DNA from: Candidatus Latescibacterota bacterium
Lineage (GTDB): Bacteria; Latescibacterota; UBA2968; UBA8231
Length of the DNA stretch: 64,000 bases
Direction of reading: 5' to 3'
NCBI GenBank assembly: GCA_965217585.1
Contig: OZ244561.1
Coordinates: 3,264,001 to 3,328,000, forward strand
The notes below the pieces were generated by a model, which was not told the DNA's origin, did not search any database, and saw nothing but the letters and a program-made list of their open reading frames with translations. Every line of letters begins with the position of its first letter. Positions within the stretch are counted from its first letter, which is position 1. Below are positions 1 through 64,000 of the stretch, in pieces. Position numbers and translations under genes: made by a program.

Positions 1-1
1 T

Positions 2-2020
2 GAAAGTGGTGTAAAAATACCAGTCAATTATTATGTATGGTCCGATGTTTTTACGTGTCCCGAGTGTGTTCTTGAATTCCCCTTTTTCCCTCATGGTATC
101 ATCCACCACGGTAATAAAGTAGAGACTCGTAAGAGTTTTTCTTGTCCGTCATGCGGTGCAGAACTGAATGTCCGAAAAGTGGAAAGAGTAATTGTTTATG
201 AGGGAAAGAAAAAACAGCTCGTTTGGGTGAATGCTGGTTCCGGTAGGAATCGAATAAGCAGAGCTCCTACAGAATACGATTTGTCTCTCGATAAGGAAAT
301 TTTCAATATAACTAGTACAGAATGGTATCCAGTTGAAGAGATAGACCCAGAAGGCTACTCGGCAAAGCTCGCTCAACTTGGTGACAAGGCAATTACGGAT
401 GTGTCTCGATTCTTGTCAAAGCGCAATCTCATTGTTTTCAGTGACTTATGGTCACGCATCAATGAGATTAAGGATGAATCACTCATGAATCTATGTAGAG
501 CAACTCTATCCTCTATATTCACGGTTGTATCAGAAAGGCAGGGCTATTTTGGCGGTGGTGGTGGTATGTCCGGCAACCTATATATGCCAATAGTTCGAAT
601 GGAGAAGAATATATTCGGTGTTTTGCGTAGAAAACTAAAAAAGCTTGAGGCTGCCGAGAAGAAAAAGCGAAATCAGGAAACGACTACTATCGTGACTACA
701 CAATCCCTCACAACCCTTACCGCTTTGCCCAACAATTCGATTGACTACGTCTATACCGATCCACCATTTGGGGCGAACATTATTTATTCAGAGATGAATC
801 TATTATTGGAAAGTTGGATTAAAGTGAAAACTAATAGATCCGATGAAGCAGTTATTGACGAAACTAGGAATAGAGAGTTTGAAGACTATGCATTATTAAT
901 GGGAGCGTGCTTCAGAGAATGTCACCGTGTACTCAAACCTGGTCGTTGGATGACCGTAGAGTTCCACAATACAATGGCAAGCGTATGGAACTTGATACAA
1001 ACAGCTATAGGTGAGAGCGGATTCGTTATTGCTCAAGTTGACGTATTCGACAAAGGTTCAACAACCATATTGGCAGATATTCGTCCAGGTGCAGTGAAAC
1101 AGGATTTGATTATCTCAGCATATAAACCCAATGGAGGACTTGAGCGGAGGTTTGAACTAGAATCAGGAACTGAGGACGGCGTCTGGGATTTTGTACGTAC
1201 TCATCTAAAGCAACTACCAGTCTTTGTTTCTAACAATGGTCAAGCCGAGGTCATTGCCGAGCGCCAGGACTTCCTGCTCTTTGACCGCATGGTTGCCTTT
1301 CATGTCCAGCGAGGGGTGACGGTTCCTTTGTCCGCTGCTGAGTTTTACGTCGGTCTAGGACAGCGATTTCCTTCACGTGACGGTATGTATTTCCTGCCCA
1401 ACCAAGCTGCCGAGTACGATAAGAAGCGAATGACGGTCAAGGAGGTTCTCCAACTTCAGCTTTTCGTCTCCGACGAAGCCTCGGCTATCCAGTGGCTTAA
1501 GCAGCAGCTCACCAAGAAACCTCAGACTTTTCAGGACATCCATCCTCAATTCCTGAAAGAGATCGGCGGCTGGCAAAAGCACGAGAAGCTGCCAGAACTG
1601 TCCGAAATGTTGGAGCAGAACTTCCTATCCTATGACGGCAAGGGCGAAGTGCCCAATCAGATTCACAGCTATCTTTCGTCGAACTTCAAGGAGCTACGCA
1701 ATCTGGCCAAGGACAACCCATCGCTTAAGGACAAGGCCAAGGATCGCTGGTATGTGCCCGACCCAAATAAGGCAGACAACTTGGAGAAGCTGCGCGAGAA
1801 GGCGCTGCTCAAGGAGTTCGAGGAGTACAAGCAGGCCAAGAAGAAGCTCAGGGTCTTCCGGCTGGAAGCTGTCCGTGCAGGCTTCAAAAAAGCCTATCAG
1901 GAACGCGACTACGCCACGATTATAGCGTTGGCCGAGAAAATCCCCAACAACGTCCTCGAAGAAGACCCAAAGCTGCTTTTGTGGTACGACCAAGCAGTAA
2001 CAAGAATGGGAGGTGAATAG
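2..2020 (+). CDS. pglX: BREX type-3 DNA methyltransferase PglXI (5'-truncated by window edge)
   Basis: Frame is open from base 2 (YVWSDVFTCPEC...CPSC Zn motifs upstream of the listed ORF); amino-MTase motif YTDPPF; conserved C-terminus (WYVPDPNKA.DLEKLREKALLKEF); pglZ and brxA follow. Confidence 0.85.
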   Translation, partial: ESGVKIPVNYYVWSDVFTCPECVLEFPFFPHGIIHHGNKVETRKSFSCPSCGAELNVRKVERVIVYEGKKKQLVWVNAGSGRNRISRAPTEYDLSLDKEIFNITSTEWYPVEEIDPEGYSAKLAQLGDKAITDVSRFLSKRNLIVFSDLWSRINEIKDESLMNLCRATLSSIFTVVSERQGYFGGGGGMSGNLYMPIVRMEKNIFGVLRRKLKKLEAAEKKKRNQETTTIVTTQSLTTLTALPNNSIDYVYTDPPFGANIIYSEMNLLLESWIKVKTNRSDEAVIDETRNREFEDYALLMGACFRECHRVLKPGRWMTVEFHNTMASVWNLIQTAIGESGFVIAQVDVFDKGSTTILADIRPGAVKQDLIISAYKPNGGLERRFELESGTEDGVWDFVRTHLKQLPVFVSNNGQAEVIAERQDFLLFDRMVAFHVQRGVTVPLSAAEFYVGLGQRFPSRDGMYFLPNQAAEYDKKRMTVKEVLQLQLFVSDEASAIQWLKQQLTKKPQTFQDIHPQFLKEIGGWQKHEKLPELSEMLEQNFLSYDGKGEVPNQIHSYLSSNFKELRNLAKDNPSLKDKAKDRWYVPDPNKADNLEKLREKALLKEFEEYKQAKKKLRVFRLEAVRAGFKKAYQERDYATIIALAEKIPNNVLEEDPKLLLWYDQAVTRMGGE

Positions 2021-2023
2021 CTA

Positions 2024-3931
2024 ATGATTACCAAATGGAATGTATCTAATTTCAAGTCGATTTGCGAGGAGACCGAATTAGCTCTTGGACCGCTAACAAT
2101 TTTCGCCGGTGCGAATAGTAGCGGCAAGAGTACGTTTATTCAATCCATTCTACTCATTGCTCAAACGCTAGCACATAAAGTTGATTCCAGATCGGTTGTT
2201 TTGAACGGTGCATTGATTAGCCTCGGTCAGTTTGACGATATGAAATCGAACGGCAGTGAATCGGATCAGATAACCATCAAATGCACTTGCCGTCCTATAT
2301 CTGAGCAGTACAGGCCATTAGCGAGCATGCCTCATCGTACCAGCTACTACGATCCGTGGCTCTCTCAGTTTCAGGAGATCGCTTGCGAGCTATCTTTTGA
2401 CGCCGATCCTGCAAGTTCCCAGCGGGATATATTTCAGATACGACCGCGACTTTTTGCAACGCAGTTATCCTGTACAGTCAGAGATGAAGATAATGTGGAC
2501 CAAAAGGCTGAAATCTTTATTCGCCATTCCGACAAGACGATCTCTGAAATCGATGGGATAGGTGCTGTCAATGAACTTGATGAGTCAGTACGCGCCAGCA
2601 TGGCGTACGAGGTCCGTTTTGATGATAGTTCTATGGAAGAGATGGAAGAGCAATACATGTCGGCAAAGCCTATAGGATGTGCTCTGCGTCATTTTCTTCC
2701 TGAGCAAATTACTTGCGGAATTGACACGATCAAAGAGGATGCTAATAGAATAGTTCATGTTCTGACGAGCAGTGGCCGAAAAACTGTTGGGTTTCAGCGT
2801 GTCATGAAGAGAAATATTTTTCTCTCCAAGGAAATAATTGCCATCTTGCGTCGTGTTCTCGGGAACACTATCGATTTTGATGGGACTTTCAATAATGAAC
2901 CCCAACAAGGGCTGTTACCGGGTATGGGTTTAGAGGGAATGAGAATCCGTACTTGGCATAAGAATTTTCTCAAACTGTCCGATAAAGACCGAGTGAAAGT
3001 TCAACGAGCACTGAGAGAACAGGATGATCTTTCCGAATTAATTTATGAGGCAATGAGAGCTTCCAATGTTTCGTCGTCTGAGTCCCACAGATTCATCCAA
3101 GTCAGTCCGCCTTACTTGATTGCTGAGGCCACAAATTACTTAGATGACTTTTTTTCCTCATCGTTAAAATACCTCGGACCTTTACGAGATGCTCCAAAGC
3201 CTTTATATCCTCTTACTCCAGCAGCCAATCCGTATGATGTCGGTCTGCGTGGGGAGCACACGGCCTCAATCCTTGATCGACATAAAAACAAAAAAATCGA
3301 GTATATACCTTCAGCCAATTTCGAATCCTCGCTCATAAATCGTAAAATGGTCACCAGAAGCCTTGAAGTCGCAGTGGTTGACTGGCTTCAATATCTTGGT
3401 GTCGCCAAGTCTGTAAATAGTCGAGACCGAGGCAAGCTAGGGCATGAATTGAAAGTGGCACTTTCCGACTCAGATGGCACTCACGACCTTACGCATGTCG
3501 GCGTTGGTGTAAGCCAGGTTCTTCCTATCTTGGTTATGGGCCTCTTGGCTGATACCGACACAACCCTAGTGTTTGAGCAGCCAGAACTACATCTACATCC
3601 AAAGGTTCAGACCTTGCTAGGAGATTTCTTTCTCTCTATGGCATTATGTAATAAACAATGTATCGTCGAAACCCACAGTGAGTACCTTATTGACCGACTA
3701 AGATTCCGAATTGCTGCGGCATATCCAGAAAGCGAATTGAACAACTTGGCAAAAATCTACTTTGTCGAAAAGCCAGCTCAAAACTCATCCTTCCGGGAAG
3801 TAGTGATTAACGAATATGGTGCTATTTCCGACTGGCCCGAAGGCTTTTTTGACCAATCACAGAAGCAGGCGGAGGAAATTCTTCGTGCTGCTGCTAAAAA
3901 GAGAAAAGCCAGTCGGAAGGGAGACCGATGA
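2024..3931 (+). CDS. ABC/AAA_21-type ATPase with DUF3696-like C-terminus
   Basis: Walker A GANSSGKS; signature VGVGVSQ; Walker B/D-loop FEQPELHLHP; H-loop ETHSE; C-terminal DWPEGFFDQ. Confidence 0.85.
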   Translation: MITKWNVSNFKSICEETELALGPLTIFAGANSSGKSTFIQSILLIAQTLAHKVDSRSVVLNGALISLGQFDDMKSNGSESDQITIKCTCRPISEQYRPLASMPHRTSYYDPWLSQFQEIACELSFDADPASSQRDIFQIRPRLFATQLSCTVRDEDNVDQKAEIFIRHSDKTISEIDGIGAVNELDESVRASMAYEVRFDDSSMEEMEEQYMSAKPIGCALRHFLPEQITCGIDTIKEDANRIVHVLTSSGRKTVGFQRVMKRNIFLSKEIIAILRRVLGNTIDFDGTFNNEPQQGLLPGMGLEGMRIRTWHKNFLKLSDKDRVKVQRALREQDDLSELIYEAMRASNVSSSESHRFIQVSPPYLIAEATNYLDDFFSSSLKYLGPLRDAPKPLYPLTPAANPYDVGLRGEHTASILDRHKNKKIEYIPSANFESSLINRKMVTRSLEVAVVDWLQYLGVAKSVNSRDRGKLGHELKVALSDSDGTHDLTHVGVGVSQVLPILVMGLLADTDTTLVFEQPELHLHPKVQTLLGDFFLSMALCNKQCIVETHSEYLIDRLRFRIAAAYPESELNNLAKIYFVEKPAQNSSFREVVINEYGAISDWPEGFFDQSQKQAEEILRAAAKKRKASRKGDR

Positions 3932-4956
3932 GTAGTTTGCCTGGTGTGACAATCGATGCAAGCGTCCTTGCCGTCCCTCATTTCTCCTGTACCAAAGATG
4001 ATGCGTTCCAGTATGTGGATACCTTACTGGACTGGAGCAAGCTACTTGATGAGACGTGGGTAGTCACCTACATGAGTGAAAGGGTTTCAGAGGTTCTTGA
4101 CAATGATGGACTTTATCCACTTCGAGGTCATCTTAGAGAACTCTTTAATACACACGGAATCGTCGAGTACGACGTAAATACTGTCGCCACAATTACAGAG
4201 AGATTGCTGACGCTCACTCCATCTTTTGAAGCCCGTTATCAAGTCGAAGACGTTTTATCTGACAACCTTGAAACGGAGCCAGATATTATTGGTCTCACAA
4301 CACATGATGGTCTTCGGTCCGTGATTGCAGTTTTGAGAAAGTATTGTTCGCAGCCTCTGGGGGGACATTCCCTCGTACTAAGAAAAGCCCCAAAACAAGT
4401 CGTTCAAGTCAGAACACAAATTCACGATCTTGAACATGATAGAGATGATCTTCCAGATCTACCCTGTCCTCCTGAATTTTTTGAAGGCGATGTACTGGTA
4501 TGCGACGATTTTAGAGGCTTGATAGAGTGTCTCGACGAATCGGTAATACTTGTTGATGCCTCCGACGATTTTGGAATTGAACTTTCAATCCGAATCGCCT
4601 TGTTCAAACAGGCTCTTTCCCAAAGTAAGGATCCAGACTGGGAAACCATCCAAGTCCCAAGTATCGGTTCTAAATTTCGTAAAACTTGCCAACAATTGTG
4701 CAATAATACGGGGAATTCTTTGCCACCAAAAATACTCCGCTCCATAGTCGAAACAATTAAAGGACTGAACAAGGACGCTGTTCACGCACTCAGGACTGGG
4801 CGGGGTGGCAATGATCCACAGCGTACACGCGGTTTTGATAAAGCTCAGCGACGTGATATAGATCAAGAATTTCATCTCCACTATTGGGACTGTGCCGACG
4901 GCCGTATCGAGTTAGCATCTGTCGTTTATCACAATGATTTTTCGATACCGGAATAA
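3928..4956 (+). CDS. Hypothetical protein, putative effector/toxin partner of the ATPase
   Basis: 342-aa ORF with ATGA overlap to the ATPase; N-terminal IDASVL (PIN-like start); C-terminal RRDIDQEFHLHYW...IELASVVYH resembles a RelE/BECR-like fold (inference). Confidence 0.65.
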   Translation: MSSLPGVTIDASVLAVPHFSCTKDDAFQYVDTLLDWSKLLDETWVVTYMSERVSEVLDNDGLYPLRGHLRELFNTHGIVEYDVNTVATITERLLTLTPSFEARYQVEDVLSDNLETEPDIIGLTTHDGLRSVIAVLRKYCSQPLGGHSLVLRKAPKQVVQVRTQIHDLEHDRDDLPDLPCPPEFFEGDVLVCDDFRGLIECLDESVILVDASDDFGIELSIRIALFKQALSQSKDPDWETIQVPSIGSKFRKTCQQLCNNTGNSLPPKILRSIVETIKGLNKDAVHALRTGRGGNDPQRTRGFDKAQRRDIDQEFHLHYWDCADGRIELASVVYHNDFSIPE

Positions 4957-4967
4957 GACACGAATCA

Positions 4968-6962
4968 ATGGATAGCTGGCGAGACGCCATCCTGAACGAA
5001 TTTGTTCCCAAGGTCAGCAGGCTCACCTTAGTCGCCGACCCAGACGGCCTGTTGGCCGAAGAGAAACTGGCACTGGAGTTGCGTAGGCGCGGGTTTGATC
5101 TCATCGAATTCAAAGATCCGGTCGAGTTCAGATATGTTTATGAATCGAAATATCGTTCGCTCTGGGATCGCGGCGAGTATACGGATCTGGTGGTCATTCT
5201 TCGCCTGCAAGATACCGAACTAACATCGTTGCCCTACGACCTCCTGAAAGCCGGAAGGAAACTATCCTTCAATCTTGGCAAGCTCTTCCCCAACCTGAGC
5301 TATCCAGTCGTCCAGAAGTTGGACCTAAGACTCCTTGACTCTCTGTTTGCTGCAAAGCGCAGATTGCCGCCAGACCGCCTAGGCGATAACACCACCAAGG
5401 ACTTCATTCTTAGCCAAGTATTCGGCATCACCGCAGAGCAGATTAACAACGAGGTGGAACTTCTAAGCACCTTGCTCCGCCTGCATTACGGCAAAATCCA
5501 AGTTCCTCACGAACTGGTTGATCGGCTTGTGCAGGTACTTCGGCGGCAATATGCGTTTCATTCATGGCCTTTAGATGAAATCGTGCCAGACGGCGAAGAG
5601 TTCTTTGCCTTCTTGCAGGAGCGCTGGCCGGTGTTCCTAAACAGACTTGGCAAAGCCGAGCGGATCGGAGAAGGTCAGCGTGAACATAAACTCAAGTATG
5701 GGGGGCCTGCCCTTCTGCCATTCGACCACCAAAATATCAAAATCTACATCGACAATCTGTTCGTCGAAGGAATACTTTTTCCTGTTCAAGCAGCTAACCT
5801 TGATGTGGATGCAAGTTCGTGGATTCGTTGCGGAGTTGTCGAAGCCGATGCAGACGATGACGAGGTACGTATTTCCCGTCTGTTTGAACTCATTGAGCAA
5901 AAGCTACCGACAGTAGAATCTCGCTATGAGGACTGGACGGACCTTGCGCTAAAATGGGCCGAACTCTCTGCCTTGATCCATTATGGAAGCAGCAGTACAC
6001 ACCGATCCCAATGGCGAGAGATAGGCGATGCGTTGAACGAGACCTTTGCCACCTGGCTGAGGGAGCACTACGCCAGCCTTATTACTCTGCCACCAATCCG
6101 TCCCGCGATGGGACATCACCTAGCACGACGGTTGGCTCGCGATATGGAAGACTCCGGCGGAAAGCGCATTGCATTGATTGTGGTCGATGGCCTTTCCCTC
6201 GATCAGTGGGTGACTGTACGCCAGATTCTACACTGGCAAAACAGTGATCTCATAATTCGGGAGTCCGCGACTTTTACTTGGATTCCGACGCTAACTTCCG
6301 TATCCCGGCAGGCGATCTTTTTCGGCAAATCGCCGCAGTTTTTTCCTGCATCCATTAACTCGACCGACAGCGAAGAAAAGCTCTGGCAGCAATTCTGGAC
6401 GGATAACGGTCTTTCTCGTCCTGAGATCGCCTATAAGCGCGGATTAGGCAGTGGTGACATAAGTAAGGATCTCGATGAGACGGTTAATCCCGGCCAGACC
6501 AAGGCCGTGGGCTTGGTTGTGGATATGGTCGATAAGATAATGCACGGTATGCAGCTAGGGGCAGTGGGTATGCACGGTCAGGTCGCGCAGTGGTGCCAAG
6601 GCGGATATCTTGGGAAGCTCATCGACTATCTATTGGATCACGACTATGATGTATGGCTGACATCCGATCACGGCAACATCGAATGCGAGGGCAAAGGGCG
6701 GCCTACTGAGGGAGTCCTCGCGGAAATACGCGGTGCGAGAGCTCGTGTGTACCAAACGCCCGAACTCCGCTCACAAGTAGCATCCGCCTTTACATCGGCC
6801 CGCGAGTGGGAGCCGGTCGGCCTACCCGACAATTACTTTCCCCTGTTAGCTGGCGGCCGAGATGCGTTTGTGAATCCCGGCAATTCAATAGTTGGTCATA
6901 GCGGAATCACCCTTGAGGAAGTCATCGTGCCCTTAGTGAGATTTGAAAGGAGAACGCGGTGA
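4968..6962 (+). CDS. pglZ: BREX-3 phosphatase PglZ
   Basis: Type-3 N-terminus (WRDAILNEF...LTLVADPDGLL); alkaline-phosphatase-superfamily motifs VVDGL, PTLTSVSRQA, DKIMHG, TSDHG, HSGITLEEVIVP. Confidence 0.9.
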   Translation: MDSWRDAILNEFVPKVSRLTLVADPDGLLAEEKLALELRRRGFDLIEFKDPVEFRYVYESKYRSLWDRGEYTDLVVILRLQDTELTSLPYDLLKAGRKLSFNLGKLFPNLSYPVVQKLDLRLLDSLFAAKRRLPPDRLGDNTTKDFILSQVFGITAEQINNEVELLSTLLRLHYGKIQVPHELVDRLVQVLRRQYAFHSWPLDEIVPDGEEFFAFLQERWPVFLNRLGKAERIGEGQREHKLKYGGPALLPFDHQNIKIYIDNLFVEGILFPVQAANLDVDASSWIRCGVVEADADDDEVRISRLFELIEQKLPTVESRYEDWTDLALKWAELSALIHYGSSSTHRSQWREIGDALNETFATWLREHYASLITLPPIRPAMGHHLARRLARDMEDSGGKRIALIVVDGLSLDQWVTVRQILHWQNSDLIIRESATFTWIPTLTSVSRQAIFFGKSPQFFPASINSTDSEEKLWQQFWTDNGLSRPEIAYKRGLGSGDISKDLDETVNPGQTKAVGLVVDMVDKIMHGMQLGAVGMHGQVAQWCQGGYLGKLIDYLLDHDYDVWLTSDHGNIECEGKGRPTEGVLAEIRGARARVYQTPELRSQVASAFTSAREWEPVGLPDNYFPLLAGGRDAFVNPGNSIVGHSGITLEEVIVPLVRFERRTR

Positions 6963-7729
6963 TAGGCAAGCGACATCAAGCCATTGGAGTCAAGCAAGTC
7001 ATCCGCTACGAGTGGATGCAAAAGGCTGCTCAACTACAGCTCGCCGGACTTGACGCTAAGTCAATCCGCCAAGAACTGCACGAATTTCTAACTGATCGAA
7101 AAGGCAGCGGATCTAACGAGGAGCGCAGTAAGTATACTCGGAGCTTCGTCGTTAATAACCTGATGAATATTTGGGTCTCTCCAGTCCCCGAATTAGTTGC
7201 TTTTAGAGACTCAGCTTTAGTCCTTCTCCGCACACATCTGTCAATAGAAGTGGCCGTTCACTGGGGAATGATCTCGGCAGTCTATCCTTTCTGGTTCAAC
7301 GTAGCGTGGCAGACAGGACGCCTATTGACACTGCAAGACCAAGTCACCCAAACGCAAATCGTCCATCGCCTCAAAGAGCAGTATGGCGACCGGGCCACCG
7401 TAAGCCGGTATGCGCGTTACGTCATTCGCTCCTTCGTTGCTTGGGGAATCCTAAGAGAAGCCGCGGCTAAAGGTTGCTACGAAAAATCAGCACCGATGAA
7501 CGTGGTCGATCAGGATCTGGTCATGCTGATGTTTGAGGCCGCTTTGCACACGACCCCCGAAGGCCAAGGAGAGCTGAGCTTATTGCTGAAGCATCCAGCG
7601 TTTTTTCCGTTCCAGCTTTCGGTAATAACAGGTGCCTTCATTGCTCAGCACAGCGACCGAATCGATGTGATCCGATATGGACTAGACGATGAGATGCTGA
7701 AGATGTGTACCGCGCTGAAGCATGGCTGA
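6959..7729 (+). CDS. brxA: BREX-3 BrxA-like protein
   Basis: GTGA overlap with pglZ; 256 aa; motifs HWGM...YPF, EQYGDRATV.R..RYV.RSF..WG and HPAFFPF; canonical position after pglZ. Confidence 0.7.
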   Translation: MIGKRHQAIGVKQVIRYEWMQKAAQLQLAGLDAKSIRQELHEFLTDRKGSGSNEERSKYTRSFVVNNLMNIWVSPVPELVAFRDSALVLLRTHLSIEVAVHWGMISAVYPFWFNVAWQTGRLLTLQDQVTQTQIVHRLKEQYGDRATVSRYARYVIRSFVAWGILREAAAKGCYEKSAPMNVVDQDLVMLMFEAALHTTPEGQGELSLLLKHPAFFPFQLSVITGAFIAQHSDRIDVIRYGLDDEMLKMCTALKHG

Positions 7730-8150
7730 ACAGTTCGACCTATCCACTAGCCCCAGCCCCAGCCAGCGCCTAATTTTTGCCCTATTGGGCATTGGCCAGT
7801 TGGTGTTGGGTACCATTGCTTTCCAGCGCGGCGGCTTCGCGTATGGACTCGCGGTGCTCGCCGGCGGGATCGCGGTGTTCTGCGCGGCGGCCTTCTTCGT
7901 TCACCGCCTCCACCGGCGCTTGGTCTGGCTAGGACCGGAGGGCGTGACCGTCGAAGAGGGCCTGTTTGGCCGGCAGACCTTGGCGTGGGCCGAGGTCAAA
8001 AAGGTGAGTGTGTCGCCGGCCGCGACGGTGTTCCACGCGGCGACGGGCGAAGATATTGTCCTCCCCAACACGGCCGGCCAATCGCCGGATATCGCCCCGT
8101 TTTTAGCGCGGTTGCGCGCCTTGGTAGACGAGCACGAGCTGCGCGGTTAG
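7722..8150 (+). CDS. Small membrane protein (2 TM plus PH-like domain)
   Basis: Two hydrophobic helices followed by a beta-rich segment (GVTVEEGLFGRQTLAWAEV); GC-rich host-like codons. Confidence 0.6.
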   Translation: MAEQFDLSTSPSPSQRLIFALLGIGQLVLGTIAFQRGGFAYGLAVLAGGIAVFCAAAFFVHRLHRRLVWLGPEGVTVEEGLFGRQTLAWAEVKKVSVSPAATVFHAATGEDIVLPNTAGQSPDIAPFLARLRALVDEHELRG

Positions 8151-8161
8151 AGTTGTTTGCC

Positions 8162-8611
8162 CTATTCGGGTGCAGACCCGTTCTGCTTAGGTTGGGCGGC
8201 GGCGAGGTGGGTTTCGATTTTGCCGACGATCTCAGCGGCGGAGTTTTGCTTGGTCACCGTTTCCAGCAGAGTGTGGTCTTGGGCGTTGATGAGTAGGACG
8301 AGGCCGGTTTTGTTGTTGGCCTTGAAGTGGTCTTCTACGTCGAGGGCCGCGGCAAGTAGGCGGGCTTGGGATGTCAACGTTGAGTCGGTGACGTCCAATT
8401 GGACGAAGAGGACGGGTTGATCGGCCACCCCGGCTTGGACTTCTTCGAGGATTGGTACGAGGGCCGTGCAGGAGCCACACCAATCGGCGTGGACTTTGAT
8501 CACGTACAGGGCCGGATCGCCTTCGCCTTCTACCTGGACGGTGCCAGCGAGGGTGGGGGCCGGAGCTAGTAAAAAAGCTAGGGCGGTGAGCGTGAGGACG
8601 TATTTCAGCAT
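8162..8611 (-). CDS. Exported thioredoxin-like protein
   Basis: Signal peptide; HADWCGSC CxxC motif. Confidence 0.8.
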   Translation of the reverse strand: MLKYVLTLTALAFLLAPAPTLAGTVQVEGEGDPALYVIKVHADWCGSCTALVPILEEVQAGVADQPVLFVQLDVTDSTLTSQARLLAAALDVEDHFKANNKTGLVLLINAQDHTLLETVTKQNSAAEIVGKIETHLAAAQPKQNGSAPE

Positions 8612-8828
8612 GATTTGCTCCTATTTAGAAAGGTTGTGGTGTGGTCGGGTCAAAGTCAGTCCGTCGAAAGACGTCCTGACTCGTCGGAAGGTTCCTCGAT
8701 CTTGGGGTAATTCTCCATTGCATTCAACCGCGGCTAGGCTATGAGCGCCAACACTTGCTCGTGTGGCAGGATGGGAAAGGTAAAGTCAGCGCACGCTAGT
8801 TTGAGCTGCATAAATCCTCCATTCTTTG

Positions 8829-10355
8829 TCAAGGCGCGTACAGATTGTGCGAACGGTATTGAAAAAAGATCATCCGCCGATTCTGTTCTCCCGTCCACGG
8901 ATAAGCCCCGTGCGCCTGCGCCGACCCCAAGAACAGCAGCACGTCGCCCGCCTTCATAGCCACGTGTTTAACTAGCCCCATTTCGTTATCGCAGGTGCGA
9001 ATGCCGTCGGGCATGGGGTAAGCGGTTTTGTGCGAGCCGGGCACGCAGACAAAGCCCCCGTCGGCCGGCGTCACATCGCGCAATTGCCAAGCCACGTTGA
9101 GGTATTCGGCGTACACGCGGCCATTCTGTTGGCGGTAGTGATTGCCCACCTTGGCTGGCGTGGCGGCCGAGTGCAGAGAGTGCCCGGACGACCCTTTTCC
9201 GGACAGGAAGCCGCTGCACATCATGCATTCGAAGCCGCTGCCCATGATCCAGTTCAGGCGCTGGACTAGCGCCGGATCGGCGATCATGCGCTGGAACGGC
9301 TCGCCGTATGGCGCGGGCAACGCCCACGGGTTGCCCATGGACGAGCGGCCGACTCCGGTGCCGGCCAGCGGCGTTGAATCGCCGGCAGCCGACCCGCCGT
9401 GGCTAATTCGGTCGGGATTTTGGTCGATGGCTTCGTTGGCCGCTGCCAGCCATTCCTCGTCCATCACGCCCCGCAAAACGAGGTGGCCGCACAGGTCCCA
9501 GTGGAAAAATTCCTTTTCGTCAATCTCGGAATCTGGGTCGCGGATGTAGATCGAGGGATGGAAAGTTCCCGGCTCCTCCGCCAGCCAAACCTTTTCGCCA
9601 TCCGAATGCACCACCGGCGACGGGTACGGGCGGTTGGGATTGTGCAAGACGGCGCGCTGGATATCGGTCAGATCGTCGGCCCACTCGGGCGGCGCGCTGT
9701 CGTCGCCGCGGATTTCGGACGCTGCCCCTGGCCGTACGCCAGTGCTGATGTACTCGCATTCGAGCAGGCGTTGCGGCCCCGCGCCCTGCCAAGGCCGCAA
9801 GCCCCGCATCAGCGACTCGGTGCAGAGCAGGAGATCGCCCGCCTGCAAGACCGGCTGCTCGACGAGTTCCATAGGATCGGTTCCGTCAATTAGGTCTTGC
9901 GGGGCCGGGACCGTGTTGTTGTGGCTGGCCGGTACTACGACCAAACCCCCATCCTCTGCGCCCACGTCTGCCAGCGCCCAGAAGGCCCGCACTCCTTGGC
10001 AGAAGCGATTCCCATTGTACTGCCGATACGCCCGCGACCAATCCACCCACTCGTCGCCACCCGACAGGTCCGTCGTTTCGGCGCATGACTCGACGAGTCG
10101 CGGCGATTCGTCGAGCCGGAAGCCCTCGCCGCAAATCTGCTCCAGATACTGCATTAGCACTGGATGCTCGCGCAGGGCGCGCAGGGGATTGCAAGCGGGC
10201 GACGTCCAGCGCAGCGGGCCGTTGTCAGACGCTAGCTGGTCCAGGGCCTGATTGCAGGCGTTCAGTTCGGCTGCCGTCAGGACGCCGGGGACGATCATGT
10301 ACCCCGCCACGTCGAAGCGGTAGTTTTCTTCATTGGTCATCATCTTGTCGTCCAT
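8829..10355 (-). CDS. Tandem two-domain phytanoyl-CoA dioxygenase (PhyH)-family protein
   Basis: Two PhyH repeats (FDVAGY/WDLCGH; GGLVVVPASH/GGFVCVPGSH; AGD.LL); start placed at ATG 10355 behind GAGGAGG. Confidence 0.8.
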   Translation of the reverse strand: MDDKMMTNEENYRFDVAGYMIVPGVLTAAELNACNQALDQLASDNGPLRWTSPACNPLRALREHPVLMQYLEQICGEGFRLDESPRLVESCAETTDLSGGDEWVDWSRAYRQYNGNRFCQGVRAFWALADVGAEDGGLVVVPASHNNTVPAPQDLIDGTDPMELVEQPVLQAGDLLLCTESLMRGLRPWQGAGPQRLLECEYISTGVRPGAASEIRGDDSAPPEWADDLTDIQRAVLHNPNRPYPSPVVHSDGEKVWLAEEPGTFHPSIYIRDPDSEIDEKEFFHWDLCGHLVLRGVMDEEWLAAANEAIDQNPDRISHGGSAAGDSTPLAGTGVGRSSMGNPWALPAPYGEPFQRMIADPALVQRLNWIMGSGFECMMCSGFLSGKGSSGHSLHSAATPAKVGNHYRQQNGRVYAEYLNVAWQLRDVTPADGGFVCVPGSHKTAYPMPDGIRTCDNEMGLVKHVAMKAGDVLLFLGSAQAHGAYPWTGEQNRRMIFFQYRSHNLYAP

Positions 10356-10480
10356 GAGGTCCTCCTCGCGGTTCTCAGTGGAATCGACGGATCCCTTTGT
10401 GATCCCTCGCCAATTTGGTATCATAGTAGCCCGTAAAAAAATGACGCGCAACTAACGCCTTATGGCAGAGGAGGTTCGCC

Positions 10481-11485
10481 GTGAAGATCACCCAAGTAGA
10501 GCTGTACGAAGTCGAAATCCCGCCGATCCCGGCAATCGCCCGCTACTATCCCAAGATCTACGACATCACCCTCTGCCGCGTGCAGACGGACGAGGGCTTG
10601 GAGGGCTGGGGCGAGTTCATCGACAAAAAGTCTGTCGGTCAGGAGCAAGTCGACGCTCTCGTGGGCCAAGACCCGCTGGCCTTGGACCCGTACGACCGTC
10701 CAGACGCGTTCACCTGCGCGCTGCTCGACATTGCGGGCCAAGCCTACGGCATCCCGCTGCACCGCTTCTTTGGGGCGCAGGTGCGCGACAAGGTGCCGGT
10801 GTCGTACTGGTCGTGCCCCATGACGCCAGAAGAGACCGCGGCCGAGGCGGAAATAGGGGCCGAGCAGGGCTTTAGCAACCACAAGCTCAAGGCGCGCTCG
10901 TGGAATATTGTCGAGACGGTGCGGCTGATGAAAGAAGCGGCAGGGGCCGACTACACGGTCGGCATCGATCCCAATACTGAATTCGCCCTGCTGCCGACTG
11001 GCGCGCGCTTGGCGAGCGAATTGGAGCCTTTTGGCACGGTATCGGTCTTTGAAGATCCCATCCTCAAAAACAATCTCGAATGGTATCGCATCCTGCGCGA
11101 GAAGACCCACATTCCCATCGCCCTGCACTTGGGGGCACCGTCCGGCGTGCTGGCGGCGCTCAAGGCTGAGTGTATTGACTACGTGAACTTGGGCGGCTCG
11201 GCGCTGCAAGTGCGGAAGGCGGCGGCGCTGGCGGAGGCTGCGGACGTGCCCTGCTGGGTTCAGATGGGCGGGTTGTGTACCGGGGTGATGGCGGCCTACT
11301 CGGTGCATCTACAGGCGACGTTGCCCAATGCTACGCTGCCGTGCGACGAGTTGCCCTTTACGCGGGAGGCCGATGTTGTGGCCGAGGGGCTGGCGCTGGA
11401 GAAGGGGCACTTTACCGTGCCCACAGGGTCGGGGTTGGGGATTAAGGTCGATATGGAGGTGGTGGAGCGCTATCGCGTCGCTTGA
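10481..11485 (+). CDS. Mandelate racemase/muconate lactonizing enzyme-family protein
   Basis: VQTDEGLEGWGE; KLK motif; DPN and FEDP metal ligands; GLGI.VD C-terminus; GAGGAGG RBS. Confidence 0.85.
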   Translation: MKITQVELYEVEIPPIPAIARYYPKIYDITLCRVQTDEGLEGWGEFIDKKSVGQEQVDALVGQDPLALDPYDRPDAFTCALLDIAGQAYGIPLHRFFGAQVRDKVPVSYWSCPMTPEETAAEAEIGAEQGFSNHKLKARSWNIVETVRLMKEAAGADYTVGIDPNTEFALLPTGARLASELEPFGTVSVFEDPILKNNLEWYRILREKTHIPIALHLGAPSGVLAALKAECIDYVNLGGSALQVRKAAALAEAADVPCWVQMGGLCTGVMAAYSVHLQATLPNATLPCDELPFTREADVVAEGLALEKGHFTVPTGSGLGIKVDMEVVERYRVA

Positions 11486-11498
11486 GAAAGAAAGACTC

Positions 11499-11744
11499 AT
11501 GAAGCCGTTCGAGAAATGCCCAGTATGCAGCGGGGAGTTGGTGAGAAAGGACGTTGAAAAACTTCTCCATGGCGGAAAGCATACTGCCGTGATTAGCGTT
11601 TCTGCAGAAGTATGCCTTCATTGCGGAGAAAGATTGTATTCAGAGGGTACAATCAAACGTTTTGAAGAAATCCGTGTAAAACTAGCCCAGGAACAGACCA
11701 CGGATTTTCAGCCGATGGGACAAGCCTTTCAAGTCAATAGCTGA
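11499..11744 (+). CDS. YgiT-type zinc-finger protein (orphan antitoxin-like)
   Basis: MKPFEKCPVCSG...VCLHCGERLYS; followed directly by an attC site. Confidence 0.8.
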   Translation: MKPFEKCPVCSGELVRKDVEKLLHGGKHTAVISVSAEVCLHCGERLYSEGTIKRFEEIRVKLAQEQTTDFQPMGQAFQVNS

Positions 11745-11756
11745 TTCTCTGCCAGC

Positions 11757-11841
11757 GTATAACAACGGCCACACGACAACGGGGCATTCTCCCCTACGTC
11801 TAACTCGCTACGCGAGTTCGTGTGGCCGTAACTCGTTAAAG
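11757..11841 (+). other. attC site
   Basis: GTATAAC (R'') ... ACGGCCACACGA / TCGTGTGGCCGT inverted repeat ... GTTAAAG (R'). Confidence 0.8.
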
Positions 11842-12128
11842 GAACATGGGATGAGGCTGCATATTCACAGTGTATATTCACTATTGAGACAGAGCAGCTG
11901 CGGGTAGTTCTGGAGCGGCTGCCCCTGAAGTTACTCGGTTGGCAAGATACGTATGGGGCTGCCTCCAACGTGAAAGCCGAGAAGCTCGCTGCTGGTCCGC
12001 AGGACGGAAAGATCGTTGTGCCTGACTGAGTGCTAGCGCGACTCAAACCAAGACTGTCGTAATGTATCGCAGAGTATACCACGTTCTCTAAAATTCCGTT
12101 GATGCTACGTGCCGTTTGGCGCTTAGGG

Positions 12129-12340
12129 CACATCCTCATCGCCCTGCACCTGGGATCGCCGCCCGACGTGCTGGCGGCGCTCAAGGCTGGGTGCATTGAC
12201 TACGTGAACTTGAGTGGCTCGGCGATGCAAGTGCGGCAGGTGGCGGCGCTGGCGGATGCTGCGGACGTGCCGTGCTGGATCCAAATGGGTGGGTTGTGTA
12301 CCGGGGTGATGGCGGCCTACTCAGCGCATCTACAGGCGAC
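12129..12340 (+). pseudogene. Diverged partial copy of the enolase-family gene (matches 11108-11319)
   Basis: IALHLGSPPDVLAALKAGCIDYVNL...HLQAT aligns to the 10481 gene; no start or end. Confidence 0.85.
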
Positions 12341-12401
12341 CATAGGGAAATGCCCGGCCCATTATGGGCTGGGCATTATGGCCTTCGCGTCGTCGCGCTA
12401 C

Positions 12402-12566
12402 CGGAAATTCAAGAATCATCTATCTCAATATATTACAATAGGTTATGTGTAATATATCAGCTTCGCAGTGTTGGTTTGCGGCTGTTTACACGAATACGTA
12501 CCTTCGGGTCAGATAAGTAGCACTTGGCGGCGATTACCCAAACCAATTGTTCGGGTACAAATAGAT
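12402..12566 (+). promoter_or_regulatory. Cassette promoter plus attI-like module, copy 1 (core split by IS)
   Basis: -35 TTGCGG (12476), 17 bp, -10 TACCTT (12499); then ACCAATTGTTCGGGTACAAATAG. Homologous to 20445, 26320, 51783 and 63748. Confidence 0.7.
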
Positions 12567-13637
12567 TAGGACTTACGCAGTTGGATAGTTTAGGATAAGA
12601 TAGAAGCTACTCCCCCTCCGCCGCGAGCCAGTCCGATGAACCCAGCCAAGTGTGCAGACCACGACTACATCCACTTCCTGATCGCCGCTCAGTGCGCCTT
12701 CAGTTGTACTGAGGCCGCCCGCTGTCATCCTGAAGGGGGCCCTACGCCATCCCATGACGCCTTCACGCGCCTGCTCACAAGACAGCCTCCCGATACCGAG
12801 GCGTTGTGGCGAGAGACGCAGGGACTGGTCACCCTTCAGGGCGGCGTGTTGGCTCTGGACGATTCCACCTTGGACAAGCCCTATGCCAAGCGGATCGAAC
12901 TGGTGACGCGCCATTGGAGCGGCAAACATCACCGGGTGGTCTTGGGCATCAATCTCATAAGTATGGTCTGGTCGGACGGCCTCGCTTGCATTCCCTGCGA
13001 CTTCCGCGTCTATGACAAGCCGATCGGGGGCCACAACAAGAACGAGCACTTCCGGGCGATGCTGGCCAGTGCCCAAGCGCGCGGCTTTCAGCCCGAGTGC
13101 GTGGTGTTCGATAGCTGGTATGCTTCCCTCGACAACCTCAAGCGGATTCGCGCCTACGATTGGTCTTGGCTGACGCGCCTCAAGGCCAACAGACAGGTCA
13201 ACCCCGATGGGAGCGGCAACGTGGCGATCGGCTCTGTTGCCATCGAACCGGAAGGCCGGCGGGTGCATCTCAAGGGCTATGGGTTCATCCAGGTGTTTCG
13301 GACGGTCTCGGCAAACGGAGACGCGCAATACTGGGCAACCAACGACCTGGAGATGGCTGTCAGCCAGTTTGAGGCGTGGTCCAAGCGGGCGTGGTCCATT
13401 GAGACCTACCACCGAGGCCTCAAGCAGTGTTGCGGCGTCGAGCAGGCGCAGGTTCGGTCGGCACGGGCGCAGATGAACCATATCGCGTTGTCGATTCGCG
13501 CCTTCGTGCGGTTGGAGGTGCATAGACTCCAAACCGGTGTCAGTTGGTATGAAGCCAAAAGGAACATCATCCGAGAGGCTGTCCGGCTGTATCTGCAACG
13601 ACCACTGCACAGGCTCAACTCAACTGCGTAAGTCCTA
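12567..13637 (+). mobile_element. IS701-family insertion sequence
   Basis: TIRs TAGGACTTACGCAGTTG / CAACTGCGTAAGTCCTA; 5-bp TSD TAGAT. Confidence 0.9.
12636..13631 (+). CDS. IS701-family transposase
   Basis: LDDSTLDKPY, FDSWY, RAWSIETYHRGLKQ DDE motifs. Confidence 0.92.
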   Translation: MNPAKCADHDYIHFLIAAQCAFSCTEAARCHPEGGPTPSHDAFTRLLTRQPPDTEALWRETQGLVTLQGGVLALDDSTLDKPYAKRIELVTRHWSGKHHRVVLGINLISMVWSDGLACIPCDFRVYDKPIGGHNKNEHFRAMLASAQARGFQPECVVFDSWYASLDNLKRIRAYDWSWLTRLKANRQVNPDGSGNVAIGSVAIEPEGRRVHLKGYGFIQVFRTVSANGDAQYWATNDLEMAVSQFEAWSKRAWSIETYHRGLKQCCGVEQAQVRSARAQMNHIALSIRAFVRLEVHRLQTGVSWYEAKRNIIREAVRLYLQRPLHRLNSTA

Positions 13638-13733
13638 TAGATATGAAAATTCAGCATTTTGCAGTATATCTACAGAATAAAGGACGATATACCGCATATC
13701 CGCCGTTCAATCACTAGTTAAGTATCCGAAGCC

Positions 13734-15068
13734 ATGAATAGAGAGCATTTCTTGGACGATCTTGAGAAGTATCCGGTTGAGGGTGGAGATATTCCACCGA
13801 TCCTAGATCGAAGCGACGGGGGCTATGCATCTTGGCACATCAGGCTCCTTGCATGTCTTCAACGCGAACAGATGATATGGAGAAGCCAACCGGAGTACCC
13901 CTACCTTTCCGTCGACGCTGAAGCACTGAACCGGTGCCACTCAACCATCGGCAGGGCCGTTCTACTCGCTCATGAGTTCTTGTTGCAGAACCTAAGCCGA
14001 AAAGAACTAGGCCGGATTATGGCCGCTGGCATAGTCGGTGGCGGGGTATATGCAGGCATTACACCGACATCAGACTTCTTACCGGAAGGGGCAGCCAACC
14101 CCAATGCCCACTGCCTCTGCGCCTTCAACCATCCTCTATACATCAGATCTACACCGTTCATGGCAGAGGGTATCTGGCTCCTCGTCCTAGACGAAGACCA
14201 ACCTTATCAGTACGCTGTAGCGGATATAGATAGCTCTGAGTCGCACTCATTCCCTCTGTTGAACTCCCTGCCGTTGGGACCATATAGGGAGCTCCAGTCT
14301 CACTTTCGTGAGCGGTATAGACAGAGCCGAAAACCACTCAATGCAGATGAGCTTGCAGAGTTGGATGAATTCATCAGTACTGTTTTCGAGGCTAACCAAA
14401 AGGTCTTGAAAGAGGCTGAGCACTACCACCTGCGTCACAAGGACAAAAAGTCCCGGTACACCCATCCAGCGCCATGGCTCACACCGTTTGGTAGGCTGGT
14501 GCATGACGAGGAAGGTGAGCCCAGCATCGAGCACAACCTCGCACTCCTTCACTGCACGAAGGCTATCGAGGAGTTCAACTGTGCCAAGAACGCGGAGGAC
14601 AGCGGGAACGATGGGCGAAAAGTGATTCATGGAGCATACTGCATAATCGCCTTGGCAGCTTTTATTGAGGCGGCTGCTAACCGAGCGTACTTCGTTTCAA
14701 AGGGTTCACATGTCGTCTCGACTGATAACCAGACTTCGACCGCCCGCCTTCTCTCTGAAGCCGAGCAAATAGCACATAGACGGGACGATGCCCCACAGCG
14801 ACGGTTTAAACGGTTGAAACAGAGTTCCGAAGAATACAGAGCACTAGAGGAAGTGCGTCAGATTCGGAATAAGCTGATTCATGCAACTGAAGCTGCTGTC
14901 CCGATCGATCAAGGAGTGGGAGCATCAGAGCTTGTCGCCTGTCTCACGGTTGAGAATTGCAGGCGTCTGCTGTCTCTTGTGAGGAAGGCCCTAGTTCACA
15001 TTGTTGAACAGGTTCCTGAGATCGGTTTGCAGGTCCGACTCGACGAACAAGGTGAGATGGCTAGGTGA
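13734..15068 (+). CDS. Hypothetical protein with C-terminal HEPN-like motif
   Basis: AAFIEAAAN plus RNKLIH (Rx4H); first gene downstream of the attI-like copy 1. Confidence 0.6.
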   Translation: MNREHFLDDLEKYPVEGGDIPPILDRSDGGYASWHIRLLACLQREQMIWRSQPEYPYLSVDAEALNRCHSTIGRAVLLAHEFLLQNLSRKELGRIMAAGIVGGGVYAGITPTSDFLPEGAANPNAHCLCAFNHPLYIRSTPFMAEGIWLLVLDEDQPYQYAVADIDSSESHSFPLLNSLPLGPYRELQSHFRERYRQSRKPLNADELAELDEFISTVFEANQKVLKEAEHYHLRHKDKKSRYTHPAPWLTPFGRLVHDEEGEPSIEHNLALLHCTKAIEEFNCAKNAEDSGNDGRKVIHGAYCIIALAAFIEAAANRAYFVSKGSHVVSTDNQTSTARLLSEAEQIAHRRDDAPQRRFKRLKQSSEEYRALEEVRQIRNKLIHATEAAVPIDQGVGASELVACLTVENCRRLLSLVRKALVHIVEQVPEIGLQVRLDEQGEMAR

Positions 15069-15203
15069 GTGGGAGGTCCCGTGAGAGCATCAAGTGGGTG
15101 ACCTCATATGCAATTGAACGCGACGGACTTATGGGAATACAGAGTTGACCGTGTTCGCCTTTCTGGTTCAATTGGTTCAAAAACGTGGAAGAATCCCGTC
15201 TGT

Positions 15204-15269
15204 GGGCATTCGCCTCTTGGCCTTTGGCACCCCGCATACGCGGGGTCGTAAATGGTGAGAGCGTTAGGC
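15204..15269 (+). other. Partial attC (right half)
   Basis: GCATTCGCCTCTTGGCCTTTGGCACCCCGC...GCGGGGTCG matches the sites at 18775 and 30349; ends in GTTAGGC; no R'' found. Confidence 0.65.
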
Positions 15270-15297
15270 GACATCGACATCTTCGGGGAGAAGTGAC

Positions 15298-15729
15298 ATG
15301 GAGCGAGTCTTCAGAGCGCTCGGTACGGTCCTCGTGGCGGTCGTTCTCTTGGCGATAATTGGCCTGGGGATCGGGACGACGCAGCCGATGCCCGATAACG
15401 CCGTGGTCCTGCTTGATCAGTTGGAAGAGACCTACATCGCACCGCCTTGTCTTGAGTTCTCCGCAGAGCAGGAGGCCGAGTTTTCAAGACTCATGGGGGA
15501 CGTCTTCACCTTCGAGGATTCCATCGGCGTCTTCGAGGATATGACGGGGCTTCGTTACGCGGATGCGGCTAGGGCACGTCGCCTTAAGTTTCGTCCTGAT
15601 CCAGACTGCCGTGATCAAGGTGCTTTCACCAGCGATGGACGCAGCTTGACAGGGCTCGTCCTTCAGAACTTGGGAGTTCTCCCGGAGAAGCCCCGACGGT
15701 GGACCGACGACGGAGGCTGGAACTGGTAG
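15298..15729 (+). CDS. Membrane-anchored hypothetical protein (gene cassette)
   Basis: N-terminal TM helix; cassette ends GTTAGGCGAC / GTCGCCTAAC are complementary. Confidence 0.7.
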   Translation: MERVFRALGTVLVAVVLLAIIGLGIGTTQPMPDNAVVLLDQLEETYIAPPCLEFSAEQEAEFSRLMGDVFTFEDSIGVFEDMTGLRYADAARARRLKFRPDPDCRDQGAFTSDGRSLTGLVLQNLGVLPEKPRRWTDDGGWNW

Positions 15730-15751
15730 TGCGGGGTGCCTCGGCCACGTC

Positions 15752-15842
15752 GCCTAACAGGTCCACTAGCGACTTCGGCCACTGCGTGGCCTCCACGAAC
15801 ACCTGCTTACGGCGGGCGTCACTAGTGGCCAAGGCTTTAGGT
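15752..15842 (+). other. attC site (R' degenerate)
   Basis: GCCTAAC...CCACTAGCGAC / GTCACTAGTGG...TTTAGGT. Confidence 0.75.
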
Positions 15843-15873
15843 GTAATCAAAATTCTGTATTGGGAGCGAATTA

Positions 15874-17559
15874 ATGCATCTGAAATCAATAATGCTCAGG
15901 AACTTTGGTCCTTTTCGAAAGTACGAGATACAGTTTCCGGAAGAAGACCAAGTGTGTGCTCTACTTACAGGAAAGAACAATGAAGGAAAGTCCTGCATCA
16001 TACGAGCACTTAAGCTGTTAAACGCTGCAACAAAGGTAGTTGGTCAGAATCGCCAAATAATCAATATCAATGGTGATGAGAGATATCGACTGTTACAGGT
16101 AGATTTAGATGGTGTTGTAGTTGGACGATTGGTACATAATTATCAGGAGACTATTGCAGAAATCAGAGGGACATTCAGCAATGGGATTAGGATAGAAGTG
16201 TTTCTTGATCCGATGCAAGACATTGTATATGCCGATCATATTGGTCAAGTGCCCAAAGAATTACGTGAAAGCATCGGCTTTATCCCTCCTCTCGGCCCAG
16301 TTGCAGAAGTTGAAGAACCGCTTACAGAACGCTACCTCCGATCTGTCGTTGATACTTCTCTTGCCCCGAGACACATAAGGAATCACTTCCGATTTATCTT
16401 AAGTAAAGATGAATTTGAACTTGTCCAAGACATTGTATCCAATACTTGGTCCGATGTAACCCTTCTTCGATGCGAACACGATGTGACTCAGAATCAGCTA
16501 AACACCTTTTACAAAGAAGGTCGTTGGGAACGAGAAATTGCGTGGGCAGGGCAAGGTCTTCAAGTTTGGTTTCAGATAGTTTCACACTTAGTTCGACTAC
16601 GGGACAAGCTACTAATAGTCTTTGATGAACCAGAAGTCAATTTACATCCGGAAAAACAGAATGATCTTGTTAGGTTAGCCCACGAGTATTGCCTAGGAAG
16701 TGCAATTATCGCTACACATTCTGTTGAGCTTATGAACAATGTCAGCGTTAGTCACATAGTTCATGTAGAGAAATCCAAAAGTAAACCAAAACCAAAGTCA
16801 ACTGATGATAGAACCCATCTTGAAATAGTGCGGTCTAGTATTGGTAGCAATTTCAACCTGATTGCCTCGCAATTTGATGACGTTGATGCTCTTGTATTTA
16901 CTGAAGATACTCAAGACTTCAAGACGGTAATAGCATTCGCGTCTCGACTCCGTATCAACGCTCGGTTATTCAATATTCCTTTGCATGGTTTTTCTGGGTA
17001 TAAAAAAGTAATCTATTACAAAGATGCCTATAATCTGCTAATTGGCAGAGAAATTGACTGTAGAGTTTTGTTGGATAGAGATTTTTACCCTGTTGACTAT
17101 TTAGAATCAGTGCGAAATGAGATGGAGAAACAAAGTATTCAGGTATTGTTTACTCCAGGAAAAGAAATAGAAAACTGTTTCTTGAGTCCCAAAATAATAG
17201 ATAAAATTATACCCAGAAATGAACGTAGTAGATTCGACACATTCTGGAACGAAGTCTACGAAGATCTTTACTATGATTGCTACGGGAGTTTTCTGAAACT
17301 ACATGAGGATTTTTTACCTTCGGGATTGGATACAAAGACTATAACTACTAAATATGGTCCTCAATTCAATAAAAAGTGGCAATCGCATGAATATCGACAT
17401 TTGTTAGTGTCAGGAAAAGTAGCTTTGAAAAAATTGCGAAAGTTCTATCGGGATACTACAGGAGACAACCTATCTCTCAAGCTTCTCCTTGATAGAGTTA
17501 AGCAATCGGGAGATTCAGATCTATCTCTAATAACTAAATCAATCTTTGGAAATGGATAG
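15874..17559 (+). CDS. OLD-like ATP-dependent nuclease (ABC ATPase plus TOPRIM-like)
   Basis: GKNNEGKS, AGQGLQ, FDEPEVNLHP, ATHS; C-half VFTED, LLDRD, KEIEN; AT-rich. Confidence 0.75.
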   Translation: MHLKSIMLRNFGPFRKYEIQFPEEDQVCALLTGKNNEGKSCIIRALKLLNAATKVVGQNRQIININGDERYRLLQVDLDGVVVGRLVHNYQETIAEIRGTFSNGIRIEVFLDPMQDIVYADHIGQVPKELRESIGFIPPLGPVAEVEEPLTERYLRSVVDTSLAPRHIRNHFRFILSKDEFELVQDIVSNTWSDVTLLRCEHDVTQNQLNTFYKEGRWEREIAWAGQGLQVWFQIVSHLVRLRDKLLIVFDEPEVNLHPEKQNDLVRLAHEYCLGSAIIATHSVELMNNVSVSHIVHVEKSKSKPKPKSTDDRTHLEIVRSSIGSNFNLIASQFDDVDALVFTEDTQDFKTVIAFASRLRINARLFNIPLHGFSGYKKVIYYKDAYNLLIGREIDCRVLLDRDFYPVDYLESVRNEMEKQSIQVLFTPGKEIENCFLSPKIIDKIIPRNERSRFDTFWNEVYEDLYYDCYGSFLKLHEDFLPSGLDTKTITTKYGPQFNKKWQSHEYRHLLVSGKVALKKLRKFYRDTTGDNLSLKLLLDRVKQSGDSDLSLITKSIFGNG

Positions 17560-18733
17560 GGCTTTGGTGCATGAATCGGTGTTTTTTCGGTTGCTCGTTT
17601 GAATAAAAACAGGCTCCTCAGTAGATTGAGCACGACTCTCGCTAAAAAACCCATGCCTTCTCTTCCAAGGAACCTGTCATGTCCAACGTATCGTCTTGCC
17701 CGTCTTCGGTCAAGCCCTGTCGCCGTCGCTCGAAGGTCGGGTATCGGGTGCGTAATTGGCCGGACTACGATGCGGGGCTACAACAGCGCGGTAGCTTGAC
17801 CGTGTGGTTCACGCCCCAAGCGGTCGAAGCGTGGTATTATCAAGGGCCGCCCCAACGGGGGGCCCAATATACCTTTTCGGATGGTGCCATCCAAACGGCG
17901 TTGACGCTGCGGCTTTTGTATCACTTGCCGCTGCGCCAAACCGAGGGGTTCGTCGCTTCGGTGTTGGCCTTGATGGGCTTGGCGGTACGGGTGCCGGATC
18001 ACACGACCCTATCGCGGCGTCAGGCCGACTTGGCGGTGGCGATGCCTACACAGCCCAAGGATCAACCCCTGCACTTGGTCGTCGACGCGACGGGGTTGAA
18101 GGTGTATGGCGAAGGCGAGTGGAAGGTGCGTCAGCACGGCTGGAACAAGCGGCGCACGTGGCGCAAATTGCACCTCGGCGTGGATGAAGCCACCGGCGAG
18201 ATCGTTGCACAGACCTTGACGACGAATAGCCAAGATGATGCGGGGCAGGTCGAGCCGTTGCTGGATCAAGTCGAAGCCCCCATCGGAGCGGTGGGCGGGG
18301 ATGGAGCCTATGATCGGCGCAAGGTGTTTGAGGCGTTGGCCGCGCCAGACCGGGGCCCGCCGATGCGTCCGATCATTCCGCCGCGCAAAGACGCCAAGAT
18401 TGAGCAACATGGCAACCGCAAAGCCGAGCCGTTGCCGCGCGATGAGACGATCCGAACCATCCGTAAACGGGGCCGTCGAACGTGGAAAAAAACCAGCGGC
18501 TATCATCGCCGCTCCATCGTCGAAACCCAGATCGGCCGCTACAAACAGATCCTCGGCGACACCTTGCGTGCCCGAACCCTACCCCACCAACAGACCGAAA
18601 CACGGGTGGGCTGTGCCGTGCTCAACCGGATGCGGGCGTTGGCCAAACCCGAGTCCTATCCGATAACCAAAAAAGCATAAATCACACGAGACAGGGGGCA
18701 ACACGGCCCCGCCGGTTTTCATGCAACAAAGCC
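17560..18733 (+). mobile_element. IS5-family (IS903-group) insertion sequence
   Basis: TIRs GGCTTTGGTGCATGAA / TTCATGCAACAAAGCC; 9-bp TSD AATGGATAG. Confidence 0.92.
17679..18680 (+). CDS. IS903-group transposase
   Basis: NWPDYDAGLQQRGSLTVW, VDATGLKVYGEGEW, WRKLHL, GDGAYD, SGYHRRS. Confidence 0.93.
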   Translation: MSNVSSCPSSVKPCRRRSKVGYRVRNWPDYDAGLQQRGSLTVWFTPQAVEAWYYQGPPQRGAQYTFSDGAIQTALTLRLLYHLPLRQTEGFVASVLALMGLAVRVPDHTTLSRRQADLAVAMPTQPKDQPLHLVVDATGLKVYGEGEWKVRQHGWNKRRTWRKLHLGVDEATGEIVAQTLTTNSQDDAGQVEPLLDQVEAPIGAVGGDGAYDRRKVFEALAAPDRGPPMRPIIPPRKDAKIEQHGNRKAEPLPRDETIRTIRKRGRRTWKKTSGYHRRSIVETQIGRYKQILGDTLRARTLPHQQTETRVGCAVLNRMRALAKPESYPITKKA

Positions 18734-18774
18734 AATGGATAGTCGAGTTATATCAATGTTGATGATTTAATTAC

Positions 18775-18863
18775 ACCTAACACATCCATTTTCGCTACGA
18801 GGTATTCGCCCCTTGTCTTTGGCACCCAACATAAGCGGGGTTGTAGATAGCGAAACGTCATAT
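18775..18863 (+). other. attC site (degenerate R')
   Basis: ACCTAAC...family core...GAAACGTCATAT; TTACACCTAA is complementary to the cassette start TTAGGTGTAA at 15837. Confidence 0.7.
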
Positions 18864-18954
18864 GCCATGCATACAAACCATAGGCAGTTCACATCGACAC
18901 ATCGATACGGACCATCGCTGTTTGCAGCCAAGAGTTTTGTAGGATCTAAGAGAT

Positions 18955-19235
18955 ATGAAGCTGTTGACTAGTGACTCATTCAAGAAAGCAAAGACTTTCG
19001 TGAGGGATCAGGGCCGGGAATTAGAAAGACGGCTTCTATCGTATTATTTCGATGATGGAGCTCCAGTCGCGGTTCTAGACGAACTTGCTAGCTATCAGAA
19101 TCAGGATGGCGGTTTCGGCAATGGCCTTGAACCCGATCTCCAATTGCCCGATTCATCCGTTATCACGACGACCATTGCGCTACGCATTCTCAAAGAGGTC
19201 AAAGCGACTAGTAATGACGAGATTGTCCAGAAAGG
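18955..19235 (+). pseudogene. Truncated copy of the prenyltransferase/squalene-oxidase-repeat gene
   Basis: Near-identical to 21378-21658 (YQNQDGGFGNGLEPD); cut off by an IS remnant. Confidence 0.85.
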
Positions 19236-19330
19236 CCTCGATATCACAACGCCGCTCCCAGCACACTCGCCGTCGCCGGAACAGATGCAACCACGCCAGC
19301 GTCCGTTCCACCACCCACCGATATTTTGCA
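19229..19330 (-). mobile_element. IS5-family transposase remnant
   Basis: Minus strand reads KYRWVVERTLAWLHLFRRRRVCWERRCDIEAF, the IS5 C-terminal motif. Confidence 0.7.
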
Positions 19331-19366
19331 CTTTCATGTCACGGGTTTACCTCTGGAGTGTTGACA

Positions 19367-20365
19367 GTGAATAAATCAGAAAGTCACGGGCCCGGCCCCA
19401 AGCCGAGCATGCTGCTGTCCCCGGCGCAGTTGGACGAGTTCAAAGCAGAGGGGGTGCTCGCGATTCCGGGATTGATACCTCCTGATGTGCTTGAGGGGTG
19501 GCAGGACCAGATGCGCGCCGCTTGCTCTGGCGGCGTCGACCTCGACGACCCCAACACCTGGCCTGCCGGGCGGTACGCACCCGAGGGTGGTTGGCCCGAG
19601 CTCAGCCCCAACCTGTACGAGTTACCGAGCCTGCGGTCCATCGTCGAGCAGATCGGTGGCGGCGCTTTTGCCCCCTCCCACCCAGCGGGACAGCCGTGGA
19701 CTCCGCAGGTGCCAATGACCCGGGTGATCCTGCCGAGCGCTCCGGGCACGGAGTGGGCTCCCCCTGACGACGGTCACCTCGATGGGTATGCGACAGGCTG
19801 GGGCGGTGGGTTCATGGCGTTTTTCGCCGTGTTGCTCTGGGACGTCAGCAGCCCTACGGGAGGAGGCACGGCCTACTGGCCAAGGTCGCACCTGGCGAAC
19901 CACCGATACTTCCTCGAACATCCCGAGCAATTCGACGGCTCGTACCTCTTCACAGAGCCCGTGAAGAGCGGCGGACACCGGGCGCTCCTCGAGGGGGATT
20001 CCAGTGTGGGCGAGGTGGTATGTATGACGGGGCGAGCTGGCGACGCCATGCTGCTCCACGGCCTCACTACGCACGTCGGCTCGGCTAACGCGGCGGGGTC
20101 AAGGCAACCGCGGGTGGCGCAGTTTGCCCGGTACTCCCACAGGGAAATGCGCGAGCAGGCACCCATGGTCATGTTTCCTGACAAGGATGGCACGCCATGG
20201 TCGCCCCCGGTGCCGTCACCGCACGTTGGTAACACCCCGGTGGAGCGTGACGAGCAAGCGGCGGCGACCGGTTTTCTACCGCCGGGGCACCCAGGCCGGA
20301 GGCTCAAGCGATACGACGTAGCGCGGAACCTCTGGAAATATTGGGCCCCTGCTCTCAACACCTAA
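19367..20365 (+). CDS. PhyH-family dioxygenase
   Basis: FKAEGVL, GHLDG (HxD), GGT.YWPRSH, AGD.MLLHGLTTH; likely GTG start at 19367. Confidence 0.75.
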   Translation: MNKSESHGPGPKPSMLLSPAQLDEFKAEGVLAIPGLIPPDVLEGWQDQMRAACSGGVDLDDPNTWPAGRYAPEGGWPELSPNLYELPSLRSIVEQIGGGAFAPSHPAGQPWTPQVPMTRVILPSAPGTEWAPPDDGHLDGYATGWGGGFMAFFAVLLWDVSSPTGGGTAYWPRSHLANHRYFLEHPEQFDGSYLFTEPVKSGGHRALLEGDSSVGEVVCMTGRAGDAMLLHGLTTHVGSANAAGSRQPRVAQFARYSHREMREQAPMVMFPDKDGTPWSPPVPSPHVGNTPVERDEQAAATGFLPPGHPGRRLKRYDVARNLWKYWAPALNT

Positions 20366-20366
20366 T

Positions 20367-20443
20367 TCGCCCTGCACTTGGGGTCGCCGTCTGGCGTGCT
20401 AGCGGCGCTAGCGGAGGCTGCGGACGTGCCCTGCTGGATCCAA
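20367..20443 (+). pseudogene. Second, internally deleted fragment of the enolase-family gene
   Basis: Matches about 11118-11262 minus 69 bp lost between two GCGGCGCT repeats. Confidence 0.8.
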
Positions 20444-20444
20444 T

Positions 20445-20588
20445 CGGAAATTTTAGAATCGTTCTATCTTAACAAATTACAATAGGTTATGTATGATATC
20501 TCGACCTCGCGATATTTGGTTGCGACTGTTTATAAAGGCACGTACCTTCGGGTTAGATAGTAGCATCTAGCGGCGATTATCCGAATCA
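20445..20588 (+). promoter_or_regulatory. Cassette-promoter module, copy 2 (attI core missing)
   Basis: -35 TTGCGA (20520), 17 bp, -10 TACCTT (20543); homology stops before the core. Confidence 0.7.
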
Positions 20589-20619
20589 CATGAATTGGAT
20601 ACCCCAATGGAGCACATAG

Positions 20620-21324
20620 ATGCATAGGCCACAGGCTATTCTCTTCGATTTCATAAATACCCTCGTAAGCAATTTGAAGTTCGATCCCCTCGCAGGTAAC
20701 ACTCGCCTTCTCGAATATGTAGTGGATCGAAAAGGTATATCACCTGAAGAGGTAACGACTGAGGCAAAAAGGCTCGATAGTGAGGTTTCTGTTGAGGGTA
20801 ATTCAATCATCGAATTCACTAATCATCAGTTTAATCGACTACTCTTTGATCGACTCGGCATCACCTTTCGTGAACCCATGGAGGTAATCGAACTGGAATT
20901 CTGGAAAGAATGTATGCTTTTCTCTCCTGAGCCCGACATTGCCGATGTATTGACCGCCTTATCTGCACATAATTTGAGAATGGGGGTAGTAAGCAACCAT
21001 CCAGGATCTGGAACGGTCCTCTCCTGGGAACTTCAACGTCATGAACTGCTCAACTATTTTGAATTTGTTATCTCTAGCGCCGATTATGGGATAAGAAAGC
21101 CCCATTCCGTGATTTTCACCTCAGCGGCCACCCGATTGGGCATGGCACCTTCAGAGATATGGTATGTAGGCGACACGTTGGAGACCGATATGGTGGGGGC
21201 GAAGCAGTGCCACATGAGTGCAATCTGGTATAACAGGCGACAACAAGAGCCTGCGGATATCCCTGTTGATGCAGAGGTTAGGAGCTGGGAGGAATTCCTG
21301 GAGTTGGCTCAAACGTATTTGTAG
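20620..21324 (+). CDS. HAD-superfamily hydrolase
   Basis: LFDFINTL, VVSN, RKP, YVGDTLETD. Confidence 0.85.
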   Translation: MHRPQAILFDFINTLVSNLKFDPLAGNTRLLEYVVDRKGISPEEVTTEAKRLDSEVSVEGNSIIEFTNHQFNRLLFDRLGITFREPMEVIELEFWKECMLFSPEPDIADVLTALSAHNLRMGVVSNHPGSGTVLSWELQRHELLNYFEFVISSADYGIRKPHSVIFTSAATRLGMAPSEIWYVGDTLETDMVGAKQCHMSAIWYNRRQQEPADIPVDAEVRSWEEFLELAQTYL

Positions 21325-22097
21325 GAATAACCGTAATCGCTGTTTGCAGCCAAGAATTTTGTAGGAGTTAAGAGATTATGAAGCTGTTGACTAGGGACTC
21401 ATTCAAGAAAGCAAGGACTTTCGTGATGGAGCAGGGCCGGGAATTAGAAAGACGGCTTCTATCGTATTATTTCGATGATGGAACTCCAACCGCGATCCTG
21501 GACGAACTTGCTATCTATCAGAATCAGGATGGCGGTTTCGGCAATGGCCTTGAACCCGATCTCCAAATGCCCAATTCATCCGTTATCACGACGACCATTG
21601 CGCTGCGCATTCTCAGAGAGATCAAAGCGACTAGTGATGATGAGATTGCCCGCAAGGCAATCCAGTATTTGATAGCCGAATACGATTCGACTCAGAGCAG
21701 ATGGCCTATCGTCCTACAAGCGGTGGATGAATACCCCCATGCGCCGTGGTGGAATTTTGAGAATACGGCGGATACTTTTGGCAATTTCCTGGCCAACCCT
21801 CGTGCGGAGGTCGTGGGCTATCTACATGAATATCACGAGTTGGTACCTACAGACCTGACTAAACAGCTCACGGTAGAGGTTATAGAGCATATAAAAACAT
21901 TACCAGATGAGATGAACATGTACGATTTTATCTGCTGTGTTCATCTGGTTGAGACGGCTGCCCTGCCCCGATCCTCGAAAGATACGTTGGCGGAAATACT
22001 AATTCAGAGAGCACACTACGTCGTCGTTCATACGCCGGAAGAATTGATGGGGCCCTCTGCCAGACCGCTCTGGTTAGCTTCTACACCCACCTCGTTG

Positions 22098-23584
22098 CAC
22101 CCCTTTGAAGGTGGCCTGAGATTTGTCTAAACGATTTATTTACTTCAGTTACTCTTCTCGACTGGAGGTATGTCTGATGCTGGATGCCGTGTTCCATCGT
22201 TTTGTCGACCAAAGCCCGGTCACCGTGATGGTGGGGGGCTTGCTGGAACGGGTGCTGACCCCGGATAAACTCGATGCCTGGTTTGAGCAGACGACGGAGA
22301 AGCAATATACCCGTGAGTTGTTATTTTCCACCGTCTTCGATCTGATGAGTCAGGTGGTCTGTGGCATCCGCCCGTCGATGCATGCGGCCTATCAGGCGAA
22401 GGCCGACGAGGTGGGCGTTTCGATCAAGTCGGTCTACAACAAACTCAATGGGATCGAAGCGCCCACTTCGTCGGCCTTGGTCGGCTACAGTGCCACCTGT
22501 CTGGATCCGATTATTACGCAGTTGGGCGGCATGCGACCGCCGGCTATTCCGAAATACCGGCTCAAGATCGTCGATGGCACCTGTCTGTCGGCGACACAGC
22601 ATCGTCTGTCTGAACTGCGGGTGCTGTCGGCGGGTGCGCTGCCGGGCAAATCGCTGGTGGTCTATGATCCGGCGCGACAGATGGCCCTTGATGCCATCTG
22701 CTGTGAAGATGGCCATGTCCAAGAACGGGCGCTGTTGGATCACCTGTTGGAGTTGGTCGAAGCCGATGATGTGTGGATGGGCGATCGGAACTTCTGTACG
22801 CGGGCGTTTCTGTGTGGCATCGAAGCCCGATCGGCCTATTTCATTATGCGGCATCACCAAAATCTGGCCTGGGAAGAAGTCAGTTTTCGCATCGAACAAG
22901 GGCGCATTGAGACCGGCGTCGTCTATGAGCAAACGGTTCGTATCTGTGATGAAGACGGGGCCCGCCATACGTGGCGCCGCATTGTCCTCCGACTGGATCA
23001 ACCCACCCGCGATGGTGCCACCGAGATCGTCATCCTGAGCAATTTGCCCAAGGGCACGACTACGGCCAAACAGATCGCCCGGTTGTATCGCCAGCGCTGG
23101 AGTATCGAACATGCCTTTCAAGAATTGGCCCAACATCTCAACGCCGAGATCAACACCTTGGGCTATCCGCCCGCGGCGCTGTTTGCCTTTGCCCTGGCGC
23201 TGGTAGCCTACAATATCCTCGCCGTGGTTAAAGCCGCCTTGCGCAAGGTGCATGGCGTCGAGACGATCGAGGAGGAGTTTTCCGGGTACTACTTGGCCGA
23301 CGAGATCGCCACTACCTATCGCGGCATGATGATTGCCATCCCGCCCCAGCAGTGGGTCCTCTTTCGTCAGTGGTCGATTCCCCAGTTGGTCTCGATGCTA
23401 TGCCAGCTAGCCGGTAAGGTCAATCTCCGACGCTTCAAAAAGCATCCGCGGGGACCTAAAAAAACACGTCCCAAACGGCAAAAGGAGGAGACCCAACCCC
23501 ATGTCTCTACAGCACGGCTCCTGGCGAAGCGAAAAATAGAAAAGAAGAAACTGTAAAACTCTTGATGTCACCTTCAAAGGGGTG
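22098..23584 (+). mobile_element. IS4-family insertion sequence
   Basis: Perfect 16-bp TIR CACCCCTTTGAAGGTG; 12-bp TSD CCCACCTCGTTG. Confidence 0.92.
22177..23556 (+). CDS. IS4-family transposase
   Basis: IVDGT, GDRNF, YRQRWSIEHAFQEL (YREK-type motif). Confidence 0.9.
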   Translation: MLDAVFHRFVDQSPVTVMVGGLLERVLTPDKLDAWFEQTTEKQYTRELLFSTVFDLMSQVVCGIRPSMHAAYQAKADEVGVSIKSVYNKLNGIEAPTSSALVGYSATCLDPIITQLGGMRPPAIPKYRLKIVDGTCLSATQHRLSELRVLSAGALPGKSLVVYDPARQMALDAICCEDGHVQERALLDHLLELVEADDVWMGDRNFCTRAFLCGIEARSAYFIMRHHQNLAWEEVSFRIEQGRIETGVVYEQTVRICDEDGARHTWRRIVLRLDQPTRDGATEIVILSNLPKGTTTAKQIARLYRQRWSIEHAFQELAQHLNAEINTLGYPPAALFAFALALVAYNILAVVKAALRKVHGVETIEEEFSGYYLADEIATTYRGMMIAIPPQQWVLFRQWSIPQLVSMLCQLAGKVNLRRFKKHPRGPKKTRPKRQKEETQPHVSTARLLAKRKIEKKKL

Positions 23585-23837
23585 CCCACCTCGTTGCTAG
23601 CAGAGACACTGAAGAGCGAAGTAGATATGAATTTGGATTTCGATATTGAGCATCAAAATCCAGATGGCTCTTGGTCTCCTACTTGGACCTGGTATGGCCA
23701 GTATCCAGAAGCCTGGGAGCAAGCCGAACAGCATTGGAAGAGTTGTTTGACCGTTGAGATACTAAAGGCGTTAAAAGAATTTGGGCGGATTGAGGGTCTT
23801 TAGAGGCGATACTTTCAATATCACTTCAGATCGTCTT

Positions 23838-25250
23838 ATGAAACGAGAAGACTACTTTCGCTGGGCTGAGCGAGCTGCCCGATGGGGTGCCGAGTACCTG
23901 GCCACGCTTGATGAGCGGCCCGTTCGGGCGCAGACCGCACCGGGTGAGATCGCTGCGCTGCTGCCTTTAGCGCCACCGGAAGAGCCGGTAGATATGGAGA
24001 CGATCTTCGCCGACTTTGAGCGCATCGTACCCGACGGCATGACGCACTGGCAACACCGGCGCTTCTTTGCGTACTTCAGCGCCAACGCCGCTCCGGTTTC
24101 GATGATCGCCGAAAATTTGACGGCGGTCATGGCGGCCCAGTGCATGCTCTGGCAGACCTCACCGGCAGCTACGGAGATTGAGACCCGGATGGTCGATTGG
24201 ATGCGCCAGGCCCTTGGGCTACCGGAAGGGTTCCAGGGGGTTATCCAGGACTCGGGAACGTCGGCAAATGTCTGCGCCGTACTAACGATGCGCGAGCGCG
24301 CGCTAGGCTGGCGAGGGATCGATTCTGGAATGGTGGGGGAGCAACAGGTCCGGGTCTATGCCTCACCGGAGACCCACTCGTCGGTTGACAAGGCGATCCG
24401 CATCGCCGGTATCGGCCAACAGCATCTCGTCAAAGTCCCGACCGATGGTTCCTGGGCGCTCGATTCAGAGGCGCTGCGCCGGGCGATTGACGCTGATCGC
24501 GCAGCGGGTTTTCTCCCGGCCGGTGTCGTCCTTTGTGTTGGGGGCACGTCGATCGGCGCGTCCGACCGCGTGCACCAGACCATTGAAGTGGCACGAGAGC
24601 ACGATCTCTACGTCCACGTCGACGCCGCGTGGGCTGGTTCCGCGATGATCTGTCCTGAGCTACGGGAGTTGTGGGAGGGCGTCGAGGGAGCCGACAGCAT
24701 CGCCTTCAATCCCCACAAGTGGCTCGGTGCGCAGTTCGACTGCTCGATCCAGTTTCTTGCGGACCCAGAACCGCAGGTTCGCACCCTCGGCGTCCGTCCA
24801 GATTACCTCCAAACCCTCGGCCAAACCGAGATCACCAATTACAGCGAGTGGACGATCCCCTTGGGGCGTCGGTTCCGCGCCCTCAAGCTCTGGTTCCTGC
24901 TGCGCGCGCACGGTCTCGAAGACCTCCGCCAGCGCATCCGGAACCATATTGCCTGGGCTGAGGAGGCCGCCGCGGCGATCGCATTGCTGGACGGCTTTCG
25001 CCTGACGACGGACTGCCACCTTTCGCTCTTCACGTTCCAGTATGCCCCCGACGGCGAGAATGCCAACGACGCCACCGAGCGCCTGCTCCGCGCGGTCAAC
25101 GATGACGGCCGGATCTACCTGACGCAGACAATCCACGAGGGACAATTCGTCATCCGCTTCCAAGTCGGGCAGTTCGACTGTAGAAGGGAGGATGTGCTTA
25201 TGGCGGTCGATGTGCTGCGGGAACTGGCCCACGCGATCCATTTGGAATAA
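23838..25250 (+). CDS. PLP-dependent (aromatic L-amino acid) decarboxylase
   Basis: THWQH..FFAYF, SPAATE, HSSVDKA, HVDAAWAG, NPHKW, LGRRFRALKLW. Confidence 0.92.
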   Translation: MKREDYFRWAERAARWGAEYLATLDERPVRAQTAPGEIAALLPLAPPEEPVDMETIFADFERIVPDGMTHWQHRRFFAYFSANAAPVSMIAENLTAVMAAQCMLWQTSPAATEIETRMVDWMRQALGLPEGFQGVIQDSGTSANVCAVLTMRERALGWRGIDSGMVGEQQVRVYASPETHSSVDKAIRIAGIGQQHLVKVPTDGSWALDSEALRRAIDADRAAGFLPAGVVLCVGGTSIGASDRVHQTIEVAREHDLYVHVDAAWAGSAMICPELRELWEGVEGADSIAFNPHKWLGAQFDCSIQFLADPEPQVRTLGVRPDYLQTLGQTEITNYSEWTIPLGRRFRALKLWFLLRAHGLEDLRQRIRNHIAWAEEAAAAIALLDGFRLTTDCHLSLFTFQYAPDGENANDATERLLRAVNDDGRIYLTQTIHEGQFVIRFQVGQFDCRREDVLMAVDVLRELAHAIHLE

Positions 25251-25251
25251 C

Positions 25252-25758
25252 ATGACAGAAATAGATGCATCCTGGTATCAACGGCCAACCGATATCCCAG
25301 AGCGTGTAGCCAGTGGCGGTGTAGTCGTTCGACTTCATGACGAGCAAATCTTCGTTGCTCTGACACGTGAGGGCGATATGGAAGAGTATGTCTTACCCAA
25401 AGGCGGTGTCGAATCGGGTGAAGACCTGCTAAAAGCCGCGTACCGCGAAATAAAAGAGGAAACGGGCCTGACGGATTTGACCTTGGTCAACAAACTCGAA
25501 GTCGTCGAACGCTTAACCTATGATAAAGACTTTTGGGCCGTGATCCATCTCTACTTGTTTCAGACCAAACAGATTGAAGCTACACCAACCGATACAGTCT
25601 ATCACTATGAGATGAAATGGTTCCCGATTGATCGGCTTCCCGGCTTTTTATGGCCTGAGCAGAAAGCATTATTGGAGCGTCATCAAGAGGACATTGTTCG
25701 CGAGATTAAAGCGATATCTGACATGAATAGAAGAAAATCTACACCTCTAACAGAGTAG
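25252..25758 (+). CDS. NUDIX hydrolase
   Basis: PKGGVESGEDLLKAAYREIKEETGL Nudix box. Confidence 0.88.
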   Translation: MTEIDASWYQRPTDIPERVASGGVVVRLHDEQIFVALTREGDMEEYVLPKGGVESGEDLLKAAYREIKEETGLTDLTLVNKLEVVERLTYDKDFWAVIHLYLFQTKQIEATPTDTVYHYEMKWFPIDRLPGFLWPEQKALLERHQEDIVREIKAISDMNRRKSTPLTE

Positions 25759-25771
25759 GAGAAACGCAGGC

Positions 25772-26134
25772 ATGGAACGCGCGTACCCCATCCTCCGGAT
25801 TGACGATTACGAAGAGGCAAAGAGCTACTACATCGAGTTCTTGGGGTTCAAAATCGACTTTGAGTGGCGTCATGCCGAGGATTTCCCCGTCTATATGGGC
25901 GTTTCGCGAGGCGGCTTAGCACTTCACTTATCGGAGCATCTCGGCGAACCGGCCGGCCGGCCTGGCGCAGTCCAACTTCAAGTCGAGAACGTCCTCGATA
26001 TCTATGAAGAGCTAAAGAGTAAGAAGGGCGACATGACGGAAGAGCCCATCGACCAGGCATGGGGCTCGACGGAGCTAAAGCTTATGGATCCATTTGAAAA
26101 TCAGCTAACCTTCACGAGCCCCACCCCCAAGTAG
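25772..26134 (+). CDS. VOC/glyoxalase (bleomycin-resistance-like) protein
   Basis: YIEFLGFKIDFEWR, LHLSEH, WGSTE..LMDPFEN. Confidence 0.85.
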   Translation: MERAYPILRIDDYEEAKSYYIEFLGFKIDFEWRHAEDFPVYMGVSRGGLALHLSEHLGEPAGRPGAVQLQVENVLDIYEELKSKKGDMTEEPIDQAWGSTELKLMDPFENQLTFTSPTPK

Positions 26135-26173
26135 GCTTGACTATCATCCGCAACTCCCAAGCTGGCACTGCAA

Positions 26174-26242
26174 CCATAACACGTCCACTTGCGCTGCGGC
26201 GCATCGTAGCCACACATAGGTCTTAGCAGGGGCTCGTTTATG
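26174..26242 (+). other. Degenerate attC-like site
   Basis: CCATAACACGTCCACTTGCGCTGCGG resembles the family left arm; right arm is poor (GTTTATG). Confidence 0.45.
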
Positions 26243-26319
26243 CGCCATCAACATCACGACGAAATCGCCGCTGAACTACCGCGTCGCCTGAAACAGCCTA
26301 TCCCTGGGGGAGGGCACCG

Positions 26320-26476
26320 AATGTGCTATCTCAAGCTATCACAAGGGGTTACGTAGAGTACCCCAGCCTCGCGGGTGTTGGTTGAGACTGTTTACAAGAA
26401 GACGTACCTTCGGGTTAGATAAGCAGCACCTAACGGCGATTACCCTAACCAATTGTTCGGGTACAAGCAGTTATCG
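26320..26476 (+). promoter_or_regulatory. Cassette promoter plus attI-like module, copy 3 (intact)
   Basis: -35 TTGAGA (26382), 17 bp, -10 TACCTT (26405); TTCGGGTACAAGCA-GTTATCG core at 26470. Confidence 0.78.
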
Positions 26477-26526
26477 GCAAATCGCCCGAACCCTACGGAG
26501 CATGCCATTTCCAAAGAGGGCAATGG

Positions 26527-27039
26527 ATGTCTGAGGCATCAGGGCCAGCAAGGAAATACGAAGCATTTCTGGTAGAAACGGGAGGACAGGATGTTCTCGT
26601 CACCTGGTTTCCTTCTCACGATGTGCCGGAAGGGCAACGCCACGGCTCTGGTGGTATTTGCTTGACAGACAACGGCGAGGTTGTGTTGGCTACGCAAGAT
26701 GGGGAAACGTGGGGATTCCCGGCAGGCAGACCGGAAGGAAGTGAGTCGTGGGAGGAAACCCTGCGGCGGGAGATGAGAGAGGAAGCATGCGTTGAGGTCA
26801 GAGAGGCAAAGCTTCTGGGATTCTCACGCGGAGAGTGCATCAGGGGGCACGAAAAGGGTCTGGTGCTCGTGCGCTCGATCTGGCTAGCGAGAGTCGAGCT
26901 CAATGAGTGGGCGCACGAACACGAGACGCTGGCGCGCAAACTGGTTCAACCTGAAGGAGTCCTTGGGGAGCTGGCGCTGGACGTTTTTCTACCACTGCAC
27001 TATCGCGCTCTCATTGCTGCTGGCCTATTGAAGGAGTAA
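26527..27039 (+). CDS. NUDIX hydrolase (gene cassette)
   Basis: PAGRPEGSESWEETLRREMREEA; cassette ends GTTATCGGCA / TGCCGATAAC. Confidence 0.85.
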   Translation: MSEASGPARKYEAFLVETGGQDVLVTWFPSHDVPEGQRHGSGGICLTDNGEVVLATQDGETWGFPAGRPEGSESWEETLRREMREEACVEVREAKLLGFSRGECIRGHEKGLVLVRSIWLARVELNEWAHEHETLARKLVQPEGVLGELALDVFLPLHYRALIAAGLLKE

Positions 27040-27120
27040 GCAACCGAGGCCACACTCGGTTTGCGAGTTCTCGTTTGCACCCCACGCCTCGTCTCAAAGA
27101 CGGGCTGCGAAGGCGACTGC

Positions 27121-27212
27121 CGATAACAGCACGTTTTGCGCTGCGCCGCCCTTCAGGCGGCTTGGCCTTCGGCAACGCCTAGTCGGCGTTCGCAAACCGG
27201 AAAACGTTATAG
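27121..27212 (+). other. attC site
   Basis: CGATAAC...GTTTTGCG / CGCAAACCGGAAAAC...GTTATAG. Confidence 0.82.
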
Positions 27213-27247
27213 GAAGTCGGCCCCGCAAAGCTCACCAAGAGGGAACT

Positions 27248-28129
27248 ATGCCATATGCTTCTATAAACGGCTTCCGGATGTTCTACGATGTCCGCGGGGA
27301 GGGCGAGGTCGTCGTGTTCATACACGGAGGATTTCCTTCCCTTGACATGCATCTCCGTGCGCAATCGAGTGGTAAGTGGGGATGGGAGATGGATTTCACA
27401 TCAGATTTCCGATTTGTGATGTATGATCGACGGGGCTGCTGGCTGTCTTCTCGTCCGGAGTCTGACTATGACATTGAGAATCAGGCACGGGATTTGTCTG
27501 AGTTGCTAGACCACCTTGAAGTGGAAAAAGCACACGTGATTGGTTCCTCTGCAGGGGGTCCAATTGCAATGCTGTTTGCAACTATCTACCCGGAGAGAGT
27601 TAAAACACTCGTATTGGCTGGTACCGCTGCGAATCTTTGGCCAGAGGAAGACCCGGTTACCCAAATTGTCAAAGAACAGTTGGGAATCCTTGAGAAACAG
27701 GATGCGGCGGCAGCTTGGGAGAACCGACCAAAGAGTGTTGAGCTTTCTCTAGATGTCCTGTGGGAATGCGAAGAGATGAAGGAAATAGGAGCCCTAGCAG
27801 AATACGAAGAGCGAATAGAGAAACTTGTAGCGAGGTCCAGTTTACCAGAACGTGTGCAATGGTATGGAATTCAGTTGCAAGCGATTGGCGCGTACCTTGA
27901 CAGAGATATAACTGTCGAATGCGGTCAAATAGGGGCTCCTACACTTGTGGTTCACGGGGCTAAAGACAGAGAAGTGCCCGTGGATTGGGGCCAGGATCTC
28001 GCAACGAAGATTCCCAGAGCCGCATTCCGGATGTATCCGGATGAGCCACACAGCCTTGTCCACAGAAGTGGTGGGGTGCGTGAGAATCTGATGGCGTTTT
28101 TCCGAAAAAGAGGGGATAGAGAGTCATAG
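27248..28129 (+). CDS. Alpha/beta-fold hydrolase (gene cassette)
   Basis: FIHGG, YDRRG, GSSAGG nucleophile elbow, PTLVVHGAKD, H near the C-terminus. Confidence 0.88.
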   Translation: MPYASINGFRMFYDVRGEGEVVVFIHGGFPSLDMHLRAQSSGKWGWEMDFTSDFRFVMYDRRGCWLSSRPESDYDIENQARDLSELLDHLEVEKAHVIGSSAGGPIAMLFATIYPERVKTLVLAGTAANLWPEEDPVTQIVKEQLGILEKQDAAAAWENRPKSVELSLDVLWECEEMKEIGALAEYEERIEKLVARSSLPERVQWYGIQLQAIGAYLDRDITVECGQIGAPTLVVHGAKDREVPVDWGQDLATKIPRAAFRMYPDEPHSLVHRSGGVRENLMAFFRKRGDRES

Positions 28130-28173
28130 AAATCCCAGAGAAGGCGAAGTCGACATCGTATAACACGGTGCCC

Positions 28174-29439
28174 CAGGGCAATCGCATTATAACTGTCCAT
28201 GTGCCAATAGGTTCGCCAAATATTTGTGGTCCCACCCGGCCTTGAGCCGTTTGGTTTGCATGCCGGCTTTGGTCGTTTTGTCTTGCTGGAGTAGATTGAG
28301 CGCGATGTGGCGTATAACGGCCATATTTTCGGGGCCATGCCCCCGGCGTATGCGGGACTGATCTTCGTTGAAGACGACATCGAGGATCCAGTGTAATGAA
28401 TTTTCAATGGCCCAAGGACCGCGCACGGCCTGTCCCAATCGTTGGGCGTTGTTGTCCAGGGTGGAGATATAGTAGCGTCGTTCGACCGAAACGCTATCGC
28501 CGCGGTGCCGGGTGGCCTCGACCATACCGAACAGGCGTAAGCCCGGCCAGTGAGCATGATCGGCAAAAGCCTCAATCTGGTTGGTGGTCCAGTACTGCCG
28601 CGTTTCTCGACGCCCGTGGTTTTCGTCCTGAGTAAACCAATAATCTACGGTGGGGTCGGCGTGGAGTTTGGAGTCGGAACGGTCAAAGAGTTGTTGAAGA
28701 TGGGCGTGGAGTTGGGGTTGATTCTCCTTGACGGCCAGCACGTAGTCGGCCTCTTGTTCGACGACCTGTTCGGCCGTGCTTTTATGACACCCCAAGGCAT
28801 CGGGGGTGACCAGGCAGCCTTTGAGGTCTAAAACACGTAATAATTCGGGGATGAGCGCAATTTCTTCGAGGGCTTCTTCACCATGGAATTGCCCCAAGAC
28901 CAGCCGATTTTTTACCGCCCAAGCATGCACCCTGTGGATGGCGGCTTGGCCCGAGTCTGTATCGTAGGAGCGGCGCAGTGTCTTGCCATCCAGCGGCACG
29001 ATCTCGCCCTCGTCGGCCAACAGGGGCGTCAGCGATTGCACCCAAGCGGTAAAACAGTCTTGGAAATGCCAAGGCGAAATACGGGCCAACACACGACCGA
29101 AGGTATCATGCGAGGGGATGCCGTTCGGCACGGCTAGAAAGGTCTTAAGCCAGTCGGCTTTAGCCCGGCCAAATTCGGCGATCGCCACCCAGTTGTCGGC
29201 CCCACAAATGGAGCCGCACACCGCAATCATGAGAATATCAATCAAGCGATGCGCCCGACAACGCTCCATACGCGGGTCGGGGATATCGGCCAAATAATCC
29301 AGCAACCCCGAAGACGATGAGGACATGAAGAAACACTCCAGGCAAGAGGGAAATGGGAGGACATGAACCTAAGCTCCATAGAACGGCCAAAAGTAACATA
29401 ACCGCATGGTAAAAATTAACTTATAATGCGATTGCCCTG
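28174..29439 (-). mobile_element. ISAs1-family insertion sequence
   Basis: TIR CAGGGCAATCGCATTATAA; 10-bp TSD CACGGTGCCC. Confidence 0.92.
28187..29326 (-). CDS. ISAs1-family transposase
   Basis: IPDPR, GIPSHDTF, DGKTLRRS, WAIENSLHWILDV.F.ED. Confidence 0.93.
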   Translation of the reverse strand: MSSSSSGLLDYLADIPDPRMERCRAHRLIDILMIAVCGSICGADNWVAIAEFGRAKADWLKTFLAVPNGIPSHDTFGRVLARISPWHFQDCFTAWVQSLTPLLADEGEIVPLDGKTLRRSYDTDSGQAAIHRVHAWAVKNRLVLGQFHGEEALEEIALIPELLRVLDLKGCLVTPDALGCHKSTAEQVVEQEADYVLAVKENQPQLHAHLQQLFDRSDSKLHADPTVDYWFTQDENHGRRETRQYWTTNQIEAFADHAHWPGLRLFGMVEATRHRGDSVSVERRYYISTLDNNAQRLGQAVRGPWAIENSLHWILDVVFNEDQSRIRRGHGPENMAVIRHIALNLLQQDKTTKAGMQTKRLKAGWDHKYLANLLAHGQL

Positions 29440-29517
29440 CACGGTGCCCTTGGCTTAGATCCCTTCGGGCCTTCGCCCAACCGTTGCGCGGTTCGGGGGC
29501 ACTGAAACGTTATACGA

Positions 29518-30354
29518 ATGACAGAGTTAGAGGGATCAAGAGGCAATCAGGTAAGCCGATGTCGGATGGGACGCACGGATTCGTACTTGATATGCTCCAC
29601 CCCACGCACAGGCAGTACTTTGTTATGTGGATTGCTGGAGTCCACGGAAGTCGCAGGTCGTCCTGAGTCATACTTCCGCCAGCCCGACGAGCAATCGTGG
29701 GCCGTCCGGTGGGGCATCGTCCGCTCGCCCGATGGGGTCTTTGAATATGCCGAATACGTGCGAGCGGCCCTTGCCTCAGGTAGGACCGAAAACGGAGTGT
29801 TTGCCGCAAGGATTATGTGGGGAACTTTGGACCATGTGGCCGACAAGTTAGGCGCGATCTATCCAACTCTCACTGGTGCCGATACCGAGCTATTGAACCA
29901 AGCGTTCGGCCATACGCGCTTTGTCTACCTGAAGCGCGACGATGTTCTGGCGCAGGCCGTGTCCTGGCACCGCGCCGAGCAAACCAACGTTTGGTTCGAG
30001 ACCGATCAGTCGGAATCGAAACAGCCCGAACAAGAACCCTGGTTCGACTTCGACCAGATCTGCAAGTTGGTTCAGGTGATCAATGAGCACAATGAGGCAT
30101 GGCGGGCGTGGTTTGCTTCGGTTGGTATTCAGCCACACCTAGTGCGGTACGAAGACCTTGCCGCTGACCCCGTCGGTGTGACTTGCGGCATTCTTGACTT
30201 CCTTAAGCTGGAGTTACCACCTGGGCGCAAGATTCAGACACGCCACAAGCGTCTAGCTGACGAACTCAACGCCCAATGGATCGACCGCTACCGAGCTGAG
30301 CAAGCAGAACGCTTGAGTGTGTCCTCGGAGTCCGAAAGGGACAAATTCGTATAA
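29518..30354 (+). CDS. Stf0-family sulfotransferase (gene cassette)
   Basis: CSTPRTGSTLL, GRPESYF, LKR.D.LAQAVS, YEDL; the stop codon lies inside R''. Confidence 0.88.
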   Translation: MTELEGSRGNQVSRCRMGRTDSYLICSTPRTGSTLLCGLLESTEVAGRPESYFRQPDEQSWAVRWGIVRSPDGVFEYAEYVRAALASGRTENGVFAARIMWGTLDHVADKLGAIYPTLTGADTELLNQAFGHTRFVYLKRDDVLAQAVSWHRAEQTNVWFETDQSESKQPEQEPWFDFDQICKLVQVINEHNEAWRAWFASVGIQPHLVRYEDLAADPVGVTCGILDFLKLELPPGRKIQTRHKRLADELNAQWIDRYRAEQAERLSVSSESERDKFV

Positions 30355-30437
30355 CACGACCATACCCGGCTACGGCCATTCGCGCCTTGGCCTTCAGCAA
30401 CCTGCTGCGCGGGGTCGCAAACCGAAAAACGTTAACG
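30349..30437 (+). other. attC site
   Basis: GTATAAC...family core...CGCAAACCGAAAAAC-GTTAACG. Confidence 0.8.
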
Positions 30438-30472
30438 GAAATTTCAAAAATAGGAGGTTCAAGATCAGCTCT

Positions 30473-31630
30473 ATGAGCCTTTCACAAGATATTCAGGACT
30501 TAGCGCAAGAGGGTGCTGATTCTGTATTCGAGTATATCAATCGGACCGCCGAAATGACTCCTGAAGGGGCTAGATGGAAGACCCTTAGTATGCAGGACGA
30601 CTACTACTACGATATCAGCGTCTATAACGGAGTTGCAGGTATCAGCCTATTTCTCTCAGACTTCTTTCGCGTCACTGGCACTGCTAAGGCGCGCGATTTA
30701 GCCCTTGGAGCCAATCAGTGGTGTACGGCCAATGAACATACAGTTATTGGCAAGCGAAGGGGCTTGTGCGATGGTTGGACCGGTATTGGTATGGCTTGGC
30801 TTCACGCGTATACAGCGATTAATGAGTCACCTTTACTGACTGGAGCATATACCGCAGCGGATCGACTCACTCAAATGGATGCAGGCCCGGCGACGGAATT
30901 TCTGATTGGGGCGGCTGGTGAAGGGATATTCCTTATTCGGCTGTGGGAAGCCACCCGCAAAGACGCCTATCTCGAGGGTGCCCTTAAACAGGCGCAATGG
31001 TTAGAAAGCGTCGCTAGGCGAAATGAATTCGGCATACACTGGCCATTGATAGTCAATGATGCAACGCATGAACCCTTTCTTGGGTTTGTGCATGGTCCTG
31101 CTGGCATCGGGTATTTCTTCTTATTGCTGTACGAGGCAACAGGAGAACCACGCTGGTCGGAGCTCTGCCGTGAAATCGCGGATATGTTATTAAGGCGTGC
31201 GATCCCGGATCGAGGGGGTCTTAACTGGCCACAATTTGTACATGAAACAGAGGCTACGCGCTGCCAATGGTGCCACGGATCTCCGGGGGTAGGTCTTTTC
31301 TTTTCAAAAGCCTATGCGGTGTTAGAGGAAGAAGCGTACCTACAGACGGCAAAGGCCGCGGGTGAAACCACCTATGCTTATGGCGATGTACGAGCTAACC
31401 CCAGCCAATGTCATGGCTTGGCTGGCAATGCCGAGCTGTTTATTGAGTTGGCTAAGATTACAGACGATAAAATTTGGTCAGAACGAGCGTTTGAATTTGC
31501 GCAGAAAGCATTTAGTTACGAGAAGAGGGTGCCTGAAGGACCGATATGGCTTGCATCCGAATCTAGGTATGGATCTCCAGATTTCTTGACCGGTGCCGCA
31601 GGCGTTGGACACTTTTTTCTTAGGTTGTGA
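30473..31630 (+). CDS. Lanthionine synthetase C (LanC)-like protein; last ~10 codons displaced by IS
   Basis: YNGVAG, GFVHGPAG, WCHGSPG, QCHGLAG, LTGAAG repeats; native tail at 32735-32775. Confidence 0.85.
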   Translation: MSLSQDIQDLAQEGADSVFEYINRTAEMTPEGARWKTLSMQDDYYYDISVYNGVAGISLFLSDFFRVTGTAKARDLALGANQWCTANEHTVIGKRRGLCDGWTGIGMAWLHAYTAINESPLLTGAYTAADRLTQMDAGPATEFLIGAAGEGIFLIRLWEATRKDAYLEGALKQAQWLESVARRNEFGIHWPLIVNDATHEPFLGFVHGPAGIGYFFLLLYEATGEPRWSELCREIADMLLRRAIPDRGGLNWPQFVHETEATRCQWCHGSPGVGLFFSKAYAVLEEEAYLQTAKAAGETTYAYGDVRANPSQCHGLAGNAELFIELAKITDDKIWSERAFEFAQKAFSYEKRVPEGPIWLASESRYGSPDFLTGAAGVGHFFLRL

Positions 31631-32734
31631 TGTTACGCAGCCTTTAGCTGCTGTAATTCGTCAAAGGCGTGTCGAATGGCCTTGAGATAGAGTTTTGATC
31701 GGAGGGCAAACGGATTCATCCGATGCTTGATGCGCAGCCACTCTAGCGAGAAGGCCGCATAGATGGCCATAAAGACGTGATTGCTTTGGGTACGGACCCG
31801 TTTGGTCGGCGACTTGGCCAACGCGGCATGGGACTTGAGCGTTTTGTGAAAGACTTCGACTTTCCATCTTTTTTGATAGATCATCTCAAGGGCGTCTCCG
31901 TGTGGGTCGAGATCACTACAGGCCAGATACAAAAGGCCGGTGGAATCGTCTTTGTTTGTAAAGACTCGCCGATGCAGCAAGACTGGAAAAGGGAGTCCTT
32001 TGATCCAGGCGGTTACCGGCGTGGGGTCTGACCAGTCTAGCGTATCGATACGCACGAAGCGGCCGTGGGCTTTGTCTTGGGGGCTCAAGGCGACCGTCCG
32101 GTTGGATTTGAGGGCGACGATAAAGTGTTTCTTCAGGTCTTGGCGGATAAACAACAGGTTTTCCTTGGCCGCAAACCAACTATCGGCCAAGACATAGCGG
32201 TAGCTCAAGCGATTCTGTTGGCAGGTGCGTAGCATCTGCCGCAGCAACTGATTTTTGGTCACCTCGCTTTTGCGTTTGACTCGCCGCGTTTGCCGATCGC
32301 AAAACAGGATCGGTTTACGCACTAACTCATAGGCCACCGGCACACTGACATCGCCGGCCTGATAGATACAATTGAGCAGATTCAAGCCTTTGACGGAGCG
32401 GTTCTTACTATGATCGAAGTGCCAACAGATCAACTCATTTTCATCCGTGTGCGGCTTTTCCTGAATCGTATCATCGAAAATGAGCACCCCGTCTTCACGC
32501 TCGATGGTGCGCACCACGGATTTGACTTGATGCCAGAGCTCTTTCGACGTGTAGTCGGCTTGGGACAAAAACCGCGTCACTTGGTCGTGGCTGATTTGGC
32601 CATCTAACAAAGACGAAAGGCCGGTGGCGGTCGTCGCGCCAAAAGAACTCAACAGATAGTCACTATAGAGGTCTAACAGTTTTTTATCCATGACAGAAAA
32701 GATAAACCAAAGCCTAGCGGCTGCGTAACATCAC
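31627..32734 (-). mobile_element. IS701-family insertion sequence
   Basis: TIR GTGATGTTACGCAGCC; 7-bp TSD TTAGGTT. Confidence 0.9.
31633..32691 (-). CDS. IS701-family transposase
   Basis: SHDQVTRFL, FDDTIQEKP, ADSWF, YQKRWKVEVFHK. Confidence 0.92.
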   Translation of the reverse strand: MDKKLLDLYSDYLLSSFGATTATGLSSLLDGQISHDQVTRFLSQADYTSKELWHQVKSVVRTIEREDGVLIFDDTIQEKPHTDENELICWHFDHSKNRSVKGLNLLNCIYQAGDVSVPVAYELVRKPILFCDRQTRRVKRKSEVTKNQLLRQMLRTCQQNRLSYRYVLADSWFAAKENLLFIRQDLKKHFIVALKSNRTVALSPQDKAHGRFVRIDTLDWSDPTPVTAWIKGLPFPVLLHRRVFTNKDDSTGLLYLACSDLDPHGDALEMIYQKRWKVEVFHKTLKSHAALAKSPTKRVRTQSNHVFMAIYAAFSLEWLRIKHRMNPFALRSKLYLKAIRHAFDELQQLKAA

Positions 32735-32780
32735 TTAGGTTATTGCAATCTGATCTACGTATGCCTCTTATGTGACCGCA

Positions 32781-33340
32781 ATGGAGAAGCTGACGAAACG
32801 CCTGCTCCTGAGGGAGTTTACCAAACAAGACGTGGACTCCATCGCCGAGTTTAGGAAGGACCCAAGGTATCTGGAATACTACTACCGGCCCGCCTACACT
32901 AGAGAGGAGTGCGCCCGCTTTGTAGACAAGTGCATCGCATGGTCCAAGGAAAGTCAGAGATGAAGTTCCAGCTAGCCATCACGGACCGCTCTAATGGGGT
33001 ATTACTCGGAGACTGCGGAGTACGCACAGAAAGCATTGAGAGCCGGCGGGGTGACATAGGCTACGAGTTGTCGCCCGTTTATTGGGGGCAGGGCTTTGCG
33101 TCGGAGGCGGTCCGGGTCATCTTGCAGGTAGGTTTTGGAGATTTGGAGCTAGACGAGATTGAAGCCAGATGCGTTGTTGCAAACAAACGGTCTGTCCGGC
33201 TTCTCCACCGGCTAGGTTTCGAGGAGACCGAGCGCATACCGCCCGGACCGGATAGAGGCGGATTTGCAGACCGCATATTGCCCGAGCGGTCTGTATTTCT
33301 CTTGTATCGGGACAAATGGGTCCACAGCTTATCTGCTTGA
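32781..33340 (+). pseudogene. RimJ/RimL-type GNAT, frameshifted near 32958
   Basis: TKRLLLREF in one frame and IGYELSPVYWGQGFASEA in the next; native tail lies after the IS at 34636-34656. Confidence 0.8.
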
Positions 33341-34635
33341 ATTCGACAGGTAGGTTGATATTTAGGCTCGAACAGGCATCGGAGTCTCCCTATTTTGGGA
33401 TAGCTTGATTCACCGCCATGGATCATCTACCCCAGGGAAACTCCGATGCTGAACCTGACTCGCTTGCCTGTGAACCTTCGTTATTTTTTGCGTGGGACTC
33501 AACATTTTTTTCGTCATCGCCATCATCTGGTGTTCTGTTGGAGTATGACGCTGTTGTTAATCTATCAAGATAAAGCGACGCTGTGTGGTTTAGCCCGCTT
33601 GGGGCCTAACCATATAGCGGAATGGCACTTACGTCGCTTGCTGAGTGCGACCTACTGGAGTTGGCGGTTGCTGTTGGGGTACTTGGTTGATGCGGTGATC
33701 GCCGGGCTGCCACCGGCGGAAGACGGTCGGGTGTTGGTGATCGTCGACGGGACCTACAAAGCCAAGGTGGCCAAGAAACATCCGTTGGTGCGCAAAGCCC
33801 GCGCCGATGGCTATAGTCCCTTTCTGTGGGGGTTTGAAGTGATCCTGGTCATGCTGCAGTGGGGCAATTATCGAATCCCTATCGATTTCGAGTTGGTTCG
33901 GCGTAAAGAAGACCCGGCCTATCAGAAGCCCAATGTGTTGTTTCGTCAGATGCTGACCGCCTTGGTACCACCGGCTTGGGCCCAGCAAGTGATCGTGGTC
34001 GCCGATGCCGGGTTTCCCGCTAAAGAAACGCTGCACTTGATCCAGCAACGAGGCTTCTTTTTCGTCATGAGTCTGCCCCGCACCTGGAAGTTTGAAGACG
34101 GCCATACGCTCAAAGATTGGGTCCATCATACGCGCCATACCTGTTATCGAAAAATCTGGTTTCGTCCGCACGGCTCCCGTCGGCGGGTCTATTGGGTCTA
34201 CCGCGGTCGTAAACGCCTGCGACACATCGGAGATGTCACGTTGGTCTTGAGCAAGAAACGGCGCAACGATTCGCCGAAACAAACCAAAATCCTGGTGACC
34301 AATCTACCGGACGTGACCGCAGGCCAACTCGTCGTGTTGTATACCCGCCGCTGGCACGTGGAACTGCTCATCAAAGAATTGAAAGGGGCCACCGGATTAG
34401 GACAAGCCCAGGTGACCAAGCAGACCCAACGAGTCGAACGCTCCGTCGCGTTGTCCGTTATGGCCTACTTGGTTTTGATCCATTTTCGGCAGCGGGATAT
34501 TCCCCACCAAGGACCGTGGAGTGCGTTTACCCTCAAGCGAAATTTTGCTTGGGAGTGTGCGCGAAAACAGATTGAACATAACCAAAAACGAACCTACACA
34601 AAGGCCGCCTAAGACAACTACCTGTCGAATTCAAC
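33336..34635 (+). mobile_element. Insertion sequence (IS701/IS4-like)
   Basis: TIR TTGAATTCGACAGGTAG; TSD (C)TTATCTG; ends uncertain by 1 bp. Confidence 0.85.
33446..34612 (+). CDS. DDE transposase
   Basis: IVDGT, VADAGF, YTRRWHVELLIKELK. Confidence 0.88.
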   Translation: MLNLTRLPVNLRYFLRGTQHFFRHRHHLVFCWSMTLLLIYQDKATLCGLARLGPNHIAEWHLRRLLSATYWSWRLLLGYLVDAVIAGLPPAEDGRVLVIVDGTYKAKVAKKHPLVRKARADGYSPFLWGFEVILVMLQWGNYRIPIDFELVRRKEDPAYQKPNVLFRQMLTALVPPAWAQQVIVVADAGFPAKETLHLIQQRGFFFVMSLPRTWKFEDGHTLKDWVHHTRHTCYRKIWFRPHGSRRRVYWVYRGRKRLRHIGDVTLVLSKKRRNDSPKQTKILVTNLPDVTAGQLVVLYTRRWHVELLIKELKGATGLGQAQVTKQTQRVERSVALSVMAYLVLIHFRQRDIPHQGPWSAFTLKRNFAWECARKQIEHNQKRTYTKAA

Positions 34636-34692
34636 TTATCTGGTCTTGATGCTTAACTTAGGCACTATGATCTTTCTCACTGCAATGGAGGT

Positions 34693-35481
34693 ATGAAGCG
34701 TATGCGAATCGCCATCATCTCGGATATCCATGGAAATTCCGTGGCGTTAGAAGCTGTCTTGGACGATTTCAAAACAGAACACATGGATCGCATCGTGTGC
34801 TTGGGTGATGTCGTCTCCGGAGGTCCCCAACCAGGTGAGGTCATTGCCCATTTGAAAACGCTGAATGGTCCGGTCGTCATGGGTAACATGGATACGCGGT
34901 GTCTCAACCCATATCCAGGTGAAGGAAAGAGCAAGAACGCCAAGCGAGGAGGTGAAGTTCGATTCTGGGGTCTCCGCAAGCTATCACCTGACGATCTCGA
35001 CTACATGCGTACGTTCCAGGCAACGGTCGAGATGCCTCTCGATGCGAATACCAGTCTTCTTTGCTATCACGGTTCTCCACAATCCAATGAAGATGTAATT
35101 GCTTCAGCCACTCCAGATGAGGAAATGGAACGCATGCTGTCTGGTTATCGCGCTATGGTATTGGCTGGGGGACATACGCACACGCAGATGATTCGCTATC
35201 ATGGAGATAGCACGATAATCAATCCTGGAAGTGTTGGTGCTCCTATTCATGCGCACGAGCGCATACGCCGAGTTACGCAACGTCCATTGAGTGATCTGCA
35301 CGATAGGGAATATCCTCCCTGGGCAGAATATGGAGTTATTGCATGGGAGAATAGGAGCCTTCGTATCGAGTTGCGCCGCGTGCCGATTGATATCGATCTG
35401 CTGGTGAAAAAAACGCACGAGAGTGGGATGCCACACGCTGATTGGTGGTTGACTTCACGGTATGGAGATTCGGTGAAATGA
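34693..35481 (+). CDS. Metallophosphoesterase
   Basis: SDIHGN, LGD, GNMD, HGSP, GHTH, NPGSVG. Confidence 0.9.
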   Translation: MKRMRIAIISDIHGNSVALEAVLDDFKTEHMDRIVCLGDVVSGGPQPGEVIAHLKTLNGPVVMGNMDTRCLNPYPGEGKSKNAKRGGEVRFWGLRKLSPDDLDYMRTFQATVEMPLDANTSLLCYHGSPQSNEDVIASATPDEEMERMLSGYRAMVLAGGHTHTQMIRYHGDSTIINPGSVGAPIHAHERIRRVTQRPLSDLHDREYPPWAEYGVIAWENRSLRIELRRVPIDIDLLVKKTHESGMPHADWWLTSRYGDSVK

Positions 35482-35554
35482 GGATCACAGAGGAACATGG
35501 GATGGGGCTGCACTTTCGCAGTTCGATCATTAAAAGTGCAAGTGCCAACGCCCC

Positions 35555-37162
35555 TCACCCGCCCCGGCGCAGCACCTGCCCGCCCCGCGCCCCGGTCCAC
35601 GCCCCGTCTTCGAGTGTGGGCACGCCGTTGACCAGCACGTGGACCATGCCCCGGGCAGTGAGATTGGGCGCGGCGACCGTGCCCCGTTCGCGGAAAGTCT
35701 GGCCGTCGAACACCGCCAGGTCGGCCCAGGCACCCGGACGGATCGTCCCCCGGTCTTTCAGACCGAGGCGGCCGGCCGGCAGCCCGGTGAGACGGTGGAC
35801 GGCCGCCTCCGGGGACAAAAGACCCGTATCGCGCACAAAATGCCGGAAAAACCAGCCCGCCCAGGTATAGGCCCCGTGGAAGACAGCCCCCTGCAGCGGA
35901 CCGTCGGGGCACAGGGCCGTGGCGTCCGAGCCGACCATGCAGCGCGGGTGGGCGAACACCCGGCGCACCTCGTCTTCTCGGTAGCAAAAGGCCAAGATCA
36001 TCGGCTCGTGGACCCGGTCCTGCGCCGCCAGCAACAACTCGCAGATAAGGTCGACGGGCTCCAGCCCCATATCCCGGCCAATATCGGCCAGACTCTGTCC
36101 GGCCAGCTCGGGACGGGGCCCGTACTGCGACAGGAGAATCCGCTGCCAATCGCCTTGGGCCAGCCCCACCACAATACTGCGGTACGTCCCCACTCGCCGC
36201 CGCACCTCGGGATCGCGTAGCCGCGCCGCCACTGCGGCTTGGTCGCCCTCCAGCACCTCGGGCGGCAGCGCCGCGCTCAGATTCGTCGTGCCGAACAACC
36301 GCGTGTGCATATCGAAGTCCACGTCCAGCCCGGCCCGCCGCGCCCGGTCCACCTGCTTTAGGGCCCCGTCCACGGCTCGGACGCCGTCTGCGGCCAGCCG
36401 CGCCACCACCGAGATATGGGAAATCTGCAGGGCCACGCCCGCGGTTTGAGCCGTGCGGATGGCCTCGGCAATGGTCTCCTGGTCCTCGCCCGCCCGATTG
36501 CGCGTATGGGTGGCGTACAAGCCCCCGCACTCGGCCACCACGCCGCACAACTCGGCGATCTCCTCCTCGGAGCAGGCCCGCTCCGGCCCGTATTCCAGAC
36601 CCGTGGAAAAGCCAAAGGCGCCCTCCTCCAAGCTCGCCTGCAGCAGCTCTTTCATGCGCCTCAACTCATCCGGTGTGGAAGGCCGGTCCACCAGACCGGC
36701 CACGGCTAGGCGCAGCCGGCCGTTGGGCACCAGGGTCAGCACGTTGACCGCCGGCCGGCGCTCTTGCAGCCGTTCGAGGTACTGGCCCACGCTGCGCCAG
36801 TCAATGGGATAGTCGGCAGCGTACCCGTACACATTCATCCAGGCGGTGGTCGGATCGGTTAGGGGGGCGCAGCCGTGGCCGCAGTTGCCCACCACTTCGA
36901 GGGTCACCCCCTGGGCAATCGAACTCATCGCCCGAGGGTCGGCCAGCAAAGTAAAATCGGAATGACTGTGGATGTCGATAAAACCCGGCGCGACCCACAG
37001 ACCCGCGGCCTCCAGCACCCGGTCCGCGGTCCCGGGCCAGCGAGGTTCCACGTACGCAATGCGGCCGTCTTTGATCGCCACATCCGCGCTCAGGGGCGCT
37101 TTGCCCGTGCCGTCGATTACGGTGCCGCCCCTGATGAGCAGATCCGCTGGCGCCGGGCTCAT
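35555..37162 (-). CDS. N-acyl-D-amino-acid deacylase (amidohydrolase)
   Basis: PGFIDIHSHSD, GNCG, STGLEY, ADLAVFD; true start MSPAPAD at 37162 overlaps the upstream stop. Confidence 0.9.
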   Translation of the reverse strand: MSPAPADLLIRGGTVIDGTGKAPLSADVAIKDGRIAYVEPRWPGTADRVLEAAGLWVAPGFIDIHSHSDFTLLADPRAMSSIAQGVTLEVVGNCGHGCAPLTDPTTAWMNVYGYAADYPIDWRSVGQYLERLQERRPAVNVLTLVPNGRLRLAVAGLVDRPSTPDELRRMKELLQASLEEGAFGFSTGLEYGPERACSEEEIAELCGVVAECGGLYATHTRNRAGEDQETIAEAIRTAQTAGVALQISHISVVARLAADGVRAVDGALKQVDRARRAGLDVDFDMHTRLFGTTNLSAALPPEVLEGDQAAVAARLRDPEVRRRVGTYRSIVVGLAQGDWQRILLSQYGPRPELAGQSLADIGRDMGLEPVDLICELLLAAQDRVHEPMILAFCYREDEVRRVFAHPRCMVGSDATALCPDGPLQGAVFHGAYTWAGWFFRHFVRDTGLLSPEAAVHRLTGLPAGRLGLKDRGTIRPGAWADLAVFDGQTFRERGTVAAPNLTARGMVHVLVNGVPTLEDGAWTGARGGQVLRRGG

Positions 37163-38898
37163 GTGCTCTCGGCTGCCCGCGCCGCTGCCCGCTGCGCCCG
37201 CAGGGCGGCCGTAGCCTCGCGGTCCACGGTTAGGGACCCGTCGAGCACCACCCCGTACTGGTCCCGGGCCGCGGCGAGCGAAACCTTGTCGTTGCCCACG
37301 TCCCGGGCCACGGCCTCGGGGTCGCGCTCCAGCGGGTCGCCCCAACCGCCGCCGCCGGCCTGGCGGTGGTAGATCACTTCGCCGGCGGCCATGGTGGTGG
37401 ATATCATCGTCGGCAGGGTCTCGGCCTCGCCGGCGCGATACAGCGTATTGATCGAAGCCGTGCCGGTCCCGCCCCCGTACAGGCCGTAGGGCAGGTGGTC
37501 GCGCCGGTCCGAGCGGATGGCCAGGTGCGCCTGGCCGTCGAGCAGGCGCCACGACCGCTCGACGGCTAGACCACCGCGGAAACGGCCCGGCCCGCCGCTG
37601 TCGCCCACCAGCCCATAGCGCTCCACCCGCACCGGGTACTCGGATTCGGCCTGCTCCACGGGGATATTGCTGGCGACATTGGCCGGATTGCACAGCCCGT
37701 CGTTGCCGTCGCGGTCCGGCCGGCCGCCCCAGGTCCCCGACAGCAGCTCGTAGTACACGTAGGGCTGGCGATCGGACCGCTGCCCCCCGATAATCACCAG
37801 GGTATTGCCCCCTTCGCCGGCGGCCATGACCCGATCGGGCAGCAGTCCGGCCAGAGCCCCGAAGATCGTATCGGCCAGGCGGAAGCCGGTGATGCCGCGC
37901 ATGGACGAAGCCGCGGGCATGACTCCGTTGACCACGGTGCCGGGCGGGGCGACAATATCGAGGGGGCGGAACATGCCCGCGGTGTTGGGGATATCCTCGC
38001 GCAGCACTGACCGCACGCACAGGGCCACCACCGAAGACGTGAAGGAGAGCGTGTTGTTGATGGCCCCGCTCACCTGCGGAGCAGTGCCGGTGAAGTCGGC
38101 CCGCAGCTCGTCTCCCGCCACGGTGATTTCCACCTGCAAACGCACCGGCGGCCCTCCCACCCCGTCGCTGTCCATATAGTCGACAAAGGTGTGGCTGCCG
38201 TCGGGCCAGGAGGCGATTTCGGCCCGCACCAGTCGCTCGGTATAGTCGATCAGATCCGCGGTGCAGCGCGCAAAGGTGTCGGGGCCGTAGCGGCCGATCA
38301 ACTCGCCTATGGCCCGGGCGCCGATGTGGCAGGCCGCTAGCTGGGCCCGCAAGTCTCCAATGGTCATCTGCGGTACCCGCACATTGGCGCGGATCAGGGC
38401 GAACAGGGCCTCGTCGGCCTCGCCCCGGCGGTAGAGCTTGAGCCAGGGGATGCGCAAACCTTCCTGAAAAATCTCCGTATTGTCGCAGGCCGAACTCCCC
38501 GGCAAACGGCCGCCCAGATCGAGGTGGTGGGCCGTGCTCACGGCGAAGGCCACGCACCGGCCCTCCCAGAAGACGGGCTGGACAATGAAGATGTCCGGGA
38601 TGTGCATGCCTCCTTCAAAAGGATCGTTGAGGATGAAGACATCGCCCTCTTCCACATCGTCGCCGTACTTGGCCAGCAGGGTCTCCATGGCAAAGGGCAC
38701 CGCGCCCAAATGCAGCGGAATGGTGACGCCCTGGGCGATCATCTGGCCCTCGGCATCGCACAGGGAAGTCGAGTAGTCCAGACAGTCCCGCACAATGGTC
38801 GAATAGGCCGTGCGGTAGAGCGCCATGGCCATTTCGTCGGCCGCCGAAGCTAGGGCGTTGCGCACGATTTCGCGCGTGATCGGATCTATGGTCGCCAT
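37159..38898 (-). CDS. Hydantoinase B/oxoprolinase
   Basis: DPITREI, RTAYS, NDPFEGGMHIPD, EIFQEGL, GGGGWGDP.ERDP. Confidence 0.93.
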   Translation of the reverse strand: MATIDPITREIVRNALASAADEMAMALYRTAYSTIVRDCLDYSTSLCDAEGQMIAQGVTIPLHLGAVPFAMETLLAKYGDDVEEGDVFILNDPFEGGMHIPDIFIVQPVFWEGRCVAFAVSTAHHLDLGGRLPGSSACDNTEIFQEGLRIPWLKLYRRGEADEALFALIRANVRVPQMTIGDLRAQLAACHIGARAIGELIGRYGPDTFARCTADLIDYTERLVRAEIASWPDGSHTFVDYMDSDGVGGPPVRLQVEITVAGDELRADFTGTAPQVSGAINNTLSFTSSVVALCVRSVLREDIPNTAGMFRPLDIVAPPGTVVNGVMPAASSMRGITGFRLADTIFGALAGLLPDRVMAAGEGGNTLVIIGGQRSDRQPYVYYELLSGTWGGRPDRDGNDGLCNPANVASNIPVEQAESEYPVRVERYGLVGDSGGPGRFRGGLAVERSWRLLDGQAHLAIRSDRRDHLPYGLYGGGTGTASINTLYRAGEAETLPTMISTTMAAGEVIYHRQAGGGGWGDPLERDPEAVARDVGNDKVSLAAARDQYGVVLDGSLTVDREATAALRAQRAAARAAEST

Positions 38899-38907
38899 CT
38901 TTCCTCT

Positions 38908-40995
38908 CTAGCTGGAGCGCACTTCGATGAGGAGGTGGCCCAGATCGTGCCGCCGGGCGCGCATATCCGGCGGCACTACAATGGTGGAATCGCGCTCGTC
39001 GATGAGCAGGGGTCCCTCGGCTCCCTGCTCGAGGTCCCGGCGGTCGACCAAGGGGACGGTCAAGGTCTCGCCGGCGAAATAGGCCGTCCGACTGCCCCCG
39101 CTCGCAACGGGCTGGACCGCTGTTTTTAGGCCATGGCCCAGACCGCGCACTCCGGCTTGGCCGACTAGGCGCACGGCCACCACTTCCACGGGGTTGTCCG
39201 GGTCGGAGCGATGCCCGTACAGGCGCTCGTGCTCGCGCACAAAGTCGGCGCGCAAGCGGGCCACTCCCTCCGGGGTTATAGGCCCGTCGGCTAGGTCGAT
39301 GCCGATCTCCGAGGTCTGCCCTCTAAAGCGCACGTCGGCGCTGCAGCGCAGCCCGACTTGGTCGGCTCCGAACCCCTCGGCGGCGAACTGGGCCAACTGC
39401 CGCTCCTGCATCTGGGCCCGGATCTGCTCTAGGGCCGGGGCCTGAAGATCTTCTCCCCCCAGCAGGCAACTGCGCACATCGTGGTGCTCCACCCCCGAAC
39501 ACAAAAGCCCGAGGGCGCTGAACAGACCCGGCAGCGGCGGCACCACGACCTGACCAATGGCCAGGTCCCGAGCCAGGCCCGCGGCGTGGATAGGCCCGGA
39601 CCCGCCAAAAGCCATCAGAGCGAAGTCGCGCGGATCCCGCCCCCGCTCGGTGGACACGGCCCGCAGGGCCCGCATGGTGCGGGCATTGGCAATGCGGTGG
39701 ATGCCTTCGGCCGCCTGCAGCAAATCCAGTCCGAGGGGCGCGGCAATGCGGTCGTGCACCGCCCGCTGCGCAGCCTCCGCGTCGATCGATACCTCGCCGT
39801 CGGCCAGGTCCCCGGGGCGGATATAGCCCAGCACCACATTGGCGTCGGTGAGCGTCGGCTCGAGCCCTCCCCGCTGGTAGCAGGCCGGCCCCGGCACGGC
39901 TCCGGCGCTGCGCGGCCCCACCCGCAAACCGCCGGCCTGGTCCAAAAAGGCGATGCTACCACCTCCTGCCCCCACTTCGGCGATATCGATGCTAGGCGCC
40001 CGGATCAACTCGCCCCCGCCGCCGATGAGCCGGTTGCCCGCGGACAGCGAGGCGCCCACCTCGTACTCGGGGCTGTGGGCAATGCGGCCCTCTTCGATCA
40101 TGGCCGCCTTGGCCGTGGTGCCGCCCATATCTAGGGTGATGACCTGGTCCAATCCCAACTGGCCGGCGGCGAAACTGGCGCCGAGGACCCCGGCCGCGGG
40201 ACCCGATTCGAGGGCAAAGACCGGCCGGCGGGCCGCCTCCCAGTCTGGAGCCAGCCCGCCGGTCGACTGCATGATCAGCAGCGGCGCGTCCACGCCGCGC
40301 TGCTCCAGCCCGTGGCGCAAGGCGCCCAGATAGCGCTGCACCACGGGCTGGACATAGGCGTTGACCGCGGTGGTGGCGCTGCGCTCGTACTCGCGGCGCT
40401 CGGGCAGCACTTCCGACGACAGCGACACCGGCACCCCGGGCAAGCGCTCGCGCAAATACTGTCCCAAGCGGAGTTCGTGCTGCGGAAAGGCGTACGCGTG
40501 CAGCAGGCATACGGCCACGGCCTCTACCCCCTCGGCTTCGAGTCGCTCACCGAGCTGCTCGAGTTCTCGCTCTTCGAGGGCCACCAGGACCTCGCCGTCG
40601 GCTGCCACCCGCTCGTCCACTTCGAGGCGCAGGCGGCGCTCGATTAGGGGCCGAGGTTTGTCGAAGAACAAATCGTAGAGTTGGGGGGCTCGGACGCGGC
40701 GCAGCTCCAGCACATCGCGGAAACCCCGGGTGGTGATCAGGGCCGTGCGCGCGCCCCGGTGTTCGAGCACCGCGTTGGTGGCCACTGTGGTGCCGTGCGC
40801 CACCTCGGACACGGCCCGGTCCGCAGCACTGAAGCGGGGTATGAGCTGGTCGAGGGCAGATAGCACGGCGCGCTCGAAATGGGGCGGGGTTGACGGCACT
40901 TTGTGGGTCCAGATGCCGCCCCGATCGTCGAGGGCCACCACGTCGGTGAAAGTGCCTCCGACATCGGCGCCAATGCGGATAGTAGAGCGGGTCAT
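38908..40995 (-). CDS. Hydantoinase A/oxoprolinase
   Basis: DVGGTFTD, HGTTVATN, SGPAAG, DMGGTT, GPRSAGAVPGP. Confidence 0.93.
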   Translation of the reverse strand: MTRSTIRIGADVGGTFTDVVALDDRGGIWTHKVPSTPPHFERAVLSALDQLIPRFSAADRAVSEVAHGTTVATNAVLEHRGARTALITTRGFRDVLELRRVRAPQLYDLFFDKPRPLIERRLRLEVDERVAADGEVLVALEERELEQLGERLEAEGVEAVAVCLLHAYAFPQHELRLGQYLRERLPGVPVSLSSEVLPERREYERSATTAVNAYVQPVVQRYLGALRHGLEQRGVDAPLLIMQSTGGLAPDWEAARRPVFALESGPAAGVLGASFAAGQLGLDQVITLDMGGTTAKAAMIEEGRIAHSPEYEVGASLSAGNRLIGGGGELIRAPSIDIAEVGAGGGSIAFLDQAGGLRVGPRSAGAVPGPACYQRGGLEPTLTDANVVLGYIRPGDLADGEVSIDAEAAQRAVHDRIAAPLGLDLLQAAEGIHRIANARTMRALRAVSTERGRDPRDFALMAFGGSGPIHAAGLARDLAIGQVVVPPLPGLFSALGLLCSGVEHHDVRSCLLGGEDLQAPALEQIRAQMQERQLAQFAAEGFGADQVGLRCSADVRFRGQTSEIGIDLADGPITPEGVARLRADFVREHERLYGHRSDPDNPVEVVAVRLVGQAGVRGLGHGLKTAVQPVASGGSRTAYFAGETLTVPLVDRRDLEQGAEGPLLIDERDSTIVVPPDMRARRHDLGHLLIEVRSS

Positions 40996-42647
40996 GGGCG
41001 CGGTATCACCGGCAGGATCAGGTGGGAGGGATGGGCTCGGTCGTGGCAGATCCGCTGCCGGGCCACTTGCATCTCGTCGTCCAAACCGTGCGGATAGCCG
41101 GTGTTGAGGTTGCGGTCAAAGCGCGGGAAATTGCTGCTGGAGACCTCCAGCCGGATGCAGTGCCCGGCCCGGAAGAGATTGCTGGTCTCCCACAGCTCGA
41201 TCCGATAGACGTACACCTGACCTGGTTCGATGGGCCTGGGGTCTTGGTAGGAGTCGCGGAAGCAGGTCCGCACAATGCCCTCGCACAAGTGGATGGCCTT
41301 GCCCCCGGGGTGCACGTCGATTAGGGCGGCGGTAAAATCGGTCTCCACCGCGCTGGAGGCTGCGTGCAGCACCAGTTCCACCGGCCCGGTAACTTCCACG
41401 TCCGCGGCCAGCGGCTCGGTGGTGTAGACCAGCACGTCGTCGCGCTGCTCTACCGGCCGGCGATCTTTGGGTCCGGTGTTGTCGATGAACATGCTCTGTC
41501 CCCCGAGGGTGGGCACTGGGTCGTCCGGATCGTAGGTATAGCCGTCGCACGGCTCGTCCCCGGGCTCCTGGCGGCTCAGCCGTCCATCGCCATGCACCGA
41601 GTTGGCCCGCCCTCCGCTGTGCAAAAAGAAGTGGATGTACTGGGTCCGCTTTAGGGGCCACGCCTCTTCGCCCCGCCAAACATTTTCCCCCATGACGAAC
41701 AACTGCACCGGCGCCTCCCGGTCGATGCCGCTGTCCACGCCCTTGAGTCGCTGATCGTACCAGCGCAAATGCGCCTGCGGCATATCCACCCGGGCCGCGG
41801 GTCCAAAGTCCACAGCGCCAAAGGGATCGTCGCTGCCGATCAGCGTATGGGTCCACGGTCCCACCATGAGGCGCGATTGCTCGCGGGCTTCCCGCCCCCT
41901 GGCCTGTTGCCGCCAGCCCTTGAAGCACTTGAAAACTTCGTGCAGCAAATTGTCGTACCAGCCCGTGATGAAATAGGCCGGCGTTTCCACCTCGCCGTAC
42001 TGGCCCTTCATGCTGTGCGAAGCCCAGAACTCGTCGAAGCAGGGGTGGCGAATGATCTCCCGGTAGAAGGGCCGTTCGCCCAGGTCGTCGAGCGCCGTCA
42101 ACAGCGGCAGGCGGCGGTAGACCCGATCCCAGTCGAGCAGATCCCTGGGAGCGTTCTGGTTGGTGCGCTGACCCAGCCAGATGAAATTCATGGCGTTTTG
42201 CAACTGCAAAATGCCGTTGTAGCGCATGTGGCCGTAGTTGTCCTCCTGGTTGGCGATAGGCACGAGGGCTTTGACATAAGGGCTGCGCAGCGGCGCCGGC
42301 AGGAGCTGGGTGAAACCCGGATAGGACACCCCAAAGGTGCCGATGGTGCCGTCGCACCAGGGCTGCTGTCCGATCCACTGCTGCGTATCGTACCCATCGT
42401 CGCGCTCGTCGACATAGGGGTGCCATTCGTCCTCCGACTCGTACCGGCCCCGGCTGTCCTGCATGAGTACGGCGTACCCTTCCGCCACAAAGCGCCGGGC
42501 CCACTCCACGTAGCGGGGATGCTGGGTGCTGTAGGGCGAGCGGATCAGCAGCACGGGGAAGCGCTCCCCCGCGGCCGGCCGGTACAGGGCTCCGTAGAGC
42601 CGCACCCCGTCGCGCATGGGTATCGAAATATCGAGCTGAATGCGCAT
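40992..42647 (-). CDS. CocE/NonD-family hydrolase
   Basis: MRDGVRL, RSPY, QDSRGR, GVSYPG, GWYD, GPWTH, SSSNFPRFDRN. Confidence 0.93.
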   Translation of the reverse strand: MRIQLDISIPMRDGVRLYGALYRPAAGERFPVLLIRSPYSTQHPRYVEWARRFVAEGYAVLMQDSRGRYESEDEWHPYVDERDDGYDTQQWIGQQPWCDGTIGTFGVSYPGFTQLLPAPLRSPYVKALVPIANQEDNYGHMRYNGILQLQNAMNFIWLGQRTNQNAPRDLLDWDRVYRRLPLLTALDDLGERPFYREIIRHPCFDEFWASHSMKGQYGEVETPAYFITGWYDNLLHEVFKCFKGWRQQARGREAREQSRLMVGPWTHTLIGSDDPFGAVDFGPAARVDMPQAHLRWYDQRLKGVDSGIDREAPVQLFVMGENVWRGEEAWPLKRTQYIHFFLHSGGRANSVHGDGRLSRQEPGDEPCDGYTYDPDDPVPTLGGQSMFIDNTGPKDRRPVEQRDDVLVYTTEPLAADVEVTGPVELVLHAASSAVETDFTAALIDVHPGGKAIHLCEGIVRTCFRDSYQDPRPIEPGQVYVYRIELWETSNLFRAGHCIRLEVSSSNFPRFDRNLNTGYPHGLDDEMQVARQRICHDRAHPSHLILPVIPRP

Positions 42648-42762
42648 CCTCTTAGTACCTCTTGTCTTTGTCGAGGAGATCGCTGGCGAGAAAGCGCCGC
42701 ACGGTCTGGCGTTTACGGCGATTTAAGGTAGTTTAGCAGGGAAGTTGAGACAAGATAGTCTA

Positions 42763-43018
42763 ATGGATCCCAATCGCGAACTAGGGAAAATCATCCTCAT
42801 CAACGGCGCGTCGAGTTCGGGAAAGTCGACGCTTGCACGCCAGCTACAGCAGACGCTACCAATCCCATTCTGGCACTTTTCGTTTCGCTGAATACGATCT
42901 GGAAATTGACTCGACGCAGCCGTGCCAGATCAATGTAAACACACTGGTCGATGCTTGGAAATCTCGCCGACCCCCTAGCGCATTTGAGCGAATGGCTGCG
43001 CAAAAAGGCACTAGCTGA
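42763..43018 (+). pseudogene. Chloramphenicol-phosphotransferase-like kinase with internal deletion
   Basis: KIILINGASSSGKSTLA...PFWHFS joined out of frame to YDLEIDST...PSAF. Confidence 0.7.
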
Positions 43019-43036
43019 TTTAGGAGATAGCTTCTT

Positions 43037-43549
43037 GTGTCCAGAGTATTCAGAAATGCCCATTCCGATGATGTGAGGGGTATCGCTGAAGTCCATGTTC
43101 GTTCTTGGCAGGCCGCTTATCGAGGGCAGGTTCCTGATTCGTATCTTGAAGGGCTGTCGGTTGAGAAGCGGGAGTTGGTGTGGATTGAAATTCTAAAGGA
43201 TCAGATGCGTGGTGTTCTGGTAGCAGAAGATGAGGTGAGAATTGTTGGATTTGCGAGCTTTGGTCCTGTCCGCGATGAAGAGGAAAACAGACTCCTGACT
43301 GGAGAGATCTATTCGATCTACGTGCTGGAAGAATTCTGGAATCGTGGAATCGGCAGAACACTGATGGAAGACTCTTTGATAGCTCTGGAGAGGGATGGCT
43401 TTGGCTCCGTGAAAGTCTGGGTCTTGGAAACCAATCAAAGAGCCAGATCTTTCTACGAGAAGTTTGGATTCAAAACCGACGGTTTGAGAAAGACTGAAAA
43501 GCGAGATGATTTCGAACTGCGAGAGATTCGGTACGGCATGATCCTTTGA
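43037..43549 (+). CDS. GNAT acetyltransferase
   Basis: WQAAYRG, IYV...WNRGIG, N.RARSFYEKFGF. Confidence 0.88.
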   Translation: MSRVFRNAHSDDVRGIAEVHVRSWQAAYRGQVPDSYLEGLSVEKRELVWIEILKDQMRGVLVAEDEVRIVGFASFGPVRDEEENRLLTGEIYSIYVLEEFWNRGIGRTLMEDSLIALERDGFGSVKVWVLETNQRARSFYEKFGFKTDGLRKTEKRDDFELREIRYGMIL

Positions 43550-43606
43550 ATAAATCTGACGCTGACGCCGTATCATATGGTGTCTTTATGAAAGAAAGAG
43601 CGCGGC

Positions 43607-43693
43607 AGCTAACTCGCCAGGCTACGGCTTGGCGCATTCGCTGTCTCCTACCCAACCTGTAGCGCAGGTTAGCAGCCCGAGCGAACGTTGGAG
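43607..43693 (+). other. Degenerate attC site
   Basis: AGCTAAC-TCGCCAGGCT...CCCAACC..GCGC core...AGCCCGAGCGAAC-GTTGGAG. Confidence 0.6.
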
Positions 43694-43716
43694 GCCATGT
43701 GGCCAATGCAAAGACC

Positions 43717-43745
43717 TTGCGTGCTATACGCCATTGGCGTATACT
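43717..43745 (+). promoter_or_regulatory. TA promoter with operator palindrome
   Basis: TTGCGT-17 bp-TATACT; palindrome TATACGCCA-T-TGGCGTATA at 43725-43743. Confidence 0.7.
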
Positions 43746-43751
43746 GGGTAT

Positions 43752-44071
43752 ATGGTCTTCATCGAAACCCCAATCTTCACAAAGGAGATCTTGACGCTAT
43801 TACCCGATGAGGGCTACCGAGCAATACAGCTCGCGCTCCTATTCCGCCCGGAATCAGGAGAGATAATTCCGGGTAGTGGTGGATTGCGAAAATTGAGATG
43901 GAAGTTGCCGCATGCTGGCCAACGGGGCGGTCTTCGCGTGATCTACTATTGGGACAAGCCAGCCGAGGTCCTTTATATGCTGTGGGTGTATCGCAAGAGC
44001 CGACAGGAAGAGATCTCACCCCTCGACAGAGCAAGCTGCTTAGTAAACTCGTAAAGGAGTATCTGGCATGA
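43752..44071 (+). pseudogene. RelE/HigB-2-like toxin with late frameshift
   Basis: FIETPIF, IPGSGGLRKLRW, GGLRVIYY; the expected tail DLTPRQSKLLSKLVKEYLA is out of frame at GAAGAGAT (~44008). Confidence 0.8.
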
Positions 44072-44358
44072 ATGAGCGCGACTTTGACCAACTTGTATCC
44101 AGCGTCAAGCAAGCCGGAGCGATCAAGCTCGGCAAGATGAAGCCAGGGCGCAGGGTCCAGATGGATCCCGCCGATATCAAGATGATCCGCAAGAAGCTGA
44201 ATAAATCGCAGTCTGAATTCGCCCTGATGATTGGTGTCAGCGTCTCTACTTTGCAGAATTGGGAGCAGGGACGCCGTCGACCCGAGGGCCCTGCTCGGGC
44301 TCTGCTGAAGATTGCTTCGGAGAATCCCGAGACAGTGGCGCAGTCGTTAAGCGCTTAA
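44068..44358 (+). CDS. HigA/NadS-like HTH antitoxin
   Basis: SQSEFA.MIGVSVSTLQNWEQGRRRPEGPARALL. Confidence 0.9.
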   Translation: MNERDFDQLVSSVKQAGAIKLGKMKPGRRVQMDPADIKMIRKKLNKSQSEFALMIGVSVSTLQNWEQGRRRPEGPARALLKIASENPETVAQSLSA

Positions 44359-44393
44359 GCACAGCCACTCAACTCCGCCCCTGACCACAACCC

Positions 44394-44475
44394 CTCTAAC
44401 AACGTAACCCCAGCTTCGGGGTGTCCGGCTCTTTGCGCAACCGCTGCGCAGTTCGGGGACACAGAAGCGTTACCG
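44394..44475 (+). other. attC site
   Basis: CTCTAAC...AACCCC / GGGGACAC...GTTACCG; core CAACCGCTGCGCAGTTCG. Confidence 0.7.
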
Positions 44476-44509
44476 GCAACAGCGATGAGGAGGAGAGGAC
44501 TTTGTCGAT

Positions 44510-44851
44510 ATGATGTTCAGGATTCGAAGATATCGGGTCGTCCCCGGCAAGACAGAAGCGTTCAACGACTTTTTCCTGACGAGACTGTTTCCCGTTCAGA
44601 AGAGGTATGGAGCCCGTCTCGTCGGTCGTTTTCAAACAGACGATGGACTCCAGATCGTAGCCGTATGGGTTTACCAGAGCTTCGACCACTACAAAGAGGT
44701 GCAGAGCTTGGTCGCCGAGGATGCCGATTCGATTGCGGCTCAAGAGTATCGGCGACAGGTGTTGGATCCGCTCTTCACAGAGACGGATGAGTCCTTCATG
44801 ACTCCAACGGTACCAATGGCATTGACGGAACTCTCTCACTTGGAAGCATGA
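44510..44851 (+). CDS. NIPSNAP-family protein
   Basis: RIRRYRVVPGK..F, YGARLVGRF. Confidence 0.75.
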   Translation: MMFRIRRYRVVPGKTEAFNDFFLTRLFPVQKRYGARLVGRFQTDDGLQIVAVWVYQSFDHYKEVQSLVAEDADSIAAQEYRRQVLDPLFTETDESFMTPTVPMALTELSHLEA

Positions 44852-44876
44852 ACGCATCTCAAGACACAAAAAGAAA

Positions 44877-45431
44877 ATGGTAGTCCTAGAACCATTTAGC
44901 GAAGCGGACTTCGACAGGTTGATTGGTTGGATCCCGTCCAGTGACTTTCTTTTGCAATGGGCTGGACCGGACTTTGAGTATCCGCTTAATCGCGAACAGC
45001 TAAACGAATATCTGACGGGTGCTCAGGGCGACTTGCCAAGCAAGCTGATCTACAAGGTCGTAGATAGTGAGAATGGGACGGCAATTGGGCACATTGAGCT
45101 GGCGGCGATTGATCGTCGCAACAGATGTGCCCGCGTGTGTCGGGTACTCGTTGGCGACCCTTCTTACAGAGGAAGGGGCATTGGAACGGTTATGATGGAG
45201 AAGATCGTTGAAGTCGGCTTTTGTCGGCTTGGCCTCCATCGCATTGAGCTGTCCGTGTTCGACTTCAACACAAGTGCCATACGCTGCTACGAGAAGGTCG
45301 GATTTGTGAAGGAAGGACACCTGAGAGAATGCCGAAGGACCGACGATGGATATTGGAGTTTCTATATAATGGCTATCTTGAGGTACGAGTGGGAAAGCAG
45401 TAGAAACGAGCTAGGGACGGAGTTGGCGTGA
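44877..45431 (+). CDS. RimJ/RimL-type GNAT acetyltransferase
   Basis: QWAGP.F.YPL, RGRGIG, VFDFN.SAIRCYEKVGF..EG. Confidence 0.88.
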   Translation: MVVLEPFSEADFDRLIGWIPSSDFLLQWAGPDFEYPLNREQLNEYLTGAQGDLPSKLIYKVVDSENGTAIGHIELAAIDRRNRCARVCRVLVGDPSYRGRGIGTVMMEKIVEVGFCRLGLHRIELSVFDFNTSAIRCYEKVGFVKEGHLRECRRTDDGYWSFYIMAILRYEWESSRNELGTELA

Positions 45432-45467
45432 TGTGGAGGCTTCTTAGGACTTTAGCCTAACGTTAAG

Positions 45468-46244
45468 ATGATGAAACGCGACCACCGCCTCCGGCTGCTC
45501 GCCTACCTGACGATTGTCTTCTGGACGGTCATTTTCCTGCAGCCATCCATTCCGCAAGACCCCGCCTATCACCAGTTCGCCGATCAGCGCACCTTGTTCG
45601 GCATCCCCCATTGCCTGAACGTGATCTCCAACCTGCCCTTTCTGTTGGTGGGTATATGGGGATTCAGTGTCGTATTCCGCCTCGCCACAGACCCCGAGCA
45701 GCAGGCGTTCGTGCGTCCGGCCGACTCGCTGGCGTATCAGACTCTCTTTCTCGCGGTGGCGCTGGTCGGCCTCGGCTCCACCTACTACCATCTAGCCCCC
45801 AGCAACGAAACGCTCCTGTGGGATCGCCTGCCGATGAGCATTGCCTTTATGGCGTTTCTCGCTACTGCGATCACCGAGCGCCTGGACCGGCGCGCTGGCA
45901 TCATCACCTTGCTGCCGCTGATCGCCTTCGGCCTTTTCAGCGTGTTGTACTGGCATTATACCGAGCAGGCCGGAGCCGGCGATCTCCGTTATTACATCGT
46001 CGCCCAGGCCTACCCGATTTTGTTCGTGCCCCTCATGGTTCGACTGCTGCCGTCGCCGTACACGCGCGGGTCCGATCTCTACGTCGCCGGCCTGTTTTAT
46101 CTGCTCGCGAAAGCCGCCGAGGTATTTGACCAAGACCTCTACGCGGCCGGAGGATTAATTAGCGGTCATACTTGCAAGCACCTGCTCGGTGCCTTGGGAG
46201 CCTATTGGGTGCTGCGCATGATCCGGCTGCGGCGGCTGCGCTGA
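45468..46244 (+). CDS. Alkaline ceramidase-like membrane protein
   Basis: QDPAYHQFADQR, NVISN, GSTYYH, WDRLPM, SGHTCKH. Confidence 0.85.
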   Translation: MMKRDHRLRLLAYLTIVFWTVIFLQPSIPQDPAYHQFADQRTLFGIPHCLNVISNLPFLLVGIWGFSVVFRLATDPEQQAFVRPADSLAYQTLFLAVALVGLGSTYYHLAPSNETLLWDRLPMSIAFMAFLATAITERLDRRAGIITLLPLIAFGLFSVLYWHYTEQAGAGDLRYYIVAQAYPILFVPLMVRLLPSPYTRGSDLYVAGLFYLLAKAAEVFDQDLYAAGGLISGHTCKHLLGALGAYWVLRMIRLRRLR

Positions 46245-46268
46245 TTAGTTAGTTTGTCAAGGATACCT

Positions 46269-47360
46269 ATGGATACCATCCGCCCCATCCGCGAGTCGGA
46301 ACTCGACGAACTCCTCGATCTGCTCTGCGCCGTGCACAACCCCGAGGGCCATGAGCGCTACCGAGGCTACATCGAAGGCGATCCGACTTGGTGCCCGTCG
46401 CATACGCCGGTCGTCGTCGTAGGAAGTCGCATTGTATCGACGCTGCGCATCTGGGACCGCTGGGTCCACCTCGGCTCCACGCCCGTCCGCATGGGCGGCA
46501 TCGGCGGCGTCACCACTCATCCAGACTACCGGCAACGCGGCATAGCGACGCGGCTCATGGAGCATGCGGCCGAGTACATGCGCGACGATGGCTACGACTT
46601 AGGTCTGCTGTTCACGGAGATCCCGACGCGCTTCTACCGACGCCTCGGCTGGTGCTGTGTGCCGCTCATGGGATTTCACGCCGAGTTGCACCGCCCTCCG
46701 CAGCCGGGGCGGTCCGCACTTGAGGTGCTGCCGTTCGACGAGAGCCGCGACTTGGAGGAGACGGTAGCGCTCTATCAGCGCCACAACGCCGGTCGCAGCG
46801 GCAGCCTGTTGCGTCCGCGTCCATACTGGGACTACGCCCCCTCTCGCGTGCGGGGTGTACTGCCCACCGCCGTCGTCCGTGGCCCGGCGGGGCTCAGCGG
46901 GTACATCAACTGGGAGAGCGACGACGACGATGCTCGAGTTCGTGAAGTCACCTACGAGAGCGGCCCGGCCCTTGATTCCCTCGTGCAGTACCTACTTGAC
47001 GAGTGCGCAGCGGCTGGGGTGACGCAGATCCATGGCGAGATCCCCCATAGCCATCCCTTTGTCGATGCCCTAGTCGCTACCGCTGACGCCGATCTGGGGC
47101 TCACGGGCGACAGTTCGATGATGGCCCTGCCCCTCGACCTCGGCTCGCTGGTCGCCAAGGCCGTGCCCGAAGCGGCGGACTCGGTCCGCGGGCTGCCGGA
47201 CGATCTGATGTGTCGGCTCTTGTTTGGCGAGTCCTCTGGCCGCGATATAGAACCTATCCTCCGCGCCCGCGGGATCTCGCTGGAGACCGGGGAAGTTCGT
47301 CGGCTTGAAGAATGGTTCCCACGCCGCGAGGTCATCTTCTGGGAGCCCGACCACTTCTGA
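46269..47360 (+). CDS. Eis-like GNAT acetyltransferase
   Basis: GGIGGVTTHPDYRQRGIA, FYRRLGW; two-domain length. Confidence 0.82.
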   Translation: MDTIRPIRESELDELLDLLCAVHNPEGHERYRGYIEGDPTWCPSHTPVVVVGSRIVSTLRIWDRWVHLGSTPVRMGGIGGVTTHPDYRQRGIATRLMEHAAEYMRDDGYDLGLLFTEIPTRFYRRLGWCCVPLMGFHAELHRPPQPGRSALEVLPFDESRDLEETVALYQRHNAGRSGSLLRPRPYWDYAPSRVRGVLPTAVVRGPAGLSGYINWESDDDDARVREVTYESGPALDSLVQYLLDECAAAGVTQIHGEIPHSHPFVDALVATADADLGLTGDSSMMALPLDLGSLVAKAVPEAADSVRGLPDDLMCRLLFGESSGRDIEPILRARGISLETGEVRRLEEWFPRREVIFWEPDHF

Positions 47361-49873
47361 TGCCCACGCGCTCGACCAAGTCCTCGAAACAGACCCTGCT
47401 CCCGGTCATCCGCCGCGAGCGGCCCCGGCTGCTGCGGCCCTTCGACGATCCCGACTTCCGCTTCGAGCTGCCAGCCGATCCCGTGCGTCGGCGCATCCTC
47501 GCCAACCTCCTAGCCGACTGTGAGTTGTATGCTGGACAGCGGCCGTGGTCGCGGATCCCAAGGCGGCCGGACAGTCCTCACCCGTATCACCAGCTCTATC
47601 TGACCTTCTACACCGCCATGCAGGCCACGGCCCTTATCGAGAACTTCGCCTTTGCTTGGCAGTTGACCGGCGACCGGCGCTGGCTCGACCGGGCTCGCGC
47701 TTGGCTGCGGGCGGCTGCCGGTTGGGACCACGACGACCGCGTGGAGGAGCACTTCTACACGGCCAACCGCTACATGCAGGCTTTTGCCTTGGCCCTTGAC
47801 CTGCTGGACGGAGAGTTGCCGGCCACTGAGAAGCGTCAGGCTCGCGCCTGTCTCGTGCGGTTGTTGGAGCGCTGGTGGCCGGATGTGGACGAGCAGCGCC
47901 ACTGGGAGGAAGGCGGGCACCACGCCGTCGTGGACAACGGACACTTCGGCGTGGCCGCTCTGCACCTGCTGGGCGAGCACCCCAAGGCGGAGGCGTGGGT
48001 GCAGGCGGTCATCGATCGCTTCCGCGCCGCCATCCTGCCCCATGGCTGCGGCCCCGCTGGCGAGCCAGTGGACGGCCCTTCCTTCTGGCCTTGGGAGAAC
48101 CTCTGGCTCCTGCAGTTTGCCGACGCGCTGCGCAACGTCACTGGCATTGATCTCGGCCGCGAGGTTCCGACCCGGCTGCGACGGCCGCTGACTTGGTTCC
48201 GCGCCCATTGGGCAGCACCGCGCAAGATTCCCGACCAACTCTACTATCCCGCCAACGCCAACGTGCTCGGCACCCAACTCAACGCTTGCTCTCCCGCTCT
48301 CCTGCGGCTGGCCCAAGAGGCTGGCGACGAGATGCTGCGCGACGCCGCCCTCGCCGACCCGCGCCTCGGCCGGATCTACCGCTTCGGTGGTGGCGTCAAA
48401 GGCTCGACGGCGGAGTGCATGATCTCCTACGGCCCCTACGCCTACTGCTTTTACGATCCCGACTTCCGGGCGGCCAAGCAACGCTGGCCGGCTCCGCTGG
48501 CACGTCGTTTTGAGGCGCGCACCGGCCGTTCCGCTGTAATGCGCAGCGGCCATGGACCCGACGCGGCGATTCTCTGCGTCAGCGGGTACGACGGCGATGT
48601 GGCCCACGGCTTTATGAACTTGCACGTGCAGTGGGCGGGCAATCCCGTGCTGCGCGCAATCAGTGCTGCCGAGGCTCAGCCGGTGAGTTGCGGTAGCCTG
48701 CCCTGCGTAGGCGGCCAGAACGAGATCGTCGCCGTGCCGGGCGGTCTGGAGAGCACGCGGCACGGGCAGCGGCTGCGCGTCTCCGCTCGGCGCACCGAAC
48801 AAGAATACTGGCTATTGACCGGGGAGCACCCGGTTGTTCTCGTGGCGCTGCAGCGTCGGTCGCGCGGTCTCCGGCTCGTCGACGACGGTGGTTCCCTGTT
48901 CCGGCTGAGCGATGATGACGCCTTGCAGTACGAGGCCCAGCCTTGGTTTTGTTCCAACGGCGGACGCCTGCGTCTGTATTTCCGATTGCGGGAGCGCGGC
49001 GGTCCCCAAGTGTTGTTCAACACAGGGAACGGCGTCGGTGGGATCGGTGGGACGGGGGTCAACACTTTTGCCCTCGTCGCCGAAGAGGACGGTCGGCTGT
49101 GCTTTAGCGTGCAGAGCCAGAACGGTCACGAGGTAGCGGTGCGGGCACCGGGCAGGGTGGACGCTGGAGTTTGGCACGAGATTGAGATCGGGTGGGGTGG
49201 ATTCAACCGACGCGCGGGCAGGCCGTGGATGGAGATTGCTGTTGATGGCGAGGCGAAGCGTATCGATGACCCGGCTGCCTTCGGCGAGGTGGGCCGCGAC
49301 TCTCAGGGACTCGCCTCGCGGCAGGAACCGCGCACCTTCTACGTATGGCCCCACTCCACCCTCGCCTTCGGCGGTGCCGTGCAGACGCCCGGCGTTTCCG
49401 CGGACTGCGATTTGGCCTTTATTGACCTCCGCTGTCCGGGCCGTCGGCGGCTCACCGTGGATCCCGCTAGGGGTCGGGGACCGGAGACGGGCGATGGCGA
49501 GTTGGCCTACAAGCTGAACCCGGTGGACCTGCGTGGCTTGGACAGGGATCGCGCCCGTCTTGGCGCTGGACGGCGCGTGGTGGATTTGATCGCGGTGTTC
49601 GGAAAGGGTCTTCAACTGCGGACGGAGGAGGTGCCCTTTGCGCCCTCCGGGCTGGCCGCTGGTAGCCTCGTCAGTTTCCTACCGGGTGCTGCCGAGGCGT
49701 CAACGCGGTTGGTGGCGGGCACGGACGACGATGTCCTCGTCCTCGCCTTTTGCAGCCGTTCGGCAAAGGCCCGGGTCACACGGGAGGGCGACCGGTTCCG
49801 GCTGCGCGCGGGAGACCGGGAGCTTACCTTCGACGTGCTCCGGCGGGGCGATGCCATCCTGCGCCTCCGCTGA
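47360..49873 (+). CDS. Large hypothetical protein (heparinase/alginate-lyase-like toroid plus LamG-like region)
   Basis: TGATG coupling; helical N-half (AFAWQLTGD..W...A, DGP.FW); beta-rich C-half (GVWHEIEIGW). Confidence 0.6.
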   Translation: MPTRSTKSSKQTLLPVIRRERPRLLRPFDDPDFRFELPADPVRRRILANLLADCELYAGQRPWSRIPRRPDSPHPYHQLYLTFYTAMQATALIENFAFAWQLTGDRRWLDRARAWLRAAAGWDHDDRVEEHFYTANRYMQAFALALDLLDGELPATEKRQARACLVRLLERWWPDVDEQRHWEEGGHHAVVDNGHFGVAALHLLGEHPKAEAWVQAVIDRFRAAILPHGCGPAGEPVDGPSFWPWENLWLLQFADALRNVTGIDLGREVPTRLRRPLTWFRAHWAAPRKIPDQLYYPANANVLGTQLNACSPALLRLAQEAGDEMLRDAALADPRLGRIYRFGGGVKGSTAECMISYGPYAYCFYDPDFRAAKQRWPAPLARRFEARTGRSAVMRSGHGPDAAILCVSGYDGDVAHGFMNLHVQWAGNPVLRAISAAEAQPVSCGSLPCVGGQNEIVAVPGGLESTRHGQRLRVSARRTEQEYWLLTGEHPVVLVALQRRSRGLRLVDDGGSLFRLSDDDALQYEAQPWFCSNGGRLRLYFRLRERGGPQVLFNTGNGVGGIGGTGVNTFALVAEEDGRLCFSVQSQNGHEVAVRAPGRVDAGVWHEIEIGWGGFNRRAGRPWMEIAVDGEAKRIDDPAAFGEVGRDSQGLASRQEPRTFYVWPHSTLAFGGAVQTPGVSADCDLAFIDLRCPGRRRLTVDPARGRGPETGDGELAYKLNPVDLRGLDRDRARLGAGRRVVDLIAVFGKGLQLRTEEVPFAPSGLAAGSLVSFLPGAAEASTRLVAGTDDDVLVLAFCSRSAKARVTREGDRFRLRAGDRELTFDVLRRGDAILRLR

Positions 49874-49915
49874 GGTCCTCAGCGGCCGTTTTAAAATCCA
49901 AGTGCGCCCCTTCCG

Positions 49916-50602
49916 CTAATGCGTCAAACGCAGCATTTTCGAGTCACCAGACCGAAATTCAAAATGCAGTGGAACAAGCTCAATGTGTGTTGACGCTCGC
50001 AGTGTCTGAATGGTGTCTTCCAAATGCGCGGAAGGTTTACCATCCATATCGAGCAATGGAAATACGCGAACCTCTCGACCTACGCGAAGCATTTCCCGCA
50101 GGAAGGAGAGGTGCATTTCTGAGTCGAATTCGGCAGAGTAGAGAAATAGTAGATGAGAACAAAGTACAAGATCGAAGGATTCCGATAGGAAAGGCAATTC
50201 CGGTAGGCAGGCAGATACGTAGCGACCACTCCGAGTCGCTGCCTGAAAATCGGCAATGAAGGCCGTGAGGACGTCACGTCGGCGTTGGACGACATCTTCC
50301 GGGCTGCCGTAGTAATCCCACTTGAATCTGTCCCGCGCCTTCCGCATTCCCGCGAGCATCTGTGGCGCTGTGGAATCGAAGTCGGCTAGAAAATCTCTGG
50401 CGGAAATCCTATATATGGGGTCCACGGCGACAACGTATCGTCCATTTCTACCCCATTCCGCAGCGAACGACGACGGTCCACCCCCGCAGTCCAATATGCG
50501 CGCAGATGGCGGAACGTCAGATAACGCGAAGAACGCCTCGTATTCGGCGGCGCTACGGCCCCATGGAGGGACGGCTCCGCCAAAATCAAAATCGTTTGAC
50601 AT
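49916..50602 (-). CDS. SAM-dependent methyltransferase
   Basis: ILDCGGGPSSF, LPF..FDLVLCSHLLFLY, EVRVFPL. Confidence 0.85.
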   Translation of the reverse strand: MSNDFDFGGAVPPWGRSAAEYEAFFALSDVPPSARILDCGGGPSSFAAEWGRNGRYVVAVDPIYRISARDFLADFDSTAPQMLAGMRKARDRFKWDYYGSPEDVVQRRRDVLTAFIADFQAATRSGRYVSACLPELPFLSESFDLVLCSHLLFLYSAEFDSEMHLSFLREMLRVGREVRVFPLLDMDGKPSAHLEDTIQTLRASTHIELVPLHFEFRSGDSKMLRLTH

Positions 50603-50614
50603 GAATTCTACTGG

Positions 50615-51754
50615 TCAGGAAGCACGTCGCGGTGGCGAGTCCCCGGCGTACCTGATTGCGGTATCCGTCATGCGCAGAATCACTATTTCTACTTCGCGTA
50701 CCGCCGACTCGACTTTGATGCCATACTCTTCTTCTAAAGCTCGCCGTGTCTGATCAAAGGTTTCAACCGGCAATACAAAGTCATATTTCCCTGCCAAGTG
50801 TGTTTCGTTGAAAAATATGCGCTCTGTCCATCCTTCAAGGTAATCGGTAAGCTGATCTATCGTGAGATTAGAGCCGGTAAACTGATTATTGAACCCGCCC
50901 GTGGACATGCCGCCGCCCAAGTCAGACATATCCGTCAATTGAGGGTTGGAACAGGTTAGCGCCCATCCTTCCTGTTGTTCCACAACACGACAAATCGCGA
51001 TGCCAAACATATCGCACAGCACGTCTACCGCTCTTTCTCTTGCCGCCTTTGCTTTCAGGGGATGGAAAGAACGCAACTCAACGTCCAACAGTTCTTCTGG
51101 CTCTTTCCCTTCAATCCGCATCCGGGAGTGGGGACGATCCAATAGCGAGCAAATCACATCGACCACTCGATCCCCGTAAAATTCTGCCTCGAATTGCTCG
51201 TCGCCAATACCCAAACTGGACCCTCTACGATCGGAAGCATTTCGATCAATCTTTAGAAAAAACAAGGTGTCTGGAGTGACCACTGGCACGGTTTTTGAAG
51301 AGGTGGTTGGTTCGGCTACTTTGGGCACGTTGTCCGTCTGGAGAAACTCCTCTAACAATTCCGCGGTAAAAAAATGTGGATGACCGTGCCAACGAAGTAG
51401 ACCTTGTGAGTCTATGAGAAAGGTATGAGGGATACTTTGTATGCCATAGGCATTGAACGTTGCACCCTCTCGATCTGTGGCGACCCCGCCCTTTATCGAC
51501 CTTTTTTTCAAGAAGCGTTCTATGATGTGGGGCTCTTCACGGGTCAACGAGACAAAAAGGGTGTCCTTACTGCCATACGTAGCGACGAGTTCATTGAGAT
51601 GGGGAATGGCAGCGATACACGGTCCACAATGAGTGCCCCAGAACTCAAGGATTACATTCTTTCCAGAAAATCCATTTTCCTCTTCTGGCTTACCGCTAAT
51701 CCATTCACTGACCTCAATCGCGGGGGCCGGTTGGTCAATCGCGGGGTAACCCAT
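50615..51754 (-). CDS. TlpA-like thioredoxin fused to a TIGR03435-like domain
   Basis: EFWGTHCGPC, IPHTFLID; C-terminal NETHLAGKYDF.L. Confidence 0.75.
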   Translation of the reverse strand: MGYPAIDQPAPAIEVSEWISGKPEEENGFSGKNVILEFWGTHCGPCIAAIPHLNELVATYGSKDTLFVSLTREEPHIIERFLKKRSIKGGVATDREGATFNAYGIQSIPHTFLIDSQGLLRWHGHPHFFTAELLEEFLQTDNVPKVAEPTTSSKTVPVVTPDTLFFLKIDRNASDRRGSSLGIGDEQFEAEFYGDRVVDVICSLLDRPHSRMRIEGKEPEELLDVELRSFHPLKAKAARERAVDVLCDMFGIAICRVVEQQEGWALTCSNPQLTDMSDLGGGMSTGGFNNQFTGSNLTIDQLTDYLEGWTERIFFNETHLAGKYDFVLPVETFDQTRRALEEEYGIKVESAVREVEIVILRMTDTAIRYAGDSPPRRAS

Positions 51755-51782
51755 TCTAAATCCTTTTCTTTTTTGCTACTTT

Positions 51783-51812
51783 CAGTTAACTGCTTATATC
51801 CGAATGTAACGA
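51783..51812 (-). other. attI-like core, copy 4
   Basis: Minus strand TTCGGATATAAGCAGTTAACT versus TTCGGGTACAAGCAGTTATCG of copy 3. Confidence 0.6.
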
Positions 51813-51825
51813 GTAGATAAATCTG

Positions 51826-52830
51826 TCAAGGACGCGGCGTGTCCCGAACCTCGACCTGGGTTCCGTCGTGCACCGGCGTTGTCACCCGCAGCACGCCGGG
51901 TCGTACGACCTCCGCCGCCAGTTCCCGTCCGTCCATCACCACGCGGGAATCGCGGCACCAAGCCGCTGGCACGCTGGCCTCTAGCGTCAGGCTGTGGTAC
52001 GGCACCTGCTCGGGCAGCCCCGGTAGGCCGATGCGAAAGCGCTGCGCTTCGTCATTGCCGCCCACGGCCTCAATCTGGGCGTGACGCCGCATCAGATGGT
52101 AGCTGAGTGCTTCCTCGGGCACCGCGCACCAGACGGCATCGCCCCCCTCGGACAGCACCGTCTCAAAGCGCTGCCGTAGCTGGGCTTCGGAGCAGTCTTT
52201 GTTGGGATGCACGGCTGTTTCCAGCGGGCAGTGGCAGTAGTCGATGAGCCAGCCCTGCACGGCTTGGGCTTGGCGGATGTTGCGGTACGGGTCGTAGGCG
52301 CTGTAGAACGGCTCGTAGTAGTGGTCGTGCAGCGCCGTGCGGTTGATCCAGAACAGCTCGTCCTCGGGCAGGTTGAGCGCGTCCGTCAGGCTCATGGCAC
52401 CCAAGTAGCCGTAGCGGCGGCAAGCTTCAAGGACGTGGTCGGCCATGTTCGTGTTGTTGCCGGGCGAGCAGTAGAGGATTATCGGCTCGCCGAGGGCTTC
52501 TTCTAACACTTGCTTGGCGTGGCCAATCTCCTTGTCCACCATTTCCAGAGTGATCACCTCGTGGGTCCACGAGTGGTTGCCCACGCCCCAGCCGCGAGCG
52601 AGTAGATCGCGCAACTCGGCCGCGTTCATGTGGCGGTAGCCGTTGTAGCTAGAGTTGCCGGCGTTGCGGATCTCGCCCATCTGGCCGACGAGCAGTTCCA
52701 CATGGCCGGGGATGCCGTACTCCTCGTGCATGGGGATGGCGAAACGGTGCAGATCGGCTAGGGCCTCGTCGTAGGTGATCGAGTAAACCCAGCGTTTGCC
52801 GTACTTCCACGGACAGATGCTCAAGCTCAT
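51826..52830 (-). CDS. Polysaccharide deacetylase-like protein
   Basis: SITYDE, GWGVGNHSWTH. Confidence 0.8.
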   Translation of the reverse strand: MSLSICPWKYGKRWVYSITYDEALADLHRFAIPMHEEYGIPGHVELLVGQMGEIRNAGNSSYNGYRHMNAAELRDLLARGWGVGNHSWTHEVITLEMVDKEIGHAKQVLEEALGEPIILYCSPGNNTNMADHVLEACRRYGYLGAMSLTDALNLPEDELFWINRTALHDHYYEPFYSAYDPYRNIRQAQAVQGWLIDYCHCPLETAVHPNKDCSEAQLRQRFETVLSEGGDAVWCAVPEEALSYHLMRRHAQIEAVGGNDEAQRFRIGLPGLPEQVPYHSLTLEASVPAAWCRDSRVVMDGRELAAEVVRPGVLRVTTPVHDGTQVEVRDTPRP

Positions 52831-53600
52831 GGCTGCTCACCTTTCATCTGATCGATGGCCTGTTGGAATTGCGCCAAGGTGCAGCCGAAGCCCAAGCTCC
52901 ACTCGAAGATGTGGAGGGCGTAATTGGTCGATAACCGCTGCGGGAACGACGCTGGCGTCTCCACTCCAACGGTCGCATCGCGCATCACTACACAGCGATA
53001 ACCGCGAGCCAGCATGGGCCGCGCTCCCCCCTCGGCACCGAGCAGGCACATGTCGGCTGCGAACCCCATATAAATGAGCGTATCCACGCCTCGGCTGCGC
53101 AGGTACTCGTCCAGTACGTCGGAGTAGAAAAAGAGAGGCTCGTCTCCAACTGGGGAGACGACTTCGGCGCGTTGCATCTGCGCTATCGGCGAGTGCTCCA
53201 TGTAATCGACCCCGTGGGCCCGTTCGAGCATCTCGTGCTGGTGTGGATGCATCGCCGATTCCCCCGAGCGCCGCGACTCGATGTGGGGATACTGGTGGTC
53301 CATCCAGTCCGTCTCGACGTGGCAGACCGGCATCCCAATCGCTCGGGCCGCGTCCATGGCCGGGCGGATGACCTCGACCATGATGCGCCCGGCCTCCTGG
53401 GTTGACTGGGGCCAACCCATGCCGACGCAGTAGTTGACGTCCACGGGCGGGCCGTCGGGGCAGCCGATGTTCCAGCAGTGCATGCCCACTAGGGCTGTCT
53501 TGTCCACCGGCAGCGACAGGGTGACTTGCTCATATCCCGGGCGGTCAATCGGCAATGCCCGGTAGTAACGGGCGGCGAGTTGTAGCGTGGCTTCTGTCAT
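52827..53600 (-). CDS. Isochorismatase/cysteine hydrolase-family protein
   Basis: KTALV, GVDTLIYMGFAADMC, RDAT. Confidence 0.8.
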   Translation of the reverse strand: MTEATLQLAARYYRALPIDRPGYEQVTLSLPVDKTALVGMHCWNIGCPDGPPVDVNYCVGMGWPQSTQEAGRIMVEVIRPAMDAARAIGMPVCHVETDWMDHQYPHIESRRSGESAMHPHQHEMLERAHGVDYMEHSPIAQMQRAEVVSPVGDEPLFFYSDVLDEYLRSRGVDTLIYMGFAADMCLLGAEGGARPMLARGYRCVVMRDATVGVETPASFPQRLSTNYALHIFEWSLGFGCTLAQFQQAIDQMKGEQP

Positions 53601-54865
53601 CGCCGGTACTCGTCGGCGACGCGGCGCACGATCGCGGCCACCTGCTCGCAGTGGTGAGGCTCGTACTTATCGCAGAAGGTGCTCCAGCGGATGAAGCGCT
53701 CCAGCAGCTCGTGCGCGTTTGGACAGCACGTTGCGTCGTAGCGGTAGGTGCGCGTCGCCGGTGGCTGCGAATATGGGAAGCGCTGTCGCTCGGCCGCCTC
53801 GGTGAGGTAGGGCAGGGCCGCTGGTAGCAGATAGTAGCGCGCTTGGCTCGCTCCTGGAATGCCAGCGGCTGCTACCTGCGCGCCGAACTCCTCTGCGTCA
53901 CACCGGAACTGCTCGGGATCGATGGTGAATCCCGCCATCCAGCAGGAGTACACCTCAGTCTCCGGTGGGATCGGCAACGCCGACACGCCTGGGATTTCAT
54001 CGAGGAGTGCGCTCAGCAGACGGATCATGCGATCGCGCTTCTCCACCTGCGGCTGGATGATCTCTAGCTGAGCCAAGCAGATCGCCGCGGTGGACTGGGT
54101 CATGCGATGGGCGAAGCCGTTGACCGTGTGCACGCGTCCGAAGTGCTCAACCATCTCCCCGCCACGACTTTGGCCGACGAAGCGCGCCCGCTCGGCCAAT
54201 TCGTCGTCGTTGGTGAGGATGCAGCCGCCCACGTCGGAGCCCATGGTCTTCTCCGCGTCGAAGGAAAAGGCTCCTGCCGTCGATAGGGTGCCGGCGTAGC
54301 GGCCCTTGTAGCGGCCAAAGACCGCTTGGCAGGCGTCCTCATAGACGACTAGACTGTGGCGCGCGGCGACCTCGTTGATGGCGTCCATGTCGCAAATTAG
54401 GCCGGTCAGATGCACGACGAGGATCGCCTGCGTGCGTTCGGATATGCATGCTTCGATGGTCTCGGCACTGACGTTGATTGTGCCGGGTGCGGCATCGGCA
54501 AACACGGGGATGTAGCCGGCGCTGATCAGGCCCTGCACGGTGCCGTAGTCGCTGACCGAGCTAACTACGATCTCGTCGCCGGGCTCGAAGTTGAAGGCTG
54601 CGGCTAGCACGGCCAAGGCGGGTGTGCAGCCCGGCGTGGCGATGCAGTGTGCGACGCCGTGGGCCTCGGCGAAGGCGGCCTCGAACCGGCCCACCATGTC
54701 GCAGGATAGTCCGGAATCGACGACCTCGGCTAGGTACTTCATGGCTCGCGGGCCGATCTCGCGGGGAAAGGGCTGTGGCAGCGGTCCCTCGAACTCCTGC
54801 TGGGTTGCGGCCCCGTAGCGCGCGTGTTCGCGCCGTCGATGGACGGTAGCGGTATTGGATGTCAT
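53597..54865 (-). CDS. DegT/DnrJ/EryC1/StrS aminotransferase
   Basis: GDEIVV, VHLTG, EDACQA, FSFDAEK. Confidence 0.9.
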   Translation of the reverse strand: MTSNTATVHRRREHARYGAATQQEFEGPLPQPFPREIGPRAMKYLAEVVDSGLSCDMVGRFEAAFAEAHGVAHCIATPGCTPALAVLAAAFNFEPGDEIVVSSVSDYGTVQGLISAGYIPVFADAAPGTINVSAETIEACISERTQAILVVHLTGLICDMDAINEVAARHSLVVYEDACQAVFGRYKGRYAGTLSTAGAFSFDAEKTMGSDVGGCILTNDDELAERARFVGQSRGGEMVEHFGRVHTVNGFAHRMTQSTAAICLAQLEIIQPQVEKRDRMIRLLSALLDEIPGVSALPIPPETEVYSCWMAGFTIDPEQFRCDAEEFGAQVAAAGIPGASQARYYLLPAALPYLTEAAERQRFPYSQPPATRTYRYDATCCPNAHELLERFIRWSTFCDKYEPHHCEQVAAIVRRVADEYRR

Positions 54866-54942
54866 GGGCGGCTCCGGTTTGCGGAAAATAGGTTTGATGC
54901 AATATAGCAGGTATTAAGCTATAGAACTACAGTGACGGCTCG

Positions 54943-55842
54943 TCAAATTAAGTTCTCCGCAACAACCCCTTGCAGAGAATCACGAGAATTAAAGAAACCA
55001 CTGCCATACTTTGTTCCGTCATAGTTGCGGATGCGTATCCCAGCCTGCGATCCCAAAGGCCCAATATGGATCACATACGAATCTATGATTAGCTCTTGTC
55101 CCCATTTTTCCGAGATAGAAGAAGACCACTCATCAATCGCGGGTTTTTGTGCGGGGAGTTGGTCGCGGTAGGCTGTAACTAGACTCTCGAAGGAAAGTTG
55201 ATATTGCCAGCCCTTCGTAATTTCGACGGACCGATCCGGCAAAAATTCCTCGCAAGCTAAGGATACTAATGGGCGTCCATCTACTTCCAATTGCAGGAGA
55301 TAGATTAAGGCTTCGCCTGTGGTATGAAGTAATTGTGGAATCCGTCGTATCAGAATTTCCGCTAAACGATTCCCATCCGCTCCAGCCGCTGAATGAAGGA
55401 CGCCTGGGACCTTGGGAGGAGTGGGGACGAAAGGGGGGTTAGCAAAGAGCCAATCGAACGGCTCCTGGGGATGAAACTGCTCTATATCAGCTATATGGAC
55501 TGCATAGCGATGAGCAGGAATCCCGTTCTCCACCGCATTGTGATGAATAAAATCGCTGACTCTGGGATTGAGATCGACAAAATGAGCCGATTCTGCACCG
55601 AGGTGAAGAGCTAAAAGACCTAATGGACCACTACCTGCAAAGGGCTCAATAATTCTTTTCCCTTGCAAGAGATCGCGATGCCGCGCCATGTAAGCCATTA
55701 GGATGCCGCTGGCTTGTCCCAAAGGGATAATTCGTTGGTGATCCGATTTAGACAAGGATTCCGTGCGAAATACCATATCATCAAACTGGTATTGCCAATA
55801 ATCATCAGTATCAGGAAGCGATTTGAGACGAATCTTTGTCAT
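54943..55842 (-). CDS. SAM-dependent methyltransferase (NPPF type)
   Basis: EPFAGSG, ANPPFVP. Confidence 0.82.
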   Translation of the reverse strand: MTKIRLKSLPDTDDYWQYQFDDMVFRTESLSKSDHQRIIPLGQASGILMAYMARHRDLLQGKRIIEPFAGSGPLGLLALHLGAESAHFVDLNPRVSDFIHHNAVENGIPAHRYAVHIADIEQFHPQEPFDWLFANPPFVPTPPKVPGVLHSAAGADGNRLAEILIRRIPQLLHTTGEALIYLLQLEVDGRPLVSLACEEFLPDRSVEITKGWQYQLSFESLVTAYRDQLPAQKPAIDEWSSSISEKWGQELIIDSYVIHIGPLGSQAGIRIRNYDGTKYGSGFFNSRDSLQGVVAENLI

Positions 55843-55945
55843 TTAACTATTACCGAAGTATTCGTTGATATCGGGCTCTTCACCCGACCCGCGCAGCGGT
55901 TGGGTGAAGAGCCGAACGCCCGAAGCCGCGCACGGCGTGTCAAGC
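55841..55945 (-). other. attC-derived site with internal perfect hairpin
   Basis: Minus strand GCTTGACACGCCG...GGCTCTTCACCC-AACCGCTGCGCGGGTC-GGGTGAAGAGCC...GTTAAAT. Confidence 0.55.
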
Positions 55946-56750
55946 GATGACGCGCGCTGGATCGGGATAGGCGTGATAGGGCGGTACGCGAAGGGGCTTT
56001 CTCCCCTCAATCCAGTTTTGCATAGTTGGATAGATAATCTCTAGCATCCTTACTGTATATTCTCTCCAAAGACTCCAACGCAAAGAAAAGCTCTGCTCTT
56101 TCTTGCCATCCCGGCAAGAGATTGCCATCCGACCGATAGCCCTCCAGAAAGCTCTCTTGGAAATTGTTGAATGCCTTCACCCGATCCTCAGAGGCACCAG
56201 CGATCCAACGATTTTTCATAATTCCAAAATCTGCCTCTGGGGGCAAAGCTAATGCGCGGTCGAAGTCTACCAGGCCCCCAAAGTGCCACCCATCTTTCTC
56301 TTGAGAGATCAGGATATTCTTGGGATCAATATCTGCCTGAACAAGACAAGAGGATGTTTCCGAAGACAGCAATGTCTTGGCTCTTTTTTGAAAAAAACGC
56401 TCCAAATTTTCGCAATCATCCTCCAACAGAATACCATGTTTTCTATACAAATCAAGGACGAAAGTCACCCTGTGTACAAATGCCTCATCAGAGGTTTCTG
56501 CAATACTCCAAAGAATAGGTTTAAAATGTGGCATCGGTAAAGACCAATCTGGGATTGGCAGATCTCCATGGAAACGAAAGGTTATGCTATGGAGTGTTGC
56601 AACAGCTTCGCCCACTTCGTATCCGATTTGCCGAAGACGATCTTCTGAAAGTTCCGAAAGAATCATTACCAGCGGCTCACCCCTCACACATTCAGTAACG
56701 AAATATGGACGCCCGAGATTCTTGCCGTCAGGATGGGAAACGTAGACTAA

Positions 56751-57607
56751 GAAGCTGTTGAGTTAAAAGCTATTTTGTATGTTATTTGTCTCAATGGCTC
56801 TTTTCGATAGGAGGCTTGTGTTATGCCTGGGTATCCCAGTGACGTGACCGATGCAGAATGGGTTTTGCTGGCTCCTTTCTTTGCTCGCCCTGACCCTCGG
56901 GGCAACCCCGGCAAGTATGCCAAACGCGAGGTGGTCAATGCCATTTTATATGTCGTCAAAGGGGGTATTCCGTGGCGGATGCTGCCGCTTGATTTTCCCC
57001 CCTGGGATACCGTCTATGACCATTACCGACGCTGGAATCAGCGTGGCGTGTGGGAACAAGCCCTGGACGCGCTGAATGAGCGCGCCCGTCACAAGCAGGG
57101 CAAAAACGAGCATCCGACCTATGCCTTGATCGATTCGCAATCGGTTAAAACCCAATATGCCAGTCAGGATCGAGGCGTGGATGGGGGAAAAAAAGATCAA
57201 AGGACGTAAACGCCACCTCGCCACCGATACGCTGGGTAATATGCTGACCGTCCAAGTACATGCCGCCAATGTGGCCGATACTAGCCAAGGATGGGACGTA
57301 TGTGATCGGGTCGCGGAAAAGTATGATTCGGTCGAAGCCTTCTGCGGCGACCAAGGCTATCGCGGTACCACCGTTGAATTCGTTGAAAACCTGTTGGGGT
57401 TGCGACTCGATATAGCGGATAAACCAACCCAAGGGTTTCAAGTGGTGCCCAAACGCTGGATCATCGAACGAACCTTGGCTTGGTTGGGTGGATTTCGACG
57501 CTTGGCCAAAGACTTCGAAATCCTCACCCAATCCGCAGAGAACATGATTCGTATTGCCATGATAAAGATTACGGTCGCTAAATGCATCTGAATAACTCAA
57601 CAGCTTC
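56751..57607 (+). mobile_element. IS5-family (IS1031-like) insertion sequence
   Basis: TIR GAAGCTGTTGAGTTA; 3-bp TSD TAA. Confidence 0.9.
56823..57591 (+). CDS. IS5 transposase in two frames (probable programmed frameshift)
   Basis: YPSDVTDAEW, IDSQSVKT / KIKGRKRH, RWIIERT; G5-A8 run at about 57183-57195. Confidence 0.88.
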
Positions 57608-57927
57608 TAAGGGGACAGGCACCTGAGCATTTGATGCCAGGGTAAGAGCAAAGGTTTCTCGGGCACAGAGATAACCATCATGTTTAGACTCTGCGCCTTT
57701 GTTTACAATTTTAAGAGACAATTCTTGTTCTGAGTCTTCCAGAAGAAGCCTATATAATTCATTGGGGCCGCCTAGCGGAAATTGCTTTAGCTGAGATACT
57801 CGAACGTCTGGCAGATCCTGCATCAATAGTTCTTGTACTTCAGATGATGATAATCTGAGTCGTTCACGAGATAATCCTGAATAAGCCCGAGAAATGGCTT
57901 TCAATTGATCTTCTGAGAGAAATTCTA

Positions 57928-58899
57928 TCATGCCAGAGTGCCAATGCGATTCAGCCAATTCCAACCCGCAATTTTCCGCAGCAACTCCATCCTCTCCGGG
58001 ATGTGATAGTTCAACAGCAGTCGTCGCAGCACAGCTACTGTTAGAAACCACCGGAGGACGCCGTCTTCCCCAATGGGTTCGGGCTTGTCTGTCGTTGCTA
58101 TATACGTCTCGACAAATTGCTTGGCGAGGTCCAGCGATACTTCGGGGAAAAGACATTCCCGACCTCCGAACTGGAGTGACGCGAATGCCACATCGTAGAG
58201 CGAGTAGTCAATGACAGCCATGTCGAAGTCCCACACTGTGGCGATCTTCGACTCCCATATCCGCAGGTTAGCAGGGCGGTAGTCCTGGTGCGTGATCGAC
58301 CGCATTTCCCACTCATCGCATAGTGCCTTCACAGCGGTGGCGTTGGATTGTACGAAGCGGAGCTGAGATTTAAGGAATGCTGTGTCATCCTCACTTAGCT
58401 CGTTCCACCGGAAGGCTCCAGCAATTTTCTCCGACGATTCAGCCCATCGGGTCGAGGGTATGTAGTACCAACCCAAGTCCTCTCTTTCTGATTCGGCTTG
58501 GAGTTTATCCCCGTATCTGCGACCTGCCGAGTGTAGCGCCGCTAGAGTCTGGGCTGCCTCAGTAATCAGATCACGGGAATCCCACGGAGGATGCTCGTCG
58601 GATGGCATGTAGGGGTTCAACACCCACCAGTCTTTCCCTCCCCAATAGCAGTAGCTTCCATCTAGTGTCTGCACCGGCAGTGAAACTTGTCTAAAACCGT
58701 TGTTCTTGAGGACTTCCATTAGCTGGAACTGATAGCTCTTTACCATTCTGTCTGCTTGGAACCGAGAGCAGGACAGGACGAATTGCCCCTGAGACGATTC
58801 TATGAAGAAATGGTTGCTGAAATGCGCCCGCGATTCAACCAACCGCAGATTAGTGAGACCGTAGGCGGCGGTGGCTATGTCGTTCCAGCGATTGTCCAT
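57928..58899 (-). CDS. Phosphotransferase (APH/homoserine kinase II-like)
   Basis: LAALH, HQDYRPANL, WDFD, YDVA. Confidence 0.85.
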   Translation of the reverse strand: MDNRWNDIATAAYGLTNLRLVESRAHFSNHFFIESSQGQFVLSCSRFQADRMVKSYQFQLMEVLKNNGFRQVSLPVQTLDGSYCYWGGKDWWVLNPYMPSDEHPPWDSRDLITEAAQTLAALHSAGRRYGDKLQAESEREDLGWYYIPSTRWAESSEKIAGAFRWNELSEDDTAFLKSQLRFVQSNATAVKALCDEWEMRSITHQDYRPANLRIWESKIATVWDFDMAVIDYSLYDVAFASLQFGGRECLFPEVSLDLAKQFVETYIATTDKPEPIGEDGVLRWFLTVAVLRRLLLNYHIPERMELLRKIAGWNWLNRIGTLA

Positions 58900-58917
58900 G
58901 GCGGACTCGGAGAGCGC

Positions 58918-59175
58918 TTAGCGTTTTGCGAAGCAGAAGTTGGCCCGGTTATCTTCGGGGATGTCGGTCAGAAAATACTGGATCTTAAAGTTGAGCGGGC
59001 GGCTGTCCTGCGCAACGCGGAACTCGCGCAACGAGGCACCCCCGTCGGTATGCCAGTCGAAAGGCATGTCCCCACTGGGATAGCGGACGTAGATCACCGT
59101 GCCCATAATCTGGAGATAGGGACCCATCAGGTCGACGATGACGCCGAAGGTGTTAGGATGGTCGACAAAAGGATG
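58918..59175 (-). pseudogene. Internal fragment of a PhyH-family dioxygenase
   Basis: VDHP..FGVIVDLMGPYLQ, WHTDGG, KIQYFLTD; both ends missing. Confidence 0.75.
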
Positions 59176-59182
59176 ATTCAGT

Positions 59183-60112
59183 CTACGGTCTGTCCAGTCG
59201 AGAGACTATAGCGCATATCTCAGTCAGGAAGTCTGGTACCCAGGTTTTGGATATAGGAATTGCGTCCAAACCAAATTCAAAGATCCATTGCAGACAGTGG
59301 ACGCTCCAGCAGAGGCCACCCATGTCAAGGTGCCAGTCTGTAACTTCCTCCTGTATTCCTTGATCTTTTAGCGCAGACCTGTAGGCACCGATTAGTGTTT
59401 CCCGAGAAATATGTCGGTCTTTCCCTTCGTTAATCAGGCAATAAAGATCTCCGAGGTGAGGGCTTATACGCGCATTTGCCCAATCGACGGGAACAATGCG
59501 TCCGCTGACATTTAGAAGATTCTTGGCGTGATAGTCATTGTGATTCAGTGTGAGGGGAAGCTCTTGGTATAACCGGTCCAAGTGTCTTGAGAATGAGTTG
59601 ACCTGTCTCCCTAGGACATGAACCATTTTCCGGTGCTCCGAATCTGCGTACTCAGTCACGTAGTCAAAGTCAAGCAGAAGTTGGTCTTTGGTCAGCAAGT
59701 GCCTTTGAAGATCAGAATCACGGATCTTGCCGATCCTGTCTGCAGAAGCCCGAATATCCGCGAGCTTGTGGGCTGCCTCTAGGAAAGTTGACTTTGACGG
59801 CTGTTGTTCGAGGTCTGAACCTCTCAGATCCTCCATAAGCAGGATATACTCAGAATCGCTCGCGTAGCTTGCGAAGACAGTCGGTGCATCTATGGCGAGA
59901 GGGATCAGACACTCTCGGTAGATCTCCAACTCCGTAGGGCCTTTAGTGGGAATTCCCCGCTTGGCGATTAGGGTACGGCCCTCATCGTCTAATGTTAGCC
60001 GAAACACTTGCGAAAGAGACCACTCCCGGAGAGGATCTACACCTACGACTTTGGCAGGTTTGAGAGAGTCGGCAATCAACTCCAACCAATCAGGAAAACG
60101 ATTCGAGGTCAT
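59183..60112 (-). CDS. APH-family phosphotransferase
   Basis: LLMEDL, TLNHNDYHAKNL, VDW, DL. Confidence 0.85.
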   Translation of the reverse strand: MTSNRFPDWLELIADSLKPAKVVGVDPLREWSLSQVFRLTLDDEGRTLIAKRGIPTKGPTELEIYRECLIPLAIDAPTVFASYASDSEYILLMEDLRGSDLEQQPSKSTFLEAAHKLADIRASADRIGKIRDSDLQRHLLTKDQLLLDFDYVTEYADSEHRKMVHVLGRQVNSFSRHLDRLYQELPLTLNHNDYHAKNLLNVSGRIVPVDWANARISPHLGDLYCLINEGKDRHISRETLIGAYRSALKDQGIQEEVTDWHLDMGGLCWSVHCLQWIFEFGLDAIPISKTWVPDFLTEICAIVSRLDRP

Positions 60113-60136
60113 CGTCTGTAAATAGGAGTTGGATGT

Positions 60137-60202
60137 TCTCTCCGTTTCAGGGCTAGATGCGCAGTAGGTTGGGCACCGGAGCCGCAGCCCGGCGTGTTAA
60201 GC
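60137..60202 (-). other. attC site (R' decayed)
   Basis: Minus strand GCTTAAC (contains the upstream stop)-ACGCCGGGCT...CCCAACC..GCGC..AGCCCTGAAAC. Confidence 0.65.
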
Positions 60203-60814
60203 GCTGGTGCAGCTTCGTGGAGTCAGCCTCGTACGATTGTTTAGCTGACTTCCTTCCTGACACAGGTCATGGGCGATCTTATTCCATTGGGAGAATTCGC
60301 ACTCATCATCTGCGTTCTCTCCCCCATAATGAAGGAACACTACATCCTTCAACGCTTGGTCTTCGATTACCTTTCTTGCCCGAATTACGCCTTCACGAAG
60401 ACATGGATGATGTACCTTCCACCACCCGTTGACATAGTAAGCCGTCCAGAGATAGTCGGATACAACTGTGACCCTTTCTCCTAAGACGGTGTTTTCCAAA
60501 CCGAGAATGACTCCGTCGAGTTCGGCGACTACGTTGTTGGCTAGGGTTTCTCGGTAGCCCGTAATTCGGTGCTCCTCAACGCCAAGACGGACAATCGCGG
60601 CTGCAAACCTGCCACCGCCGCCACCATCCGTGAAAATCCACGTCCGGCCTGGTTCCATCGCATTGTTGAGATGGAATCGAAAGGGCCACTTTCGTCCCTC
60701 GCGCTCTGCAGTCGATGGTCTCGTTGTCTCGACTTGAAAAGGAAATCTAGCGTCCATTTTCTGGTCAATTCCTACGCGTCGAAAACGCCTCTCAGGAGGT
60801 TTCGATCTCTCCAA
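60197..60814 (-). CDS. RNase H-like protein (start uncertain)
   Basis: IFTDGG, NNVVAELDG, VVSDY acidic triad. Confidence 0.7.
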   Translation of the reverse strand: MERSKPPERRFRRVGIDQKMDARFPFQVETTRPSTAEREGRKWPFRFHLNNAMEPGRTWIFTDGGGGGRFAAAIVRLGVEEHRITGYRETLANNVVAELDGVILGLENTVLGERVTVVSDYLWTAYYVNGWWKVHHPCLREGVIRARKVIEDQALKDVVFLHYGGENADDECEFSQWNKIAHDLCQEGSQLNNRTRLTPRSCTSA

Positions 60815-60825
60815 AGATCCTACGG

Positions 60826-61683
60826 TTAATCAAGGCGTTCGTGAAGCCAGTTGAGTATATCCTCGCTGTATTCTCTTGGCGGTAAATAATGTTCACTTTC
60901 ATACCAGATCTGCTGCTTGGGTTCTGGCATTGCGTTATAGAGCTCTTCGCCCAATTTACGACCATCCCCGGTCGCATTGACCATAAGTATTGGTGCGCTA
61001 ACTCGAGGGGCGAAATTCAGCGTATGGCTAAATCGAGCAAATGCATGATCTGTCGCCACTCCCGGCCAAGCACCGATTACGGTCAGAACGACAGTAGTGA
61101 ATCGGCTTTCAAGACCCGCTACGAGAGTACCGAAATAGCCGCCCATGCTCCCACCCATCAAGGCCACCTTGGTCGTGTCCACTTCTGGACGGGAAAACAA
61201 AAAGTCAATGCCCCGTCTCTGGTCGGTCACGGATTGAATGTTATCGCGGGCCACTTGTCCAGCCTTTTTCCGTTCGCCAAAGCCATAAAAATCAGCGACC
61301 AACACACACCACCCCTCGCGCGCGAGAATATCCATCCACTCGCGCTCCCAGTCCCCGTTCTTGCCCCAGAAATCGTTGGCCCCGTGAAGCAGCAGAACGG
61401 CTGGATAGCGCGTTGCGGTAGAATCTTTGGGATGAGTAAAGTAGGCGGGCACGCGCTCATTGTGAATACTACTAAATTCCACTTTTTCGATAATATACGG
61501 CAGCCTATGAGGCCAAACGCCTATAACAGATGTGTCCAGAGGCTGAGACTGGTCGTACCCGTAGTGGTCGGCAATCGTTGCGAACACCTCTTCGGATACA
61601 GGCTGACGATTGACAGCCACCTGCGGCTGGGCTTGGAGATTTGCTGAAACGGCCAAGCCCCCTAAAATCGGTAGGAGACGCAT
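60826..61683 (-). CDS. Exported alpha/beta hydrolase
   Basis: Signal peptide; LLLHG, GFGER, GGSMGG, D/H near the C-terminus. Confidence 0.85.
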   Translation of the reverse strand: MRLLPILGGLAVSANLQAQPQVAVNRQPVSEEVFATIADHYGYDQSQPLDTSVIGVWPHRLPYIIEKVEFSSIHNERVPAYFTHPKDSTATRYPAVLLLHGANDFWGKNGDWEREWMDILAREGWCVLVADFYGFGERKKAGQVARDNIQSVTDQRRGIDFLFSRPEVDTTKVALMGGSMGGYFGTLVAGLESRFTTVVLTVIGAWPGVATDHAFARFSHTLNFAPRVSAPILMVNATGDGRKLGEELYNAMPEPKQQIWYESEHYLPPREYSEDILNWLHERLD

Positions 61684-61988
61684 TTTATACACCTTTCTGT
61701 GGCTAATGGGGATTGAACAACTGTTGGGAGAACATACACTCTTTTTCGGTAAAGTTTTCCGATGCTGCGTAAATCGGGTTTACGTCTTTTGCCCTCCCAT
61801 TGATACCAAGCCCATAAAGGCAAAGACGTATTCTCAGACTCAGATTCTATTCGGTGTTCCATTTTCTTTGCCATCCACCTATAAGCATCGAGACACAGAT
61901 CCAATGAATATCTCTGATCGGCGAAAAGCACTTGTTCCCGCTGCAAGATCTTCCAAGCAGCAATAGATTGAATCGTCCAAAGCGTCAT
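61662..61988 (-). pseudogene. Truncated DUF3841-like gene
   Basis: MTLWTIQ...AYRWM..KM...PLWAWYQW..KPDLR, then similarity is lost. Confidence 0.65.
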
Positions 61989-62050
61989 AATTTGCGGAAT
62001 TTTGGTTTTTTTAGGGGTTTGAGCTAGGCCATACCAGTTAGACAAAATGC

Positions 62051-62827
62051 TCACGCGACCTCTGCCACCATCCACTGCATGGGGCGCCGCCGCATGACCC
62101 GTTTAAACGGGAGATTCCCCGGTTCAGCAAGGAAGCAGAGAATCTCACCGGATGTGGAGGGCAGTATCATTGCCACATGGAGGCCGTCGCGCCAGGTGCA
62201 CGGCCATTTCGGAGCGCCTAGCACAACGAGGTCGCAGTTGGACTGTACATGGCCATCGCGGATGAGCGGCTGCATCGTTGTGACAAACGAGATGTGCGAT
62301 GGCCCGTCAGTGGTATCCTCGGCCAAACCGAACAGTTGGCGGACTCCTACCTGAACCGAGTGTCCCCGCCGGACATGCTCTTTCAGTTCCTCCAGATTAC
62401 CGCGTACTCCATTGCCATCGGCATCGTGTTCGTAGACCGTACGCCAGCGGTCGCAGATAAACCACCGATATATCCCGTACGGATAGGCCTGGCTCTCATC
62501 CACGCGCACATCACGCCACATCCACTTCACGTGGCAGAAGGTTCCGGACTCGTCGTATTTGAAGATGCTGATGTATGGTTGCTGTATGTCTTGGCCGCGG
62601 TGTACATAGCTATGGTGGTGGCTCATGAGTCCTGCAAACGCGCCACCCACACCGGCATAAGTCTGCTGGAAATAGAGCGTTTCCTCGTACCGATCTGTGG
62701 TCATGTAAAGCCTGAGATCTGCGCCTCGGCGTACCCCTGCCGCCAACTCGGACACCGCGCCATAGGATGAGGTCAGGTCCGTCTGCTGTTCAAGGGCAAG
62801 CGTCCAGTCGTGTCCCATTGTTCGCAT
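62051..62827 (-). CDS. Hypothetical protein with internal two-fold repeat
   Basis: TAATG coupling to the PhyH gene; repeat W...E.......G...EL...VRRG. Confidence 0.7.
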   Translation of the reverse strand: MRTMGHDWTLALEQQTDLTSSYGAVSELAAGVRRGADLRLYMTTDRYEETLYFQQTYAGVGGAFAGLMSHHHSYVHRGQDIQQPYISIFKYDESGTFCHVKWMWRDVRVDESQAYPYGIYRWFICDRWRTVYEHDADGNGVRGNLEELKEHVRRGHSVQVGVRQLFGLAEDTTDGPSHISFVTTMQPLIRDGHVQSNCDLVVLGAPKWPCTWRDGLHVAMILPSTSGEILCFLAEPGNLPFKRVMRRRPMQWMVAEVA

Positions 62828-63633
62828 TACTGGCTGAGGCACACCCGTTGCTGAGTGGCAATTTCCTTTTCATGGGTATAGTGCGCCGATTCGACCAATT
62901 CGCGCGTTTCGGGTGCCAGCCGCTCTTTGACCGCCGCCGGAATGGGGCCGGCCTGGCGGTGGTGTGGCCGGTAGCGCAGCGTCAGCACCCGGCGCTGGCG
63001 GTCGGCGGATTTCCAGGGCAGGACCCCGTGGGTCATGCATTCAGGCATAACCACCACATCCCCGGCCGCGGGCGTGATATTGATGACCCCCGGCGGTACC
63101 TCCCCTTCGATGAGACCCTGGGAAAATAACTGCGGCGGCCGGTCAAACTGGACTTTGTGCGAACCCGGCACCACTAGTAGCCCGCCATCACCGGGATGCA
63201 CATCGTCCAAGTAGGGAAACGCCACAAAGTCGTCGCAGTAGATACGGCCCTGGCGTACCTCGTAACGGGCGCTCTCAAAGCCGTAGTCTTCGCGGGCGCA
63301 GTGCAGCGGCACCGCCTCGGTGTGTCCGTCGGGATCGTCGACCATCAGGGTACCGCTGGCGAGCATGGGTTTGCCGTTGGTCAGCTCCAGCACGATGGGC
63401 CAGACTGCAGGCAGAAAGACCAGCTTTTCTAGCGCCCGGTCGAAGGCGAAGCCGTGAGCAAAGCCCTTGAGATTTTTTGATTGTCCGAAATGCGGCGGCA
63501 GGTCTTCCGGTGCGCTGCCGATGTAGCGCCTGACGGCCTCCGAAGCCGCATCTAGTTCCTCCGGAGTCAGGGCGTTCTTCAGGTGCAGAAAACCGCATAG
63601 ATCAAAAAGATAGCGTTGTTCTTCGGTCATCAT
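62827..63633 (-). CDS. PhyH-family dioxygenase
   Basis: YLFDLCGF, LHCA, DGGLLVVPGSHK, AGD...PECMTHG. Confidence 0.85.
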   Translation of the reverse strand: MMTEEQRYLFDLCGFLHLKNALTPEELDAASEAVRRYIGSAPEDLPPHFGQSKNLKGFAHGFAFDRALEKLVFLPAVWPIVLELTNGKPMLASGTLMVDDPDGHTEAVPLHCAREDYGFESARYEVRQGRIYCDDFVAFPYLDDVHPGDGGLLVVPGSHKVQFDRPPQLFSQGLIEGEVPPGVINITPAAGDVVVMPECMTHGVLPWKSADRQRRVLTLRYRPHHRQAGPIPAAVKERLAPETRELVESAHYTHEKEIATQQRVCLSQ

Positions 63634-63747
63634 CGTCAGCCTTGCCTTTCGTCAGAATAGCGAACTTGGACCCCGTTAGAATCAAAGAAGCTGTTTTCCG
63701 TTGTTGTCATAGTCCCACCTATAGCATGATGCTATTTATGCGAAACG

Positions 63748-63776
63748 AAGGTACATCGCTCGGTACACAGTCGCAA
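63748..63776 (-). promoter_or_regulatory. Promoter of the cassette-promoter family, copy 5
   Basis: Minus strand TTGCGA-CTGTGTACCGAGCGATG-TACCTT(CG), same layout as copies 1-3. Confidence 0.6.
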
Positions 63777-63921
63777 TCGCAACGAGCGGCCAGATCCCTA
63801 GATGCGGCGGGCTACGCGGCGGATGGTTGACGCACTGGCACACATGGGGCCGTCCCTCCATCCGGCGCTTCCTAAACTCAGCACTTGCACAACGCGTTTG
63901 TTGACGTTAACAGTTCTGTGG

Positions 63922-64000
63922 GGCTTTGGTGCATGAATCGGTGTTTTTTCGGTTGCTCGTTTGAATAAAAACAGGCTCCTCAGTAGATTGAGCACGACTC
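63922..64000 (+). mobile_element. Left end of a second IS903-group copy
   Basis: Identical to the sequence starting at 17560 (GGCTTTGGTGCATGAATCGG...) up to the window edge. Confidence 0.9.

Follow-up and report, generated by a model that had tools for sequence, protein, structure and literature searches.

Menshen, a three-part system comprising NsnA (ParB-DUF262), the ATPase NsnB, and the effector NsnC (Millman et al. 2022, analysed in PMC12065111), is often linked to BREX. NsnB carries motif variants, with GxG replacing SGG, a Walker B motif that is not DE, and an invariant arginine, while NsnC combines a PIN-like domain, reported to be inactive, with a nuclease domain, its best structural relatives being YafQ and PIN (PMC12065111). 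HEC-03 pairs an ABC ATPase with a PIN protein, and the available portion of its description reports phage protection that required both genes (Payne et al., 10.1101/2024.01.29.577857). According to the accessible part of a third source (PMC12839542), OLD-ABC ATPases occur with PIN and other nucleases within BREX in 594 taxa, with PIN endoRNases as "backup effectors" in place of TOPRIM nucleases; RelE/BECR effectors have no occurrence in its main text. The general phenomenon of ATPase-effector modules embedded in BREX is already published.

The window, a stretch of 64,000 nucleotides from Candidatus Latescibacterota contig OZ244561.1, opens inside a type-3 BREX operon in which all five listed ORFs from pglXI to brxA lie on the + strand. 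The pglXI gene (BrxXI methyltransferase, 2..2020; PADLOC PglXI 3e-274) is open at its 5' end and encodes the C-terminal 672 of 887 aa; rebuilding the ORF on contiguous genome sequence placed its start upstream of the window at L002:17357. It is followed by genes for an NsnB-type ABC ATPase of 635 aa (2024..3931) and an NsnC-like effector of 342 aa (3928..4956), then by type-3 pglZ (4968..6962, 664 aa; PADLOC PDLC02558 2.5e-304, end to end) and brxA (6959..7729, 256 aa; PADLOC BrxA 8.1e-112). The ATPase gene starts 3 bp after pglXI and overlaps the effector gene by 4 bp (ATGA); 11 bp separate the effector gene from pglZ, which in turn overlaps brxA by 4 bp (GTGA). The pglZ product scored 843.9 bits against NCBIfam BREX_PglZ_3 (cut-off 250), which places it in the type-3 clade. 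The GC content of the locus is 41–51%, compared with 58–65% in its flanks. The initial annotation had described these genes as a tightly packed type-3 BREX locus lacking brxHII, with no SNF2 helicase between pglXI and pglZ. The ORF list and junctions bore out the packing, the core families were matched, and neither the interval nor the rest of the locus held the helicase gene. It had also proposed searching the upstream contig, where brxF and brxC were found just upstream (BrxC 2045 bits, PADLOC) and brxHII was not.

Downstream, a 142-aa bacterial PH-domain gene (7722..8150, + strand; Pfam bPH_6 1.1e-5) overlaps brxA by 8 bp. Among 18 genome loci and 80 metagenome loci it recurred, at 84–89% identity, only in L003 and L019, and it is a lineage-specific appendix of the BREX locus. 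The brxF gene is in two pieces (PADLOC BrxF 4.4e-29 and 1.6e-16), with an in-frame TAA at a codon where all five relatives read CAA or CAG. With this nonsense codon and the missing brxHII, the BREX island could be in decay and the pair out of use, though both pair ORFs are intact.

Pfam analysis of the ATPase revealed matches to AAA_15 (7.8e-24), AAA_21 (3.2e-17), and, as a C-terminal tail, DUF3696 (5e-13), and PADLOC returned NsnB (5.3e-76), HEC-03B (2.2e-51), PDC-M55A (2.2e-42), and AriA (2.7e-28). The family alignment showed G29-x-NSSGKS36, GxGxSQ (493–498), EQPE (518–521), H551, and R388 to be invariant; we infer that R388 lies at the Q-loop. The AF2 model was of moderate quality (pLDDT 74.7), and Foldseek placed Rad50/SMC heads best (1.8e-10), with PtuA among the matches. 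The ATPase is probably the sensor and gate of the module.

The effector showed no match in Pfam, NCBIfam, or PADLOC (including NsnC and HEC-03A; E ≤ 0.01), and its family sequence profile gave none in the PDB at E ≤ 10; its assignment as a putative NsnC-like protein therefore rests on the predicted fold (AF2, pLDDT 95.4, pTM 0.91). We collected 664 homologs, and the family comprises 607 clusters at 50% identity. In the ESM Atlas, the nearest clusters are labelled "hypothetical protein", and the tenth-ranked cluster carries YoeB_toxin in 15% of its members, a lead only. The N-terminal part of the model (aa 3–201; 3934..4530, + strand) is PIN-like, with Chp1 PIN-like, Nmd4, EST1A PIN, VapC, and SMG5 PIN as VIA-align partners at Z 5.0–6.1, values of 5–6 being a range that the tool flags as possibly just a generic arrangement. 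PIN nucleases are marked by four nearly invariant acidic residues in the active site; across 99 sequences, the acidic residues of this domain were D10 (82%), E101 (93%), D108 (77% D/E), and E169 (83% D/E), and the nearby D203 was D/E in 76% (D alone in 72 of 99 rows). By analogy, this domain would probably serve as an adaptor that binds the ATPase tail.

The C-terminal part (aa 240–339; 4645..4944, + strand) is predicted by VIA-align and Foldseek to adopt the RelE/YafQ/YoeB/ParE (BECR) fold, in which alpha-helical structure at the start gives way to an antiparallel sheet, and most of it superposes on solved toxins. VIA-align matched it to YafQ 4q2u_B at Z 10.8 (85 of 90 residues aligned, rmsd 2.5), and all 16 chains at Z ≥ 8 were RelE/ParE-superfamily toxins. 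Foldseek on the effector also ranked YafQ-type toxins best (E 0.023), with nothing at E ≤ 0.001. The strongest conservation of the effector is located in this domain: R308 and W320 were present in 100% of the 99 sequences, H318 in 99%, and H286, R289, E328, and H335 in at least 95%, the conserved His/Arg set being H286, R289, R301, R308, H318, and H335. Judging from the predicted fold, the domain is probably an RNase toxin. The PIN-like/RelE-like partner guessed in the initial annotation matches the folds at residues 3–201 and 240–339, and its view of the inserted pair as a two-gene module of ABC ATPase and toxin is supported by the families and predicted folds.

The two genes travel together. 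In 17 of 18 genome loci, the effector homolog is immediately preceded by a DUF3696 ATPase, the eighteenth locus starting inside the effector gene, and the same arrangement was found in all 10 pair-bearing metagenome loci and in L063, L123, and L124. The ATPase also precedes a partner of 21–24% identity in four loci, and in L057 the DNA is 96.6% identical up to the 3' end of the ATPase gene, after which a different partner gene follows. In G080, haem-biosynthesis and heparinase genes flank a solitary pair, a DUF3696 ATPase of 618 aa and an effector-family member of 352 aa, and the neighbourhood holds neither BREX nor DUF262 genes. The pair is best read as a self-contained module, a distant version of which lives outside BREX. 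Co-folding of full-length ATPase and effector, with one copy of each and without controls, scored 0.24 against a mark of 0.32, which speaks neither for nor against an interaction; the published Menshen models required a 4:2 complex.

Comparison of related operons revealed a slot directly after pglXI, which was occupied on the + strand in all 66 loci where the two borders of the slot were resolved. Among 52 metagenome loci, drawn from the best 80 of at least 472 confirmed matches (PglZ 65–71% identical to that of the window, near-duplicates included), the slot held the pair in 10, the same ATPase with the divergent partner in four, and a HEC-03-like module with an RNA ligase in three. The remaining metagenome occupants included Ppl, PDC-S19/DUF3644, Gabija, AAA_21+DUF4276, AriA/AriB-like, AAA+subtilase, Schlafen, AIPR, DUF3800, and HATPase+STAS+PIN modules. 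True HEC-03-like cargo was present in L034, L075, and L085, the 176-aa cargo gene of L034 matching HEC-03A at 6.3e-25 (PADLOC). Some cargo proteins of 500–509 aa carry little or no annotation. The initial annotation had framed the locus by "nested defence genes", a view that fits it well.

The slot is sharply bounded: when compared with loci that carry other modules, the DNA ceases to be similar at the pglXI stop codon and is similar again from the brxHII start, and only the last ~450 bp of pglXI are conserved among relatives with different cargo. A quick IQ-TREE phylogeny of PglZ showed near-identical BREX cores with different cargo, and the distribution of the pair on this tree needed 11 changes, at least six of them forced by well-supported branches. 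PglZ was identical in Thiobacillus, Aerolutibacter, and one metagenome contig. The BREX-3 operon hosting the pair is clearly a mobile element, and the pair is a passenger in a swappable slot, at a fixed position directly 3' of the pglXI stop.

No brxHII ortholog was found in the whole genome; the best PDLC02500 match (377 bits, helicase core only) lies ~1.5 Mb away, compared with 1653 bits for the true BrxHII of L007, a Thiobacillus denitrificans DSM 12475 operon that also carries the pair, and the window locus holds no brxHII ORF or remnant. Among relatives, an intact brxHII follows the pair in 6 of 13 genome loci (from a sample picked by the effector itself), in 9 of 10 metagenome loci, and in G059. 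Eight loci retain brxHII stubs, with a short stub ORF in L009, L010, L017, and L084, and these stubs show that brxHII was lost repeatedly by deletion rather than by substitution. Since BrxHII is present in 77% of type-3 BREX loci, according to the accessible part of PMC12839542, the window locus without brxHII is a known reduced form. In the PglZ-based sample, DUF3696-ATPase cargo was present in 3 of 4 loci without a full brxHII versus 14 of 48 with it, which is only a weak trend between brxHII loss and this cargo (Fisher one-sided p = 0.097, loci non-independent). The initial annotation had the pair occupying the place of brxHII and possibly replacing its function, which was not supported: the same pair co-occurs with intact brxHII, the slot takes unrelated modules, and the stubs indicate deletion.

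We consider it likely that window positions 2024–4956 encode a two-gene ATPase-gated RNase module, carried as cargo in a mobile BREX-3 operon and most likely serving abortive-infection type defence. In most relatives the pair immediately precedes brxHII; in the lineage of this genome brxHII was lost, leaving pglZ 11 bp after the effector gene. Menshen, PARIS, Septu, and HEC-03 served as analogues from which we infer how the proteins bind, what triggers them, that RNA is the target, and that the phenotype is defence. In this scheme, the ATPase would form an oligomer that grips the effector, using its DUF3696 tails and the PIN-like domain of the effector, and keeps the RNase silent. The large inserts of the ATPase may sense a phage cue, perhaps, by pure analogy, an anti-BREX or anti-restriction protein. 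This cue would alter ATP binding or hydrolysis, freeing or activating the RNase, which would then cut RNA and stop translation.

It is very unlikely that the pair is instead an integral BREX-3 component doing the job of BrxHII. The window locus and its closest relatives, L003 and L019, do combine the pair with no trace of brxHII, and the weak cargo trend points the same way, but the frequent co-occurrence with intact brxHII, the brxHII-less loci with other cargo (e.g., AAA+subtilase in L086), the exchange of the pair for unrelated modules between near-identical cores, and the distant pair outside BREX (G080) all argue against replacement, as does the composition of the module, an ABC ATPase and an RNase with no helicase domain. 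An unlikely proposal is that BREX-3 always needs some cargo in the slot, whichever it is, as its output or sensor arm, and that this arm receives its trigger from the BREX core and makes BrxHII dispensable; the cargo may be more than a passenger, since the slot is filled in all of the loci examined. NsnA-less NsnB/NsnC pairs would in that case be triggered by, for example, BrxC or PglXI on unmodified DNA rather than by ParB-DUF262, and the dispensability of the helicase would explain the repeated brxHII deletion.

The type II toxin fold of the effector, the 4-bp overlap of the two genes, and the mobility of the BREX-3 element, with its identical PglZ in distinct hosts, would also suit a mainly toxin-antitoxin-like addiction module that stabilises the island, with the ATPase as antitoxin and no phage sensing. 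We regard this as distinctly unlikely because Menshen and HEC-03, to which the ATPase is closest among characterised systems, act in phage defence (PMC12065111; available portion of 10.1101/2024.01.29.577857), the alternative slot occupants are known defence systems (Gabija, Ppl, PARIS-like), and a 635-aa ATPase with large inserts exceeds the needs of an antitoxin. Canonical three-part Menshen with NsnA encoded elsewhere and acting in trans is highly improbable: the genome does hold nine DUF262 (PF03235) matches, but none is adjacent to the pair, the interval from pglXI to brxHII or pglZ is free of DUF262 genes in every pair-bearing locus, its intervening ORFs being the two pair genes plus the brxHII stub ORF where one is kept, and the stand-alone G080 pair likewise has no such gene. 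As a variant compatible with the ATPase-gated module, the PIN-like domain could be a working nuclease, alone or together with the RelE-like domain. Its acidic residues are partly conserved, and D10 closes strand 1, where the first aspartate of PIN domains canonically sits. Some Menshen effector PIN domains are argued to keep the active-site constellation in the accessible part of a 2026 preprint (10.64898/2026.08.28.747851). This variant is nevertheless doubtful, as no acidic position is invariant (72–93%), every residue conserved at 97–100% (R308, W320, H318, R289, E328, and H335) falls in the RelE-like domain, and Menshen PIN-like domains were found inactive (PMC12065111).

These results provide a name and a testable mechanism for a widespread effector family that has had no Pfam, PADLOC, or NCBIfam model, and they suggest that ATPase and effector, one half of Menshen, can exist in the absence of the ParB-DUF262 sensor and probably function without it. 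The slot of this mobile type-3 BREX, filled in every resolved locus, could be mined for more defence genes, while the repeated internal deletion of brxHII raises the question of how far type-3 BREX depends on its helicase.

Comparison with known systems placed the pair among several described kinds (Menshen NsnB/NsnC, HEC-03, and OLD-ABC with PIN); the initial annotation had named such a match, together with a brxHII just upstream, as evidence against its reading, and only the match was found. The effector shares with the type II toxins RelE, YafQ, YoeB, and ParE the fold of residues 240–339 (Z 8–10.8) and the conserved His/Arg set, but it has no sequence match to them, and here the domain follows an N-terminal region of 235 aa in the same protein and has an ATPase rather than a small antitoxin as its partner. 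PARIS and the OLD-ABC "backup effectors" follow the same logic, in which a nuclease toxin within a BREX operon is gated by an ABC ATPase. Membership in PARIS was ruled out: its TOPRIM/DUF4435 AriB is missing here, with no AriB/TOPRIM match in Pfam or PADLOC, the partner fold is PIN-like plus RelE-like, and the AriA match of the ATPase is weaker than that to NsnB. HEC-03 is likewise a two-gene module nested in a second defence system; a PIN effector follows its DUF3696-type ABC ATPase, and its ATPase model is matched, again more weakly than NsnB. Its effector, however, as described in the available text, is a small VapC-like PIN protein (159-position model), whereas the effector here has 342 aa, no PADLOC match to the HEC-03 PIN model, and a RelE-fold domain holding its best-conserved residues. 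Canonical Menshen was also ruled out: NsnA, by which Menshen loci had been defined and gathered, is missing from the window operon and from all related pair-bearing loci, the nearest PF03235 match being ~80 kb away, and the ATPase inserts are much larger than those of NsnB, given 635 aa versus a 345-position model. Menshen nevertheless shares with the pair an NsnB-type ATPase with a DUF3696 tail, the NsnB motif variants (GxG for SGG, EQ at Walker B, and an invariant arginine, here R388), the gene order of ATPase then effector, effector swapping behind a conserved ATPase as in L057, and, by predicted fold, an effector with a PIN-like N-terminus and a BECR/RelE-fold C-terminus whose best structural relative is YafQ. 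The pair is best read as an NsnA-less, Menshen-like variant.

The part of the BREX operon that lies in the window consists of plus-strand genes in the order pglXI (2–2020, open at the window start; PADLOC PglXI, 3e-274), a 635-aa ATPase gene (2024–3931; PADLOC NsnB, 5.3e-76; Pfam AAA_15, AAA_21, and DUF3696), a 342-aa effector gene without PADLOC or Pfam match (3928–4956), pglZ (664 aa, 4968–6962; PADLOC PglZ, 2.5e-304; NCBIfam BREX type 3, 843.9 bits vs. a cut-off of 250), and brxA (256 aa, 6959–7729; PADLOC BrxA, 8.1e-112). A 3-bp gap separates pglXI from the ATPase gene and an 11-bp gap the effector gene from pglZ; the ATPase and effector genes overlap by 4 bp, as do pglZ and brxA. No helicase gene lies in the operon; ORFs, PADLOC, and NCBIfam confirmed the tightly packed, helicase-free arrangement described in the initial annotation. 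In the 18 kb preceding the window, which spans G000:C1:3264001-3328000, the contig holds brxF and brxC (2045 bits) as well as the 5' end of pglXI (887 aa at full length), but no brxHII. A search of the whole genome with the BrxHII model revealed no ortholog: the top match (377 bits) covered the helicase core only and lay about 1.5 Mb away, whereas the true BrxHII of the related locus L007 scored 1653 bits. The GC content of the locus was 41–51%, compared with 58–65% in its flanks. A 142-aa bacterial PH-domain gene (bPH_6; 7722–8150, plus strand) overlaps brxA by 8 bp and is present only here and in the two closest relatives, L003 and L019, making it a lineage-specific extension of the operon. 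On the minus strand, an ORF of 421 aa located some 1.4 kb ahead of the BREX island (L002:10384-11649, in the upstream DNA) matched Cas12f/TnpB-type models (1.4e-55) and is probably an IS200/IS605-type TnpB beside the left border.

When one genome per species was queried with the 342-aa protein, 18 loci (68–83% identity) were recovered, from at least eight phyla. The ATPase gene was directly 5' of the effector gene in 17 of these, and the 18th contig starts within the effector gene. All 13 loci with enough flank showed the order brxF-brxC-pglXI-ATPase-effector-...-pglZ-brxA; in six of them, a gene of 964–985 aa between effector and pglZ encoded full BrxHII (1608–1653 bits; SNF2 and Helicase_C). 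The pair also occurs with full BrxHII in G059, another genome from the same class as the window; here the N- and C-terminal PglXI matches lie about 2.2 kb apart (L124:4252-8694), which suggests that the target-recognition region of this methyltransferase is interrupted or much enlarged.

For a sample blind to the pair, we scanned metagenomes with PglZ and kept the best 80 of 472 confirmed relatives, in 52 of which the end of pglXI and the start of pglZ were both resolved. Full brxHII directly preceded pglZ in 48 of these 52 loci, and the interval between pglXI and brxHII was filled in all 52, on the plus strand every time. Its cargo was the pair in 10 loci, an approximately 70% identical ATPase with a 352–357-aa partner (21–24% identical to the effector) in four, and a 467–477-aa DUF3696 ATPase with a HEC-03A-type 176-aa protein in three, two of which added an RNA ligase. 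Other loci contained Ppl (934 aa), PDC-S19/DUF3644, Gabija (OLD-TOPRIM and UvrD), AAA_21 with DUF4276, AriA/AriB-like proteins, AAA with subtilase, a 924-aa ATPase with Schlafen, AIPR, DUF3800, HATPase with STAS and PIN, or 500–509-aa proteins with little or no annotation. The last of these, encoded as single genes at L023:5594-7111, L040:5479-7008, L094:5521-7023, and in relatives, belong to no Pfam family, gave only one weak PADLOC match (PD-T7-3, 1.6e-9), and are candidate unnamed defence genes.

The borders of this interval were sharp. Between L007, which carries the pair, and loci with other cargo, DNA identity was about 90% across the final 450 bp of pglXI, ended at the stop codon, and restarted at about 92% at the brxHII start. 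Locus L057 remained 96.6% identical to L007 through the ATPase gene and diverged near its 3' end, indicating that only the effector was exchanged there. A quick IQ-TREE phylogeny of PglZ (65 rows) showed different cargo in cores that are 0.002–0.02 apart in branch length, and the pair required 11 gains or losses, at least six of which were forced by well-supported branches. The PglZ protein was identical in L007, L011, and L030, from a Thiobacillus genome, an Aerolutibacter genome, and a metagenome contig, which indicates very recent horizontal spread of the BREX-3 element. The sharp borders, cargo turnover, and identical PglZ together show that this mobile BREX-3 element has a cargo slot at the position, with the pair as one of the many cassettes that occupy it. 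A 381-aa metallo-beta-lactamase-fold gene between brxHII and pglZ (L016:13938-15083) marks that junction as a second, rarer insertion point of the operon.

The initial annotation had the pair standing in place of brxHII, a reading not supported in view of its coexistence with full brxHII in six of 13 loci and in G059, and of the deletion stubs. Full brxHII was absent from 12 of 66 resolved loci. In eight of these (L009, L010, L015, L017, L075, L084, L086, and L089), a stub remains between cargo and pglZ, in which the first 29–171 codons are joined to the last 33–86 and over which ORFs of 87–154 aa persist; the break points differ, indicating independent, repeated internal deletions. No trace of brxHII was found in the window locus, L003, and L019, which form a clade with 100% support, or in L020. 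Loci without brxHII showed a weak tendency towards cargo with a DUF3696 ATPase, which occurred in three of four brxHII-less and 14 of 48 brxHII loci of the PglZ-chosen sample (p = 0.097, among loci that are related). The pair thus sits upstream of the former brxHII position, not in its place. The brxF of this operon, located upstream of the window (L002:13030-13497, equal to G000:C1:3259030-3259497 of the genome), contains an in-frame TAA at L002:13279-13281, where all five aligned relatives have CAA or CAG; the halves on both sides match the BrxF model (4.4e-29 and 1.6e-16), and the TTG at L002:13030 is preceded by no ATG, GTG, or TTG that could serve as start codon. The remaining genes of the operon are intact. 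The brxF TAA and the loss of brxHII suggest a reduced, possibly inactive BREX.

The best PADLOC matches of the ATPase were NsnB (5.3e-76), HEC-03B (2.2e-51), PDC-M55A (2.2e-42), and AriA (2.7e-28), and its relatives are named "DUF3696 domain-containing protein" in public sources. Walker A (G29-x-NSSGKS36) is invariant; the signature reads GxGxSQ (493–498), Walker B EQPE (518–521), and the H-loop histidine is H551. R388 is also invariant, and we infer that it lies at the Q-loop. The ATPase model was of moderate quality (AF2, pLDDT 74.7); Foldseek matched it best to Rad50/SMC heads (1.8e-10) and also to PtuA, while the solved proteins nearest in sequence were an OLD-family nuclease, PtuA, and AriA.

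The family of the 342-aa protein is large and unnamed. Of 2889 candidates from a word-indexed search, 664 were homologs at E ≤ 0.001, and the top 120 of these were 68–88% identical, nearly all 349 aa long, and devoid of Pfam domains; an exhaustive search gave 607 clusters at 50% identity, almost all full length. A very confident model built from 99 diverse members (pLDDT 95.4, pTM 0.91) matched both folds named in the initial annotation. Residues 240–339 resembled RelE/ParE-superfamily toxins, to which all 16 chains with Z ≥ 8 belong (best YafQ, 4q2u_B, Z 10.8, 85 aligned, rmsd 2.5). Residues 3–201 matched PIN or PIN-like domains (Chp1, Nmd4, EST1A, VapC, and SMG5) and are tentatively PIN-like, as their Z of 5.0–6.1 is within the range that the tool warns can be generic. 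Foldseek alone gave E 0.023, and the family profile matched no PDB sequence. Conservation was concentrated in the RelE-like part (R308 and W320 100%; H318 99%; H286, R289, E328, and H335 at least 95%), and the PIN-like acidic residues were partly conserved (D10 82%, E101 93%; D108, E169, and D203 76–83% D/E). A 2026 preprint argues for possible activity of some PIN domains of Menshen (10.64898/2026.08.28.747851).

The effector profile matched six of 168 genomes of the window's phylum. In one of them, G080, a distant member (352 aa, E 1.5e-30) directly follows a 618-aa DUF3696 ATPase; haem-biosynthesis genes flank the two on one side and a heparinase gene on the other, with neither BREX nor a DUF262 gene. 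In one metagenome locus (L063:8328-13069), 3' of brxA, two tandem NsnB-type ATPases (687 and 516 aa) precede a 352-aa effector relative (30% identity), a three-gene form without DUF262. These arrangements indicate that the ATPase-effector pair is a unit of its own.

Our analysis shows to which family each protein belongs and its predicted fold, that the two are strictly paired, and that they behave as a cassette. By analogy with Menshen models, PARIS, Septu, and HEC-03, the effector would be bound by an ATPase oligomer, with its PIN-like domain and the DUF3696 tails of the ATPase in contact. The large ATPase inserts would read a phage cue that changes the nucleotide state, and release or activation of the RelE-like RNase would follow and stop translation. 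Embedded modules of this kind have been proposed to fire once a phage disables the host system (10.1101/2024.01.29.577857; PMC12839542).

Passages of published work describe BREX-embedded cargo in general (Payne preprint, 10.1101/2024.01.29.577857), OLD-ABC ATPases with PIN and other nucleases in BREX operons (594 taxa), type-3 loci without BrxHII, and BrxHII in 77% of type-3 BREX (PMC12839542). Passages retrieved from the literature by term search contained neither this effector family as such, an NsnB/NsnC pair without NsnA, an always-filled and sharply bounded slot after pglXI, nor brxHII stubs. Menshen NsnB departs from the ABC consensus in that GxG replaces SGG, Walker B differs from DE, and the Q-loop Gln is an Arg; the window ATPase has the first two departures and, with R388, would have the third. 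In NsnC, encoded right after NsnB, a BECR/RelE-fold RNase follows a PIN-like domain, and the best structural relatives are YafQ and PIN; predicted architecture, relatives, and position are common to the 342-aa effector (PMC12065111). The sensor NsnA (ParB-DUF262) is absent from the window operon, and Menshen membership was rejected on that ground. The genome has nine DUF262 matches, the nearest about 80 kb from the pair; one (GmrSD_N; G000:C1:3348037-3348677), 20 kb past the window end, is split over two adjacent ORFs of 169 and 138 aa. HEC-03, an ABC ATPase and PIN pair that protects E. coli only when both genes are present (10.1101/2024.01.29.577857), was rejected because its effector model was unmatched and a RelE domain is added. 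The ATPase-gated two-gene toxin of the initial annotation stands as an ABC ATPase with an effector of predicted PIN-like and RelE folds, its gating being drawn by analogy. PARIS membership was rejected for lack of a TOPRIM partner. By analogy, the pair would work like Menshen, HEC-03, and PARIS alike.

Follow-up and report, generated by a model that had tools for sequence, protein, structure and literature searches.

A recurrent non-coding sequence stands ahead of several gene runs in the window, the whole 64-kb stretch of DNA analysed here (64,000 nucleotides), and the question is what this module does there. The sequence-only reading took it for a diverged Pc-attI unit, present in up to five copies, which would seed and express sub-arrays independently of an integrase. 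We found that the module belongs to a family of non-coding units of ~170-215 bp, repeated across one sponge-type Latescibacterota genus. Each unit reads in the order putative TTGCGA-17-TACCTT promoter, leader of ~60-80 nt, 9-5-9 palindrome at the leader end (TACCCGAAC-CAATT-GTTCGGGTA), 6-nt spacer and G/TTA, the slash marking the crossover.

The module was found in 17 of 24 genomes of the same genus and in none of 16 genomes from other genera of the class. The family is repeated 6-10 times per genome, and in G021 five modules lie inside 16 kb. Blastn, nhmmer and profile searches recovered 6 strong copies plus partial ones in the source genome, rather than one site at the origin of one integron, although five species do hold a copy at the origin. 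Within-genome identity averaged 76.7%, and the closest relative of a copy was located in another genome for 24 of 25 copies, so there was no recent burst. The copies are probably old paralogues, of a family whose retention appears to predate the species of the genus. Copies 1 and 2 of the window have an upstream flank in common, which goes back to part of a gene (repeat families D3, D5 and D6).

Table 1. Module copies, cassettes, attC-like sites and IS elements in the window.
Feature	Position	Strand	Details
Module copy 1	12402..12566	+	3' end interrupted by IS
Copy 1 putative promoter	-35 12476-12481; -10 12499-12504	+	TTGCGG; TACCTT
Copy 1 palindrome arms	12535-12543 and 12549-12557	+	
IS in copy 1 3' end	12567..13637	+	1071 bp; DDE_5/DDE_Tnp_1 transposase ORF 12636-13631
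attC-like site	15752..15842	+	behind ORF 15298-15729; R'' GCCTAAC, long imperfect stem
Module copy 2	20445..20588	+	ends after left palindrome arm
Copy 2 putative promoter	-35 20520-20525; -10 20543-20548	+	TTGCGA; TACCTT
attC-like left half (R''-spacer-L'')	26173..26204	+	behind glyoxalase gene, upstream of copy 3
Module copy 3, complete	26320..26470	+	E 1.7e-24 and 5.1e-11 (promoter-part and 3'-part profiles)
Copy 3 putative promoter	-35 26382-26387; -10 26405-26410	+	TTGAGA; TACCTT
Copy 3 R''-like box	26428-26434	+	ACCTAAC, then spacer 26435-26440
Copy 3 palindrome	26441-26449 and 26455-26463	+	spacer CAAGCA 26464-26469
Copy 3 crossover	between G26470 and T26471	+	
First cassette behind copy 3	26471..27206	+	NUDIX gene 26527-27039 and attC-like site 27118-27212
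R'' of NUDIX-cassette attC-like site	27118-27127		TGCCGATAAC
Next crossover after NUDIX cassette	between G27206 and T27207	+	
Second cassette behind copy 3	27207..29509	+	alpha/beta hydrolase 27248-28129; attC-like site split by IS
Split attC-like site of hydrolase cassette	28156-28164 and 29509-29517		R'' TCGTATAAC; R' GTTATACGA
IS transposase inside split attC-like site	28187-29326	-	
attC-like site (GTAAC ... GTTAC)	44402..44475	+	behind MqsA-like HTH gene
"Copy 4"	51787..51804	-	18 bases TTCGGATATAAGCAGTTA
"Copy 5", promoter-only remnant	63736..63778	-	TTGCGA 63776-63771, TACCTT 63753-63748; repeat family D4

Three of the five proposed copies (12402, 20445 and 26320) are solid; of the other two, 63748(-) is a marginal promoter-only remnant and 51783(-) an 18-base fragment. 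A repeat search placed the solid ones in a single family, D2, at 12413-12560, 20457-20604 (64%) and 26319-26466 (78%), with blastn and nhmmer in agreement. The hexamer pair TTG(C/A)G(A/G)-17-TACCTT was found with its 17-base spacer in copies 1, 2, 3 and 5, and the second proposed motif, TTCGGRTAYAA.YAG(T/A)TA, in copies 1 and 3 and in the 18-base stretch 51804-51787(-), but it is absent from copy 2. The proposed end of homology at the crossover applies after GTTA to most copies of the family; it was made by an IS in copy 1 and lost by truncation in copy 2. Copy 1 scored well with both profiles (promoter part E 1.4e-22, 3' part E 2.4e-8), and its homology appears to end early because the IS inserted in its 3' end. 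This element has terminal inverted repeats (GGACTTACGCAGTTG), a 5-bp target duplication TAGAT (12562-12566 and 13638-13642) and two identical copies elsewhere, at genome positions 92222 and 4913599. Copy 2 was cut after the left palindrome arm and thus has no G/TT end; from ~20588 it is fused to the leader of a HAD hydrolase gene (20620-21324). The stretch called copy 4 lies 33 bases upstream of the ATG of an AhpC/redoxin gene (50615-51754), contains neither the left arm nor the module promoter, and was not recovered at E ≤ 1 by the genome-wide 3'-part profile search. An 18-mer with 2 mismatches is unexpected by chance in 64 kb but not in 7.3 Mb, and this stretch may be a remnant of a module 3' unit. 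Copy 5 gave E 0.0063 in the genome-wide promoter-part search; its subfamily also occurs at genome position 620271, and an IS end (63921-64000) lies upstream of it.

An alignment of 25 copies retains TTG in the -35 and TA..TT in the -10 over a drifting spacer, with TATTTT, TACTTT, TATCTT and TAACTT as variants of the -10. The pattern TTGnnn-16..18-TAnnnT was present within 120 nt upstream of 28 of the 48 tRNA genes of the source genome, compared with 48 of 2000 random 120-mers; three of these tRNA promoters have TACCTT and one has TTGCGA. TACCTT agrees with TATAAT at only 3 of 6 positions, and for this reason copies 1 and 3 were not called as promoters in an E. coli-type sigma-70 consensus scan. 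Downstream of 39 of 40 module 3' ends there is a co-oriented ORF of at least 50 aa (median gap 44 nt), and in the arrays of relatives modules and ORFs all point the same way. The earlier description of a conserved non-coding, promoter-like unit ahead of co-oriented genes was supported, and a housekeeping-type promoter in the module is credible. The RNA libraries were assembled contigs of relatives with small shares, and none of them spans 26208-26411, the promoter part. One contig of a relative begins within the palindrome and extends into the NUDIX gene (contigs cannot show true ends), and contigs of relatives part from the window sequence after 26204.

Judged from the aligned DNA, the module 3' end is a true integron-type junction. 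In copy 3, the R'' of the next attC-like site is matched exactly, as reverse complement, by GTTATCGGCA (26470-26479), as had been noticed before. In 3 of 25 copies tested, G+TTAnnnnnn is complementary at 10/10 positions to the R'' of an attC-like site ~500-650 nt downstream, and 9 of 596 permuted controls reached 7/8 or better. The NUDIX cassettes at window 26471 and at genome position 620 kb are homologues with one attC family in common, and their first bases and R'' boxes vary in step with each other. Cassettes are thus joined at the G/TT of the site with R'' pairing with the junction, as in integrons, and since three different cassettes start from one and the same G and each brings an R'' that fits it, the site must have served more than once. 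GTT was missing at the expected position in about a third of the 3' ends (15 of 40 failed the pattern, some through pattern faults). A flank shared by five species (G003, G020, G001, G005 and G002), on the downstream side of a GFO/IDH/MocA oxidoreductase, leads into a complete module in each, as judged from aligned sequence with Pfam run on two of the genes. A comparison of first cassettes across strains had been suggested, and the sequence behind the module differs in each of these five species. In G021 and G022 the same oxidoreductase flank holds only a partial module without 3' end. The true orthologue of this oxidoreductase in the source genome (2194708-2195844, 96% identical) has lost the adjacent module.

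The genes of the arrays are typical of integron arrays, including NUDIX, GNAT, HAD, glyoxalase, toxin-antitoxin parts, APH-type kinases and isochorismatase. The attC-like sites behind them vary in quality. Site 27118-27212 has a bottom-strand fold of -24.3 kcal/mol (z -4.1). The folds of sites 15752-15842 (z only -1.5) and 44402-44475 (z only -0.7) are no better than those of shuffles. The R' of the former is mutated to TTTAGGT, and a homologous site exists in the relative L051; the right half of the latter is similar to the module 3' end (GTTCGGGG.CA...GTTA). The window matched a strict attC pattern 3 times and its 10 shuffles 0-5 times, a result no better than chance which indicates that canonical attC sites are sparse. 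Clusters of attC sites without integrase form a defined class, CALIN (Cury et al. 2016, PMC4889954), for which IntegronFinder requires two or more attC sites inside 4 kb with no neighbouring intI. The sites 27118-27212 and 28156..29517, picked by hand, are ~1 kb apart. Many of the junctions in the arrays arose by deletion at arbitrary points or by IS insertion and are not site-specific events.

An integron integrase is absent from the source genome, where the best match to TIGR02249 reached 84 bits against a cut-off of 265, and the three weak matches are XerD, a XerC-like protein and a generic tyrosine recombinase. Among the 31 genomes of the genus, none has an IntI over the family cut-off, and the only intI, a broken one, is in the module-free genome G015. 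A search of relatives for a module abutting intI had been proposed; at 21 intI loci elsewhere in the phylum the module profile found none within 1.5 kb (best E 1.4). The architecture is therefore integrase-uncoupled as claimed, and on the same three findings the label attI was not borne out. We rejected the idea that the module replaced intI and attI at the G015 locus, because the oxidoreductase by the G015 intI is only 25% identical to the module-adjacent one.

The DNA itself shows the repeats as a family, their promoter-like conservation and the signature at the junction; the transcription start, the promoter strength and any present-day recombination are inferred. We favour, with moderate confidence, the explanation that these promoter units, as gene-less promoter cassettes or Pc-like heads, keep integrase-less cassette arrays expressed; the arrays are CALIN-like since they carry attC-like sites without an integron integrase. 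The units sit at the head of and within co-oriented arrays of small accessory genes. RNA polymerase would start a few bases past TACCTT and read into the cassette joined at G/TTA, so that each unit would be a leading or internal cassette promoter for a sub-array. The G/TTA joints would be products of IntI-type recombination, be it long ago or through an integrase supplied in trans, and not the work of a resident enzyme.

Of the attC geometry (R''-spacer-L''...L'-spacer-R', with R' GTTRRRY), the 3' site shows a 9-bp L stem, 6-nt spacers and an R' GTTA, and local attC sites have an L'-spacer-R' half similar to the right half of the unit. An R''-like box ending in AAC occurs in few copies (e.g. 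window copy 3 and L040); in most long-form copies the box ends in AGC or GGC, and in the short form in AAG. Whereas attC sites have extrahelical bases and conserve structure over sequence, the stem here is perfect and has no extrahelical bases. Compensatory changes were found in 0 of 9 palindrome pairs among 20 copies, and in the same 20 copies the RNAalifold covariation term for an RNA or ssDNA structure was -0.27 kcal/mol, 81 of 500 shuffles reaching the observed score. The left boundary of the module is fuzzy, at ~GTYAGATCTCAG, and complements the R''-like box in the consensus but not copy by copy (alignments read by eye). Upstream of internal copies there are attC left halves, and the joint between the two is at a fixed point other than G/TT. 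We rejected one giant attC made of the upstream left half and the module right half, because their L boxes are not complementary (alignments read by eye). Copies with only the 3' part were also rejected as ordinary attC of ORF cassettes, since both inspected look like deletion derivatives of full modules. We lean towards an attC-derived 3' site, the short attC of a gene-less promoter cassette, over a multiplied attI. The strong conservation of the palindrome in IntI-less genomes suggests a present role other than IntI recombination.

A regulated promoter and leader without any part in recombination is a reading that we consider rather unlikely. The palindrome would then bind a dimeric regulator as its operator, or form a hairpin in the mRNA, which agrees with arms that are conserved in sequence without compensatory changes and with the persistence of the module in genomes without integrase, but no regulator gene is linked to the module. 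The 3'-part profile gave 8 matches in the source genome, all of them module copies or 3' remnants of modules, so the palindrome has no copies outside the module context there. Spread would be by segmental duplication and illegitimate recombination, consistent with the common flank of copies 1 and 2 and with the many junctions that are deletions; the module would abut cassette boundaries because it descended from the 3' end of one old cassette. The contig that starts in the palindrome and runs to the NUDIX gene would suit a leader, although contig ends need not be real ends; three cassettes at the same G, each with a matching R'', and the attC-like right half of the unit argue against this reading.

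It is improbable that each module is a working Pc-attI platform, several per genome still capturing cassettes via an integrase in trans or a non-IntI recombinase. The missing IntI in the source genome and the genus, the broken intI in a module-free genome and the 21 intI loci with nothing module-like nearby all argue against it, as do the attC left halves joined before internal copies and the 3'-only copies that look like deletion products. In its favour, palindrome, spacer and GTTA are conserved as sequence rather than structure, which suits recognition in double-stranded form, the form in which attI is used; the R'' signature at three junctions also counts for it, as do the five species in which a complete module at the array origin, by the same core gene, is followed by different sequence. 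A working multi-platform cassette system, in which palindrome, 6-nt spacer and G/TTA would be read as double-stranded DNA by an unlinked recombinase (a transient IntI or another enzyme), seems quite improbable. A MITE, an IS end or a small RNA gene is hardly credible: the module is repeated, non-coding, ~200 bp long and in an IS-rich region, but its copies have no terminal inverted repeats, no target duplications and nearest relatives in other genomes, Rfam 15 gave 0 matches at gathering thresholds over the whole window, covariation is no better than in shuffles, and a co-oriented ORF follows closely.

With promoter units in expressed arrays as our preferred reading, several known systems come close. 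Putative mobile promoters, homologous upstream regions before unrelated genes, were reportedly described by Matus-Garcia, Nijveen and van Passel in about 2012. The module is like them in placing the same upstream promoter region before non-homologous genes, and unlike them in that its downstream boundary is a defined integron-type crossover and its copies appear to be old paralogues.

The module most resembles the gene-less cassettes described for Vibrio, which provide large arrays with promoters in their interior (Blanco et al., NAR 2024, PMC11014356). Like those of the sedentary chromosomal integrons of Vibrionaceae, it is non-coding, lies in long arrays bounded by cassette recombination sites and has a predicted sense-strand promoter that would switch on the cassettes behind. 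Unlike them as described there, it is one conserved family, genus-wide with 6-10 per genome, in integrase-less arrays, with a promoter predicted from its sequence and a 3' site that is a perfect, sequence-conserved 9-5-9 palindrome and not a typical attC. ORF-less cassettes with promoter activity in integron arrays were also reported from the oral metagenome (Sci Rep 2019, PMC6557892); compared by description, they differ in being in integrase-bearing integrons of other phyla and in having been shown experimentally. Like a Pc-attI platform (PMC4889954), the module has a putative promoter directed into the array and then a cassette-receiving G/TT, with a first cassette that varies among relatives. 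Unlike it, the module is many-copied, not beside intI, in some copies placed in arrays behind attC left halves, and with no homology found to the intI-flanking DNA of related genera. The arrays are like CALIN in lacking intI and in often lying beside IS elements, and unlike CALIN as described, which have no recurrent promoter unit and whose definition rests on the IntegronFinder attC model (PMC4889954). The claim of an undescribed system was not supported, both Vibrio promoter cassettes (PMC11014356) and CALIN (PMC4889954) being already published. Our literature search, within the sources it covered, found nothing on integrons of the phylum Latescibacterota.

Cury et al. (PMC4889954) call it unknown whether cassette clusters without an integrase express their genes. 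The module would answer this question for one lineage, as arrays transcribed in blocks after loss of the integrase, and it offers a compact ~55-bp site whose role as attC, attI or operator is directly testable. If the multi-platform reading were true, units that both capture and express cassettes would amount to an integron architecture without a fixed integrase-attI core. On our reading, the promoter-cassette idea known for Vibrio would apply also in an uncultured, sponge-type Latescibacterota genus. When 185,579 species genomes were scanned for the exact pattern, the module turned up at 18 loci, all in MAGs, which are titled Latescibacterota or, for some sponge bins, 'Gemmatimonadetes bacterium'.

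Of the five copies of the non-coding module proposed in the sequence-only reading, the three on the plus strand (at 12402, 20445 and 26320) were recovered as a direct-repeat family, and the hexamers described for them were found by reading and by alignment (Table), while both minus-strand members were fragments. The 18 bases of 3' motif called "copy 4" (51804-51787) gave no match with the 3'-part profile at E ≤ 1 genome-wide, and "copy 5" was a short piece. The genome (G000) is a single contig of 7.32 Mb, on which the window occupies G000:C1:3264001-3328000. Downstream of the hexamers, the leader runs into a closing palindrome, TACCCGAAC-CAATT-GTTCGGGTA, followed by CAAGCA and then by GTTA. 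Copy 2 ends past the left palindrome arm, where the leader of a HAD gene is fused. Copy 1 is split by a 1071-bp IS (12567-13637) with a 5-bp target duplication (TAGAT), of which two further identical copies occur elsewhere in the genome; before the insertion, copy 1 ended in ...CAAATAGAT, joined directly to ATG. Part of the 3' coding region (11108-11319) of an enolase-superfamily gene at 10481-11485 recurs as fragments at 12129-12340 and 20367-20443, and since these fragments (89-93% identical) lie directly upstream of copies 1 and 2, the two copies share a duplicated context.

Table. Coordinates of the features in the window.
Feature	Position	Strand	Remarks
BREX-like defence cluster	179-7729	+	
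DNA methylase	179-2020	+	BREX-like cluster
AAA_15/AAA_21 ATPase with DUF3696	2024-3931	+	BREX-like cluster
PglZ-domain protein	4968-6962	+	BREX-like cluster
Unnamed ORFs	between the named genes	+	BREX-like cluster
Module copy 1	12413-12560	+	Repeat search of window; TTGCGG + TACCTT, 17-base spacer (read and aligned)
Module copy 2	20457-20604	+	Repeat search of window; TTGCGA + TACCTT, 17-base spacer (read and aligned)
Module copy 3	26319-26466	+	Repeat search of window; TTGAGA + TACCTT, 17-base spacer (read and aligned)
Transposase genes	12636-13631, 17679-18680, 22123-23556, 33446-34612, 56823-57209 (one entry being the IS4/5-type fragment)		
Transposase genes	28187-29326, 31633-32691	-	
Second cassette	attC 28156..29517		Alpha/beta hydrolase; attC split by IS
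Stf0-type sulfotransferase, then overlapping LanC-like protein	29518-31630	+	Unusual pair in cassette run
Amidohydrolase, hydantoinase/oxoprolinase, S15 peptidase	in 35555-42647	-	Large-gene block
Three genes	45468-49873	+	Large-gene block
Three APH-family phosphotransferase genes (226, 323, 309 aa)	56007-60112	-	In 4 kb of minus-strand run
"Copy 5"	63778-63736	-	Promoter-only piece; E = 0.006 genome-wide, promoter-part profile

In the alignment, the -35 TTG was retained in 24 of 25 copies and the -10 TA..TT in nearly all, and the spacer and flanks drifted. No promoter was called in copies 1 and 3 by a scan with the E. coli-type consensus, because TACCTT matches TATAAT at just three of six positions. 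The pattern TTGnnn-16..18-TAnnnT was found within 120 nt upstream of 28 of the 48 tRNA genes of this genome, against 48 of 2000 random 120-mers. The spacer of these tRNA promoters is 17 nt in nearly all, their -10 boxes include TATATT, TATTTT, TAATTT and, three times, TACCTT, and TTGCGA is the -35 of one of them. The module hexamers fit the organism's own promoter consensus; conserved and in agreement with the tRNA promoters, they uphold the module as a putative promoter. Behind 39 of the 40 module 3' ends, mechanical ORF calling found a same-strand reading frame of 50 aa or more, with a median gap of 44 nt. The tRNA promoter pattern of the host, clear before 28/48 genes as TTGACA-17-TAnnTT, is also an aid to promoter calling in the phylum Latescibacterota.

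When 40 module 3' ends were stacked, they were conserved through CAAGCAGTTA with unrelated sequence beyond. The claim that homology ends exactly at the integron-type crossover, between G and TT, holds for most copies but not for copy 2, which has no 3' end, or copy 1, which is cut by the IS. Two RNA-library contigs from relatives in one study, available as assembled contigs only, match 26435/26441-26474 and then become unrelated, breaking after GTTAT as elsewhere. For the complementarity test, the reverse complement of eleven bases from the junction G was searched within the next 2.5 kb behind 25 ends selected by pattern as GTT followed by A or G, while 15 ends were left out, a few of them GTTA-bearing but missed. 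Ten of ten complementary bases were found about 500-650 nt downstream in three of the 25 (copy 3, the copy at genome position 620271, and L054:14058 in a relative), pointing to an integron-type junction; in the control with junction words exchanged between copies, 7/8 or better was reached in 9 of 596 comparisons. The partner of copy 3 is TGCCGATAAC (27118-27127), as the proposed complementarity to R'' of the next cassette had it, and is the start of a 95-nt attC-like site that lies behind a NUDIX gene and whose bottom strand folds at -24.3 kcal/mol (z -4.1). The 620-kb cassette is homologous to this one, also carrying NUDIX and the same attC family; it begins TTATAGGAC, against TTATCGGCA in the window, and its R'' is altered to match. 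Such a paired change of first bases and R'' is, as read from the sequence, the signature of a once-circular cassette joined at that crossover.

For the nature of the 3' site, we lean towards an attC-derived origin. Read as a short attC, which would make the module a gene-less promoter cassette, this 55-bp unit has the geometry box-6-stem(9)-5-stem(9)-6-GTTA, a box reading ACCTAAC in copy 3 (ATCTAAC in a relative), and a right half like the L'-spacer-R' half of the local attC sites (GTTCGGGG.CAC.GAA.CGTTA). The stem, however, is perfect, without extrahelical bases or compensatory changes, the box of most copies ends in AGC, GGC or AAG, and complementarity of the box to the unit's own first bases is not demonstrable copy by copy. 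An attI-type site, as first labelled, agrees with a 3' site conserved by sequence rather than structure, and with the complete module found right behind the same GFO/IDH/MocA oxidoreductase downstream flank in five species (G003, G020, G001, G005, G002), where comparison of the first cassettes showed a different sequence behind the module in each; in G021 and G022, the flank carries just a partial module without the 3' end. That label is not supported, since the copies are many, no intI is associated, and internal copies are preceded by an attC left half (R''-spacer-L'', common family) with a fixed joint near ...CTAGG instead of G/TT.

Behind the modules stand genes of the kinds that cassettes typically carry, including NUDIX, GNAT, HAD, glyoxalase, APH-type kinases, toxin-antitoxin parts, isochorismatase and Abi-like proteins. 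In this genome, the integron integrase model TIGR02249 reached at most 84 bits against a cut-off of 265, and its three matches were XerD, a XerC-like protein and a generic tyrosine recombinase. The cut-off was passed in none of 31 genomes of the genus; G015 carries, at the end of a contig, an intI broken across two frames, G017 gives a weak partial match, and the module is missing from both. Since IntI above cut-off occurs in 17 of 168 phylum genomes, among them other genera of the same family, with intact genes for example in G128 and G129, these are integrase-less arrays within an integron-bearing family. The module profile had no match within 1.5 kb of intI at 21 phylum loci (best E 1.4); the proposed uncoupling of the module from an integrase holds. 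The arrays are also decaying, because many junctions are plain deletions or IS insertions. About 45 kb hold six or more DDE transposase genes, which belong to several IS families, and an IS4/5-type fragment (DUF4096), and several of these IS disrupt cassettes or attC-like sites. An exact 80-nt repeat occurs at 17559-17638 and 63921-64000; as the former directly precedes the IS5-type transposase gene at 17679, a second copy of this element probably starts at the window end, right upstream of "copy 5".

With copy 1 as query, six strong copies were found genome-wide, together with partial ones; of the strong copies, three belong to the window, a pair lies near 2.19 Mb and a single one at 1.78 Mb. 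Of 24 genomes of the genus, 17 carry the module, against none of 16 from elsewhere in the class. When the palindrome was sought as an exact match in 185,579 species (one genome each), 18 loci were returned, all in MAGs whose titles name Candidatus Latescibacterota or, in the case of some sponge bins, "Gemmatimonadetes bacterium". Copies are often clustered, with five in 16 kb in the congener G021. The nearest relative was in a different genome for 24 of 25 aligned copies, and identity within genomes averaged 76.7% (28 pairs), against 96.5% for the top between-genome pair; the copies are therefore old paralogues without a recent burst. The relatives' loci L051-L055 (G021, G022, G001, G003) are arrays of 20-35 kb with co-oriented ORFs of 70-470 aa, in which modules repeat each 4-6 kb. 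In G021 and G003, the arrays start behind a conserved PhyH - EamA - GFO/IDH/MocA trio, of which EamA and GFO/IDH/MocA were Pfam-confirmed in both.

Most likely, the module would serve as a cassette promoter, leading or internal, through which blocks of the integrase-less array stay transcribed, and cassettes would have been joined at its 3' end. That the palindrome is strongly conserved although these genomes have no IntI suggests that it now acts in expression, as a putative operator or mRNA element. The system had been proposed as undescribed; gene-less promoter cassettes are already published, however, as sense promoters inside Vibrio superintegrons (PMC11014356) and as ORF-less promoter cassettes from oral integrons (PMC6557892). 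A literature search on Latescibacter and integron found nothing relevant. What is new here is a single conserved family of promoter units, which recurs within each genome and is maintained genus-wide, in arrays that lost the integrase.

The large-gene block has a third-position GC of 0.69-0.83, against mostly 0.43-0.73 in the cassette-like genes, and has the look of core genome flanked by accessory stretches on both sides. Some 315 nt are duplicated (18914-19228 and 21336-21651, 93% identical), comprising the leader of an unnamed ORF of 250 aa together with its N-terminus, and the copy at 18914-19228 is a fragment ahead of a PhyH-type gene.
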